From contig NW_026865446.1 in the NCBI RefSeq assembly GCF_026571515.1, positions 186,001 to 250,000 on the forward strand: 64,000 nt of DNA, given 5' to 3'. Positions 1 to 64,000 of the stretch are shown here, one piece after another. Each line of letters opens with the position of its first letter. Within the stretch, counting starts at the first letter, position 1. The stretch comes from Ruditapes philippinarum (Eukaryota). The notes beneath the pieces are model-generated. The model was not told the DNA's origin, did no database searches, and worked only from the letters and a program-made list of their open reading frames with translations. A program made the translations under genes and the position numbers.

Positions 1-2313
1 TAATGGCACAAATCAGTCACCATATCTTTTTTGCATCAGTAATTTGTTGAATGGGTTAATTTTTCCTTAAATTTAAATGTTTTCAAAGTTCATCATTAAT
101 TTTTATTGTCACTCTCAGATTAGAGGCCCTGTGCCTAAATTGTTTTAGTCATTTTTGGGATGTTCGTCAGTTTTAATTTAAAAGCGTTGAGTACATTAAT
201 CATTTAACATTCGTTTTATATGTTGCTTTTTATTAAACGGCGGGTTATATAACTATTATAACGACTTATATAACCAATACCACCAGACGGTAGAAATATA
301 ACCTGGATTTAGACAAATTGTTATTTGTGAATATGACCCTTATATCGGCTATAAAATCAAATGATAAAGAAACCTGTTCTTAAAATATTTTGATATATTT
401 TCCTAGGATTCTGTTTATTGTATAAAATAAAAATCATTTGAAAAGAATTAGTTGCATCACTTACTTTTAAGAATATATCCCTATATCCCATCTATCGGTT
501 TGTATCCTCTATATTTGTTGATTTACAAATTTAATTATAGCATATATGTCCATCTTTTTAAACTGGAGCAAGATAACTCTTATCTTCTAAATGAAAACCT
601 GTGTTCAACTTAAATGTGTCAAAAACCAGGTCCGATACTAGTGCCTATCAACTGAACACATACATACAATTACTTCACTCTAGACATACTTCGTCCTTGA
701 TTGGTCTTGGTTATCTGTCGCTGTTATAACGTTTATTGCAGTACAGTAGGAAGGGAAGCAGATCATCCCGTTTATACGCATGCTTGTAACAAACGCGACT
801 CATGCATTTTATGCGATTTATGCAGTTTTATGGTTAATGAGGACCCATTTGACAAAGAGGCCTTCGATGGCTGTCGTGTACGAATCCCGGACATGTCGCC
901 ATGTATGTCCTTTAAGAGTTTATTTTGAAGAACAAAGTGGTGATAACTTTATGCCAATGCAATGGTCACTTATAATGGATTATTAGACAATTATGTGTAT
1001 TGAGCTAAAAGTAGGTCAGTATATGGTACTCAATAATAATCTAAACGTACAGTAACCCGAAACAATATGAAAAAGGGGGTTTTCCCTTAAAAGGGTTGTT
1101 GGTGTCAAGGTAATGCCTGCTTCTCAAGCCGTAACACCGTGCTAGGGGCTTATACATCCTAGCATACCTCCTCGTCGTTTCTACCTGTTGTGAAGGCCAC
1201 CCCCTCGGCAACAGTCACGACATCGGCAGGTGGTCCGCGATACAAATTTCGGTTTTTCATTTTTCGTCGTTAAAAGTTCTTCAGATTTCTGCCCATTCTC
1301 TGCGTCTTCTCAACGACGTCCGCGTACCGAGGGGAAGAAAGATCACGTCGCAAAGTTTCGCGTTCTACCTTAATTGAAATCAAGGTTGATGGCCGGCAGC
1401 GTAAAATGCCGATATCTGCCAGCAAACGAGTAATCTCACAGTGATAAATGTTGATAATAAAATAAATCATTTAATACTGCTGAATATTTGCATATGCGCT
1501 GTCACTGAGCAATTTGCACATGCGCTGTTAAAATGTTAAAAATTGCCATTTTCTCCGATTATCATTCATTACAGACTATAATATTTATTGTGTTGAACGA
1601 TAGATGCGTAGACAATTGTTAAATTTTAGTATGGTGTCCAATGCACAAAGAGATATGAGAGTGTATGTCAATGTTTGCCAAAGCAGATATAGGACAGACA
1701 ATGTGGCTTTGAATCACAGTAATGTGACATGACATAGTCTCTGCACTCTCTCTCTGCCCCTCCACCACACCACCCCCATCAAACATTCCTCCCCTGTCGA
1801 CGTGTTCTTTTCATCAGAGCTTGCATAAATAACGTGGCTATTTGGGTGATTTCATTGGTCAAGTATTTCATAGTAAAATTGCCTTTTTTATATATTTTGA
1901 TTAAAGAGAGACTGAAATGGCCAAAAAGAAGGATAAAATTAGTAAGATTTTAACTCTCTCGATACATGACCGGAAAGTTGCAAAGCTTTTATTTATATGC
2001 ATTTAAGCGAAGCCAAACGGAAATGGCCGAGAAGTTACGAAGCGTGTTTTATCATTTTTCTTGATTTTTCGCGAAACTAGGTGGAGTGTGCCGCAAATTT
2101 GAGATATACTATAATATTGAAACATAAAAATAATAATAATTGTGCTTTCGTAAGCGAATATTGCATTTCCTGCAAGAGATAATATCTGTGTGGCAGCGGT
2201 ATAGTCTGGTTAGATAATCTATATTGGATTATTTCCATTTCTCTGGGAGGAACTTTATCTCAGTCGTTGAGTGATTCTTTTTTTGTATCACGGTTTATAT
2301 TTAAAGAGAAATA

Positions 2314-5300
2314 ATGAATGTATTAGTTGGACTTTGTTTATTTGTATTTAATGGTAAGTCAAACACTTACAGGAATAATTTGTTCATGTATTTTACAGTT
2401 TATGTTTCGAATTTAAATTTATTAGACGATTTGTATTGAAATGGATAGATAAACACAGACATTTACCTGCGGCCAAGTTGGACTGCATGAATAATAATAG
2501 TTTGAATTATCTTTTTCCTGTAGATCCACAAACTGAAACGGTTGATAAAGGTATATACTATCTTTGTCATTATAGTGACATTATACTATTATTTTCATTG
2601 TCAAGTGGAGCTAAAAACCGCCTCCGTGGTCGAGGGGTTAGAGTCGATGACTTCTAATCCAGTTACCTCTCTGGCGTGGGTTCGATCCCCGGGAGATGCT
2701 TTGGTAGTTTAGCGCGGAGGAAGGTAGTCTCGTACTGGTGTAACTCTCCAGGAACGATGGTTAGAAAACTACCCGCCTATATGACTGAAATACTGTTGGA
2801 AAAGGCGTAAAATGCAACAAACAATCAAGTGGACTCACTCTATGCCATGAAAATGCCATAATGTCCCTTAAAGGATTTTTTCTATCAGTCTTTTTTTAAT
2901 CATTTGCCTCTAGGTCGTGTATTTTACAGTTCTAATTTTAAGTTATTATTTTCTGTCTCTTAGAAATTAATAATGTCACTGTTAAGTTAATATTTACATA
3001 TATATATATATATTCAGCATCCTTTAGATTTTCATTTTGAAAATTAATCGAACACAATGTTTGAAAAGCAAATATAATTTTATTTTTGAAATGAGTTCAA
3101 AGTGATAAAAAGACCCCCTCCCCCGCCAAGAAAAAAGACACTGAATAGGCCCTGTAAATATGGTGAATTCATTGTTTTAAAAACACTTATATGTCATTTA
3201 TCTTGAGGACCTTGTAGATATATTAATTTATAATATAATACAATAAAAGGCGTAAATGACTTCTTATGATATTCCTAAATCGAGCATCGCCGTTCTTAAA
3301 AATCACTGACGATCGTATTGACTATGATTCAACAAGAGACTCCATGTAGCGTCTACTTGCTGCATTGATCAAGCCATGCATGCATTAAAAAATATCGAGG
3401 GAACAAGGAGGAAAACTGGCGCCATTTGGCTTCTAGTCAATTCTGGACATAGAACTCAATACTGCGAATAGAGAAACGATATGAATAGACTGATTTAGGC
3501 AATTTATCTTTTCTTGTCAAATTATGACATTTATTTGGAAGAAACTGTGATATACAAAACTACAGAGGGAAATAGATATTGATTTTCTATTCTTATGAAA
3601 ATTAAGTAATAATATATAAGCAACCGGTGCACGGCATTACGTCGAAAGACATTTTATAGAATTCGACAATTAAAGGAAAGGACAAATGGTCGAATACAAC
3701 AAAGTATAGAATGGAAATTTGATAGAAAAGAATATACTGTCGACACAACTGTACATATTGCTGAAAAACTGTAATGCTGTAAAATTTAGTTGCATAATCA
3801 GTTTGTTTTCTTGTAATTTTATGTTATTTCTTGAAGTGAAATAAACATATTAAAACACAAGGAATATTTTTATTAGGCATAATGCAGAACACAAAGCTTA
3901 GTCTTTCTATAGTCTTCCTGTAAAGTAAAGACCTCTTTAACAACGAAAGTATATTAATACGTAAAAAGGTATAGAGCTATATCTTAAAAGAAACAAATTA
4001 TAAAAAATAATAAAAGTACAATTATGTTGTTTTTATAATCTTAAAGATCTTGTTTCACAATTTTTTTATGGTTTTATATCATACATATAATGCTCAAATG
4101 GAGATTTATCAATATTGTTAGTTCAAAAAGCATTATTTGTAAAGATGTAACGACACTTTCATTTCATGCAGGTAATTAGAAATTTATCTTCTGTGAAGTC
4201 CCAGTCAAATTTTTCAATAAGAAATGAATGCATATATTTTAATAATTACATTTAATGTGGGCAAATATTTGCAGTACATGTTTTACAGGTTCTTCGATGT
4301 TTGAAAACTGTTTTAGAAGCATAATTGTATACATATTTGAAATTTCGCTTTAGTGTGGTTGCAACCTTAATAACAACATTCAGGATCTTTAAAGAGTTTT
4401 ATCATAGAACAACTAGTGTTATTTTACATATACGAGTATGAATATCGTATGTGAACAGAATTAAATGATCTCGAAAAAATATTATGCTGCTATCTTAAGA
4501 AAGATTTTTTACTGCTTAGAAACGATTTTGTGCATAAACATTTCTTTTAAATGAGATTACAAACACATCTTTTCTTATATAGATATTTTGTCAGTAGTAC
4601 TTTTACACAATTATTTTTTTTGAAGCCTATAACATTATAAACTTTACCGTCAGCTGTGTAAATATCGAGATTTCTAACTTTTTTTTCATAATAGAAAAAA
4701 ACAAACTTTGCTGAACCAACAAAAGATTGCAAAACATTTAAAGCGTTATATATATATATATAACTTCAGTGAAGCAACAGCTTATAGATCCTGTATGTTG
4801 TTGTTAAGAATGTAACAACACTTAAGTAAAATTGTATACATGTACATCATTATTCTCCTGAAACAATTTCCAAATATCCAAGAATATGTTGAGTATATAC
4901 TGCAAATATTTTTCGCATTATGAGTAATCATTAAAATCAATGCATTCATTATTTATTGAAAAAGTTGCCTAAGACTTTATCGAAAATAGATTTCTGATAA
5001 TCTTCCTTTATTTACATGAAATGTAAATTCGGTAATATCGTTGCAAATGCATTATGAACTTACAATATTGAGCATCAGATTTATAGTATAAAACTATAAA
5101 ACATTTGCGTTACAGGATCTTTAAGGTTAGAACTAATGTGTTTATAAATAGCAAACGTTGATGAACAAATAACTTTATATATACATATAACATCAGAACG
5201 TTACATATCTAAACCAAACCTTCATTGAATAAAAATATTAATATACGAATGTCTCTGTTTCAGTTCGTTATGCATCTTCCATACAGTGCTACGACTGCCT

Positions 5301-6833
5301 TACAGACTGCAATGACCCATTTGATTCCAGTGGCGTAAAGAAATCAGAATGTGATGGTTCCTGTATGAAGACAGAAAAAGATGGAAGTAAGTTTGGCAGA
5401 AAAGATGTACTTGTTTTTTTCTACTTTGTTTTTTGTTGTTTTTTGTTTAATTAGTTTATAACAATTTTTATTATTATAACTAGGTTATATCCTAAATAAC
5501 TTTGGTTCCTTTGCAAATATTAGCATAATATGATCCAAAGCATTGAATACAAAACATTTGATTTTGTTTTCTGCATTTGAACATTGGAACTGAAAATTGT
5601 ACATTACCCTAATGTGCTATTATGGTTGATAAAACAAAACTGAACAGTACAAAAAAATGTTTTTGTTCCTATGGACCCGCATGTAAAACAGCATATCTAA
5701 AACTAAGTGACGTTGTAACAGAAAGACTAAAAAAGAAAATGATACAGATCCTGTCTGGTTGAGCCAAAGACGGTAGTTGTAATTGCTTATACCGTGCATA
5801 TTCCCTGGTACCAAGTTTAGCAGAAACAAAACATGGAAATTACAAATTTCAAAACATCTAGAAATGCCTAAATATTCTTCATTACTATGGTCATTAGATG
5901 ACAGCGTTGTGCTGGGTAATTTGACCGGTTTGCATGACTGTCTCTTAACATCATACTTTAATTTTGATCAAATATTATCATATTATGCCGTTTTTATACT
6001 TTGAACCCTTGAATTTTGATATTATTTTGACCTGTGACATTGACTCCGATAAACTTTACTTACATAGTCAAATTTTAATTATTATCCCTTTTTATATACG
6101 GCTTTCTCTTTAATTATTGTATTTTCGTTATACAAATATATGTAAATGACATGAAATACTGTCAAAACCAGTTTTCAGTAAAATGAAAATATATTTAAAA
6201 GTAAAAAAATATGCAAAAATAAGCTTTACTGCGTTAGTTACGCAGTAGAAATGTGGTAATACAATATTGCAAAATCAGTCTTTAACCGCACATAGCATGC
6301 CAAATATATAGCTTGTATCATGAATAGTTTTACTTTTCTTAAAGGGTTAGTACATTTTTCTCAATATTGATTTTCTTGAAATATTTGAAATATTTTGGCT
6401 CATCTAGAGACGTGCAGCTTTTAGAAAATTTAATGTAGAAGAACACTCGACTGACTATCCGGCATTTACCAATCAGAGACGTAGTTTAGGAAATCTAGAT
6501 AATTATTTTAATCCTTACATTCAAAAAAGTGTCTTTTTTATAAAAGAATCATTAAATTGTGATATGACACCAACATGTACAAGGAAGTCCTTACCATACA
6601 CAACTGATTAATATCCCTGTTTAATCCTTTTAACGAATACGTTTGCTTTCATTTTTCTTTCAGCTGCTGTAAGGAATTGTCTTCCACTGCTCAAAAAGGA
6701 TTCGTGCGAAGAGGCGGCTGGAGCCAATGTTTGCCATTGTACATCTAACCTGTGTAATGGGGTCTCCAAAATTTTAGTGCCATCCGCTAGTTTTATCTTT
6801 GCCGTTATCATGCTCGGTTTGAAGGTATTCTAG
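2314..6833 (+). CDS. Ly6/uPAR three-finger protein, quiver/sleepless-like, predicted GPI-anchored (110 aa, 3 exons)
   Basis: Exons 2314-2353, 5264-5386 and 6664-6833, with GT-AG phase-1 introns, splice to MNVLVGLCLFVFNVRYASSIQCYDCLTDCNDPFDSSGVKKSECDGSCMKTEKDGTAVRNCLPLLKKDSCEEAAGANVCHCTSNLCNGVSKILVPSASFIFAVIMLGLKVF*. This has a signal peptide, the IxCYxC...CxDPF start, 10 Cys ending in CxCxxxLCN, and a hydrophobic C-terminal tail. Confidence 0.9.
2610..2824 (+). mobile_element. tRNA-derived SINE (family 1), in intron 1 of the Ly6 gene
   Basis: A box (TGGTCGAGGGG), B box (GGTTCGATCCC) and CAAA-type tail. Flanked by the direct repeat TCAAGTGGA (2601-2609, 2825-2833). A closely similar inverted copy lies at 63023-63246. 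Confidence 0.85.
4045..4388. mobile_element. TTAA-flanked MITE (AGATC..GATCT termini)
   Basis: ttaa|agatcttg ... caggatct|ttaa. Its reverse complement aligns with 4786-5120 and with about 32660-32930. Confidence 0.7.
4786..5120. mobile_element. Second copy of the same MITE, inverted relative to 4045-4388
   Basis: ttat|agatcctg ... caggatct|ttaa. The interior is homologous to the reverse complement of 4045-4388 and is in the same orientation as 32660-32930. Confidence 0.7.
6220..6420. repeat. Dispersed repeat fragment shared with about 36885-37030
   Basis: The blocks ttactgcgttagt.acg.agta, tacatttttctcaa and tattttggctcatctagag occur at both loci. Confidence 0.55.
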
Positions 6834-9800
6834 CGTGTTTTTACATCATTACGTTATAAGTTTTCTATATAACCGTTTGCTAGTTGTATATAACTTGCTT
6901 ATAAGAAAAATCAATAGCTTTTGAATGGAAAATGACAAGTGTAACGGACACGCTCAAGAGTTGGAGGCAACTTTGTGTCTGCATTCAGGGGTTATTTATC
7001 ATTAGCTAAATTCAGAAGTGCTCCACTGGGATGTTTTATATATCACTTTTTTATAGATGTATATTTTTCTTAGACAATTGACAGGGAACCAAGGCTTTGG
7101 CTGTTAATAAAACAAAGAGGCCATTATGGCAGACATGTAGATAACATGAAAGCAAATAGATAAAACATGTGTCAGTTTAAACGATTTTTATCAGTCATAT
7201 TATTAAATTCAAAATTAACTTTGATTGTTCAATTGGTGAAGAAAAAGAAAACAGTTCGACAAGAGTTAATACTGTTAACTACCTACTTCAAACAGTTTGA
7301 TATAGAATCTCCTGAAAATAATAGAGTAGCTCCAAATACATTATTACCCAAACGTTGTGATGTGAACATTAATAAAAGAAATACAAAAAGTAGTCACGAT
7401 GATTAAAACATTTTAGTTGTTAAACCTAGTATATATGCTTTAGGATTTGTGATGCACATTGAAGTTGGCTGAAGTATAAATAGAATCGATGTACATATTG
7501 TATATATGAAAAATATCATGTATCGGTGCATTCATTATCCTTCAGATTTCAGTGATTATCAATAATTTTTGTTTCGTATTTATTCTGATTTCTGTCTTTT
7601 ATTATCTTATATATCTATGCATATATTATTGTTTGAAAATAAAGTCTGTGAAATGTTTAAAAGGTTTGCTTAGCATTATGTCCATTAGCCTAATTAAAGT
7701 TGATTTAAACGAAGTTGTTTATTCTTTACATATATAAATCATTGTCTTCTCATTTAAGATGGTTCTTTTATGATTGCTGAGTTTGAGCATATTCGAATTT
7801 CTTTGTTACGGTATGACTAGGAATCGCATCAAAAATGGATTTGCAAAAAAAAAATCTGATATACAAGACGGCGTTCAATAAACGCAGCCCCCACACGACC
7901 CAGCAACAAGAAATCTGCGCAACATCAATTACTAAACGCAGTAATTATTCTGGTAACTTAATCAATATTGCTCTTACGATTCATTCGTTATAGATAAATT
8001 ATTACTTTGTCATTTGATGTGGTTGTTTTATGACTATTGATGTTAAATACATTCGAATTTTAGACTCTTGATACATAACACAATAAGAAAGACGCGGACA
8101 TTTTGTGACGGTTTGATTATGCAACTTATTTTAAATATTTTTATATTGTATTCATGAATTATCCTCGAAATTATCATTGTTTACCTTTTTTTAAAATTAA
8201 TGTTATTTTCTAACTTGCTTTATCTAATTAATCTAGGCAGATTATATGATATGGTATTATATTTTTACATTTTATAAAAAAGTCGAAATTGTAACAGGTT
8301 TGTTAAACACAATGGCCAAAATCATTATCAAAATTCTGGAAAAAGGGAGATCACTCAAAGCGTAAAAGTGTATATTGGAGTCTCCGTTTAATTGAATATG
8401 TTCATTAGATATAACATAAAGTACTTCATCAGCATCGAATTTCAAGTACCCTTTACATTATACAATTGAAAATACCAGCACGATCATTTGTCAGCTTTTG
8501 AACTAGAAAAAATAAGGTTGAATAAAAAAAAAGGTAATTCCTGCTGTTTTTTTTCTGTCTTTTTTGTGTGTTTTTATTGATATGTTCGAAATGTTTTTGT
8601 ATTGATGTAATTTGTGAAAGTAAATAAAACTATAAAAGTAATAGGAAAATATCTAACGTTACCTTGGTGTTCAACCACATCGGATTATGTACTCAAAATG
8701 GGCGGATTATTATATTCGAACAATTCAAACCGCTGGCAATGAAACGATGCATTTCAGTTTATCTACTTCCGTTGCACATGTGCTTGTCTATTAGCTTTGT
8801 ATCTACCTTGTTCAAATCTATTTTATATCTACACTTTACATTACTTTTTTTTCTGAAGCACTCGATAGTAAAGTACAAACTAGTGCTAGAATAAACGGAA
8901 ACATTCATGACATGACAAGGTTAAAAACGTCAAGGACATTTTAACTTGCTCTTAAAGCATTATTCAAACGTTATAAAAGTTATGTTTTTTCCTTTATAAA
9001 GAATGAAATATTTATTCGTTAAGAGCTATTCTGCAGACTTGGAAATTGAATTATAATTATTATATCATATTCAAGTCTAGAACTTCTTCCATGTTTTGTT
9101 TTCAACTTTTTGTATTTTTTGCCTATTTCTTGTTTTTCATGGGATTGCATATGTATATATTGGCAGTCAAATTACTAAATGTAAAATATGTAAATACGGA
9201 AACAATTATAATGAACAAGATACGCTTTAACCCCGATTTAACGAAAAAGGGGACGGAATCTTACCAGTCAATGACTCGCTGGGGAAAAGTTTTGAGTCAA
9301 ACCAGTTTTTTCATGTTTTTTGATGTTGCTTTTGTTTTGTTGTACACTAAAATATTTTAGAATGTTGTAATGTTTTAACTTTACTGTGAAAGAATTGGAT
9401 AAATAGAGATGATTCGCCAAATTTGTTTTAAGTTCCGTACAATTTTATGATTTTAAACATGTTCAGCAAAACACATCGACGCCGGTACGAAACAAAAAAA
9501 AAACCGAAACATTTAATTTCTTTAGTCAATTCATTTTTACCTAATATGATAACTCTTACGTTATAAAAGTAAGTAACAAACAAAACGGAGCGATCGAATA
9601 GTGAATTTATTTATATACTGTGCTTAACACTGACAAATAAATTAAATCATTTAAGGGCAGCACTACGAGAGACTCCAACTGTTAAAATTAAATACAAATA
9701 TAAAAAAAACTTGTTTACTTGATTTTTACGAATCAAAAATAAAACTATTTAACACAACATGACATTGACTGCTAATAATAACAGCTCCTACCATAAACCA

Positions 9801-10473
9801 AAACAAAATTCCACCGGCAATAATTTTTAAAATGATTTTACACGTGCTTCTAACAGCTAAATGACATACCAAAGTAGCCAATCACATTTAGTATAACAAA
9901 CTTATGATACACCCTATAACCGATCGTAAGCCCGTTTACATATTCAAATTATGTTATTTTGACAAACATTTATCATAACAATGAAAATGGTTTATATCTA
10001 ATTGTCATTTTAACTTCTAATTTGACGAACTTTTCTTAAATATTGAAATACCATAATCGCAGTAAACAACATCCGTCAGCTTGCATTTTGTTTCACTGCC
10101 AGAAATGTATATGTAGATAAACTTTCAAATTTTATTAAACAACATTCCGTAGAAATGTATACTATATTGACATACAATTATGAACTGAAATTTGTAATAA
10201 AAACAAAAAAAAATTTAATCAAATAAGATAATTAAAACATGTACAATTAATCAACCATAAGTGTCAATATGTTACACAAAAAAAACGAATAAGATGTAAA
10301 CAGAACATTGACAGAATTAACAAAATTTACTTAAAGCACTAGAAAAGTAATCTTTAAAGCACCAGAAAAGTTCACTGTACAAAATCTGCTGGATGCGCTA
10401 GATGCGTTTTTCGGTACATAAGTTAGGATGACCGTTATTGGTGCTCTCGTTTGCTATTGTGTTTTTGCTTAGT

Positions 10474-10650
10474 TTGTGCGTGCGCGTATGCGAGTGTGTG
10501 TGCGTTGGTGCGCTCGCACGTGTGTGTGAGTGAAATATGTGCGCGCATACATGTGTGTGTCTGCGTGCGTGTATGTATGTATGTATGTATGTATGTATGT
10601 ATGTATGTATGTATTTGAACATGCGTGCGTGTATGTGCTTGCGCGTGTGC
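10474..10650. repeat. Compound (TG/CG)n and (ATGT)n microsatellite
   Basis: A perfect tatgtatg run at about 10571-10612 inside a degenerate TG/CG tract. Confidence 0.95.
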
Positions 10651-11382
10651 TTTTTTGTTTTTTATATTCTTTTTGACAAATTTTACTACACATGTATGCC
10701 ATTTATAGCTCCACAAACCATAAAATATTTACTAAAACATGAGTTATATTATATGGCCAATATTTATTTATTTTAAAAACTATAATAAGATACCGAAAAT
10801 TAAATAAAAAAAAATTAGAAAAAGAAATATGAAAAGGATAGCATGTCGCGGACATAATCGGCCTTAAATGAGTTTTGATTATTATTGTTTTTTATCTCAG
10901 TTCAAATGTCATTCGACTGCATATTGGTTATATTTGTAAAGCAACGTTTACAATGTTACATATGTTGATTTTGTTTTGCAAACGAAATACAATTTCGTAG
11001 ACATAGGCATAAACAGTGTACTGAGAAACTGAGAAATGTATTTCTTTTTCGCAATGATATGGTGTTTATTAGGATTTCTGCCGGGTATGTGTGTATTTTT
11101 TTGTTCTGAATGTTTTTTTTTTCTTTCTTTTTTTTTGATTTTTTTTTCTTGTTTTTGTTTTATTTAATCAAAGTCATGATGATAAGAAAACTTATTACTT
11201 TAATTAGTCATTTAATTACTACGTAACATAGATAACTTTCAAGACAGCCTTTGAATTATCAAAATTAATTTTTAGAAATAAACATGCATTAATTAAAAAG
11301 TTGACATTTCATACATTCTCAAAAGCGAGGTCGAAGTACTTTTGAGAGATAATTTCCTTTACATATACCGACGGCTGAACGC

Positions 11383-11890
11383 AACACTGGCCTAACTTGA
11401 TTTTTGTAAAATTAAAGAAGGCTATAAAATTTAAAAATTCTATATAAAATTGATATTTTTGTTATTGCTTTTAGATCTCTTCATTTAAAAAAGTTTTAAA
11501 AAATATATATCAAAGGAGTTTTGCGAATAAATTTAACTTAATACAAACAAATATTTGAAATGATCTTAGTTGGATCAGTTTTCCATTTATAAATCACAAA
11601 ATTTCCATGATAAATTGTCAGCAAAACTGGTCTAACTTGACTTAGCCCTATGTTGCAGAGGCTATAAAAACTTTACAAATTCTATGAATTTGATTTTTAT
11701 GTTACTATTTTTAGATCTCTTTATTCTTAAAAGTTAAATTATATTAAGAAGGAGTTTTATAAATCAATATCACTTAATAAAAATATATTTGAAATGATCT
11801 GAGTTGGATCAGCTTTCCATTTATAAATCACGGAATTTCCATGATAAATTGTCAGCAAAACTGGTCTAACTTGATGTAGCTCTATGTTAC
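11383..11890. repeat. Local tandem duplication, unit about 235-240 bp, about 2.1 copies
   Basis: actgg(c/t)ctaacttga occurs three times (about 11386, 11626, 11860). gaaatgatct.agttggatcag...tttccatgataaattgtcagcaaaactggtc occurs twice. Confidence 0.8.
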
Positions 11891-12129
11891 AATTTCAAAA
11901 AGGGTCAACTAAGGTCAAACGCATAATCAATGAGTTCTATGTTTGAAAAAAGGATAATAAGTGTTTATACGGTATTTGCACTATGATAGACATCAGACTG
12001 TGGTACTATCACAAGAAATATTTTAAAAGATATATATAGATTTAGAAATTTAATGATTTAGGGAAAAAAATCAAATTTTTTATTATATACTTATAAATGA
12101 AATATTGAGAAATATTGATGAAATAAAAT

Positions 12130-12480
12130 GCGTATTTTCATTTTCCGTATTTTCACTGTAAAAATTTATTTTTCACTGCAGTGAAACATATTTTCCGTAT
12201 TTTCACTGGTGTCTTGCCGAACTACTTTCTTTTAAATTCTGCCAGTACACAAAATTTAAGGGAAAGTATTTCAAATTTTATCGCAAAAAAGAAAAATATA
12301 TATATAATAAACAGAAAATTCAAGTTTTTTCTATAAATACATGATTTATTTTCATCTTGTGGCATGAAAATTACCATATTTCACTCGTGGCTACCGCCAC
12401 TCATGAAATATTTATTTTCATACCACTCGATGAAAATAAATAATGTATTTATAGAAAAAACTTGAATATCCTCTATTTAT
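12130..12480 (-). mobile_element. Non-autonomous element with a long terminal palindrome (Crypton-like assignment tentative)
   Basis: Imperfect palindrome at 12318-12467 ending in aatatcctctat. Repeated tttcactg motifs, as in the 13783 element in the opposite orientation. Confidence 0.5.
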
Positions 12481-12614
12481 TAAGCATTATTCAATGTTAC
12501 ATTGAAATTGATTTTTGAATATTTTATCCTATTCTGAAATGTAATATATAGCTTTTTTACAATCACAACATAAAAACAACAAATAAGGCCTTTCATAAAG
12601 AAAATCATGAAAAG

Positions 12615-12619
<5 letters not shown>

Positions 12620-12656
<37 letters not shown>
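12620..12656. repeat. Poly-A tract
   Basis: About 37 consecutive A. Confidence 0.9.
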
Positions 12657-12657
<1 letters not shown>

Positions 12658-13013
12658 TCGAATTATTATGCAAGTTAATAATTACGAAATAGAAAAAATA
12701 AGAATCGCTAAAGAAAGCCCATAAGGCAAAATTGAAAATGTTGCAGGCTCAGTTTGTTTGAGACAATAGAGACGCCTAGCGGTCATACTAATAATTTTGT
12801 ACAACCGCTAGTGTTACTAGCAATGAAGACTGACTATTATGCTGTAAGTAACTCATATTATCAGGCCAAAGCAAATAATGTCTGAAATAAATAATACTGA
12901 TTGTTAAAAACCATGAGTTCTATTGAAAAAACAAGTCATTTTCAAAGGAATCCATTCCCAAGGAATGATTTTATGTGTCTTAAACCTTGTATATCTCGTG
13001 GTCAACGTCACAA

Positions 13014-15681
13014 ATGTTAGATTCATATGTTTTTCCGTCAATTAAAACGTTTCTTCAGCTATTTATCGAATCGATCCTCGTGCATTTTACAGGTACGTTT
13101 GTTTTTTTACAAAGTCAGAATAAACATAACAGCATTCCTATGATGGATTGTATTACTCTCGTTTAACAGTATATAATTTAATTCATTCTTAGGCCTGGCT
13201 GAGTTAAAATTTTATACAATCAGCTTGAAGTAATTTAAGCCTTAATGGAATGTCTGTTATACCATTAATATGCTGATAGTATTAAAAACCATACGTGGCA
13301 ACAAACCGTGTAAGAATAGGGTAGGGCATAAATATTGTTTCTAAGTGTGATGTAAAAATATTCTATGCAATATCCAAATTATACATTTCTTTTGTTTCAA
13401 TCAAGATTGAAATACTTGCGGAAAAAGGGTCCATTGTAGACCAAATCACGTTAAAAGAAACGACCTATCCATACTTCACATCTATGTAGTTATATTGTTT
13501 GAAGTTACCGAATGAAAAAAATTATTATTGTTTAATTTCAGGCTACCTGGCATCGAGCTGTTACAATCCACCTTCAGGTAAGTTTTGATTCTCTGTAAGA
13601 ATTATTGGTCAGGTGTTTAAGCTACCTCAGGCTGTTAATTAATGAATATAAACTTTACGCTTTTTTTACATAAAATGTAAAATAATTCAATCATATCAAT
13701 CTATATAGTAATGCATCGAACATGTTGTGTTCGTTATTGATTCAAATAAAAATACGGGTAAAGAAATCAATTAATTAAATTGATATAGAGGATATTTGTT
13801 TAGTTCAGTGTAAGATCGGAATATATTTCACCGAGTGAGCACCAAAAGGTATATTTCACGAGTGGCGCAGCCACGAGTGAAATATGAATTTTTGATGTTC
13901 ACAAGGTAAAATATATTTCGATCTTACATTAAACTAAACAAATTTTCTTTTTATCATATTCAAAGAAACGTTTTAAAAAAGACGTTAAACCTAATACTGA
14001 ATGAAAAGCGCGCCAAAAAATAATACAACGTGTCGTCATTTATGACGTCACGTCATTAAGTTGGTACCCAGTTCTGTGCACGCAGGTACTTCACTGAAAC
14101 AACGTAAGGGGCATAAATTCAAAACAGTGAAATTATCAAAGTGGTAATTTCACTGTTTCAGACAGTGAAATAACCAGTTTTAAATCACTGATATATTTCT
14201 ATAAACCACCGAAAAGCATGTAATAAACTGGTATAATGTACGTTATTAAAAGTTTCTGGAAAACCTTTCAATGACAAAGTATCAACATGTTTTAAAAGGT
14301 GATGAGGAAAAAGTTTTTAATGAATGCATTTACGCTTTTATTGATTTTTTACACGTGTCTTGTTATAAAACCGTTATGGTGGTCTCGTTATGTTAAAGCA
14401 ATTCAATTATTTTTGTTAGTTATGAAATGGCTAATGGAGAATGTTGTGTAATAAAGTATCGCTACGTATATTTATCTTACATTATCATTAACAGGGTCGT
14501 AAAGTTGTCTTTTTGTATGCCGTAACAGTTCCTTGAAATATTATGTAAGGCACATGTACTGTCTTTTCTATTTTATGTAGATTACCTTAAAAATGCTGTA
14601 CCATATGAGCCAACACAATTCATTTTCGATCAGCATGGATCCAGATCAGCCTGCGCGAATGTGCAGGCTTGTTTGAATCCATGCTGGTCGCAAACGCATT
14701 ATGTTTTATATGTTTTGTCAGTGCGAGGCTCATATATAGATTATTTTAATTACTGTTAATATTATGTGTATTTACATAGCGTTTATAATTAAGAGTATCA
14801 TCATTATCATCATCATTATCAAATCATTATTATTATAATTAGTATTTATATTTTTGCTTTAATCTGTGTCTGTATTGTTAAATCCACAGTATATTTTTGT
14901 TCCTGATGAAACATTTCATCACTTACATAGCATGTAATTACATTTACCTCAAATAAGAAGAAAAAACATGTTAATTTCAGATTTGTGTAACAATAATTTG
15001 ATTGAAATACCGGACTTACAATCTAGAGATCCATCAATTCTTTACACAAACACATTATCTCACTGGAAGTATTGTGACGTGTATGCGATTGACACAAATA
15101 AATGGTACAAAAGTGACAGCCCCATGACCTCACAATGTCCGTCAATGTACATGTGCGGAACAAAGTACCCCATTTGGATGAATGGTTAGTATAAACATAA
15201 ATACCTTTAATTTATTAATAATAAAAAGTAGACAAAGAAGATAATTATTTATTCTTTGGTGACTGTTACTAACATGCTACATTGAAATTTGATTTTAATC
15301 ATTTTCCAGTTTTGCCCTCTTTATGACATAAATGTTTATAACCAGGTTGAAATTCAAGAAGTTGTTATTTGCACGTCTGATAAAACAAAACGGAAAATAC
15401 GCTAATGCGTCTTCTAATCTCTTTTTTACATTAACTCAAATAAATTAAATAAAACAAATTTTCAAATCTTAACTGTTTTAACTTTAATTTACCCAGGTCA
15501 GAACCCAAGGCAAGAAGAAGGATTGGTAAACAGGACCTCTTGCCTAAGAGACTTTGACACCTGTTGTCTTCGTACCTACAGACTGTCCGCTATCAACTGT
15601 GGACAGTTCATGGCCTACTGTTTCGTCGATTTACCATCAAGTTGTCGCCAGAGATATTGTTTTGATAGAGTACAATATTAG
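13014..15681 (+). CDS. Secreted stand-alone D8C/D10C-domain protein (UMOD/GP2/OIT3-like cysteine-rich domain), about 167 aa, 4 exons
   Basis: Exons 13014-13092 (start uncertain), 13542-13577, 14981-15184 and 15497-15681, all phase 1. Translation: ...GYLASSCYNPPSDLCNNNLIEIPDLQSRDP...YCDVYAIDTNKWYKSDSPMTSQCPSMYMCGTKYPIWMNGQNPRQEEGLVNRTSCLRDFDTCCLRTYRLSAINCGQFMAYCFVDLPSSCRQRYCFDRVQY*. WY...CGT.YPIWMNG.P...G.V.R..C...CC...NCG....Y...C...YC is the D8C signature. Confidence 0.85.
13783..14230 (+). mobile_element. Non-autonomous element with a long terminal palindrome (Crypton-like assignment tentative)
   Basis: Starts atatagaggatatt. Imperfect palindrome of about 150 bp (13794-13943) centred on cacgagtggcgcagccacgagtg. 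Confidence 0.55.
14603..14735. mobile_element. Short, internally deleted palindromic MITE
   Basis: TIRs atatgagcc / ggctcatat and the internal hairpin cagcatggatcc...gaatccatgctg. Confidence 0.65.
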
Positions 15682-16599
15682 CATAAAGGAATAAATATAC
15701 TTAAAGAAAAGTACATAAAAACTTAATTGGTTCTAAATACAATGAACTGAAAATATTACGTCATTTGTTATCTGTATTCATGGCCGCATATATTTAATTG
15801 CATAAAAGAATGAATAAACTATGTATTGGAAGCTGCGTTCCCTGCGTTCCCATTAACTGTTCAAATAAAGTTGGCAAAGTAGTGTCTTAAAAAACTTACA
15901 ATTTTTATTGACACAATATTGTGACCAAAAATATACCGGTAGTGTGTAGTATTTTGAACATATCTACTTTGTGTGAAGCCAAAACATGTTTATTTATTAA
16001 CAAAGAGACTGTGTAGCAATTATCAATATTTTCTGATATCAAATTTGAGAAAAGTATATCTTTTAGTTATAAATAATAGGATTGATAAAATAATTATAGA
16101 TATTAATATTCTGACAGAATTTATTAAGTATAAGGAAAAAAGAAAATTGATAAATACATAAACATCTTAACAGAAGAAATTGTAAATATTCTTACTTTGA
16201 TTAATATAAAGATTTTCAAATTTCTTCACTTGTTTGTTAATTTGAACACATTTTACTTCATTCAGTTTTCCGTTGGCTATTGTAAATATATATACGTTCA
16301 GGTTTCATTTCTACTGTCTGATCTTATTGGAACATTTTGTATGTACCAACGGTTGTAAATTATCACGCTACACGCTAATCAATTATTTGTGTATACATCT
16401 ACTACATCTCGACTCTCAAAATATACACCTGGAAATAGGTTAAGCGCACCCTGTTTTTTTATTGAAAGCACTGTCATGATGTGACGACTTTATTGAGCTA
16501 AGAAATAGTAAAGTAATCAGTAGCGATACCAATTAGTTAATCATAAATCAGTAAATTTATGAGTTTAGTTAATTCTTAACCAAATTACTGAAGCATAAT

Positions 16600-16780
16600 A
16601 AAATGTGTTGTTTTTACCAAAATATGTAAGTGTTTATAAGTATAGTGTTGGAGCGTTGACAATACATTAACTGGTGGATGTTTTTTGTTAAATGCTGACC
16701 ATCACGTAAACTAAAATGACATTATGTAGCCAAATTTTTATTAACGTGTGCAACTGCCACGTGGCCTAATAGCCTCAGAG
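16600..16780. repeat. Dispersed repeat fragment shared with about 21870-22060
   Basis: Shared blocks aaatatgtaagtgtttat, gttggagcgtt.acaa.acatt, ctaaaatgacattat and taatagcctc. Confidence 0.65.
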
Positions 16781-17673
16781 TCAGTTGTTTGTTTAAATGT
16801 TTACTAAATGGCGCCTCACTTAATAAATGCTATTATAAGGTAAAGCAAAGGTTTTGCGCGTGCAACCTCCGCGTTTTCGGAACATTTTGGCACAAACAAC
16901 GAGATTGTTTGAAGTCAAATTCATTTCAAGTTTATGAATAAATAAATATCTTTTACGAGGAAAGTTTAAAGGTAAACAGACCGAATCTCTTACAAGAACA
17001 ATATTTTCATTTGTGAATATTATTGTTTTTAATTGATATTTAAGTATTTATGTCTGAACATTTTACTATAAAATGGTCAAACTTCCAACATTTAAGTTTG
17101 TCAAACACATCAAGATTGAAAACGCTACGAAATGCAATTTATCGCACCATATCAATTTTAACAAGACCATGGTCCAGAAACACCAGAAGACGTATTCATA
17201 TGATGGTAATCAAGAATTTAATTGTCATATTTTGTGTTATCCCTCAAATAGTGAAATGAGTACATCCTCCATTAGAAAAATGATGTCAAATCGAAAGTCG
17301 CAAAGTTTCACATAAAATGTTGACTTAGCTTGCTTAAAGACAGGAAAATAAATTATACTTTTTTGTGATAAACATCGCTTCAATCTAGGTTTGTCCAGGA
17401 TAAATAACTGTGTTTTAATATTTATATCACTTAGTAAAAACAATGAAAATACTCAAATTAAGAAAGACATACTGTTTTGAATTTCTTTTATTATCACATG
17501 CTTGATTTTGGTCTTGCTGTCATTAACAGATAAATTGTATGTATTAATATTGAAAAAGTGAACTCCGATAAATAATTTACACACATTTATATTGTCTATC
17601 AAGTTTTCTTACAAAAGAGACAACGTATAAAGTACATAATATTTGTACGACTAACAGTGCGTTTGAAACTCAA

Positions 17674-17984
17674 TTATTGTACAATCTTAACTAATTGCAA
17701 AGCTATACATGTACCAATCAGTTCCAAACTAACACTGTATTTTTTAAATCCATTGCCATGTTGCTGATAAGTTTTTCCCGCACTATTTTCGGTCACGCAC
17801 ACGCATCTTGCCGCGTTTGACACTGTTTGACTCACCACTGATGGGTTTGTACTTATACGAACGCTAACTGCTCTGGCCGGTGTACGACTGGTCAATTGTG
17901 CACTCACAGGTGTCAAGGCACTAGGATAGGTGACTGGCGTGACACTTACTCCTCCACCTTCCCCCGAACGAGTTGGCTTGACTC
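17674..17984 (-). CDS. Terminal exon of an S/T/P-rich stalk + GPI-like-tail gene (paralogue of the 24366 gene); first exon not identified
   Basis: Phase-1 acceptor (cacaag|GA), then GVKPTRSGEGGGVSVTPVTYPS...AARCVCVTENSAGKTYQQHGNGFKKYSVSLELIGTCIALQLVKIVQ*. The motif CVC..NS.G...QQH.N is shared with the 24366 exon. Confidence 0.65.
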
Positions 17985-18656
17985 CTTGTGATTTAAAACA
18001 TGACATATTATTCAATTAAATCAATTAACTTCAGTAATTTGTTTGAAAGTATCCATACAATTTTATATTCAAGTAATTTTGCTTAACCTAGCAATAAAAA
18101 TATAAGTGTAGAAATATCTAGAAAAAGTGATCTCTCGGAAGCATGAAAAACAGCAAAATTACATGTAAATTGCAGACAACTCCAGTTTCAATTCCTGAAT
18201 CGAGTAACTACATTAGCATTAAACACTTTGTACATTATTTTCTTTTCTCTTTATTAAATCAGAGCCATCGCAAATTTCGTTTGTTTTTTTTTACTTTTTC
18301 TAAAAGTAATAGACTAATAGAAGATTAATAAAACGTTTGAACAAATATATAAAACAAATAAGGAAAGAAATTCCCTTTTTAAAATTTAACTAGGCAGGTC
18401 TAGTTACATTTATTGTACTGTCCAAATATGAATAATTTTCATTAAGTTAAATGGTCAGTTTTCAGCTGATATCAAAGTTCAATTTTACATCTAAAATTGT
18501 GCAAATCGTCCAAATGTCATAGCAGTACATCAAAGGACAAGATAGTAGGTTTCTTTATCAGATAATCTAGGTCAGCTGATATTAAAACTCAAAATAAGGT
18601 AATTTTTTAATGATTTTTTTTTGTGTAATAAATGGAGTTTAAATCCGTGTAAGTGT

Positions 18657-18750
18657 ATTACTGAATTTATTGAACTCGTTGAATAAAATAATATTATTCA
18701 ACTCGTTCAACAAATTCAGTATTAAACATATACTCAATATCCTCTATATA
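18657..18750 (-). repeat. Short palindromic element remnant
   Basis: tactgaatttattgaac...gttcaacaaattcagta followed by aatatcctctatat. Confidence 0.45.
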
Positions 18751-19200
18751 CTAATTAATAACGTTTTCAAGATACTATTCATGATATTTGAATGTTCATA
18801 CTGAATCATTAAAAAAATTATCAACAATTTTAAAGATTTTTATCATAAGAATATCAATAAGATACATTTCTAGTGCTTACCTCAATATTTGAAATACTTA
18901 CCGATTGTAGACCTATCTATATTTAATTATAATGCTACATGAAAATGCATTTTATCAAACACTAAATAGCAATTACAAGAACTATAAGATTATAAATTCA
19001 TAATCAACCTAAAATAATAGAAAAAGAATATTTCCCTACCAAACACAAAAATAAGGCCTAAAACGGTTGCGAAATACATTATGTAACTCCCCAATATAAC
19101 ATGTATCATACATTCTAATCTATTAGATATTTAAACATATGTATATTTAAATTGTTGGTTACTAATTTGAGGCCCTGTCGAGGATAATTCATTATTCATT

Positions 19201-19345
19201 GGTTGATTTTTTACATTGTATTAACACTGTATAGTTATATGGCGACTTTCCAGCTTTGATGACAGAGAAAGACCTCGGGTGCCCTTTCTAACTATTTCAT
19301 ATACCAACGGTGGCTGAGTAGAACCACCGACATGCTACGAGACAG
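19201..19345 (-). mobile_element. 3' fragment of SINE family 2
   Basis: tatggcgactttccagctttgatg...ctgagtagaaccacc is shared with the 26851-27100 copy. Confidence 0.6.
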
Positions 19346-20227
19346 CACATAAAACATTACTTAGACGTATCTTCTTTAAATGTTGCAGCATATATAATTA
19401 CAGTCACTGCTTTTATCTAGAGGGATCAAAGATGTCAAAAGTGCTTACAAAGGTTTTGTTTTATTTCTTAAACGCTGTCTCAAATCAAAGGCCATGTCAA
19501 AGATAACATACTTCTGTTATCATCGAGACAGACTCCGCTAAGGGTTTGTTGATATGGAAAGACTGAAAATATTCTTTGCGTTATATATGAAGCTTGTGTG
19601 CAAAAACTCAGATCATACGCTCGATCACAAGGGAAACCTCGCGGATATTATTCATAATAACCTCGGATTTAATACGAATAAAAAGTATTTCTACCACGTG
19701 GTTTTATATGTAAACAAAAACAGGGGATGTAATCTTTGATTATGTATAACCAATTTATATATTTGACATTAAAAATAAATTGTATTAAGGTAAATTAGAT
19801 TGAAAATATGCCAGACAATTATAATCACTTATTCATTGCGACAGATAGGCATTTTGTACTTTCAGTTTCTGTATAATATAAATAATGTTCTGTTTTACTT
19901 CTATAATTTACTTAATACGAGTATAAGCAGTATTTTTGAATAAACATCCAGCATTAAAATACCATGTCATAATATGTTTAGTATCTTAGCGTAGGTTATA
20001 GTAAGAAAAACCGTATTCTATTCTGCTTTTACTAGCCATTGTATTCGAGGTCTTTAAGTTTGACAGAAAAGGACAAATAGTATGCGATTGGCTCGATACG
20101 TGTTGTGAAAAAGACTTTTGGACCTCAATGGGATTCTTTTACAACCAGGGTGTGGTCTCCTGTCCAGTCAATGTTGAGATATTCTCGTTATAAGATTAAT
20201 TTTCAGGAATGTGTTTCGTTTTTGTTT

Positions 20228-20230
<3 letters not shown>

Positions 20231-20260
<30 letters not shown>

Positions 20261-20330
20261 GATTGATTAAATAATTGATTGATTGATTCATTCATTGACT
20301 GATTGATGATTGATTGATTGTTTGTTTGAT
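20231..20330. repeat. (GATT)n microsatellite
   Basis: Runs of attgattgattg. Confidence 0.9.
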
Positions 20331-23191
20331 TTTTATTTATATATTTATATATTTATTTAATTTATTTTACTGTTATACAGAATTCATGCATAAGTGTATA
20401 CAGAATATTATATAGTTCGATTAAGTTGAAAGCTACAAGCTTATTGTGAAATAAATATATTTACATTTTATATGATAGCTTTACCACTTTACGATTTCGT
20501 TATCGCCATATGATACATATATTATTGTATGAAACACATATCGTTACATTGTTTCATGCTTCAACAACCAATCTCATAAAAGTATATATTATTCCACCCT
20601 GTTGACGGGCAATATTATTTATGCTGGCCACATTATTAATGCACATGATAATCTAACAATATTTGCAAATATTATATTATTGTGTATGTCCTTTACTTAC
20701 TTAATCCAGTGATAAAGAGAAATGTTCATATATAATAAAAGGTTTAAGATGTCATATTTTAGTGAATGAATAGATTTATCTATGCAGTAAGACGATGGAT
20801 TAATGGTCAATGAAACAGTACGTGTCCATGATAAATAGAGATTTATATCGTTGTTAAAATAAACAGGGAAACTTGAAGTGTATGGTTTTATTGATATTCA
20901 TGGCTAGGGTTGATTCATAATACATTTTTAATTGATTGCTTGTATAAAGAAAGTTATTTTAGAAAACAAGTTACAAAACAATTGCAACTAAAAAATAAAT
21001 TAAATATTAAGCATTTAATTTTATCAAAATATCTTATAAAATATTTAATATTGTAATTGTTTTATTAGTATAAAATCAAATGCCAGCCATTTGGTTACTT
21101 AGCATACAAACTATTTGTTAATAGAGTAAATAGAGTCGATCGGGTCACTTATGACGCTAATTGAATAAATTGCCGTGAAGGGTAATTGTGAAGATAAGTT
21201 TATTATTTATACTGGTCGACGAAATTAACCATATGTGCTAGATTATCTGCTCACTTGCTGGTACATCAGCATCGACTTTTCAAGCTAAATCTTCCTTGAC
21301 CTGTTTTTAGTTCGTTGGTGGTGAGTAGAGACGACAATACTTCAATGGCACCATGTTTCAAACGGCATCATAAGAAAACCGGCTCTTGTTTGCGCCACCC
21401 TCCCGAGTTAGTAACGACAAGTCAACCAATCGTCTCTGGTATTTAAGGTGACTTGACCTTGACTTGCCTTGTGTACGCAGGAGGGATTTGGAGAAGATGA
21501 AGCTTATACCGGTATTATAAAGAGAATTTCAACCAATCAAAATTCAATTAACTTACCTGCTTGATCAAAGCAACAACGCGCTAGAAGGCTGTGTGATAGG
21601 GACAACAATAGTGATAAGGATAATATACACGGTTGTTATTTCTTCAAATTATAAAAAAAAGTATTTGTCTAAATCCTCAGATCATATTCGGTAAAATACA
21701 GAAAAAAGAATTCTAAACAAAGTCCAAAACGGAAAAACAAAAATGTTTCAAGTTAGATTTGATTGAGCCTGTTTATAAACTATATTTCAGAGTGTAAACG
21801 ATTGTCTACACCCTTTAACACCGCCTGGAACAGAATTCAACATTTACGCAACATGATGAAATTTTAAATTTAAAGGCATATGTGCCGGTTTTTATCAAAT
21901 ATGTAAGTGTTTATGTTGTATGTATGTTGTTGGAGCGTTTACAAAACATTTGCGGGTGGATATTTTTAGTAAATGTTTACGATTACGTAACCTAAAATGA
22001 CATTATTCAGCCATAGTTTTCATAACGTGTGTAACCGTCACGTGCCCGGATAATAGCCTCAACGCTTCTCATCATACTACCAGTATGGCATCTTATGCGA
22101 TTTTGAGGTAAATTTTGCCATTCTTGGTGCTTGTTCCCGTTGTTGCAGGTAGACTACAGGTGGTTCGTTCCATTGCCCAAATAAAAAATAAAAATTTCAG
22201 TTATGGTCATGACAATAAAGAGGCAAAATGTCGGGTGTGCTTTACTTATTTCCAGGTATATATTAATCGATTCAGTTAAATCTTAATGCAATTGCAACGC
22301 TCTTTCATTGTTATCATAGCCCTTTTCATTTCCCTTGAATACAGCTTAACCCGTTGCTTTGGGGAGTTATAGATGTGCACATCTTCTCACATGAACGGAC
22401 TTAGCAATAACTTGTCTGAAATTTTAATGTGAAATTCATGCCTTCATTACTTTTGAGGGTTCACCCTTTTCCAGTCTTTATTATTTTATTTATTTACTTA
22501 TCTATTTATTTATTTATTTATTGTCTTTTTTATCTTATTCTATAAAGTTGGCAAACTATACGTTATCTCATTTTAGCTCGATGAAACTTTAGTTGATATA
22601 TATTTTTTAAAACGTGAAAATTATTATATGTTTAGTTTACAATTTGCAGTGGTTATGTTTTAATTCATAAAAACAATTTTGAACAATAAATTTCAGATTT
22701 ATTATTCATGTTTAACAATACAATACTGATTTCAATCAATGAGATATAACCCGTATCATACACAGTATCACTATTTCTAGTATATATAATTTATGAATAC
22801 ACGTGCTTAATAGTCTAAAACTCTAATACTAAAATTTAACTGACAAATGTGTGCACATCTGATCACATTTTTACTCAAGATCGGCCAGATGTTAAAAGTC
22901 CAGCAAGTCCCGGGAACATTGAAACTGACATATTATAATTAGCCTTTATATAAAACAAACAAAGTAATAGTATATATCAAATTGATTTGATGTTATTTTG
23001 CAATTTGAAATGCAAATACATGATTGATTAATAATTATTAATGAGCTTATAAAAGTATAACATCCAGCATTTGACGTGTGTAATTCTAAAATTGAAAAAG
23101 CCTTGTGGTTAACTCAATCATAGTACTAAAATAATTTTTTTTTTTGTAATTGTTTCAATCTATATTGTGTTTGTTTATCATGTAACATGTT

Positions 23192-23959
23192 NNNNNNNNN
23201 NNNNNNNNNNNNNNNNNNNNNNNNNNNNNNNNNNNNNNNNNNNNNNNNNNNNNNNNNNNNNNNNNNNNNNNNNNNNNNNNNNNNNNNNNNNNNNNNNNNN
23301 NNNNNNNNNNNNNNNNNNNNNNNNNNNNNNNNNNNNNNNNNNNNNNNNNNNNNNNNNNNNNNNNNNNNNNNNNNNNNNNNNNNNNNNNNNNNNNNNNNNN
23401 NNNNNNNNNNNNNNNNNNNNNNNNNNNNNNNNNNNNNNNNNNNNNNNNNNNNNNNNNNNNNNNNNNNNNNNNNNNNNNNNNNNNNNNNNNNNNNNNNNNN
23501 NNNNNNNNNNNNNNNNNNNNNNNNNNNNNNNNNNNNNNNNNNNNNNNNNNNNNNNNNNNNNNNNNNNNNNNNNNNNNNNNNNNNNNNNNNNNNNNNNNNN
23601 NNNNNNNNNNNNNNNNNNNNNNNNNNNNNNNNNNNNNNNNNNNNNNNNNNNNNNNNNNNNNNNNNNNNNNNNNNNNNNNNNNNNNNNNNNNNNNNNNNNN
23701 NNNNNNNNNNNNNNNNNNNNNNNNNNNNNNNNNNNNNNNNNNNNNNNNNNNNNNNNNNNNNNNNNNNNNNNNNNNNNNNNNNNNNNNNNNNNNNNNNNNN
23801 NNNNNNNNNNNNNNNNNNNNNNNNNNNNNNNNNNNNNNNNNNNNNNNNNNNNNNNNNNNNNNNNNNNNNNNNNNNNNNNNNNNNNNNNNNNNNNNNNNNN
23901 NNNNNNNNNNNNNNNNNNNNNNNNNNNNNNNNNNNNNNNNNNNNNNNNNNNNNNNNNNN
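23192..23959. other. Assembly gap (N)
   Basis: N run. acatgtt occurs on both flanks, so the true gap may be small. Confidence 1.
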
Positions 23960-24365
23960 ACATGTTTGAAAGAAATATATAAAAAATTGTATTTTTTCGT
24001 AAGAGTTTGCATATAATCATTCCTAAAGAGTCACAAGTTTATATTTTCCAATACTTTTGTATTATAACATGTTATTATATTTACGTTACAGTAGTCATGT
24101 GCATTAAATAACATTCTTAAATATTAAATCTATTTAGAAAACCGTCCACACAATTATGATAATAAAATCATTTTACACTTTATAATTTAAAACAAAAAAT
24201 CATAAGATACAGATTCATACTCTTTGATACTGTTATTTATCCGTCGTTCCTGTCATACTTTCTCCTCTGAAGATCACATTCTTAATCATTGAAAAACTGA
24301 AACATTGATACAAATTTAAAAGCCGGAATAAGTATTTCAAAATCACAAATCCATTTACACGGAAT

Positions 24366-25804
24366 TTAGATGAACATGTTTGCACACTTCAATGTTAGGA
24401 CTGTAACTAACAGAGTGTAACTTGCGCTTATTCCCTGAACACTGTTATCATGTTGTTGATCAGATCTCCCTTGACTGTTTCCATTCTTACAAACACAATT
24501 TGTATTTGTTGAACCACTCGGAGACGTAGCGTATAAACTCTTCGGAAAAGCAGTTGACAATGCATCTCGTGGACTGGCCGTTGCCATCTCCCCTTTTGGA
24601 CCAGCAGTAGATGCCGCTGTTTTTGGACCAGCTGTTCTTTTATTTCGATTGTTGTGAATGGATCGGCACCTCCTGATTGACTTGGCAGCGCTCCTTTGGA
24701 GTGCATATATAAAACAAATATTATTATATAAACTTTTAAAAAGATGCAAGCGTTTTGTTTTGCTTGTACATTCGAGAGATACTTATCAATTCTTACATAA
24801 TATGAAGTATAAAATATATAAGTTTATTTTCACACATGCAGAGTTGTCCATTTTGTAAGTTTCGTGAAAAGAATACGTAATTCACATGAAGCGTAATTCT
24901 TAGTAAAGAAATGAGAAAATGGATTTCAATATCACCTAGAAAATATTTAACATACTGCTTTATTTATTTATTTATTTTACTTTGATAATTCTATAAAGAT
25001 TTACTGTAGTTGTGTTTAAGACAAACATTTTAGAGTGGTTTCATATATTTGTATGTCATCTGCTGAAAGTATTTAAAAATGCTATTTTTTTGGTGGTTTT
25101 TTTGTTGAGTGTCTGTCTTACAGTTTGTTATCTGACTTTTTTTTTTAAACAAAATATAAAATTGCAAAATTGCAAGCAACTTTGATTGTTTTCAAATAAT
25201 GATTGTATTGCTTAATGTCTTAGATGAACTCAGCTGAGGTCCCAAAGCCTAAGAACTAAACTTATCAATAATAATAATATAGAAAATCTTAAATTGATCA
25301 ACCAGGGTATTTAAAAGGAGAAAAAAAGATAATGACAAAATGTACGCCAGTTTTAATTGAAAATTTTAGTCTTATTTAAGCCAGATTTGAGTTTTTAATA
25401 TCAGATATGTTTGCACATTAAAAATAATTTTCTTGAAAACAGATATAACGAATGATCAGAACTTTTGCCAACAAGTTATTTTAATAGACCAACATCAAAT
25501 GGTATAAAAATGTATACAAATTTCAGAAAATATAGTCATATTATGTAAACCAAATCCTCATAGGAATCCATAAAATAATTTGTTTTTTAATTTGGTTTCA
25601 ATGTTAAACGTCTCCTAAAGTATAGCATGTCAATCTTAAAATGGTTTGTAATTGAAAATCAGGAAATTAAAATGTTTCTTTCCTTCTTTTACAACCACAT
25701 TGATATAAGAAAATTAAGAAGAAAGATTCAATGATAATTCTTTACTCACCAAACGCTAAAATGATGCCTACAATAATTAGCAAACGTACTACGTAGCTTT
25801 CCAT
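24366..25804 (-). pseudogene. Signal peptide + S/T/A-rich stalk + GPI-like-tail gene with an apparent 1-bp frameshift (null allele or sequence error)
   Basis: Exon 1 (25804-25750) reads MESYVVRLLIIVGIILAF-G. Exon 2 from 24693 reads GALPSQSGGADPFTTIEIK. The paralogue-matching frame (RTAGPKTAASTAGPK...CVCKNGNSQGRSDQQHDNSVQGISASYTLLVTVLTLKCANMFI*, stop 24366) needs one extra base near the A4 run at 24638-24641. Confidence 0.65.
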
Positions 25805-26469
25805 GACTACTGCATAAATGTAATGAAAAAGTAATGAACTGATCTTAATATGCGAATTTTATCATTCAATTCTAAAACAAGTGAGGCCCTGGCGGAGCAT
25901 ACAAAAAGAATAACCATGACTGTCTCAAACAATTGCAAACGTTTCAAACTTCCATAAAGAAATACACGCAATCTCTTGTGTCGCAAGGATCGCGAAATTA
26001 TATGACATGCTTTCCAAAAATGTGTAATTTTCTCCGGTGACCTCATTACATTGTTTTACGTAATGTTATGCTTCGGCATAATCTTTACATATTATTGTAC
26101 ATGTGTTCTGCGGCAGAGTACTTTGTTATAATCCGGCGGAGTATTTTGTTATAAATCATGTTTCTTGATTTTCTTGTGATATTTGTTTTTGCGGGAATTA
26201 TTTCATTGCTATATAAGTCAAATTTCAGTGTCACGAGACAGAGCTTCTCGGGATTTCAAGTTATTATGGATAATATTTAGGTTCAAAATTCATCCATATT
26301 GTGTTCTTTCGGCTTTAAAATTATACAGTGCTGGCAAAATAAAAGTTTGGAAATTATAATTCAGTGTTTGTGCTCTCTATTAAAGTCTTTCATGTGATTG
26401 GAGTAAAATAAAGTGTAATTAAAGTATACTCCTCCACATCTTGCACTGGGGCATTGTTAACATTATTTT

Positions 26470-26810
26470 CGCCGCTGATGCTGCTGCTGTACCTTACTTG
26501 CTGTCTAATGTTGTTGTTACTGTTGTTTGTTGTTGCATTTGCTGTTGGTATTGCTTCTGTTTGCTCTGTTTTCGTTCGTGCTGCTGCTGTTGTTATTATT
26601 GTTTATATTGCCTTTTTCTGATATTGTAGCAGCTCAAGTTGCCTTTTTGTTTGTGATGTTGTTGTACATTTTGTACCTGCTCCAGTTGTCATTTGATGTT
26701 AATGTTGATGATGCTGGTGGTGGTTGGGGTGATGAGGAGGAGGAGAAGAAGAGAAGGAGGAGGATGATAATGATGTCATTGTCTTTTTCTGTTGCTGCTT
26801 TTGCTGTTAA
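26470..26810. repeat. Degenerate trinucleotide low-complexity tract (TGT/TGC/GAT/GGA)
   Basis: Interrupted gttgtt, gctgct, gatgat and gaggag runs. Confidence 0.8.
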
Positions 26811-26850
26811 AATGTCTTATTTAAGGAGACTGCTTGGCCGAGAAAAATAT

Positions 26851-27100
26851 GTTTTGTTTGTTTGTTTCATTTTGTTTTACGTCCCAACAACACAGGTCTT
26901 ATGGCCACGTTCCAGCTTTACTGATTAAGGAAGACCCTTTCATGCCTTATTTCAGACACGAACAGGCACCTGAGTAGAACCACCACGTTCCATAAGCTAG
27001 CTGGATAGCTTTCACCAAATGAAAAATTCCAAAGTCCCTGTCGGAATTTGAATTCACAGCGGTGAGGGGCAAGTGATTTGAAGTCATATGACGACCATTG
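26851..27100 (-). mobile_element. tRNA-derived SINE (family 2), degenerate near-full-length copy
   Basis: (TTTG)n tail at the left end, body shared with the 19201 fragment, and a degenerate B-box/tRNA head at about 27035-27100. Confidence 0.65.
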
Positions 27101-28079
27101 ATTAGATTTAATAATTTGATTTACACGTCTTTAATCAGTAAAAACGTCTTTATCTGAGAGGTTACTTACTCGTCATTTTCCTTTTAACGTTATTCTTTTA
27201 GTAAATTCATATTCAAATATTGCATAGATATATAAAATGCAGGGCTTTTTATCTAATGCAGTGTCACAGGCCTTTGTATAAAAGAAGGATTAAGTTTCGA
27301 ATTTTTAGTTACAATGGCTGACATTCTGAAGTGGAAATGACGAATGACAATTTTATGCATATTTTTATTTAACCGTCAATGTTTGAATTGAATACAGATT
27401 ATTGATAGGTCTTTTTTTCCTTAAGATGTCAGATGCAAAAGCCTTTATGTTACTGTCCCCCACCATTAAGAATGCAATTACTTCCTTTGTCAAAATTACT
27501 TAATACCTGATTCTTCATTGCTTCAATGACATAGCAATTATTTTCATGGTGAAAACATTATCTAACAAAGTGCTGGAATATTCACCGTCCTATCAACATA
27601 AACTTTACATTTTTATGAGATCATAACTACCCGGGTATATAAGCTATAGAGCAAGAGTTGATAAAGTTGAGGTATGACTGCCGCATATCCAAGGTTTGCC
27701 TTTCACATGTCTTAAAAAATGGGGAAATATATATTAATAATTTTTTTCCAGTCACTGTTTTATTTAATTGACCGCTCGATCTAAGGCGTTTGCAAGGAAT
27801 GAATAGTAAATATTTCTAGGGGTGCTTCTGGGGGACAGAGGGGTTAAAATGACCAATAAAACCCCTACTTTATACCGTCCTCACCTGTGCATTTGAAATG
27901 AAATTGGTTTCTAGACAAACAGCCCCCTGCTGAAAAAACATAAAAAGAGTCAGGTGTGTGTTAAAGGTTTATGTATCTGTTATAAGGTATAGTAAGAAGC
28001 GACATGACCACCGAGGATTGGTATACAAACATTAGTACCAAAACATACCTGAAATGTGTTGCGAAATGACGATGATACG

Positions 28080-28437
28080 TGAACGATAGAGGTACCGTTT
28101 TTGGAGGTATACGATAAATTGCTCTATCGCTACTTCCGAGCTAGTGAATGTCGCTCAAATCAGGTGTCAACTAAAGTTATGGGTTGTCATTTTTTTCTCA
28201 TTTATTTTGTAAACCAGCTATCGAATTTAAAGAATGCTTTACCTTGTAGATTTGTTAAAAGTTTACAGGAAATGTAGAGTTAATAAATGTGTGTTTAAAA
28301 TAAAGTTGAAGCGGCGTTTCCCAGTGTGCGAATTTAGCGTTGCAATGGACAGCTTCATCATGAATCATGCACAAGCTTGGAAGTAGCGATAGAGCGATTT
28401 ACAGTATACCTTCGAAAAAGGTAGCTCTATTGCTTAC
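28080..28437. mobile_element. Foldback/MITE-like element with inverted repeats of about 70 bp
   Basis: gatagaggtacc...aggtatacgataaattgctctatcgctacttccgagc pairs with gcttggaagtagcgatagagcgatttacagtatacct...ggtagctctattg. Confidence 0.6.
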
Positions 28438-28651
28438 CAGGCGTGCATTACGGAGTTTGATGAAACATAAATTTGCGGGGTTTTTTTCCTCAAAAATTAA
28501 CCTTGAGACAAGTAACGTCCGTTGGAACTGAGAAATATTTTCATTAGGTATCGTGTTTATTTAGTTCTTAATTTGTGAATGATTTAGTATTATAGTCACA
28601 ATTAAAATGACAATTAATCTAAGTCGCGGCGAAAACTGTATTGTTTATTTA

Positions 28652-29055
28652 AGAAATAATGTATCCCAAACTGTGATTTTATAGCTCCATAACATCACTG
28701 TTTGGAGTTCGGATGCGAGGAATTATATCACGAGGGCGAAGCCCGAGTGATATAATGTTACGCATCCGAACGACAAACAGTGATGTTATCCAGCGATAAA
28801 ATCACCGATTTGGATATATTATTTCGATTCTAACACGACATAAACAAATAAATGCTGCCGTACCTGCTATTAAGCAAAATTGCCCCTGATTTGTTTCCGT
28901 ACTTATTTTCAGCGCGTCGGATTTCATAGTGGTTACGTCAAATGTACAATGATAACGTCACACGTCTAAACGCCAAACAGTGACTCTATTGCATAATAAT
29001 ACACACATTCGGTCCTTCTATGTTCAATAGGGAAAAATGCGGGTCGTGTTAGAAT
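28652..29055. mobile_element. Non-autonomous element with a long terminal palindrome (Crypton-like assignment tentative)
   Basis: Palindrome of about 170 bp (28652-28825) with apex gggcgaagccc, plus a second inverted pair attctaacacgac / gtcgtgttagaat. Confidence 0.55.
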
Positions 29056-29520
29056 ATGTATTTAGATCATTATTCAAATATCGTAATGAAATCATAAAAT
29101 GTTGCGATGAAATAGCAGATACACACCATTATATGCATCAACTGGGTTGTTAATACTTTATCATATCTTTTGGCTTAATTTAATTCTAGAAAATGAAGAT
29201 GAAAATATTAAATTCCTCCAATGATTTAGCCAACATATAATTCGAAAACCATGGACTGATGATTATTACCTTGTATAGGAGTAAGGGGCAGGTGTAATAT
29301 ACATTGTATTTCTTGAGTTTATATCAGGATATGTCAAGGAATATGAGATAATTTGCATCAGCTACAGCATTATCTTATTCTTTTATTTAGTGTTGTTGCA
29401 TGTTTCTGGTTCTCTTGTGATTAAAGATCCCAATATTTTTAGTGTTTATGATTGGATACTTCTATTATCTACCGGTGCTAGGGAGCATCAGCGATGTTGA
29501 AAATTCTCTTTATAACCAAG

Positions 29521-29649
29521 NNNNNNNNNNNNNNNNNNNNNNNNNNNNNNNNNNNNNNNNNNNNNNNNNNNNNNNNNNNNNNNNNNNNNNNNNNNNNNNN
29601 NNNNNNNNNNNNNNNNNNNNNNNNNNNNNNNNNNNNNNNNNNNNNNNNN
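29521..29649. other. Assembly gap (N)
   Basis: N run. Confidence 1.
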
Positions 29650-30891
29650 TTAATGATTTCAAGAAGGCATTCTTACAAAAAAAGTGCAGACATGTATATT
29701 TTTGTAAAAGTACATAAAGTAGAACATTGGGAAAATTTCAGCGTTTCTTTTATTGTAACTTGAGTGTAAATGTCATTGAAACTGGATGCACATGTAAGAG
29801 TAATGATTGTGTCATGTTTCGACATGACAACACATTAATAATGGTATAACAACCATCTGTCTTGATTTTTTACTGGTTAAAAATATACTTGGATAAAAAT
29901 GGGCTTAAGTCACTTCAAATAATAGATTCAAAAACAAAGGGTGTTATAACTGTAATTAATAAAACTGAGTATGAAAAAGCCCAAACTATTCGGACTTACA
30001 AATGTGGATTTATTTCTCAAAGAACATGTTAAGACATACATTTATAGTACATATTTGATAACTGTCATGTTATTTATTTGTAAAAGCAATTGTATTCTAA
30101 AAATGCATTTGATATAACAATCTTGACGGATTCAAGCAAAGTTAGTGTTAAAATATCATTAGTTAAATTGGCCGCATTAATTGCGGTCCTCAATTCCCGC
30201 AAGAAAAAATACAATGTAAAAAGAAATTATACATAACAATTGTATCCGATATGTTCTTATTTTGTGACAGAAAACTCTTTTCTTTAAGGTTCATTATGTC
30301 TCAAAAACGAATAAAAATATTTAAAAAGTTGAACATGAGTTTTAAAATGTCGAAATAATTGGTTTAAGAGCATGTGACCTAGCTTATTACCCGAGGAATG
30401 TAGCGCTGAATGTGAGATTATTTGCCATAAAAGTAGCAAAATGTAAACAATTTAGTATTTTGACCTCCATACAAAGTAATAAAACAACATAACTGAACTT
30501 ATTCCCAAAAACCAACAGATACAAACTATTATTCAGGTGATTTGCCAAAAATAAAAGACCCTTAAATAATAAGCCTTTTTCAGGAATAAAAATAAAAGCA
30601 TTTCTGGGACATATTGTGCCTTTAATGAATACACATTTTCCAAAGGGTTGTGTGGATATGATTTCTAATAGTGTACCGTTTTCATATTATCTGCCATTAA
30701 CCTTGCTATGAGTGTTTGTATTATAAGTATTGTTGATATATCCTGTTCCCTATTCTTTTTTATTTCTACTCAAAATATATCTATGTGACAAGTCTGTCAC
30801 GTTTTGATTTCATTCTGTTATATAAACAAAACATCGTTGGCAAAGAAAGTCATGAAAAACCCAATAACAACCGAAACTATACAAGTAGAAA

Positions 30892-33840
30892 TTATATGGC
30901 AAACACTCTACATAGTTCCAGGATTGTACAAATAAACAGAAGAAAGTAGTTGACACAGATCTTTTGAAAACCGTTTCCAGATCCATTTGATTTCCCTGTA
31001 CCACTTCCGGTTCCAGATCCACTTGATTGCCCTGTACCACTTCCGGTTCCAGATCCACTATTTCCCGATTTGTGTCCGGTACCAGACGTAGAAGAATTTA
31101 TCCCGCTTGTAGTTCCTCCACCACCGCTTCCACCACCTCTTAAACCACTCCCATTTCCTCCAGCACCGCCTATCGCAACAGCACCGCCTCCTGAATGAAT
31201 TGGTGTCGTACCTGTAATAGAGATAAACACAATAATCACATAAAAATGCATTTGTTCATATTTGTGAACCAAATTGACTGGATAGAGAAGGAAAACAAAT
31301 GCGTACTTAACGTTCAACCCTCATGGAACAGATAATTAAGTCGATGACTCCAAATCATAGTCATTTCTCTGAAGAAATACTATAACATACCGTTTTATTC
31401 GCAATATGTAAATGCCAATTAGCATTGCTATTAAGAAATTAAAAGAGCCATAATATAGAGTTCATAAGTTTGGATATCTTTTTTGAAACACAAAATTGAC
31501 TCAGTTTTGGTCTTAAGACTGATCTCGGATTTAAGTCTTTGTATGATTAAAAATTGGTTTAACCTTATTGTTATTATAATTATCATATTATTGAATAAAA
31601 CAAGTTAGTCAGTCTCCTAAATAAGATCATGGGTATAAATGAGTATAAATTATATTACTTATATAAGACTAATTCATAATCAGAAACTATTCCAGATTGA
31701 AAACTTGCCGCCGGAAAATAGATTAAAATGATGGTACCAGCATATTTAACAAGTCACAATAGCGATAAGGTATACATAAAGCAGAATAAAACGATAGAAT
31801 GAACGATAAATTATAAACAATGACATAACAATATTCTGTAGTAAAGATAGTTCTCTAGATATCCATTTCAATAACACAAAATAGTGAAAGAAAAAAACAA
31901 TTTTAGAGCGCAAAGAACGTCTAAATTGTAAATGTTACAGACTCAGTTTTATTAAGCCTATACATGTGTGGCAAGGGAATGTGCAATATACCGTCAATGC
32001 CCACTGGGAGCACTGGCTTTCACTTGTTTCATCACTTGAACTTACTAGGACATCTGCAGCCGTATTGTATCTGAAAATCTGGACATATAGAATCCTTCGA
32101 GGTGTTGTATGGATTGCAGATGAGTCCGTTTGTGATGTCACATTTTGCGATATATTTGATGACGGAGTCATTCCTGAAGCCGGTAAAGGATTCGCCTTTT
32201 GAATCCTTGCACCTTGCAGCGGTTATTGGTCCATTTGCGCATACAGAATCAAGAACATTCGCTGACTGTTGCTCGTATTCGGATCTTAAGTAAAACAAAT
32301 ACATTTTGAATTGTATTGCAGGGAAAAGTAATTCATTATAATTTGTTGTACAATAACTTTCGTGATTTTCATGGAAAGATCAATCAACGAATTTAAGATC
32401 CGACGAAAAATTATCATTTACTCATATGATCATTTACAAAATATAATTACATTTTATTTGATTTTATTATTATTATTATTTATTTATTTTATTATAATTA
32501 TTATTTTGTTTTTGCAAAACAAACAACCCAAGAAAATGTCCTTTAAAAAGCCGCTAAAATTAATGCCAACTAAGAAAGTGAATACTTTTTAATCGTAATT
32601 AAAAGCTTTGTCTAAAATAGAATTGATATTTCGATTTCTATAACACTATCTCTCTTTACATCTCTAACATCGAGAAATATGTAAAATATGTACTGCAAAT
32701 ATTAATGACCAATATATGTTATCATTAAAATATATGCATTCATTTCTTATTGAAAAAAATTGACTAAGACTTTATAGAAAATAAATTTCTAATTACCTCC
32801 GTTTATTTACATGAAATGTTGAATTTGGTTATATATTTATAAATAATGCTTTTTGGAACTTACAATATTGATAAATCGTAATTTGATCATCATAAGAATG
32901 ATACAAAAATTGTGTTACAGGATCTTTAACTAATGCAAATATTTTTTTTAATTTTATTAACAAAAACGAGAATAATTTTGTAATCACATTCATGAATTGG
33001 CCTACTGAATGTAACATAAGTGGAAACATTATTTCATTTCCGGCCCATTGCATGTTTTTTTACAACGTGTATTTTACCTGTTTAACTTTGTTGGAGCCGA
33101 ACTGTTGAACCATTTAGTATCCCAGCATATTGTTGGAATCGTTGTCTGACCTAAATAAAACCAACATATAAACACTGATAATTGCTCGCAAATTTAACTG
33201 CAATGATCTGTAATGGAAGGTGTGTATGTAATACGATGAAAAATTACGCTGATAATATTTAGTATAAGACATAACAACAAGCAAAGAAATAATTTAACAT
33301 AGAAGTTGTTAGCAAGTGTGAGATATATGATCCGATATTACATTTATTTATGTAGCAGATACGTACATGTATAAAAGTGATCTCGAACAAAATAGTATTA
33401 TTCATCAGTTAAAAGATAATTCTAATTCACTTACAACTTTATAAACATTTTTCATTCAAGCAGCATTTTTATAAGAAATAGAAATGATACATTTCTATTT
33501 TTTCATTATTTTTTGAAATACTTATGGAAAATGTGCCCATTATAAATTAATCCACTTAAAATGATTTATTTTTGTTCTGCTTGAAATGGATGATTTTATA
33601 CAAGGTCCATTAAACTTCTATTGGATCTCTAATATAGCCTTAAATATTCATTTGGCAGTTATTTTAAGCTATGTTCAATGTTTACATAAATGTAAAAAGA
33701 CAAAACTTTCTTCACAAGCATCATTAACAAATCAGAAAGAAAAAGAACAATTTATGAAAATAAAGAAAAATAAAACATTTCTTACCGTATACTACAATGA
33801 AGCCTGCAAATGCTATTAGAAAAAACGCGCGACCACCCAT
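30892..33840 (-). CDS. Signal peptide - CysD/WxxW-like (Mucin2_WxxW) domain - Gly/Ser-rich stalk - GPI-like tail (228 aa, 4 exons)
   Basis: Exons 33840-33786, 33150-33078, 32284-32046 and 31211-30892 (phases 1,2,1) give MGGRAFFLIAFAGFIVVYGQTTIPTICWDTKWFNSSAPTKLNRSEYEQQSANVLDSVCANGPITAARCKDSKGE...AKCDITNGLICNPYNTSKDSICPDFQIQYGCRCPSTTPIHSGGG...GSGNGFQKICVNYFLLFICTILELCRVFAI*. Confidence 0.85.
32660..32930. mobile_element. Partial third copy of the AGATC/TTAA MITE
   Basis: Aligns with 4875-5124 and ends ttacaggatctttaa. Confidence 0.65.
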
Positions 33841-35656
33841 GATAATAATTCTCGAAATCACACTTTTGAATTTGATTCTGTGATATACTTAACAATATAT
33901 CTGTCCAATATCTTAAGGAATTCGAGGCCCGAAAAGTGACCGGACATTATCACATTGTTCATTTTAAAGTTTAAAGTAGCATACCTTCAGATTCTTGCTA
34001 ATTTTAAAATTGTATTAAAAGGTAAAATATTGTCAAGTGTACAAAGAAAGTAATATACACATTGCACTTTCAGTCCACGTCAAATACAAAGTAAAGGTCA
34101 AAATATGCAATACAATTACATTGTATACTAGTCCTTATCTGTAAACATACATTGTTTATACTGCAAAATCAACCATTCATTGATTGATTGCAAATAACAT
34201 GTAAATGTTAACTTGAATTGTGAATTTTTATTAATTTTCCCAGAATCTTTTTTTATATGAACAAATAGTTAACATTATAAAATTTGAGCATTATATATCT
34301 GTAATATATTTAAACCCTTTTTTCCTTGATATTTCTTGTTTGTTTAATAAGGCTTGAAAGTTACCGGATATCACCGTTAATAAATGGATCGTTAAACTGT
34401 AAAGGTAAAGACAACAACATTAACTTTAACATACAAGTCACGTGACATTAATGTGTTGTATCTAGACATAGAGTTTTTAAACATATAACTTTCATATATA
34501 TAAGTATGTTGAGACAATGAACGTTACCTAACAAAAAGTGATACTAAATGTTATTTTTCAAAATCAGAAGCTTTCTTTAATACTGTTATTTTTCAAATGA
34601 TATTGCCATAATTTAAACAGTGATCTAAACCACTTGAAGGGCATTCAAATATTCAATTTATATTCATCTTTTTATTAAAAATCATCGAGTTGTTGGGGTA
34701 AGCAATTGTCATTATTTTGAACATTTGAAGTATTTACTTAATGATAATAAATTGGAAAGTTTAACACTTACTTTGGCCTTAGCAGTGGTAATAAATGATT
34801 AAACAATGTACGAAATGAGAAGAGTCGCAAAGCGCATTGATAAAGATGGGATTAACTTTCAATACATTATTGCCAAGGTCCGTGTAAAGATGTGGATTAA
34901 ATTATAAATGACTGTGTTTATCTTTAAATCTCTATTTGTATGACATTTGAATATTAAACTTTTATGAGTGAAGTAACGGCGTAGATTATTTTAACGAAAC
35001 GACATACATTATGTGTGTATGGTTTGTGAGGTATTATTTCTACTTCTATATTAGTGCATAGACAACTTTATTTCTACTTTTGTTTAAAATTTACACTTCA
35101 TTGCTGTCCATTTGTGTTATATAGAATAATGAAACTATATTTGTTTTGCCATATTATATGTTTCGTTACATTTATGATGTTGTGTCATGTCAAAGTAAAA
35201 CAAACAAAAAAAAACAAAATAAAAATTAAATAGTAATAGATATAATTAAGTTCATGGGTGTTAAAAGTATTTCTTAAAGATATAGAAAAAAACAAGTAGG
35301 TTTTTGGATATTTCTTCATAAAGGAAAATATGTCCCGTAATTAGCCGGTAAAGTAAAACTGATTATAAAAATGTTTTTACAATGCTATATAGTCTATATA
35401 ATATCTGACATACGCAGGTTTAAAAAAAAATAAGTACAGGAAGAATCCTACATTATATGGTGTGTGGCATCTTATAATAACACTAAAACAATAAAGTTTG
35501 ATAACTAGAGAAATGAGTTTTAAAGATTACCAAACATGACATGACATTTTAACATTTCATATCTTTACAAAAACAGAAGTAAAATCTCTGTAAGCTTTAA
35601 ATTTACCGAAATGTTGCTATAACATATGTCACTCAATGTTTCCGTTATTCAAAATT

Positions 35657-38600
35657 CTACAGTACTAATCTTAACACAATCGTCGATGCAATGAACAACA
35701 GTCCAGCGTTTTTGAAACGCTGGGCACTGTTTCGGCAACGGTGCTTTCGCGCACTTGTTGCAGATTTACTTCCGTTCCCGCCATTACCGGTACTGTCTCC
35801 GGTCATCGCTGTGGTTTTAAGAGATGTACTCTGAGCAGTTGAGATGGAATTTTTCGTCTCCGGGGTTGTTTCTTTACTAGAAGCGATTGTAACAACTGGG
35901 GTTGTTTTCAAACCATTGCTTGGTGTTACACCAGCCCCTTGAATAAAAAAAATATTTGTTTTCATAATTATGCATGTACTGTTGACAAAGAAAAACTCTC
36001 TAAATCTATAAATGGCAAATGATAAAAAATCTGCATGTATTAAAGATATTTTCATATAAAATAATGGTTCTATTTTTGATGAACAGAAATATGCCAGATT
36101 TAATTTTCTATTTATTGCCTGAAGAAACGTTTCTTTGGATGCATTGTAGCAGTTTCACAAAATTAAATTCGTACTCGACAGAAGAAGAAAACATAATTGT
36201 TAATTTTGAGCAATGATTTACATTACCTCCACTTTGTGTAGTTGAGCAATCGCATCCATACTGGATCGCATAGTCTGGACACGTTGCATTTGGATCATTT
36301 TCATATGGTTTGCAAATAAGTCCATTGACAATAGAACATGTTAAAATGACTTTGTTAACTGAATCATTCTTAAACGCACCAGTTTCTTCTTTTTTAGCAT
36401 CCATGCATTTCGCGGCAATTAGTGAACCTTGTGTGCAAATTTTGTTTAGAACACTTGCTGGTTGGTGCTCATAATTTGATCTGAAATGTTAATCCAGCTG
36501 AAAACTAGTTTCTTTTAAAAAGACAAAAACAACATTTTGTCATACAAATTACATAAGTTATAAATAGGTTGCCATCAGTGATGAAAAGAAAACAACTCTT
36601 TTTAAAGTTAACTAATGTGCTTACAAGCGTGTATACACCGTCATGAAGTGTAAATGTCTTACAATAGCACACTTATCTGTGGGTGTGAATAAAATGTTTA
36701 AATTTGATGACAAAAAGGTTTTCTGTGAAAGCAGCATGCCTCCAGTTTATGTTCTTGCATTTTTAAAAATCGTTTTAAAAGTAAAGTATTGTGAAATGAA
36801 CGAAGAGAGGTATTTACACATTCGCAAACGTCGCTTACAATACACATACGTTTTCAGAAAGAGCACAGAATATGAAAAAATAGACCTTACTGCGTTAGTA
36901 ACGTAGTAAAAGTATGGTGATAAATACCTAAAAACCAGAAATCGCTTTACTCTCCTTTAAATGTTATTACATTTTTCTCAAGGTTGATTTACTGGAACTA
37001 TTTTGGCTCATCTAGAGGTATGCAGCTTTAAAATCTTTCTTTGAAACATTCATTTTGACTATTAAAAACACATATTATTTCAATGATACAAATCATAAAA
37101 TTATTTCATTAAATTTTATTATTAATAAACGATTTTGACAATTGGAAATGTTCTTCAAAACTCAAACTTTTACCTTACAATTGATGAGTAGAGAGAAAAG
37201 AACTTACCCGTTCGTTAATGTAAGAGAATCATTGTATATGGTAGAATCCCAGCAAACTGACCGGCCTGAATTGAAAAGGAAAATATATATAATAGATGCC
37301 AAAATACATTTTATAAATAGTAATTCTTTTGCTATACCGATGATCGTAAAACACTATTCTTACGATGGAAATTAATTGTGTAGCACTTACTGGCATTACC
37401 ATTATGATAAAGTCAAAACGCATACAGATGACTAGAAAGATTAAGTGAGGGTACTGTAATAGGAGTGACCTTGTAACTTAAGCAATATGCCTGTATTGCA
37501 CCTTCTTGCTATTATTGACATTGTGCTTTACATACACAATGAACATACCAGAAGACTCTGGTTAGTTGTTAAAATAGTTCATACTTGCATTTTACCAAGT
37601 TATAAATAAAATGCAAATTATCAAGTTATACAGAAAGGTCAAAAGAAAAGAACAATTATAATTGTTTATATCAGCTTGACTTGATGTATGTTCTGTTTTT
37701 TAAAACTATTATTAAAACTAGTATAATTAACGAACTCTTGACAAGCCCGTCATGTGTTTTTCCAACAACATAAAAAAATCGCTGTAAATATATGAAATGC
37801 TATTATTTTCTTTTAAAATTAAATTTTAGAGCATTTAAGTTCAGTTTAGGGTAAAAATCAAATCATCAAAAATTAAAACTAAATTTTGGTTACTTTCCTG
37901 TTTATTTTGAATCCCGTAAGAAGTAAACAATATCTACACTAACTAAATGAAAGAATTGAAAATGCCTCTTAATATAATTAGAAACCAAGATAAGAACTAC
38001 ACTTAGACGTGAAATAAAATGTAAAATGTGTTATAATGATAGCATCGAAGGCGAAATCATTTCTTGTTTATAATTGTAAAATTATTGATTGTTCGGAACA
38101 ACCAAAAACACATTTTAAACAGTGAATAAGAATGTATGTAAAACACAATGACAATTATGGCAAGAAGGTACACTTTTATATATATTCTTTCGATAGAATT
38201 TAAGTAAGTTTCGTAGTTAAACATTTCCGTGTTATATATTTAAAACGCGTGTTATTTAAAGAGTATTTTATAGAGCATTTTGCTTCTAATATGAGTTATG
38301 TTTTTCACAATATATGATAAATGATTCTTATTAAGAATAAATAAATTAAATATTTTTATGTCTTTTTTATGTCTTTGTTATATAAAGTTATTATTTTAAA
38401 TCATCGCATATATTACAAATGAGTTTATGGTAGTAAAAAAGTAAAGTAGCATTGTTGTATTTATTTTTACGTTGAGTTAAAATTTGTCTAATGTTTAAAA
38501 TAACCATTTGCCCATCTAAAAAATATTAATGGTAAGTTCATAGAAAAAAGTCAAATAACTTTACATATTGTTTTAAGTGCGTTCAATTTTATATTTTACT

Positions 38601-39053
38601 ATGCAAAAATAATCAATAGTCCAGGTAATCAGCGGAAATTTCTATAAATATGTATCACTGACATTCAATTTTTAAAAGGGGTGGAGTGATCGTCTTATAA
38701 GTAAGGAAGCTTTTCATTTTTTATTCTAAACATTTTTGATTATCAATTATGGGTCAGTTGTCCTTATAGTAACCAATCTCTTGAAATAATTATATTACAA
38801 ATTCAAGTCCACATGACATTTAGCTTAATATGTACTTTAAGTCTACTTTAATGTAGACCTATCATTTTATTCCAAACCTTTCACTTTGAATAAATATTTT
38901 GCCAGATTCATATTTCGATGTTGTTTTGATTGATTTTAAAGCTTACCCGAGTCTTATTAAATAAAGATTACCGAACCATTCATGGATTATCTTACCGTTT
39001 ACATAATAAGAACACAGAATCAAAGCAAAAAAACTAAAATATAACTCCATCAT
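35657..39053 (-). CDS. Signal peptide - CysD/WxxW-like domain - Thr/Ser-rich stalk - GPI-like tail (216 aa, 4 exons)
   Basis: Exons 39053-38996, 37265-37208, 36480-36227 and 35937-35657 (phases 1,2,1) give MMELYFSFFALILCSYYVNGRSVCWDSTIYNDSLTLTNGSNYEHQPASVLNKICTQGSLIAAKCMDAKKEE...TCSIVNGLICKPYENDPNATCPDYAIQYGCDCSTTQSGGAGVTPSNGLKTTPVVT...CRNSAQRFKNAGLLFIASTIVLRLVL*. Confidence 0.85.
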
Positions 39054-39200
39054 ATTTTCTTTGCTGATAAAAAAGGAATGACTAACTATATTTTTATAAC
39101 ATTTCATTTATAAAAGTATAGATAAATGCCTATACAAAAGTTTCAAGAGGCCCAGACATGAATTATAGATAATATATTCCCGAGGTAGGTGTTTATTTTT

Positions 39201-39272
39201 TGTGTGTGTGTGTGTGTGCGCGTGTGCGCGCGTGCGTGCGTGCGTGTGTTGGTGTCTGCGTGTGCATGTGCG
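39201..39272. repeat. (TG)n/(CG)n microsatellite just upstream of the 39053 start codon
   Basis: tgtgtgtg...gcgcgcgtgcgtgcg. Confidence 0.9.
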
Positions 39273-41309
39273 CTTTATTTGTTCGGTTAACTTTACATTA
39301 GGGCAAAACAACAGATAAAGGAAAACCCGAAATGTTTAAACAACGATTCATTATTATAAAGAAAATGAAATGCAAAATGTTGTTTGTTAAGTTTATCATT
39401 CTCTTTTTGGTTTGATAGTTTAATTTTATCTATATTTTGTTCTCTATTTCTTTTTCCCTTTCATTCTACATTACCTTAATTCTTTTTATTTTATTTTTTC
39501 ATTTTTGATTCTTTCCTTATGTTTTTCTGTGATTGTCTCTTTCTTTCTATCTTTCTATCTGTCTTCTCTGTTTTCTTTGTTTTTCTTTCTTAATTTATTC
39601 CTTTCTTTATTGTTCTTGTGTGTTATTTCTGTTTTTCTTGACCTTATGCAAGATCTAAAAATTACTTGATATTTTGATTGTTTTGCACACTTTTAAGTTT
39701 ATAACATCTTTATAAAATGAAATGTAACAAATTTATGTACGGGTAGATCTGTCGAACCTTTAAAAGGGTAGATTCGATAAAATGCCATTTAATAATATAT
39801 TGGTATTCACATAGTTGTAGATATTTTATAAAAATGGAATGTTAAGTGTATGTTTGCAATATTTGAAAAGTTAATGTGTATATGGTTAAAATGTTTAGTC
39901 AGAACCTCTTACCGTTCATACCAAAAGTGTTAATACATCACGTGCATCTTTTTTACTAAGTTTGTTATGTCTTAGATGTTTATCTGTTACCTAGGTAAGC
40001 ACAAGAGACCATGATCTTAATTAATACTGCAATAAACAAAAACCCAAACCCCACTATTTCAACAAGTTCATTTAAAATACTTTCTTTTAGACCTACATTA
40101 AAGGTTGCATAAATCTGATTAATGTATAAAATAAAATAAACTCAGGATTCTTAAGTTACTGTTTTATTAAGATATCTTTATTTGTATAGTTTATACGGTG
40201 TGCATAAGAGTACTTAAGTGTTTAGACAGAGTGCTTAATATAAAACTTTGAACGTGCTATTTATGATTAATTCTAAACGTTCTTTTTTCTCTTGCACTTT
40301 AGTATGTTTGATTGGTGAATGCGCTTTTTATTGGTATTTTGTTTTGTTTTGATTGGTTTTGTTCAATGAGGTAAAATATAAATCAAAATAATTAGAAACC
40401 ACTTTGACTAGATATTAACATGATTTTTTTTGGTTTTGTATATTGAATTGTCAATTCGATTTATGATTTAATTACAAATGCAAAATAAACTCAACACAAG
40501 TTCGAACTAGACCTTTGAGTTTTTTTTTCTGATTTTTCTTTCTTTCTCGCTTTCTTTTTAAAGAACAATCAGGATAATTTCATATTAATATGGACAATAA
40601 AGAGAATATGTACAACGGTCAAAAACAGTTTTGTAATAAAACTTCTCTTTTACACATTGTGCATTTGATTCAAGCTACTCCCTTATCATAAAAATTGAAT
40701 CAAAGTTGTGTGTTTTATTTGCCCTTTCATAGCGTGGTCGAATGTATGATCGGCATTAAAAAAGTAATTGTCGTAGAATTTAGTTAAATTGTGGGATGTG
40801 ATACTAATAATTGATCAAATCATACATTTCCTTTATGTGCAATTTAAAATGATATCTACAAAAACACAAGGCATTCGAACTTTCAGTTTTGGTGAGAGTG
40901 TAGCTCATTCTTTTAAGATGATTAAATAACGACTTTAACTCTTACACTGTTGGATGTGCCATAATTTTACTATTTATGTGTATACTAATAAGATATGCCA
41001 TCAACAATTTCCACTTCTTTTATTCTGCAAAACGTTGCGGGTCTAGTTGAACTATTCAGTATTAACCCTTAATTTAGTTTTACTTTTTTCATGCATACCT
41101 GTTTGCATTTTTAGAAACTTTTTTTTGTAAGCAATGTTCGCACATTTATTACTGAGCTTGTTTCCTATTTGCATGCTTGTATTGATATTATAAAAATGGT
41201 TGTTAACGAATAAATTCAGAATTTACCTAGTTTACCATTTTTTTACGCTTGAGTGATTATTGTAGAAATGGTTTGTAAACAAACGTTCCGTATTTTGTTT
41301 ATTTTTATG

Positions 41310-42350
41310 TATAGGTTAGAGTGCATATTGGGTGTTCTTCGTAAATAAGAAAGCTAAAAAGGAGCGGAGCTTGCGGAGCGACTGTAGCTTTCTTATTTAC
41401 GAAGAACATCCAATATGCACTCTAACCGGCTTAGTGCTCCGCCTATTTTTTTCCGCCTAACACACTGCGTGACGTCACACGATAGCCTAAATGTGTATAA
41501 CCATATCTGGAAGAGGTAGCGGTACACATTTTCGGGTCACGTGTTTTGCATAGCTAATTCCCCGCATTCTGTCTAGGTAAATCAGACAATATCACGGTGC
41601 ATATCCATATCGGTACCCTCTTTGCGAAATATTCTCAAACGGTACCCTCTTTGAACATGCACAGGTCATTCACTGCTTAAAACAAACGAGCGATGGATAA
41701 CAATGCAGTAAAGTTTCATTGTAATTATTATAAAGAAAGGAGGTATGACACGTAGAAAAGATGTATACCACGGAACACTAGAATGCATCATACATATTTA
41801 TTATGTTCATATACATATCATCTTCGGACAAATGGCAGTATATTGTCAAAAATAAATATAAAATTAATAAAAACACCCTACTTTCGGTTTTGCAGCGGCA
41901 CGGGCTGTAATATTTACATAAAAACTGGGACATCGTAAGTCCCAGATAAAAAGTAAGAAATATTACATACATACTTTGTTGGAATAAAGTGAACTTTTTA
42001 TTTGGAAATTATAAAATGATACTGGTTCCGTAAGTCATAAAACATTTTTACTGTTATTTTGCCTGTTTTCATTTCAATGAACCTCTTTTTCTAATTCTAT
42101 GCCGTAGTGACGATATACATGTGCGTGTACGGAAAAAAACATGATGCATAAATATTGATTAGTAGGAGTAAACTTCAAGATCTCTGCACATGCGTATTTT
42201 TCACTTTAGCGCTCTTCGAAACTTAGCTCCGCCCACTTGCGTTTTATAATATAAAACGTCCAGTTTATATAAAAACTGTTCTATTAAGATTTGAAACCTG
42301 AAAATTTGTAAAATCCTCGTCGGTGATTGGCTTAAAAAAATTGGCGAGCA
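41310..42350. mobile_element. Insertion of about 1 kb specific to duplication unit A, starting with a long palindrome
   Basis: Palindrome ggttagagtgcatattgg...ccaatatgcactctaacc (41314-41427). The flanks are contiguous in unit B at about 50730. Ends are approximate. Confidence 0.6.
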
Positions 42351-42529
42351 CTAAGTTTGCTTGTAGACAGCATAAGTGTATCAATATGCCGCAAAACTCG
42401 GCGTGGTGTTCTTCCATATTTTAAGATAAAGTAAACAAAATGAAATAAATTGTTCGCTGATCAAAAATTGTATTTAAGAAACATTAAAATCAATCGTTCA
42501 TTATCATTGCTAAAAGCTGTACAATTTAT

Positions 42530-42710
42530 GACTAAGGACTGAGATTAAAATAACTCTTATGCGATCTCTCCAAAGGCTGAGTTTAAATATGTCCCGCAAG
42601 ACTGAGATAAAATATCGGTAGGGTCTGGGATCAAAATAGCCATGGTCTGAGATCGAATACTTCTTATAAGGTCCGAGATCAAATATATGTAGGGCCTGAA
42701 ATCACATATT
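42530..42710. repeat. Degenerate minisatellite, unit about 22-24 bp, in the 3' flank (paralogous copy at about 50905-51100)
   Basis: Recurrent (g/a)g(a/t)c(t/c)gagat(c/t)aaata motif. Confidence 0.6.
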
Positions 42711-42986
42711 CAAAAACAAATCAACACAAATCAACGTTGTTCACAAAATCTTTATATCAGTACAATTACATATAAAGTAAATTGACCGTCATAAAGAATG
42801 TTTCATATGTCTCTTATATAAATCTTAACAATAAATTAAAGCGTAAACAAAACAGTTTATGGAGCCGTATTTTGCAAAATACCTACATTTTTAACTTTGA
42901 TATATATTTTGTCAAAAACTAAAAGTAATTTAAGTTTTCAGATTTAGAAATATACATTTCATATGGGGATTTTACTCTGATCCATT

Positions 42987-45900
42987 TCACGTGACTGTGT
43001 GAGTACAGGCTTGGGTACACCGTGCGGAAAAGTCGGAAGTGTGACAGAATGATGCGTTACAAAACATATCAAGTCCTCCATTGTTATTGAAATACTTGAA
43101 ATCTTTGTACAAAAATCTTGTTTCGTGGGTAGACTGTGAGATGATATGTGTGTTTCTGTCAACTTCGCATCTACAACAAAATAGAACTATTGGCTTATTA
43201 TAATAAGTTTACCTCTGTGAGTTCTCGATCTAAAACCAAGTAATTATAGAATGCATTTAATTAATAAAATGAGTTTACTTTGCATACGATAGAGGCCGAA
43301 AAAGGCCCCTTCCCATTAAATAAAAAACGTTGAATATTTTTTAATTATCTATATTTTTACCAATCAGCTGAAATATATATGAAGAAAGCACTATAAACAT
43401 TTTATTTTTTCCAGAATGAAAAAGGTGAATGTTTCAATACATTTTGTTAAATCTTCCAAGTGTTCTATTGCAATTTGTGATAAATTCCCCAATATTAAAA
43501 GCATTGGCTGTTCCGATAAAAAGTAAATAGAAAATCACTAAAAATAAAGTACATGTTTTACAAATTAATTTTAATCAACAACGGTTAGTAACGGGGAATC
43601 GATGAATCCCCTTACTTTCGTTATTATCAAATCTTTGAGAGTGAAGGATTACAAGTCAAACAAATTAAAGCATTTCTTTTCTTTTACATACCACTGCAAT
43701 TAAACATTTAGATTAAACCTATTTTGAAATGGTATCAATTTCAACTTTTTGCTTTTGGCGACCTTTGTGATTCTTATTTTATCTGGAACTGCCTAACTAA
43801 TTTTTTTATATTACAATTTTTCCTTACCCTTGCTTTATCAACGTGACATCCATAGCTGATGTGTTTGTTCCTGATGGCCTCGTGTAACACGTGTCTAGTA
43901 TCATTTTTGTATCCCAATCAGGCAATGTAGTGTATACTTTAACGAATACATTTTCTCCAAGTACCACCTTCAGGGGATTTCCGGATATACGGTGTAAAAA
44001 GTTAACGTCACTAAAATACGTCATAGATAATTGGTAGTAACTTGTAAACGAGGCATTATGTACTTCCGGAATATGTTCCACGTGCGATGACGTTACTTCA
44101 TTGGCATTGACGTCACATTCCACAATAAAAGTCCACTCGTGTTTCAAAACCACATATGGACGAATAGGATCAAATACAATGTAGAATAGGTTGTTTTTGT
44201 AAATATTCATGTCTGTATTAAACTGAAATAGAATTGTGTGTATAGTATAAAACTTGTAACAAGCTGTTTGACGGTATTTTGTTCAAATGTGAATTGGGTA
44301 CAAATGTGTAATGAAAAGAGTAAGAGATATCTACTTTTGATGTACAGAATAGTTATAATAAGTAAGATTAAAAAAAATACTTGGCTTCTTAACCCATTAC
44401 GTCATATACACGCCTTTTAACGCCTTTTTCACCCCCCCCCTTTTTTTGTTGTCTCAAATGATGAAAAAATGCCTTATTTAGGCCCCAAACACTTGTTTTT
44501 GTTTGAGAAATGTTGTTTAAAAAGTGACCTCTTTTTCGGCGTGGCCCCCCAACCAAAAGATACATCAGGGGGTTGCCAGAAGGGGGATGTGCCCCCTTCT
44601 GTTTGGGGGGTTTAAAGGGGGGCGGAGTCCCCCTCATCGCCAAGAAAATTTTAGACTTGACCCCAGATTGATCATAAGGTAACGTGTAACCAACGCTGAA
44701 AAGCATTTGACTCTATCTCAATCCATTTAGAAGTTGCAGCACTTTGAAATCAATTTTGATGGAAAAAAATCAACGCAAAATAGTGATTTTTGGCAATTTT
44801 GAGATGTCCCCTCGTTGCCATGGTAACAGAAAATTTAAGCCTGCGCATGTTGTTGCAAGGGCAATGGTCCAGTCAACATTTGTGCAAAGTTTGATTAGTG
44901 TTGAAGCAGTTTTTATAGTATTATAGCAATTTGAACTTGTAACGGGAGACTTTTTCAATGAAAACAGCCATTTTTCACAAAATGCTCATGAAGTAATGGG
45001 TTAATGAAAAAAAAATCTACAAAACAACAATTTTTCTTCAAATTTATATGACAGGCCATCTTTAAACATGAAAAAACGCGATTTAGGGTAATTTCAAGTA
45101 TTTTCATCATTTTCTGTTAAACAATTACGTCATACACACGCCTTTTAACGCCTTTTTCACCCCCCCCCCTTTTTGTTGTCTCAAATGATGGAAAAATGCC
45201 TTATTTAGGCCCCAAACACTTGTTTTTGTTTGAGAAATGTTGTTAAAAAAGTGACCTCTTTTTCGGCGCGGCCCCCCAACCGAAAGATACATCAGGGGGT
45301 TGCCAGAAGGGGGATGTGCCCCCCTTCTGTTTGGGGGGTTTAAAGGGGGGCAAAGTCCACCTCATCGCCAAGAAAATTTTGGACTTGTGAGAGGCTGTAA
45401 ATGACCCCAGATTAATCATAAGGTAACGTGTAACCAACGCTGAAAAGCATTTGACTCTATCTCAATCCATTGAGAAGTTACAGCACTTTGAAAACAATTT
45501 TGGTGGAAAAAATCAACGCAAAATAGTGATTTTTGGCAATTTTGAGATGTCCCCTCGTTGCCATGGTAACAGAAAATTTAAGCCTGAGCATGTTGTTGCA
45601 AGGGCAATGGTCCAGTCAACAATTGTGCCAAGTTTGATTAGTGTTGAGGCAGTTTTTATAGTATTATAGCAATTTGAACTTGTAACGGGTGACTTTTCAA
45701 TGAAAACAGCCATTTTTTCACAAAATGCTCATGAAGTAATGGGTTAAACGATATAAAAGTAATCAAAAATGTTGTAGTAGATTCTACACAAAAATGATTA
45801 CACTGTAGACTAGATGACTGTCTTGTGAGAATGCCGGACTTTTTGTTTAGGTTCTTACTTTTTCAGAGGTGGAACACGTGTTGAAGCTTTGTTGAAAAAG

Positions 45901-48900
45901 CAAAAAGGAGTTATCAAGATGCCCTTGACATTTGCCCGAGCCTAAAATAAGATCAGTTGGTCTGACTGTATGGTACATCATCTGCAGGAGACTCATGTTG
46001 ACAGATATATTCCAGTGCGATGCTGTACACTTGACCTCTATAGCATCTTCAAGTCGCAGATGACTTCCTGAAAAAAGATTATGATTCAAATGAAGCTCAG
46101 AAATGTCAGTGATGTTCATAATGTGTTTAATTGTTAAAATTCTTGTTTCAATGTAAAGACGATATATTACGCATTAATATAGTGTTTGTTGTATGACCGT
46201 TTTATAAATATTAATGAACTTATAGCTTATTTCAGGGTATTTCTGGTTCATTTCTAAATTGTTTGATAATAAGAGTATACGTTTAATAATATTATCATAT
46301 TTCTACAAAAATATATTTTAACACTATTATTGTTCATATTTAATTCCTTACTACAATGATTTTTGTAGACCATTTTGTATAATAAAATATTTCATACTTA
46401 GTAGAACTACATTGGCTAATTAAAAATACAAAATATTTCATACTTAGTAGAACTACATTGGCTAATTAAAAATACAAAANNNNNNNNNNNNNNNNNNNNN
46501 NNNNNNNNNNNNNNNNNNNNNNNNNNNNNNNNNNNNNNNNNNNNNNNNNNNNNNNNNNNNNNNNNNNNNNNNNNNNNNNNNNNNNNNNNNNNNNNNNNNN
46601 NNNNNNNNNNNNNNNNNNNNNNNNNNNNNNNNNNNNNNNNNNNNNNNNNNNNNNNNNNNNNNNNNNNNNNNNNNNNNNNNNNNNNNNNNNNNNNNNNNNN
46701 NNNNNNNTATATTAATGTTGTTGTTATTGTTGTTGTTGTTGTTTATTTGTTTGTTTATTTGTTTGTTTGCGATTTTTGGGCCAATTGGTTTCTTGTTGCT
46801 GCTGTTGTTATTTCTACTGTTTGTCTCAGATGAAGTATAGTTAGAATTTATAAATACGTTACACTGTTGCTGAAATTTGTTTGAAAACAACGATTTCAAA
46901 ACAATAGTTTTCAACTTACTCACGGTCGTTGTTTCTGGTGGACACTGGCAACCGTATTGTATAGCAAAGTCTGGACAAAATGCCGTCGGAGAATTTGGAT
47001 AGGGTTGACATATAAGCCCGTTTACATGATTGCACACTGCTGTATATTGAACAACTGAATTGTTCTGTATACCACTGATGGGCTCCCACTTTTCATCCCT
47101 GCACTGTGCCGCAATTACTTGACCGTTAGGACAAATCTTATTTAAGACACTTACTGATTGATGTTCATAATTTGATCTGAAAATAAAGTTAACATTCTCT
47201 TAATTTTTAGTACTAGACCGTGTTCAGTCAATGAAATGAATTAGGTAAAGAAAAAAATCATGATGTTGCGGATGTGAGATTCATTTGATTGCACTATTAT
47301 TCTTATAAAAAGGCAATGTTAACAAGCAAAACATATATTTCAATCAACTGTGGTTTGGATTATTTTTCAAATTTCTGAATTCGTTTCTAACAATATTTTG
47401 TAAGTTGTGAAATTTTATTCCTGTTAATGGTCTTTTATGTTTTACTCGAGGTTAAAACTATTCTATTAATGAACAAAACAAATATTATGGAAAGTGAAAA
47501 AAAATGTTCTCATGAATTAATTCATATGTAGTTATTCTCCAAAAAAGAAGAGCTTTCAGATTACGGTGTTTCTCCTGTATATACTTCAACGTCATAAGAA
47601 TAAAAATATATCAATTTATTTTAAAGATGAATATTTTTATCAATAAATATATAAGTACAACATGAATATATATATTTTCTTGACTTGAATCAATCAATGT
47701 AATATTTTATACTAAGAGGATATTTTTTCGTTTTATCATATTTCACGAAAAACGAAAAAATAACCCGTATATTTAATTTCATTATCAAAGAAAAATGGTT
47801 ATGAACTCCCTTGCCTGCTACGCAACTGCAATTATACAGCGCGCAGAAATATAAGTATCGTCTTGTTTTGCACGCGATATTTAGCGCTAGATTGTGACGT
47901 CACGTAAACAAATTTTTAAACGTCTGTACAGCGTTAATGTCTGATTTAAAGATATTGGTGTTCGGATTTATTTTCTTAGTTAGACCATTTTCTATCATTC
48001 TACATAGTTTTCAAAACAAAATTCAACAAAAAGTTGTTTGTATTTATCAGATTTTTAAAACAAAATGGCCAAAGAAGTCCCTTAAAATAAATATGAGTTT
48101 TGACTCCGCCCACTTTCATATTTATATTTCATATTTATTTTTAAAAAATATGAAATACATTTGACTGATATAGCACCATATTTCATAGGTAAAATTAAAT
48201 AAATTAACTTATTTCTGATGAACATATATTTATCACTGAGTGCAGTACGACTTGAAGAGCACCGAATACTTCCTTTGATCAGCAAAAACAAAAGAAATAA
48301 TTCATAAACGGTTTAAGTTTTTAAATGGAAGCCCTTTTTGTCACTTATATTTATAATAACTTGGGTTATATTGATGTAGCAAAGCGTCAGGTAAGTTTGT
48401 TCGAGTTGGCTTAAACATAGAAAAAAATATTTCCTTACATATTTACTCGGTTATCTTTAAAATATCGAAACTGTTGTTTTTTTAAAGACTTGACAATAAT
48501 TATTTTATCGCAGAATAATGCTACAATGTCATTATGCAATGTACACAAAAGATAAGTACCGACCCGTTTCTCAATCCAACAGATTCGTTGAACCATGTTG
48601 AGTCCCAGCAAATTTTCTGACCTAAAATAAAGAATAGCAACGAGAATTAAAGCAATTTCGAGCACGCTTTATTTACTTTTAAATGTTAAAGACGGCACCA
48701 AAAGTACTGTAGTACAAAGCCGAAGAAATAAGTAAAGTTTTGACGCAAACTTAAAAAAATATATATATATCTAACTCTAAGCCCATTTACCTTTCTGCTT
48801 GTCTCTGCGAGTTAATACTAAAAATTTGATGATTCCAAAATCCGCTTTTGGATTCTGGTTTCAACTGACTTGTTCAACATATCAATTAATGATAAAAAAC

Positions 48901-49591
48901 AAACATTCATACCAATGCTAAATGTGTTGCAACAGTTTTATGTTCAGGTATACAAAACTGTATGATAAATGCCAATTATGAAAGAAAAACGGTTACTCAA
49001 AACCTTGATGTTTTATTGATTATAATTTTAACATTATTTTTATTTATTATAATTTTAACATTATAACATAAATTACAATCTCAGATTACTATGTAAGGTA
49101 TAATTATTGTAATATTGATTGCGAGGCCATTTAACCTCTCGATATAACGTCTTACAATGCCTCTTTACTTTAAATACCACTATATCTTTATTGTCATTCA
49201 CATGTAACTATTTCTTTGTTATTTTTAAGAGTATTTATAATGTAAAAAAAAAACCAATTTTAAATGGACTTTGCAAAAACCGCCCGAATGGCATATATCC
49301 GAGCGAACATATTATCCTAAGGATAACAGGGTAATATATGTGTCTTAATTTCAATTAATCCTCAAATCAAATATATATCTATTTTTTAAAGTTACTATGA
49401 CACCTAAGTTTAAAAATCACTTAGCTGTGCAAGGATTTTACGGATATGAATACATAGTTTTAACGTTGTACATGTGACAACTTGTTGTTAACGTTAAAAA
49501 ATTAGCTTATGGTAGACTATAGTCATCTCTTACCATTTACATCAACAATAAATAATAATCCAAATATAAATAATAAATTATTTACTTCCAT
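42987..49591 (-). CDS. Secreted CysD/WxxW-like + zona pellucida (ZP) module protein, copy A (386 aa, 6 exons)
   Basis: Exons 49591-49534, 48621-48564, 47176-46920, 46067-45859, 44222-43828 and 43170-42987 (phases 1,2,1,0,2) splice without stops. Order: signal peptide; CWDSTWFN...NGLIC...CPDFAIQYGCQC; ZP-N (IEVKCTASHWNISV...CQG...FNTCST...IYKNNL...FIVEC); ZP-C (V.LGENVFVKV...MILDTCYTRP...LIKQGCEVD...TRF...FCNASFCHTSDFSARCTQACTHTVT*). Confidence 0.9.
44393..45743. mobile_element. piggyBac-type (CCC..GGG, TTAA) non-autonomous element present as a head-to-tail dimer in intron 4 of ZP copy A
   Basis: ttaa|cccattacgtcat ... atgaagtaatggg|ttaa. Two near-identical units of about 610-620 bp (44393-45000, 45121-45743). 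The paralogous intron at about 52755-52775 is an empty site. Confidence 0.8.
46480..46707. other. Assembly gap (N) in intron 3 of ZP copy A
   Basis: N run, preceded by an exact tandem duplication of about 46 bp. Confidence 1.
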
Positions 49592-51357
49592 CGTTATTAA
49601 ACTTACATCAAGACTGGTTTGAAATATTCATTTCCTATCTAATACCATATGGTGTGTTGAGGCCATGGAAGTAGAAATTCAAATTATGATTTCTGAAAAA
49701 CATCCAGACGACCTCGCCTCATGTGAATATATATAAATGTACTTTGGTTTGTGTAAGAAGAAGTAGCATTAACTGAGGGGGAGGGGTTAACTAACATATT
49801 TTACACAATGTAGAACGCTTTTAAATAAATGTCTATAGATTACTGATATTTTAATACAATTTATTTTAGAAACCCTTACATGTCTTCTTGCCTCATTACA
49901 TGATGCTACACAGATACAAGGCTGGTTCAAAGGTATGATTATTAGATTTGTTAAGTGGCTCTCTTTGTTTGAATTAATCTTTCAGATAACGACTTTAAGT
50001 GTCCATCCACTCTACTTGTCACAAGAGATGCCTACTTATTATTCTAATCTAGGATTACATACTCAGGTTGAATCCATTATTTGTACTAATTTATTACATG
50101 CTAGTCTACAGTATTAATGTCAGTATAGACTAACACCGTGCGAAATGGCCCTTAAACCTACTTTAAAATAGAGTTCCTATGCTTAAGGTGCAATTGTTCA
50201 AAGAAAAATGAAAATTCCTGACTATTAAGAAATTGTTATAGGGGTCTAATTCATACTTGCACAGTTATCCTCTGGACAAGGGAATATACAGACCATGTAA
50301 TCATAAACAAGCCCATTTATATATCCTCCGTTTTACTTCGAAAAGGCTGGGTACAAAAATAGCATCCTCATGCATTATTATTTGATTACATACAGTTATA
50401 TTACGGTTTTACCAATCAACAATACTCTTGGTTATTTTTCTACTGCAAAACGTAAGGTGTCCAGTTGAAATGTTTATACAGTATGAACCTTATCTCAATG
50501 TTATTTATTACATGCATACATGTTTGCATTTGTAGAAACGTTTTTGTAAGCGATGATCACACGTTAATTACTCAGATTGTTTCCTGTATTGCATGCTTGC
50601 ATTGATATTATAAATATGGTAATCAATATGGTAATTAATGAACAAATTTAGAATTTACCTAGTTTACCATTTTTAACGCTTGAGTGATTATTGCAGAAAT
50701 GGTTTGTAAACAAAAACGTCCCGCATTTTCTTTTCATGTTTGCTTGTATGCAGCAAATGTAGGCATGATGTTCTTCCATTTCTATATATCTTAAGATACA
50801 GTCAACAAAATGAAATTACATTTTTTGCTGATCAAAAAGTGTATCTAAGAAACACTGAAATCATTATCATTGCTAAAAGCTCTGAAAGGAAAGATAATGA
50901 ATATAACACTAAGGACTGAGATTAAAACATCTCTAATGCAATCTCTCCAAAGACTGATATCAAATAAGTCCCCAAAGTCTGAGATAAAATATCTGTAGGG
51001 TCAGGGCTAAATATATCCAAGGTCCGAGATCAAATATTTATTAGGTCCGATATCAAATATCTGCAGGTCCTGAGATAGAATATGACCAAGGACTGAGATA
51101 TTTAAAAACAAATCTACACAAATCAACGTTCAAAAAATCTTTATATCAGTACAGTTACATATAAAGTAATTTAACCCTCATAAATAATGTTCCAAAGGTC
51201 TCTTATATAAATCTTAACAATAGATTAAAGCGTAAACAAATCAGTTTATGGAGCCGTATTTTGCAAATTACCTACATTTTTAACTTTGATATATATTAAT
51301 TTAAGTTTTCAGATTTAGAAATATACATTTCAAATGGCGATTTTACTCTGATCCATT

Positions 51358-54300
51358 TCACGATACTGTGTGTTTACAGGCTTGGGTACACCGTGCGGAA
51401 AAGTCGGAAGTGTGACAGAATGTTGCGTTACAGAATATGTCAAGTCCTCCATTGTTGTTGAAATACTTGAAATCTTTGTACACAAATCTTGTCTCGTGGG
51501 TAGACTGTGAGATGATATGTGTGTTTCTGTCAACTTCGCATCTAGAACAAAATAGAGCTATGGGTTATTATAAAGTAAGTTTACCTAGTGAGATCTTGAT
51601 CTAAAACCAAGTAATAATAGAGTGCATTTAATGAATAAAGTGAGTTTCTTTTGTAAAAGATTGAGGCCGAAAAAGGCCCTTTCCCATTAAAAAAACGTTG
51701 AATATTTTTTAATTATTTTTACTTTTACTAATCAGCTGAAATATATATGAAAAAAAGCACTAAAAACATTTTATTATTTCCAGAATGAAAAGGTGAATGT
51801 TTCAATAAATTTTGTTAAATCTTCAAAGTATTCTATTAGAATTTGTGATAATTTCCCCAATATTAAAAGCATTGGCTGTTCCGATAAAAAGTAAATAAAA
51901 AATCACTAAAACAACGTACATGTTTTACAAATTAATTTTAATCAACAACGGTTAGTAACGGGGAATCGATGAATCTCCTTACTTTCGTTATTATCAAATC
52001 TTTGAGAGTGAAGGAGTACAAGTCAAACAAATTAAAGTATTTCTTTTCTTTTACATACCACTGCAATTAAACATTTAGATTAAACCTATTCTGAAATGGT
52101 ATCAATTTCAACGTTTTGCTTTTGGCGACCTTTGTGATTCTTATTTTATCTGGAACTGCCTAACTAATTTTTTTATATTACAATTTTTCCTTACCCTTGC
52201 TTTATCAACGTGACATCCATAGCTGATGTGTTTGTTCCTGATGGCCTCGTGTAACACGTGTCTAGTATCATTTTTGTATCCCAATCAGGCAATGTAGTGT
52301 ATACTTTAACGAATACATTTTCTCCAAGTACCACCTTCAGGGGATTTCCGGATATACGGTGTAAAAAGTTAACGTCATTATAATACGTCATAGTTAATCG
52401 GTAGTGACTTGTAAACGAGGCATTATGTACTTCCGTAATATGTTCCACGTGCGATGACGTTACTTCATTGGCATTGACGTCACATTCTACATTAAAAGTC
52501 CACTCGTGTTTCAGAACCACATATGGACGAACAGGGTCGAAAACAATGTAGAATAGGTTGTTTTTGTAAATATTCATGTCCGTATTAAACTGAAATAGAA
52601 TTGTAGGTATAAAGAAAACCGTTTTGTTACAAAACTTGTTATTCGCTATTTGTTAACTTTTTTACCAAATGTGAAAAGGGTAAATAAAAAAAGTGTGAGA
52701 GATCTACTTTGTTGTACAAAATATTTATAATGAGATATATTCTCATAAAATTCATTGCTTCTCAAATGATATAAATATAATCAAATAAGTTGTAGCAGAT
52801 TCTACATTAACGTGATAACACTGTTAACAATGGAAGGTGATTATGGAGTGAGAATGCTGAACTTTCCGTTGATGTGCTTACTTTTTCAGAGGTGGAACAG
52901 GTGTTGAAGCTTTGTTGAAAAAGCAAAATGGAGTTATCAAGATGACCTTGACATTTCTCCGAGCCTAAAAATATATCGGTTGGTTTGACTGAATGGTACT
53001 TCATCTGCAAGCGACTCATGTTGACAGATATATTCCAGTGTGATGCTGTACACTTGACCTCTATAGCATCTTCAAGAAGAAGATGACTTCCTGCAAAAAG
53101 ATTATGATTCAAATTAGGCTCAGATATGTCTGTGGTATTCATAATGTCTTAAATTATTAAAATTCTTGTTTCAATGTAAAAAGGATATATAAAGCATAAA
53201 TATAGCGTTTTTTGTATGAACTTTTAATGAATATTTATTAACTTATAGCTTACTTTAGGGTTTTTCTGATTCATCCCTCCAAAATGTATCTAAATTGTTT
53301 GAAAATAAGAGTATGTTTCAGAATATTAATATATTTCTACACAAGAAAAATATGTTATATTTGAAAATGCTTCTTGGTCATGTTAAATAACGTTTTACAA
53401 TAATTCTTGTAGTCAATTTTGATAAATAATATCACTCACATTGGCTTAAAGAAATACACAGTCATAAACAATCATTAGATTTTTATTTTATTTATTCATT
53501 TTAATTATTCATCTATATATTATTATTGTTATTTTAATTGTTGTTTATTTATTTGTTTGTTTGGGTTGTTGTTGTTGCCTCTGATATTTCTACTATTTGT
53601 CTCAGATGAAATACAGTAAGAACTCATTAACACGTTACTCTGTTTCTGAAAAAAATGTGAAAAAACAACGATTTCAGGACTAAATTACAACTTACCGACG
53701 GTCGATGTTATTGGTGGACACCGGCAACCGTATCTAATAGCATAGTCTAGACAAGTTGCGTACGGAATATGTGGATATGGATGACAGATAAGTCCGTTTA
53801 TATGATCACAAACAACATAAATATGATTATTTGTATCATTGAAATTGACATTAAAAGGCTCTCCCTTAATATCCTTACACTGTGCAGCTATTACTGATCC
53901 TTGAGTGCAAATCTTATCTAATACACTTACTGGTTGATGTTCATAATTTGATCTGAAAAGAAAGGTTTGGTATTTACAATCTGTTGTTCATCCAAAGTAA
54001 TTAAATCAACAACAAAGAAAACAAATGATGATGCGGCAGTGATATTATGTATTCTTATAAATGTGAAAAGTCACAAAGACAAACGTATATTTCAATTGAT
54101 TACTTCTGTAAATTTCTGAACTCGTTTCTAGCATCATTTTGTAAGCAGTGGAGATATTCTGTTGTTATTTGTGTCCTTTTAAACGAGCTTAAAAGTTTAA
54201 AACATTTAAAATGCATGACATTTTTGAAAAATGTTTGTTTAAATCCGTGCACTTTTCATTTATTTATTTATTTTTATGTTGCTTTTCAAATATGTATATA

Positions 54301-57265
54301 CAGATATATAAAAAAAAATTATAACGTGAACGGGCTAGCTGTTTTATACATATTTTTTCTTATGGCTACTTTGCCAGTTGATTTGTTACAAATGATTAAA
54401 ATGATTTAATCAAGTTTAATTAACTAGTGTTTGTAACAGTAACGTTAAATTTGATAAGTTCTTATTGAACTTGATATAAAATTAAGGTGTCACTTCTTAG
54501 GCTATTTAATATATATATTATATATATCAACCACATGGATATCAAGTTTTCAATACTTTAGTATTTACAATTACACTCAACGCAATGTTAAATTGATGCA
54601 ATTGATATACTTCGTAAATAGTGTGAGATTCCAAGTAATTTATCTAACATATTTATTATTTCTGTGATATTGAGACTGCAGAAGCTGGGCAGAGACTGAC
54701 TGTCCTTTGAGTTTTTGCGTGTATTCATACTCGCCACCAGTTGCCCATATGGGCGAGTCCTCCATAAGAATATTAGTCATTTTAGATTTTGGAGGATAGT
54801 GCAATCACAAATAAAGAAAGACGCCCCAATTCAAGAAGCATTTCCCGGTTCTTTAGCATGCTAAGTGTTTAAGCACCCGTACATGGGACCTCGATTCAAA
54901 TTCTCGTCCGTAAGACTGAATAGTAATTTTAGTTTGCCAGCCCGGGAATCGAACCCACAATGTCGGGATTACAAGTCTCGCGCTCTAACCGATTGACCTA
55001 TGCGGGCTGGTTCTGTCCACAGCTTTGAGCTCTATTTATACCTAATAATGTAGTTATATTTAATAATCGTTTTCTGAATTTGAGGAAATCAAGCATCCAA
55101 CAGGTACTGATATTGGGTCGAATATTGGTTAGGATGGTATTGAGTTCGAATGATTTTAAGGACAAATTTTTATATTTTATATCAAATAATAAAAATTTGT
55201 CAGTTTTATCAAATAATTGTTATGAATACATTTTCTAATCTAATACATTATTATTTATATATTTTTTTATTTATCTATAAAACATTCAACTATCCATTTA
55301 AATACAAGATTAAGTATATGTTTACAATAATAACTAACCGGTAATTTAGGTTTAAAACCACTACATATCATAATAGAATCATTATAGAATCTAGGCAGAA
55401 GAGAACAATCGTAACACAAGCAATGTAAGATTTTAATGGAATCCCTTTTTTGTCTTATGATATATTTATTATCACAAAGGTTATAGTGATGAAGCAAAGC
55501 GTCATGTAAGTTGTACAATTTGGCTTAAACATAGAAACAGTTATTTTTCTATATATTCCTCGGTCACCATTCAAAGGGCTGAACATCTTTTAATAGACTT
55601 GACAATTATATCTAAATATAGTAGTTATACATTGTCAATGTGTAATGTAGACACATGATAGGTACCTACCCATTTCTCAATGTAACAGATTCGTTGTACC
55701 ATTTTGAGTCCCAACAAATTTTCTGACCTAAAATAAAAAGAGGATTTAAACAAATTTCAGTTTGATTAATGAACTTAAGTCAACGTGTTAAATTTCCTCT
55801 TATCCTTGAATACCAGTTTACCTAAATTTTCATTCACATGAAAAGATCTTTTTCGAACTGACTAGTCTGACTTGCATGTCGGATCGTAAAGCACTGAAAT
55901 GGAACCAAAAGGCGTACTTGTGAGACAGTTAAATAAATGAGAGTTGTAAAATATAAATTGTGTTGTCAGAGCGCAAAAATGTTGCTGCCTAATTGTGAAT
56001 ATGTTAAGCCGACACAAGGAGATATTTTTCTTCTCCTTGACTTGATATTTTTTTCACTGTGGGAAATTTCCCTTATATAACTAGGTGTCATAGACACTTT
56101 GATCTACAAAGGAGATTTTTGCTACTCCATAATATTGTCACTGTGGGGAGATTCCCCTAAAATAACTGGGTTTCACAGAGTCACAGTCACTTGATAATCA
56201 TGTTATAAGATTACCTTAGTCATTCTGTGGATGCTGCTATTCAAGCAAAGGCAAAGAGTAATAATAATGTAAAAGAAAAACAAACAATTTCAAATACACA
56301 AAGTAATGCTGGACAAATTTCCAGTTTGCCTTTACAAAAAAAGGCCAAATGGCATATATCCGTAATCCTATGTGTCACAGAGTGAGAAAAATGTGCAGCC
56401 TGACCGGGACTCGAACCCGGGACCCTCGGAATACCGTACCGCGGCTCTACCGACTGAGCTATCCGGCCGCTTACACATCTTCTCCCCTTAATAGTGAACA
56501 GTTCTGAACCATTACATACACCCCTGCTATATTGAAATTCGTCCTCGAATTTCACAGAGTTACAGAGCAATTTAAATAAAACTTTGAGCTATATCAGTCA
56601 CGGCCCCCGTTAGGCGCCAAATGTCACAGGGTGAGAAAAATGTGCAGCCTGACCGGGACTCGAACCCGGGACCCTCGGAATACCGTCCCGCCGCTCTACC
56701 GACTGAGCTTTCCGGCCACTTACACATTTTCTCCCGTAATAAGTGAACAGTTCTGAACCGTGATCGAAATTCAAAAATGAAGTGAATGAGGCCCGTCAAC
56801 GTGTTACAGGTCAAATGAAGTTATTAGTATGAAGTTGAATAATGATATGAATGATTGAAAAAGAGACGATAGGGGAATGATATAGAGTATGGGTATGAAT
56901 TACAGAGTATCCTAACAAAGACAAAATGACCCTGTGACATATGGATTAAGGTGTCATAGTCACTTTGAAAATAAATGACAACATTTTTGGATTAATTAAA
57001 ATTAAGACGGATATATTGGCCCTGTTGGCCATTGGATTACGGATATATGCCATTTGGCCGTTTTTTTTTTTGTAAAGGCAAATTGATTTGCTATGCAAAG
57101 ATTTTCCGGGTGTGATATTAGTGGACATAACTCTAAAGTTTTGCATGTGCGAAAACCTGTTAATGGCATTAAAAAGTAGCTAATCGTATTTTTCTACAGT
57201 CATTTCTTACCATGTACACCAGTGAATAATAATCCAAATATTAATAAGAAATAACTAAATTCCAT
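51358..57265 (-). CDS. Secreted CysD/WxxW-like + ZP module protein, copy B (385 aa, 6 exons)
   Basis: Exons 57265-57211, 55727-55670, 53952-53696, 53090-52882, 52589-52195 and 51541-51358 have the same phases as copy A, and exons 2-6 have the same lengths. MEFSYFLLIFGLLFTGVHGQKICWDSKWYNESV...ARCTQACKHTVS*. Confidence 0.9.
54650..55010 (-). mobile_element. tRNA-derived SINE (family 3, possibly Deu-domain type) in intron 2 of ZP copy B
   Basis: Minus-strand head with A box TAGGTCAATCGG and B box GGTTCGATTCC. The gggacctcgattcaaattctcgtccgtaagac block resembles the Deu central domain. The 3' boundary is approximate. Confidence 0.65.
56396..56468 (-). pseudogene. tRNA-Lys-like sequence inside the 3' LTR (not a canonical tRNA gene)
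   Basis: GGCCGGATAGCTCAGTCGGTAGAGC...GGGTCCCGGGTTCGAGTCCCGGTCAGGCTG. D and T arms are perfect, the anticodon and acceptor stems have mismatches, and U33 is absent. Confidence 0.75.
56645..56717 (-). pseudogene. tRNA-Lys-like sequence inside the 5' LTR (not a canonical tRNA gene)
   Basis: Three substitutions relative to 56396-56468. The B box is intact and the A box has T8>A. Confidence 0.75.
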
Positions 57266-60113
57266 CTTTATTAGACTTGTGTACATTAAGACTGTTTTGA
57301 AATGCTCATTTCCTATCTAATATTATTTGATGTGATGAGGCCTTGGAAGTAAATATTCAAACTATGATTTCTGCAAAAACGTCTCGCCTTATTTAAATAT
57401 AAGTGTAAATGTACTTTGGTTTGTGTAACAAAAGTACATTAGTCAATTGTTCATCTGGTAGCATGGTAACATAAAAAGAGGGATTTGGTAAAGATAACAT
57501 AATGTATAACGCTTTTGAATAAATGTCTACAGATATCTGATATTTTAATACAATATTGTTAGAAACCCTTGCATGACTTCTTGCCTCTTAACTTGATGCT
57601 ACACTGATTCAAGGCTGGTTCAAAGGTGAGAGTATTAGATACATTAAGTGGCTCTTTTGTTTAAATTAATCATTAATAGCAAATATTCCGATAACGAGTT
57701 AAGTGTCCATCCACTCCACTTGTCACAAGAGATGCCTATTGAAGAGTTTAATCTATGATAACCTACTCCTGCTTGTTTATTAGTTGTACTACTTGGTTAC
57801 AGGTCAGATTGCTGCATACATTGTCTTATGAGAAATGGTCCCTAAACATACATAAAATTACAGTTACCATGCTTAAGATGTGACTTTTCAAGTAAAATAA
57901 AAATCCCTGACATTCAAATAAAATACTCATATGGGTCTCTTTTCTATACGTTCGAGATATTATCTAAATAAGGGGATATACAGACTAACGTAAACGAGTC
58001 CCTTTTTTCTTGAAAAGGCTATAAAAGAAACGCTGACTCATTCATTATTCTATTTGATTACACGCAGTCATATCAAGGTTAAATTAACTTGATTCAGGCT
58101 AATCTAATTATGACAATTTTGATAAATGTTAATTTAATAGTGGCAAATTTGAATGAAATACTATTAAAACAATTCTTTAAAAAACGCAAAAAAAACCGGC
58201 CAGTTTTGAAATGTTGCAAAGTCGGTTTAACGGATGAACGTAAGAAGCAAAAAGCTACCATTGACGTCCCAGTTCCTCCCCTACCCTTCTTGCACCGATT
58301 ACAGCAGTGTTCCACATCTAAACATAGTCTTCATTATTACATCTGAATTGTCAATTTCATAATGGCTAAATTGTTAAAGGTCAATGTAATAACGCCACGC
58401 TGAATATCATACATTCTATTATGATAAACTTTCAAATTCAAATTTCTTTTGTTTTTTTGCACTTAAAACATTTAAAAAATGCTATGAATTTTAAAGAATG
58501 CAGATAAAAGTTTTGAGGCATCAGCAACAGTGTTACACGAGGCCAACAGAAGATATTATACCACATGACATATGGCACTGACATAGATTCACATTTACAG
58601 ATGTTCATTTGTTAATGAGGACAATACATGGGAGGAAACTCGTATAATCTTTTGCTTGTCTTACATAAACAATTATCTTTCCTGTGTAATATGCGTTATT
58701 AGGTATCTTGTATGATGTCAATTCCAGATATATCAAAGTTGTTATTTGTAATTTGTTAATTGTAATGCATTAACTGTGCTCTATAAATATACTGTGTCTT
58801 ATATTTATGCAATGCCAAGAAGCAATTAAACTTTGTCATTGTCATTATATTATTGGACATATTGAACTAAAAATATAAAACATTTCTATGTAGGAGAAAG
58901 AAATCATATTGATTGATGAGTAGATTAAAAAGAGGAGTATCAGTTTATCGGTGAAATATACACACTACGTGTTTATCATATTCATATTTTATTTGGCTTT
59001 AACTTGCTGATGACTCATACTAATTAATATGATTAATGCATGGTCATTAAATGTGATTTCCATTTTAAACAATGCATTAACTGTTTGTATCCCCTAAATA
59101 TTATGTAAAATAACAAACAAATGGTTTCGATCTACATCCACATCAAATAACTTTAGCAGGAAGTTACATGTAAAATATTAGTTTACAGGTGTTCAATTTA
59201 TATAACTGTGTCAAATAATTGAATGCTAAATTATGAATTTGAAAAAATACATAGAGCCAGTAATTAGAGACAAAGCTGACAGCTTATGATGTGCAATAAA
59301 AAATCAATACAATAACAACTCTCAAATAAACACAATATTTGTTTCATTTGTTAAACAATTTTCTGTACGCGACTTTGTCTGTTGACTTTATATCTAAATC
59401 CTAATTGATGGCGATAGTATTTGGTCTCTTGTAAAAATTAGCTTTCAAAATTCGTTTCATATATTTGAAAAAAGTATTGTAATTTTTTTTAAATATACTG
59501 AAGTCCACACTCTGTATCAAGACAAATAGGTTCATTTAAAGGAGTTCGATGAATGCTGTTTGCCTCTATATGTGTATTTATTGCCTTCAATTCCTGAATT
59601 TGACTGGCTGAAACAAATGTGTTGGTGATATTTATATTTAAACCTTTCAAATCAAGAGTAATCTTGATTCATCAAATTCAAGTTTTATATATCTTATTTG
59701 TGGAGCCAGTTTCTTAATTTGTGTTGTACTGTTTATTATTGTACTGTTACTTTTATCTATTTTGAATTGAAAAAAAATCACGAATGAAACCATGGTCAAA
59801 CATTAATTTTTAGTGCCAAACCATGTAATATTTTCGGTCATGGACAGTATATGGATGAATCGGTTCGATAAGATACAATGTAAAGATACAATATAAATAA
59901 AAGGGATGTTTGGCATATACAGTGATAATTTTATTAGCTCGGAAATATATAATACTTGTCTTTAAATGTCTATAGATATTGAAAAGTTAAACACTTCTTT
60001 CACAGAAACAATTATGTTATTTTAATTTTAAATAAAAGTTTAGAAGAAAAAATTGGGCCCTTTCAGTGATATGTAAGTTGTGGGTAAACTGTATTAATAG
60101 AATCTATCATTAG

Positions 60114-61425
60114 GTTAGATAGAGGATAGAGAAATCCCAGATCGGTTCTGTCAAAAACGAGCCTTGGCGAGCTCCCGATGGAACAGATCGTCCGAGGTTG
60201 GGATTTCTCTATCCTCTATATCTAACTAAATGATTGATTAAATTTCTCACTCACCAGAAACAAAATATAAATAACAGTGAAACTACTTCCTATGCGCATT
60301 TCAACTTTGTTTGATATTTTATGTTAAATACAAAACAAGTTTGAAGGACCCTGAAACTGCAGATGTGATGTACAAGTAAATTGAGACTATGTACAGACAG
60401 AATAGAGTTTACATACATGTAACAACGTCGGGTATTTTCGTGGGAGGGGTACTTTCGTGGTTTCACCGTTTTTCCGGTATAAATAAGTTTTGAGCGCACA
60501 CATGGTTCCGGTCACGTAATTTCTTGGAAGTTTGCATTTAATGTAAACACTGCCAAAGTTTTTTTTCAAAAATGGAATGTAGGAAGGTCAGTAGAAATAC
60601 CATTTATGTAGATACAAATATTTTTACCTGTTTTCCTAAATCCCAAAAGTTTGACAATTTTCTAATCAGTCTTAAAATACACCAAAAATATTTGACAGTT
60701 CGGCTACAATTTGACTATTCTCCCAACCACAGGTCACGTGACTTTCATTGATGAAAAGTGGTCTCACATAGTAATTTTTTTTGACAAATGACTGATGGTA
60801 CCTTATGACAAAAACCCGGAAGTGGTAAGTAAATTAATTTACATATCTATTCAGTATGGTCACCTCTTCTACCCACAAAACACAAACAAGTGCCCATATC
60901 TCACTATCAGGAAGTGTGGGAGATGTAATATATGTCATAGATGGGTATACTTGACATTTGCTCAGAAGTTAGAGTTTTGAGACTTGGGGACACTTTCCTA
61001 TGCCACAATTGTAAAAAATTATTTATGTGAGACCTCCAAATGTAAATAGTGAACTGTTCCTTTTCCTGCCGTTTTTGTTATTTAGGTTTTCTGACATTTT
61101 AATCGTGTTGAAAACAATGATAATTGCTTGAAAAGGGATTTAATGCTAAAAAATATGGATTTTTCTTTCTTAAAAACTGTTTTATCAGTAATCACATGTT
61201 CCACGAAAATACCCATCGGAGAAAAATGCTAGCTCTGCTTTAGTACCGGAAAGTATGTACATTGTATTTTTATGTTAAAATTAGGTCATCTGTTAAAAGT
61301 TATTATTTTGTGTATGTAAATGAATGGTTTATTTAAACTTAATTGCATTTAATTAAATTTGTGAAAAATATCCGTTACGTCAACGACAGTGTCCTTATAC
61401 CCACGAAAATACCCTACGCGGGGAT
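60114..61425. mobile_element. Probable non-autonomous element starting with a long palindrome (right end uncertain)
   Basis: Palindrome ttagatagaggatagagaaatccca...tgggatttctctatcctctatatctaa (60114-60225). gggtattttcgtgg at about 60430 is inverted relative to ccacgaaaataccc at about 61201 and 61401. Confidence 0.45.
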
Positions 61426-63022
61426 ATATTGAGTCATTTAGTATTAAGCTATACTGGCTTCTAGTTTAAACATATTTATTTCCCGAAAATAAACAAATAC
61501 ATATATACATATATTTATACATACAAATCAAACATATTTTAAATAAATTCATATTTCAAGAATAGGATAAGAACGTAAGACTAATCTTATTAAATTCTTC
61601 TCCTTTTTACACTAGAAAGGAGAAGAATTTTGTAGAACTCATCACTGTATGCTCCTTATTAATGACTTAATATTACTCGTTTGTACAAAAATAACGTATA
61701 AAGAGTTACTAGCATTTTTTATATATTTCTACATAAGTTAATATAATACTATAAATGTATGGTATGATAATATTGATAAATGTATGACATTGTTTTACCA
61801 GCCTTACTAAATGAAACTAAATTTTGGTTACTTAACACCGAAACTTCACACGTACATTGAAACATTAAATTTAATTACAAATTCAAGGGTTAAAAATAAT
61901 GTTTTGAATTAACAACGTATGGTGTAAAACAATTAAACTCTTCATTCGAATTCATATTTTAGTTAAGAATAAAAGGAAAAAATGTAACCCAAAAGTAGAA
62001 ACACTAAAATTTGAAGAATACTTTTTCCTGTTGTAAAGTAACTTTCCTTATTTATATAAACAAACAACACTAATTTAAATATATTTAACATTACTTTGTA
62101 ATTATGTTGTCTCCAAAGCGCATAAAAATTCTTCATTTTGTGAAATAACCTATGCAAACCTCTAAATTGATATTTTCACAATGTAATGAAAATATTTGTG
62201 GCAAGTAAATGATATTATGTCTTTTATACACATTGGAAATCACACATGTCCTGTATAGGTATTCCGATTATTCATATTTATACAAGTTATGTAACCATTA
62301 GCTACTCTAACTGTTACTATGACAACCTATCTTGGACAACAATTGTAAACATCTACTGTTTGCCTTTGGTAATATGAGGTTGACATTTCATTTTATGTGT
62401 ACACAAAAATATTCAACAATCGACTGAAAAGGTATTAAAACTGGTTTTAAAAATCGAATATATATACATAGCAACAATTTTGTCATAGTTTCGAGATTTT
62501 CAAAATGTATTCCTTTTCTTTTCTTTTTTTTTTGTTGTTGTTGTTGTTATTTTCTATATTTACATCAGATGTACATATATTGTCGAACATGTGTAGGTTT
62601 GTTATGTTGTTAAACTAATAAACTACATGTATATAAAATATACCAGCATGACTAATTACCATGCATAGTACAAATAGTATTAGTACCGTGCACACGTTTT
62701 TCATACCTTCAAATCTGAAGTTAATTTAAAGTGTGTACATTTATGCATATTGTTTCGGATATAGTTGCACAAACGTTCCAGATATTGACTTTTATAAGCG
62801 AAATCTATTGTAATTACCAGCATTGCTACGAATTGTAAATTCTTCATCGTGTAATAAATTTAAATGCATGGAAACAAACAAAATGTAATAAAATGATTTT
62901 TAAGAAAATAAAAGAGAAATAAGATAATTAAAAATGGTTTTAGAAATATGTATAAGATATATACAATATATACAGTTTGATGTTGTTTTTTATATTTGTA
63001 AGCTACATAACTGAACTGCTTG

Positions 63023-63246
63023 TTTGTTTGTTTGTTTGTTTGTTTCATTTTACGCCTTTTCCCAACAGTATTTAAGTCATATGGGCGGGTAGGTTCCTAA
63101 CCATCGTTCCTGGAGAGTTAGACCGGTACTAGACTACCTTCCTCCGCGCTTAACTACCAAAGCATCTCCCGGGGATCGAACCCACGCCAGAGAGGTAACT
63201 GGATTAGAAGTCATAGACTCTAACCCCTCGACCACGGAGGCGATCC
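63023..63246 (-). mobile_element. tRNA-derived SINE (family 1), full length with a 15-bp TSD
   Basis: Reverse complement of the 2610-2824 element with a (CAAA)n tail. TAACTGAACTGCTTG occurs at 63008-63022 and 63247-63261. Confidence 0.9.
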
Positions 63247-63793
63247 TAACTGAACTGCTTGACTATAGTAATATGATAACAGTTTTACACCGTAATAATG
63301 AACCTGACAGGTGCGTCACTCTATCGTTATCCTAACTGAGCAGAATTTATAATCTGAATTCATATTGTTTTGCTTTATGATTTTTATATCACTTTTTTTA
63401 CTTCCATTATGTAAATTCGGTATGAATGGATGTGAATATTCAGTTTAACTTTATATATTATTTTGTATAAATATACATAATAAGTTCAATCAGTTAGTGA
63501 TGGTAGTCTTTTTCATATTTAAGGCAGATTTATTTTTTTATAATTTATCAACTCTTAGACAGTTAACATAATAACAGTTTATAAACAATTCAGCACAACT
63601 TGACAATGAAAATATGAGCATAATATAACTATGAGATTTTTTAAAGCATTGACTACAAAATGAATAAAATTTGGTACCAGGCGAATATGAATAATCATAA
63701 GGCATGAAATTATCATGGATGCATACATTGTAGATATTTAAGAATCGATTAGATTTAAACAACTTCACGAATTGTAAAAGAAAATGAAATATA

Positions 63794-64000
63794 AACAAGA
63801 GGCCCATGATGGCTTGAAATCGCTCACCTGAATATAAAAAACTCTCCATGAACAAGAATTATATTAACTCAGGGCTTTTATTTGAACAAACTTGGCAAAC
63901 ACCTTTTAGAATATGTTTCATGCTAAATATCTAAGCTCTAGTTCTTTGGGTGCTTTAAAGAAGTTTTAAAGATTTCACTATATACATAAAGGGAAAATCA
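63794..64000. mobile_element. Start of a bivalve-type non-autonomous Helentron-associated element with BIV160-like internal repeat; runs off the window
   Basis: The terminus aacaagaggcccatgatggc...atcgctcacctga and the following tttgaacaaacttgg...catgctaaatatctaagctctag match these elements as I remember them; not database-checked. Confidence 0.55.

What the first reader, a model, noticed from the sequence alone, without database searches (positions are those of the whole stretch)
17674..57265. Modular cell-surface gene array: one CysD domain carried on either GPI-type stalks or anchorless ZP modules (candidate two-component mucosal coat system)
Seen in sequence: six same-strand tandem genes. 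Five have a 55-58 bp phase-1 signal exon. Four share a two-exon 8-Cys CysD/WxxW-like domain with an identical phase-2 intron. That domain is followed through a phase-1 intron by either a low-complexity stalk with a hydrophobic tail (two genes) or a ZP module with no anchor (two genes). Two further genes have only the stalk exon. The stalk exons look homologous (GxxPxxSGG-like start; GNGF[K/Q]K or NS[A/V]Q before the tail). Established: CysD domains of gel-forming mucins (MUC2/MUC5) self-associate, ZP modules polymerise into filaments, and phase-1/phase-1 modules shuffle readily. Inference: GPI-anchored CysD stalks could tether secreted CysD-ZP polymers to the epithelium in trans, replacing the anchor the ZP proteins lack. 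I know of no description of this arrangement but cannot search for one.
Basis: partly seen in the sequence, partly recalled or inferred. Interest (0 to 1): 0.8.

Follow-up and report, generated by a model that had tools for sequence, protein, structure and literature searches.

The report
Clam surface-protein gene array, shuffled modules
A Manila clam gene cluster puts one mucin-type "CysD" head either on short sugar-rich stalks with a lipid-anchor signal or on anchor-less zona-pellucida matrix modules; the cluster is real and partly transcribed, but the idea that the two kinds dock to each other is untested.

Summary
The window is Ruditapes philippinarum. On the minus strand, 17674-57265, lie six tandem genes built from modules with matching intron phases. 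B to F each start with a 55-58 nt phase-1 signal exon. C, D, E and F share a two-exon, 8-Cys CysD-like domain with the same phase-2 intron. A phase-1 intron then leads to a low-complexity stalk with a hydrophobic C-terminal tail (C, D) or to a ZP module that stops five residues after its last Cys (E, F). A and B are stalk-only.

NCBI's model LOC132729068 is gene D exactly. RNA contigs from two studies show all five splice junctions of gene F. The head passes Pfam's Mucin2_WxxW threshold, and its AlphaFold model matches only mucin CysD structures (Z 5.7-6.4).

Caveats:
- B has a 1-nt frameshift in this assembly.
- A has no 5' exon that I could find.
- The motif is WxxxW, not WxxW.
- Diverged copies of the array sit on three other contigs.

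No assembly gap touches an exon. Anchor-less ends recur in this molluscan ZP subfamily (21 of 35 relatives), and tandem module swapping has a bivalve precedent (EGFZP/EGFL). Trans-tethering of ZP polymers by GPI-CysD proteins remains speculation. I rate it a new variant of a known kind, of moderate interest.

The parts
57211..57265 (-). Gene F exon 1: signal peptide exon (55 nt, phase 1), MEFSYFLLIFGLLFTGVH(G)
   Evidence: RNA contigs X1/X2 join it to exon 2, with an allelic 17-nt difference at the joint.
55670..55727 (-). Gene F exon 2: first part of the CysD-like head (QKICWDSKWYNESVTLRN), phase 1 in and phase 2 out
   Evidence: RNA joint 53952/55670 in X1 and X2.
53696..53952 (-). Gene F exon 3: second part of the CysD-like head (7 Cys), phase 2 in and phase 1 out
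   Evidence: Pfam Mucin2_WxxW 26.6 bits, E 1e-5. RNA joints on both sides.
52882..53090 (-). Gene F exon 4: ZP-N (Cys 1-3)
   Evidence: Pfam ZP-N E 3.3e-4. RNA joints 53090/53696 and 52589/52882.
52195..52589 (-). Gene F exon 5: end of ZP-N (Cys 4), linker and first half of ZP-C
   Evidence: Pfam ZP-C 33.5 bits. 95 relatives by HMMER. RNA joints.
51358..51541 (-). Gene F exon 6: end of ZP-C (5 Cys), ...CTQACKHTVS, stop TGA at 51360-51358. No furin site, hydrophobic patch or anchor.
   Evidence: RNA joint 51541/52195. No conserved hydrophobic ORF downstream.
49534..49591 (-). Gene E exon 1: signal exon (58 nt, phase 1)
48564..48621 (-). Gene E exon 2: CysD-like part 1 (QKICWDSTWFNESVGLRN); weak donor GTCGGT
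46920..47176 (-). Gene E exon 3: CysD-like part 2; 60% aa identity to F
46480..46707 (.). Assembly gap inside E intron 3, not in an exon
   Evidence: The flanking exons are both phase 1. The flanks are colinear in L001.
45859..46067 (-). Gene E exon 4: ZP-N
   Evidence: Pfam ZP-N E 7.4e-4.
43828..44222 (-). Gene E exon 5: ZP-N end, linker and ZP-C start; 94% aa identity to F
   Evidence: Pfam ZP-C 31.7 bits.
42987..43170 (-). Gene E exon 6: ZP-C end ...CTQACTHTVT, with the stop at the same place as in F
38996..39053 (-). Gene D exon 1: signal exon (58 nt, phase 1)
   Evidence: P0001 = NCBI LOC132729068.
37208..37265 (-). Gene D exon 2: CysD-like part 1 (RSVCWDSTIYNDSLTLTN)
36227..36480 (-). 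Gene D exon 3: CysD-like part 2
   Evidence: Whole protein scores Pfam Mucin2_WxxW 24.1 bits against a cut-off of 22.4. AF2 model against PDB CysD structures gives Z 5.7-6.4.
35657..35937 (-). Gene D exon 4: Ser/Thr-rich stalk plus ...RCRNSAQRFKNAG-LLFIASTIVLRLVL* (GPI-type tail)
   Evidence: The spliced Logan contig P0002 spans the CysD/stalk joint.
33786..33840 (-). Gene C exon 1: signal exon (55 nt, phase 1)
33078..33150 (-). Gene C exon 2: CysD-like part 1 (QTTIPTICWDTKWFNSSAPTKLN)
32046..32284 (-). Gene C exon 3: CysD-like part 2
   Evidence: Pfam Mucin2_WxxW 19.6 bits, E 1.5e-3.
30892..31211 (-). Gene C exon 4: Gly/Ser-rich stalk plus ...GNGFQKICVN-YFLLFICTILELCRVFAI*
29521..29649 (.). 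Assembly gap, intergenic between C and B
   Evidence: The flanks are colinear in L003.
25750..25804 (-). Gene B exon 1: signal exon (55 nt, phase 1)
   Evidence: Conserved in L003.
24366..24693 (-). Gene B stalk exon. The start GALPSQSGG is in one frame and the tail ...NSVQGISASYTLLVTVLTLKCANMFI* in another. A 1-nt shift sits in an A-run near 24638-24641.
23192..23959 (.). Assembly gap between B's 3' end and A; it could hide A's 5' exon
17674..17984 (-). Gene A stalk exon: GVKPTRSGEGGG...CVCVTENSAGKTYQQHGNGFKKY-SVSLELIGTCIALQLVKIVQ*. No 5' exon was identified.
   Evidence: Relatives P0099-P0101 keep the CVCVT..NSAGKT..QQHGNGFQKY motif and the tail.

Best explanation
This is a venerid-clam multigene family of small secreted or surface glycoproteins, made by tandem duplication and exon shuffling across introns of matching phase.

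Shown:
- Three architectures sit side by side: signal peptide + stalk (A, B); signal peptide + CysD-like head + stalk (C, D); and signal peptide + CysD-like head + type-II ZP module whose frame stops right after the last conserved Cys (E, F).
- One gene of each CysD architecture is spliced as predicted.
- The CysD exon and the ZP exons of E and F have different histories (dS about 0.6 against 0.08-0.17). This means either the ZP part was homogenised by gene conversion or the heads were exchanged.

Inferred:
- The stalk exons end in GPI-attachment signals: a small-residue triplet, then about 7 polar residues, then 14-18 hydrophobic residues to the C-terminus. C and D would then be membrane-tethered mini-mucins that display a CysD head.
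- E and F would be released into the extracellular matrix without the cleavage step that normally activates ZP polymerisation.

The most likely working model is components of an apical extracellular coat (mucus, mantle or egg surface). The shared CysD head supplies one non-covalent binding specificity, and the C-terminal module decides whether that head sits on the membrane or in a ZP-type matrix. Whether the two classes bind each other is unknown.
For: - Exon models and phases.
- D is identical to NCBI LOC132729068.
- The spliced Logan contig P0002 crosses the CysD/stalk joint.
- All five F junctions appear in RNA contigs of two studies.
- Pfam Mucin2_WxxW is above its cut-off for D (24.1 bits) and for the F exon (26.6 bits).
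- The AF2 model's six best PDB matches are all MUC2, MUC5AC or MUC5B CysD, at Z 5.7-6.4 over 84-97 residues; the next match has Z 3.9.
- Pfam ZP-C is above its cut-off.
- The ZP relatives are molluscan proteins with many different N-terminal modules: SRCR, CUB, EGF, Sushi, Ig and MAM.
- 21 of 35 relatives with a complete ZP-C end stop within 15 residues of the last Cys, and 8 carry a TM-like stretch in the tail (5 of those 8 also a furin-like site).
- There is no conserved hydrophobic ORF downstream of E or F.
- Kyte-Doolittle hydrophobicity of the last 16 residues is 1.4-2.4 for the stalk tails, against -0.2 to -0.4 for the ZP ends.
- The motif ARxxRC[RK]N[SN]A plus a tail is kept in diverged copies on C6629 and C2592.
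- The dN/dS and dS mosaic.
- Precedent: tandem EGFZP/EGFL genes in bivalves, in which the TM region was lost (PMC9290575).
- CysD forms non-covalent dimers in MUC2 (PMC3195396).
Against: - I could run no GPI or signal-peptide predictor and no experiment.
- The 3' end of F is not covered by RNA beyond 51375, so a further exon is not formally excluded.
- B is frameshifted in this assembly, A has no start, and E has a weak donor. Part of the array may therefore be decaying.
- The head has 8 Cys rather than 10 and no literal WxxW. The C exon scores below the Pfam cut-off and the E exon gives no hit.
- Tissue and co-expression are unknown.
- Canonical ZP polymerisation needs a cleavable external hydrophobic patch, which is absent here.
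Confidence: 0.7

Rival explanations
1. One reading: GPI-anchored CysD-stalk proteins (C, D) capture secreted CysD-ZP polymers (E, F) by CysD-CysD binding, and so replace the anchor that the ZP proteins lack.
For: - The same head sits on both classes in one array.
- MUC2 CysD forms non-covalent dimers (PMC3195396).
- E and F have no anchor.
Against: - There are no binding or co-expression data.
- Anchor-less ends occur in 21 of 35 relatives that carry quite different N-terminal modules. None of the 95 relatives has this head. The missing anchor therefore does not depend on a CysD partner.
- The heads of the stalk and ZP genes are only 47-56% identical.
- Without an external hydrophobic patch, canonical polymerisation is doubtful.
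Confidence: 0.08
2. The shared head is only a by-product of local exon shuffling. The stalk genes and the ZP genes work independently, for example ZP genes in mantle or shell matrix or the egg coat, and stalk genes in gill or gut epithelium.
For: - The ZP module of this subfamily is combined freely with many heads.
- Bivalve EGFZP and EGFL paralogues in one tandem array are expressed in different mantle zones (PMC9290575).
- The CysD and ZP exons have different histories.
Against: - All intact copies keep their reading frames, and dN/dS is below 1 in the head (0.2-0.6). The head is therefore under constraint in both classes.
- Physical clustering on one strand is compatible with shared regulation.
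Confidence: 0.3
3. E and F are conventional anchored ZP proteins whose last exon (furin site, hydrophobic patch, TM or GPI signal) was missed.
For: - The RNA contig of X1 stops at 51375, 15 nt before the stop codon.
- A GT lies at 51366-51365.
- Some relatives do have KRRS plus a TM.
Against: - The stop is at the same place in E, F and both C321 copies.
- 51375 is where the paralogues fork, which explains why the contig ends there.
- No hydrophobic ORF conserved between E and F lies downstream.
- Many relatives from other species end at the same point, several with a shared ...P-x-[LIV]-[IV]-G terminus.
Confidence: 0.12
4. Part of the array is pseudogenised, and only D, F and perhaps C are functional.
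For: - B has a frameshift.
- A has no 5' exon.
- E has a GTCGGT donor.
- A CysD copy with stop codons lies on C411.
- No NCBI protein was retrieved for A or B.
Against: - B's shift is one base in an A-run. It is absent from two other copies, so it may be an assembly error or a null allele.
- All E exons are open.
- A's tail motif is kept at 42% identity in P0101.
Confidence: 0.3

Closest known systems
CysD domain of gel-forming mucins (Pfam Mucin2_WxxW, PF13330; MUC2, MUC5AC, MUC5B; also CILP and oikosin 1)
   Same: - About 100-residue disulfide-rich domain.
- Pfam score above the cut-off for D and F.
- The predicted fold matches solved CysD structures best.
- The conserved core ...NGLIC.PY....C.DYAI.YGC.C is present.
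- It sits next to Ser/Thr-rich sequence in C and D.
   Different: - 8 Cys instead of the ten of MUC2 CysD (PMC3195396).
- WxxxW or a single W instead of WxxW.
- A single copy at the N-terminus of a 216-386 aa protein with no VWD/C8/TIL domains.
- The same genome has a canonical multi-CysD mucin elsewhere, on contig C7822.
Molluscan EGFZP/EGFL shell-matrix genes (Shimizu et al. 2022, PMC9290575)
   Same: - Tandem paralogues that share signal and head exons but differ at the C-terminus.
- They evolved by duplication and domain shuffling, with loss of the membrane anchor in some copies.
- The ZP module belongs to the same broad molluscan group; relative P0012 is an EGF-ZP protein of this clam.
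   Different: - The head is CysD-like, not EGF.
- The non-ZP partners here carry a stalk with a GPI-type tail rather than a degenerate ZP-like region.
- No proteomic or expression link to shell is known for these genes.
Uromodulin/GP2-type ZP proteins
   Same: A type-II ZP module with 10 conserved Cys (4 in ZP-N, 6 in ZP-C), preceded by unrelated N-terminal domains.
   Different: Uromodulin has a furin-type cleavage site, an external hydrophobic patch and a GPI anchor after the last Cys (established knowledge). E and F stop five residues after it.
C. elegans LET-653 (secreted ZP protein of the apical matrix)
   Same: A ZP protein without a membrane anchor that acts in an apical extracellular matrix. 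The lack of an anchor is from my own knowledge; the review PMC13361971 lists LET-653 as an apical-ECM ZP protein.
   Different: The N-terminal domains differ (PAN/Apple). There is no close sequence relation, and no partner family with the same head.
Small GPI-anchored mucin-like surface proteins (e.g. CD24, CD52; own knowledge)
   Same: A signal peptide, a short Ser/Thr/Gly-rich segment and a C-terminal GPI signal. This is the plan of A and B, and of the C-terminal half of C and D.
   Different: There is no sequence relation, and C and D add a folded CysD head.

Membership tests
Mucin CysD (Pfam Mucin2_WxxW, PF13330) | Profile score at or above Pfam's gathering cut-off (22.4 bits) | tested here: met
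   D (P0001) scores 24.1 bits and the F exon 26.6 bits. The C exon scores 19.6 bits and the E exon gives no hit, but both are 47-60% identical to D and F.
Mucin CysD (Pfam Mucin2_WxxW, PF13330) | WxxW motif near the N-terminus of the domain | tested here: not met
   The sequences are CWDSKW (F), CWDSTW (E), CWDTKW (C) and CWDSTI (D). That is W-x3-W or a single W.
Mucin CysD (Pfam Mucin2_WxxW, PF13330) | Ten cysteines forming five intradomain disulfides (MUC2 CysD, PMC3195396) | tested here: not met
   Eight Cys: one in exon 2 and seven in exon 3. The small N-terminal C-x3-C loop is missing.
Mucin CysD (Pfam Mucin2_WxxW, PF13330) | CysD three-dimensional fold | tested here: met
   The AF2 model of P0001 has pLDDT 65-84 over roughly residues 41-120. 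Its six best PDB chains are all CysD (8ov0, 8ck2, 6tm2, 7a5o, 8oer, 6tm6), at Z 5.7-6.4 and rmsd 3.1-3.9 over 84-97 residues. The next chain has Z 3.9. Strength is moderate.
Gel-forming mucin | VWD-C8-TIL assemblies and long PTS regions | tested here: not met
   The proteins are 216-386 aa, and Pfam finds only WxxW or ZP.
ZP module | ZP-C profile above its cut-off, and ZP-N with four conserved Cys | tested here: met
   ZP-C scores 33.5 and 31.7 bits against a cut-off of 24.6. ZP-N scores 21.4 and 20.2 bits on an exon that holds only three of its four Cys. The full pattern of 4 + 6 Cys is seen in the sequence.
Canonical polymerising ZP precursor | Consensus furin cleavage site, external hydrophobic patch, and a TM or GPI anchor after the last Cys | tested here: not met
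   The frame stops 5 residues after the last Cys in E, F and the C321 copies. There is no conserved hydrophobic ORF downstream. The 3' end is not confirmed by RNA.
GPI-anchored protein | N-terminal signal peptide, plus a C-terminal signal of small omega/omega+2 residues, a polar spacer of about 7 residues and a hydrophobic tail of 14-18 residues running to the C-terminus | tested here: met
   - D: N-S-A / QRFKNAG / LLFIASTIVLRLVL.
- C: G-N-G / FQKICVN / YFLLFICTILELCRVFAI.
- A: G-N-G / FKKYSVS / LELIGTCIALQLVKIVQ.
- B (other alleles): D-N-S / VQGISAS / YTLLVTVLTLKCANMFI.
. These are sequence features only.
GPI-anchored protein | Predictor call (NetGPI, PredGPI) or PI-PLC release | not testable with these tools
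   No such predictor or assay was available.

The most novel reading that the evidence does not exclude
The array encodes a self-contained two-part surface coat. ZP subunits are made without the inhibitory hydrophobic patch or an anchor, and they are positioned, and perhaps licensed to assemble, by docking of their CysD head onto GPI-anchored CysD mini-mucins encoded next door. That would be a trans-acting substitute for the cis anchor-and-cleavage control of all characterised ZP polymers.
Probability: 0.07. Interest if true: 0.75.

Novelty: new variant of a known kind. Interest (0 to 1): 0.4.

Why it matters
- The array is a clean, transcript-supported example of exon shuffling in action. One folded head is exchanged between a membrane-tether module and a matrix module inside a single 40-kb array, and the head and ZP exons have separate histories.
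- It adds a CysD-like head to the list of modules fused to molluscan ZP domains. None of the 95 ZP relatives found carries this head.
- It shows CysD outside giant mucins, in proteins small enough to express and crystallise.
- It gives a tractable pair of genes (D and F) for asking how ZP modules that lack the external hydrophobic patch and anchor are secreted and assembled. That feature turns out to be common in this molluscan subfamily, and as far as I could find it has not been discussed.

Tried and rejected
- The protein Atlas could not read the new exon sequences. For P0001 it gave only a weak structural neighbour, 'WxxW domain-containing protein'.
- A sequence search of the PDB with P0001 found nothing.
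- Literature searches for WxxW together with zona pellucida found no description of the fusion.
- The word-based protein search cannot reach the ~386-aa ZP proteins from single exons. NCBI models for E and F were therefore not retrieved, and none was found for A or B.
- I looked for a hidden anchor exon downstream of E and F and found no conserved hydrophobic ORF.
- I looked for A's signal exon. There were only poor candidates (19109-19040 and 19954-19912), and none matched the 55-58 nt pattern.
- Positive selection does not explain the divergent CysD exon. dN/dS is 0.2-0.6, and the exon is simply older (dS 0.6) than the ZP exons.
Exons were searched one by one, and the natural database protein P0001 stood in for the full-length D.
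- I neither read nor filled the letters equivalent to the three gaps in other copies.
- Read laying allowed one call, which I spent on gene F. The stalk genes therefore have no read-level test here.

Full report
**Source and layout**

The window is AT-rich (about 30% GC) and has three N runs. A protein search with one exon returned NCBI 'uncharacterized protein LOC132729068 [Ruditapes philippinarum]' at 100% identity. The window is therefore Manila clam DNA, contig C13933:186001-250000 of its assembly. All features of the finding lie on the minus strand.

**Checking the observation**

Pfam placed Mucin2_WxxW on 32035-32379 and 36111-36488. It placed ZP-N on 45850-46173 and 52810-53148, and ZP-C on 43827-44282 and 52194-52652. 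An all-against-all BLASTP of minus-strand open segments found the short first CysD exon in four genes. It also showed that E and F are a recent tandem duplication in which introns are similar too.

Reading the sequence and bookkeeping the phases gives these models, each with canonical AG/GT boundaries:
- F has six exons, 57265-51358, and encodes 385 aa.
- E has six exons, 49591-42987, and encodes 386 aa.
- D has four exons, 39053-35657, and encodes 216 aa.
- C has four exons, 33840-30892, and encodes 228 aa.
- B has two exons, 25804-25750 and 24693-24366.
- A has one recognisable exon, 17984-17674.

The phase pattern is 1, 2, 1 for the signal exon, CysD part 1 and CysD part 2 in all four CysD genes. 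After that comes either the stalk exon or ZP exons with phases 0 and 2.

**Independent support for the splicing**

NCBI's 216-aa protein P0001 maps exon for exon onto D. A Logan contig protein, P0002, is 79-86% identical to D and runs across the CysD/stalk junction without the 290-nt intron, so it comes from spliced RNA.

For F, I laid two RNA contig sets and two raw RNA runs on 51290-57285. Contigs of X1 and X2, which belong to different studies, carry joints at 51541/52195, 52589/52882, 53090/53696, 53952/55670 and 55728/~57211. The first four have GT..AG ends on the minus strand. One 964-nt contig of X2 links the signal exon, both CysD exons, ZP-N and the middle ZP exon. The two raw RNA runs had almost no reads on the exons.

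The last exon is covered only to 51375, 15 nt before the stop codon. That position is where the E and F sequences fork, which explains a contig end. It does leave the 3' end unproven.

- Gene B is not in one frame in this assembly. From the signal exon it reads GALPSQSGGADPFTTIEIKEQ... and ends ...TVFRE*.
- The JGI protein P0098 aligns to B in two pieces that overlap at 24638-24641, an A-run. The copy on contig C6629 is in frame throughout. The window's B therefore has a one-base indel, which is either an assembly error or a null allele.
- Gene A has no convincing 5' exon within 5 kb. The gap 23192-23959 lies upstream of it.
- E's first CysD donor is GTCGGT.

**The assembly gaps**

No gap lies in an exon.
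- 46480-46707 is inside E's intron 3. Both flanking exons are phase 1, and the flanks are colinear in the C321 copy. F's equivalent 605-nt intron is removed in RNA.
- 29521-29649 is intergenic between C and B, with colinear flanks in the C6629 copy.
- 23192-23959 is between B and A.
- I did not read the letters that correspond to the gaps in other copies.

**What the head is**

- Full-length D scores 24.1 bits on Mucin2_WxxW against a cut-off of 22.4, and F's second exon alone scores 26.6. The C exon scores 19.6 bits, and the E exon gives no hit.
- An AlphaFold2 model of P0001, built with a nine-row alignment of family members, has pLDDT 65-84 over the head.
- Foldseek's top five chains out of 350,542 are MUC2 and MUC5AC CysD, with MUC5B CysD (8oer) ranked 11th; all have weak E-values.
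- On re-alignment the six CysD entries stand at Z 5.7-6.4 and cover 84-97 of their 90-110 residues. The next hit has Z 3.9.
- The head departs from human CysD. It has eight rather than ten Cys (PMC3195396), and WxxxW or a single W instead of WxxW.
- The genome also holds a canonical multi-CysD mucin on C7822, and single-exon genes with a literal WxxW.

I therefore call the head CysD-like: same fold family, but a divergent subtype.

**What the ZP part is**

A full HMMER search with F's 131-aa middle ZP exon found only 95 relatives at E <= 1e-3. The named ones come from Mercenaria, Ruditapes and Argopecten. They are annotated DMBT1-like, CUZD1, OIT3-like and crumbs- or jagged-like.

Their N-terminal modules are very varied: SRCR, CUB, EGF, Sushi, Ig, MAM and ephrin-binding domains. 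An HMM of the clam head finds it in none of them.

Of the 35 relatives with a complete ZP-C end, 21 stop within 15 residues of the last Cys. Several of these share a ...P-x-[LIV]-[IV]-G terminus. Eight carry a TM-like stretch in tails of about 90 residues, and five of these also have a furin-like site. The anchor-less end of E and F is thus a recurrent state of this subfamily and not special to this locus.

Downstream of E and F there is no hydrophobic ORF conserved between the two.

**The stalks**

- The stalk bodies are 26-37% Ser+Thr, and C is 40% Gly.
- The last 16 residues have Kyte-Doolittle means of 1.4-2.4, against -0.2 to -0.4 for the ZP ends.
- Each tail is preceded by about seven polar residues and a small-residue triplet (G-N-G, N-S-A or D-N-S). 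This is the layout of a GPI signal.
- The motif ARxxRC[RK]N[SN]A plus a tail is kept in diverged D-like copies on C6629 and C2592.
- CVCVT.N.AGKT.QQHGNGFQKY plus a tail is kept in a 42%-identical relative of A.
- No predictor was available, so GPI anchoring is an inference.

**Family size and history**

The head's second exon has further copies in the assembly:
- C321 carries a third CysD-ZP gene with a second ZP-C end behind it.
- C6629 carries a colinear copy of the D-like, C-like and B-like genes, 81-93% identical at the DNA level.
- C2592 carries a CysD plus a D-type stalk.
- C411 carries a copy with stop codons.
 Some of these contigs may be divergent haplotypes.

Between E and F, dS is 0.60 in the CysD exon but 0.08-0.17 in the ZP exons. 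dN/dS is 0.2-0.6 throughout. The head and the ZP part therefore have different histories, through gene conversion of the ZP part or exchange of heads. The head's divergence reflects age, not detectable positive selection.

**Interpretation**

Shown: a transcribed tandem family whose members combine a signal exon, an optional CysD-like head, and either a stalk with a hydrophobic end or an anchor-less ZP module.

Inferred:
- GPI anchoring of A to D.
- Secretion of E and F into a matrix.
- A common binding role for the head. MUC2 CysD forms non-covalent dimers (PMC3195396).

It is weakened because anchor-less ZP ends occur with many other heads. The nearest published parallel is the bivalve EGFZP/EGFL array. 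There, tandem paralogues share head exons, some lost the transmembrane region, and they are expressed in different mantle zones (PMC9290575). CysD domains in lophotrochozoan mucin-like proteins are known (PMC4948705). I found no description of a CysD-ZP or a CysD-GPI-stalk protein.

**Limits**

- Only one stretch could be laid with reads.

**Verdict**

This is a new variant of a known kind, of moderate interest.

Noticed in passing
window 5242-6830 (+): Two Cys-rich exons that look like a Ly6/uPAR three-finger protein (Pfam QVR, E 0.003). They end in ...CHCTSNLCNG plus a hydrophobic tail (VSKILVPSASFIFAVIMLGLKVF). This may be another GPI-type surface gene beside the array.
   Followed up: partly
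window 14938-15678 (+): Two Cys-rich exons on the opposite strand. The second gives a weak hit to the uromodulin-like D8C domain (PF23283, E 0.003). D8C is the domain that precedes the ZP module in uromodulin.
   Followed up: partly
window 56290-56890 and 54890-55089: Repeat elements in F's first and second introns are very deeply covered in all RNA runs, with many loose ends. They are transcribed from many genomic copies, not as part of gene F. The first overlaps the tRNA-like mini-LTR noted in s1-792595.
   Followed up: no
window 44392-45728 (-): A tandemly duplicated insert of about 740 bp lies in E's intron 4 and is absent from F. It has open segments such as GGPRRKRGHF.NNISQTKTSVWGLNKAFFHHLRQQK and no Pfam hit. 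Contig C2592 carries a related copy (78-82% nucleotide identity).
   Followed up: partly
window 24638-24641: A one-base frame change in an A-run of gene B, relative to the JGI protein P0098 and the C6629 copy. It is either an assembly error or a null allele.
   Followed up: yes
L001 (C321:38001-48000), L002/L003 (C6629:1-20000), L004 (C2592:58501-68500): Diverged further copies of the array: a third CysD-ZP gene, a colinear D-like/C-like/B-like block at 81-93% nucleotide identity, and a lone CysD + D-type stalk gene. They could be haplotigs or true paralogous arrays.
   Followed up: partly
G000:C7822:64000-115200 (+): At least 20 canonical CysD (Mucin2_WxxW) matches lie within about 50 kb, some inside ORFs of 500-840 aa. 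This is presumably the clam's gel-forming mucin and a possible ligand for the small CysD proteins.
   Followed up: no
L006/L007 (C5412), L005 (C14784), L008 (C13007): Other small WxxW-domain genes with a literal WxxW (CGQWSPWKNENHP; RMWTGWYNTDDP). The domain is in a single exon on C5412 and C14784 and in two exons on C13007.
   Followed up: no
window 57285 and upstream: The 964-nt X2 RNA contig for gene F continues about 250 nt past 57285. F's 5' UTR is therefore longer than the window stretch that I laid, or it includes a further 5' exon.
   Followed up: no
proteins P0006, P0007, P0012, P0025, P0061, P0072, P0075, P0102, P0103: Anchor-less relatives of the ZP module share a C-terminal ...P-x-[LIV]-[IV]-G ending right after the last Cys. 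This looks like a conserved terminus of unknown meaning.
   Followed up: no
window 10401-10773: A (CA)n / CATA-type microsatellite block that reads open in several frames. It is not coding.
   Followed up: no

Follow-up and report, generated by a model that had tools for sequence, protein, structure and literature searches.

In the window, a stretch of 64,000 nucleotides from the clam Ruditapes philippinarum, we found an insertion that is a Helenus-type TRIM, gene-less and tRNA-bearing, whose front end comes from a full-size Gypsy element. The locus, a Helenus copy with a Gypsy LTR start inside one 4-bp TSD, probably formed before integration, in a Gypsy particle likely holding both RNAs. This hybrid nature is the informative part of the window copy, and was overlooked in a sequence-only reading of the same DNA, which had described a miniature LTR retrotransposon with a tRNA-Lys-like Pol III promoter in each LTR.

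Architecture of the window insertion

The insertion spans positions 56373-56939 (567 bp, minus strand) and lies between two copies of TATG, at 56369-56372 and 56940-56943. The sequence-only reading had ended the element at 56763 with the second TATG directly behind; the letters after 56763 are TCGA. The direct repeats that it described are present (56373-56510 and 56622-56759, 93% identical over 138 nt, spacing 249) and belong to a minus-strand LTR pair with a 105-bp spacer, identical at 130 of 144 positions in register. Compared with the commonest letter among 82 copies, the 3' Helenus LTR (144 bp, 56373-56516) has 4 departures and the 5' one (LTR positions 3-144, 56622-56763) has 8.

Half of each LTR is, as had been claimed, a 73-nt tRNA-like sequence, at 56396-56468 in the 3' LTR (LTR positions 49-121, with A and B boxes) and at 56645-56717 in the 5' LTR. 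Both are recognized by Rfam RF00005, at 44.5 and 44.6 bits for a gathering score of 29, with a weak anticodon arm. The label "tRNA-Lys-like" turned out not to be specific: 48 of 73 columns agree with host tRNA-Lys(CTT), and 49 of 74 with host tRNA-Ile(AAT), and ARAGORN called one copy tRNA-Pro(CGG). Just after the tRNA-like part comes a run of five T, at 56387-56391 in the 3' LTR, where it is Pol III terminator-like, and at 56636-56640 in the 5' LTR. The proposed polypurine tract (PPT, 56517-56528) and PBS were also found. The PBS (56602-56619) starts 2 nt beyond the LTR and is complementary to the 3' end of host tRNA-Lys, slightly mutated relative to the family form. A hairpin with an AGGA loop closed by CG/CG is predicted close to the PPT, at 56534-56553. 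The internal region (105 bp here, 106 bp in the family) leaves no room for any LTR-element protein.

The 5' Helenus LTR is without its first two bases, and adjoins 176 bp (56764-56939) of the 5' part of a 507-bp LTR from a Gypsy family named A below, positions 1-172 of which match at 99%. At the junction, the microhomology GTCACG (56759-56764) corresponds both to positions 174-179 of the Gypsy A LTR and to positions 2-7 of the Helenus LTR, its first base being changed here. The two outer LTRs are therefore not mutual copies: the 5' one is a Gypsy A LTR, the 3' one a Helenus LTR. An 11-bp match of 56929-56939 to the Helenus LTR end was considered as an inverted Helenus end and rejected, as it is the start of the Gypsy A LTR. 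Departures amount to 2 of 172 in the Gypsy piece and 12 of 286 in the Helenus LTRs, so that the Gypsy piece looks younger, a difference that is not significant (p=0.09).

This Helenus-Gypsy A junction has a single occurrence in the assembly (G000). A short-read contig from run X2 spans it with 0 differences, and run X1, from another sample, likewise extends with 0 differences from the left flank into the element; either run may be the assembly's source sample. The TSD of the window copy rests on one 4-mer match, because no empty allele was found among the paralogues of the host repeat and the read contigs checked, and because these paralogues do not reproduce the left flank.

The insertion sits within a fold-back region, in which a low-copy host repeat forms two inverted arms, each about 50 bp long (56322-56372 and 57030-57085); the paralogues of this repeat (L330, L331 and window 49275-49405) are arranged differently. 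Elsewhere in the window, ARAGORN calls a tRNA-Thr(TGT) at 54934-55008 (minus strand), with no T-run after it and probably a tRNA-derived repeat, and 41018-48631 and 50436-55737 form a multi-kb segmental or tandem duplication with blocks 70-93% identical.

The Helenus family in the clam genome

A genome search with the insertion returned 4,095 candidates, and the 40 scored matched query positions 177-567 at about 95%. The genome-wide count of copies that the sequence-only reading had proposed gave at least 1,155 Helenus LTR starts, by an exact 18-mer that never occurs in the reversed control, so the window element is not a chance arrangement. Such counts hold by exact pattern, which overlooks diverged copies. 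The 82 loci behind the first 100 of the 1,155 matches listed served as our unselected sample.

Family copies have a 144-bp LTR (TGTCAC..GTGACA), a 106-bp internal region and a second 144-bp LTR, 394 bp in total. Among the 82 loci, 34 are pure Helenus with both ends, with a single LTR in 15, two LTRs in 16 and three in 3. Around these 34, we found an exact 4-bp TSD in 27 cases, one with a single mismatch in 5 and none in 2 (control 9/1122); 5-6 bp TSDs were absent. The Helenus-type class suggested from the window alone is thus right, with LTR-PBS-PPT-LTR copies, solo LTRs, arrays, 4-bp TSDs and tRNA-Lys priming. SINE behaviour, the alternative, does not fit the fixed TG..CA ends and the 4-bp TSDs, which surround solo LTRs too. 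A DNA-transposon-like spread, with fixed differences between 5' and 3' LTRs, was likewise rejected, the LTR pairs of the top copies being 99.3% identical (median).

Conservation over 82 LTRs is 0.98 in the A-box/D-arm, 0.965 in the T-arm and 0.945 in the anticodon arm. The A and B boxes are intact, and the T5 run after the tRNA-like part is as long as that after a host tRNA-Lys gene. By analogy with the class, the LTR boxes may drive Pol III transcription, and a transcript starting in the 5' LTR would read through the first T5 run to include the PBS. In four unstranded RNA-seq runs (131 to 5,152 reads), no discrete starts or ends were seen, and 65-91% of reads ran into unrelated flanks.

Host tRNA-Lys has two 3' ends (68 matches), those of tRNA-Lys(CTT) and of the intron-bearing tRNA-Lys(TTT), and the two Helenus PBS forms are complementary to them. 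By hand count of the first 100 listed of 239 junctions, 36 are of the CTT form, 56 of the TTT form and 8 mixed. Eleven of 18 typable arrays mix PBS types (4 of 22 arrays were not typable), as expected if each unit was primed separately. Host tRNA-Lys(TTT) genes, with an intron of about 19 nt, lie in tandem clusters (L282, L284, L285).

Several variants were seen along the way. A Helenus subfamily (L088, L081, L326 and others) has an alternative, less purine-pure PPT, and both PPT types can occur within one array. The long arrays at L205 and L227 are older and satellite-like; their units have diverged and carry insertions in the internal region. In an inverted Gypsy B/Helenus array (L193:2034-4096, G000:C7059), three Helenus LTRs share the same 12 A-to-G among 14 changes, on the sense strand at LTR positions 12-79, and a fourth LTR has 6 of 7; the background is 67 A-to-G among about 1,375 changes over 195 Helenus LTRs. 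This pattern looks like ADAR-type RNA editing that would have been fixed by reverse transcription, then copied in both orientations.

Hybrids with six Gypsy families

Among the unselected loci, 11 of 82 (about one in eight) are joined to a Gypsy sequence within 15 bp, from families A-E, two of them being mutual duplicates. Three more A-Helenus hybrids, each with one TSD, were found around other Gypsy A LTRs. Two pattern sets were then enriched for hybrids by design: the Ile PBS followed by the Helenus internal region (9 matches, control 0) was behind a Gypsy LTR in 9 of 9 cases, and the Lys PBS with the Helenus internal region behind a non-Helenus end (15 matches) in 14. For comparison, 239 Lys-PBS Helenus internal regions follow a Helenus-type end. 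Our tally comes to about 40 distinct hybrid places.

The foreign LTRs of the hybrids belong to six families, A to F, for each of which LTR pairs flanking Gypsy pol domains were located. The extra 176 bp of the window copy gave 84 candidates, 40 of them scored, many lying as pairs 8-9 kb apart. Family A has 507-bp LTRs, gag (PNMA), RT, RNaseH and integrase domains, a tRNA-Ile PBS and 4-bp TSDs. Families B-F contain RT, RNaseH and integrase domains too (Pfam), with about 70-78% identity to A in the main RT/RNaseH segments; the gag (PNMA) match was examined in A-D. All six are Ty3/Gypsy elements by their RT-RNaseH-integrase order between LTRs, their PBS and their PPT. Families A, B and D have a tRNA-Ile primer, and C, E and F a tRNA-Lys primer. 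The tRNA-Lys-primed partner that had been predicted was too narrow an idea: donors of both primer types occur, and family A, fused to Helenus in the window, is tRNA-Ile-primed. At L291 (G000:C34), a Helenus LTR is followed by a short Lys-type PBS and by sequence outside the identified families, which may represent a seventh donor. At L041 (G000:C9729:33200-42400), two Gypsy A 5' LTRs 8,035 bp apart have identical flanks and represent a tandem duplication rather than an LTR pair.

Most commonly, hybrids consist of a helper LTR joined to Helenus, with the Gypsy LTR mostly on the 5' side. Other forms are a helper LTR with a two-unit Helenus array (L136, L267, L271, L274), Helenus within a helper leader (L189, L105), Helenus at the 5' end of a helper sequence (L192, L194, L337) and a whole helper followed by a Helenus array (L128/L057). 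A pattern for reciprocal hybrids gave 4 matches, one of which is real (L337). A search for end-to-end junctions gave 20 matches against 9 in its control; most of the loci fetched were unrelated. In addition, inverted Helenus compounds, with two 5' or two 3' ends outermost and one 4-bp TSD, occur at L074/L012, L017, L207, L217 and L230; the tail-to-tail junction of L074 retains both 2-nt end extensions.

An exact 4-bp TSD surrounds 21 of the 23 hybrids with both outer ends in one locus (20 in the hand-listed set, plus L293 once read at its true outer end), against 16/506 in a cross-pair control. The TSDs also match in 2 of 3 further hybrids split between loci. Misses are L269 (1 mismatch), L270 (damaged end) and L289/L320 (no match), and more than 10 hybrids with a truncated or unseen end were left out of the scoring.

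A copy of the primer tRNA at hybrid junctions

The commonest order in hybrids is donor LTR, donor-type spacer, PBS, Helenus internal region and Helenus LTR. During reverse transcription, plus-strand strong-stop DNA consists of the LTR and a copy of the last 18 nt of the primer, and normally anneals to the PBS of the minus strand. Family B offers the clearest test of such a product, since the match between its genomic PBS and the tRNA covers only about 15 nt. The genomic PBS was found at 8 of 21 junctions with a B-type end and an Ile PBS, a set enriched for hybrids, and the complete 18-nt complement of tRNA-Ile at 11; the other 2 have a different form. Of the 11 full complements, 8 are joined to Helenus and 3 to other places. 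Ordinary B copies have the genomic form, and B hybrids the full tRNA complement, which is found at L179 even though the Helenus G run is absent there. A patchwork Ile/Lys PBS was seen at L246. In family A hybrids, the G run of the PBS could come from Helenus instead of the tRNA.

Outside Helenus, a Gypsy B LTR with a tRNA-Ile copy is joined to non-cognate places at L173, L187 and L264, the last with about 40 nt of tRNA read-through. Judging from these junctions, aberrant plus-strand transfer seems common in family B.

Candidate recognition signals

A hairpin is predicted in all seven families (Helenus and A-F), its loop beginning 28-30 nt before the 3' LTR, so that the window hairpin has a place and form common to Gypsy A-F. 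The loop contains GG and is closed by CG/CG; between Helenus and the helpers, the stem differs by paired changes, with one mismatch in A. Pairs were counted by anchoring on the loop, since loop lengths differ and the MAFFT alignment is out of register. In B-F, each internal region (7.4-8.0 kb) contains a single strict motif, always at the PPT-proximal place. Folding of the whole internal region is modestly better than that of shuffles (z -1.6 and -2.4). Visual inspection of published Helenus sequences of oyster and nemertean origin showed similar hairpins whose stems differ.

The LTRs have TGTC/TGTT starts in common, and 11 bp at the 3' end of Helenus match the 5' end of A. Helenus has the word GACGAA near its PBS, as do 5 of the 6 Gypsy leaders. 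A derivation of the Helenus internal region from the Gypsy F leader was rejected, as the match is seen in one F copy only (L318). The PPT-proximal hairpin, together with the TGTC..GACA-like ends, is perhaps a candidate uptake signal; the hairpin could instead have a role in reverse transcription rather than packaging.

Origin of the hybrids

All the evidence on how the hybrids arose consists of genomic fossils, from which we infer co-packaging. Any of the six Gypsy families would take up Helenus RNA, perhaps through the shared hairpin and end motifs. Helper plus-strand strong-stop DNA, i.e. the LTR and its tRNA copy, would then sometimes anneal to the Helenus minus strand via the PBS, even between different primer types, given the G run that ends both PBS. 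Helper integrase would finally insert the hybrid DNA. A single TSD is the criterion that, in the available text of a study on grasses, places such compounds before integration (PMC1950507).

The route of the window copy itself is ambiguous, because the clean LTR-PBS junction of other hybrids is absent. A helper LTR with a two-unit Helenus array may later have lost about 440 bp between two GTCACG motifs, or the plus strand may have switched template directly at GTCACG. We give these two routes roughly even odds; both need a shared particle.

Alternatively, one integrase complex could have held the ends of two separate cDNAs, one of Gypsy and one of Helenus, host repair joining the free inner ends. 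This would account for the single TSDs round the inverted compounds and for the L074 junction with both end extensions, and could account for mid-LTR junctions such as that of the window copy. Most hybrids, however, join exactly at the donor LTR end, spacer and PBS, which corresponds to the strong-stop product and not to random repair, and we find this origin unlikely. It would still need both elements in one integration complex, and the conclusion on partners therefore stands.

It is quite improbable that the hybrids go back to two independent insertions, of Gypsy and of Helenus, into one spot or beside it (nested or by re-use of the same 4-mer), which deletions then fused. TRIMs are reported as hotspots for further insertions, in the accessible part of PMC6934838; in other A copies (L111, L120, L125), deletions start or stop close to LTR position 178-180, and the microhomology at the window junction fits a deletion after integration. 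Yet more than 20 cases would each have required that a single 4-mer be hit twice or that two deletions be exact. According to the same grass study, as far as its text is available (PMC1950507), separate insertions that recombine should not retain a flanking TSD, whereas most hybrids scored have one. Such fusions would also leave unexplained the tRNA-copy PBS and the register of LTR end to PBS, and no Helenus end abutting a Gypsy start was seen in the 15 loci fetched of the 20 junction-search matches. Mis-joined repeats in the assembly are a most improbable source: it is fragmented (15,874 contigs) and contains duplicated loci (L133/L134, L213/L214), but TSDs match across the join and the X1 and X2 reads described above agree with it.

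Formation before integration, in a shared particle, leads to a broader proposal, for which we see about an equal chance of being right or wrong. Helenus would be a generalist parasite of a whole clade of Gypsy elements, admitted by its hairpin and end motifs to the particles of at least six families, whatever their primer tRNA, where intermolecular plus-strand transfer would build hybrids and tandem arrays. Hybrids would then be fossil barcodes naming the helpers of any TRIM, Cassandra included.

Relation to known systems

Helenus (TRIMp3) was defined by Kojima in 2024 as a TRIM of less than 1 kb with two LTRs and no coding region, a tRNA-derived sequence with A and B boxes in each LTR, a tRNA PBS, a PPT and, in animals, a 4-bp TSD; Pol III transcription from the LTR is proposed and not validated in the accessible text of that article (PMC10886601). 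Judged on sequence, this clam family has every feature of the definition. It resembles the bivalve Lys group (Helenus-3_CGi, -3_CVi, -4_SaGl), with a tRNA-like part in both LTRs, a TT spacer, a Lys PBS, a PPT, TGTCAC..GTGACA ends, a 4-bp TSD and a size of 394 bp; the published consensuses of this group, in the part available, show the hairpin motif (PMC10886601). Among the listed families, those of the oyster Lys group are closest. Four diagnostic words of the window family are absent from the available supplement text of PMC10886601, where line breaks could hide matches, so the family is likely unlisted there. The same article bases its link between Gypsy and animal Helenus on similar PBS and on the length of the TSD, and the words "chimer" and "hairpin" do not occur in its accessible text; in contrast, the partners described here are physically fused, several in number, and half of them use another primer.

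In the available text, Sabot and Schulman (2007, PMC1950507) describe complex insertions in grasses formed by template switching, as compounds in one TSD, and Drost and Sanchez (2019, PMC6894440) describe recombination linked to reverse transcription within LTR "clans". The clam hybrids are similar in being compounds inside one TSD that point to intermolecular transfer during reverse transcription. Unlike those, which as far as these texts go join members of one family through homologous LTRs, they have unrelated outer LTRs, with homology limited to the PBS or a few bases. For non-autonomous LTR elements of sugar beet, the use of any available machinery without sequence similarity was proposed and TRIM-TRIM chimeras were reported (PMC13570524); there, in the accessible text, the proposal comes from absent partners and its basis is called unresolved, whereas here the hybrids name the helpers.

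The Helenus class was already known, as were template-switch compounds and LTR exchange among related families, and the generalist idea had been put forward without direct evidence. In soybean, Du et al. (2010) reportedly found LTR swapping in a related pair of autonomous and non-autonomous elements, through homologous LTRs and with propagating lineages. The clam case would share with it the exchange of LTR sequence between helper and parasite, but involves six helpers, and its hybrids, whose LTRs are not identical, appear to be one-off products. Our search of the literature, which did not extend to subscription journals, Repbase entries and bioRxiv supplements, found no published TRIM-autonomous hybrids of this kind, and neither frequent TRIM fusion with several helpers of unrelated LTRs across primer types nor a shared hairpin in print.

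The available text of PMC10886601 and of the 2026 sugar beet survey treats two questions as open: the identity of the autonomous elements that mobilize Pol III-type TRIMs, and the way in which these are recognized without LTR homology. The hybrids supply named, testable helper-parasite pairs and a candidate cis signal, and other genomes can be screened for single TSDs that enclose a foreign LTR followed by the internal region of a TRIM. Matching by PBS type can overlook real partners, and LTR-pair dating and tRNA annotation fail on hybrid copies. Finally, our results suggest that TRIM arrays may form during reverse transcription, and not only by unequal crossover.
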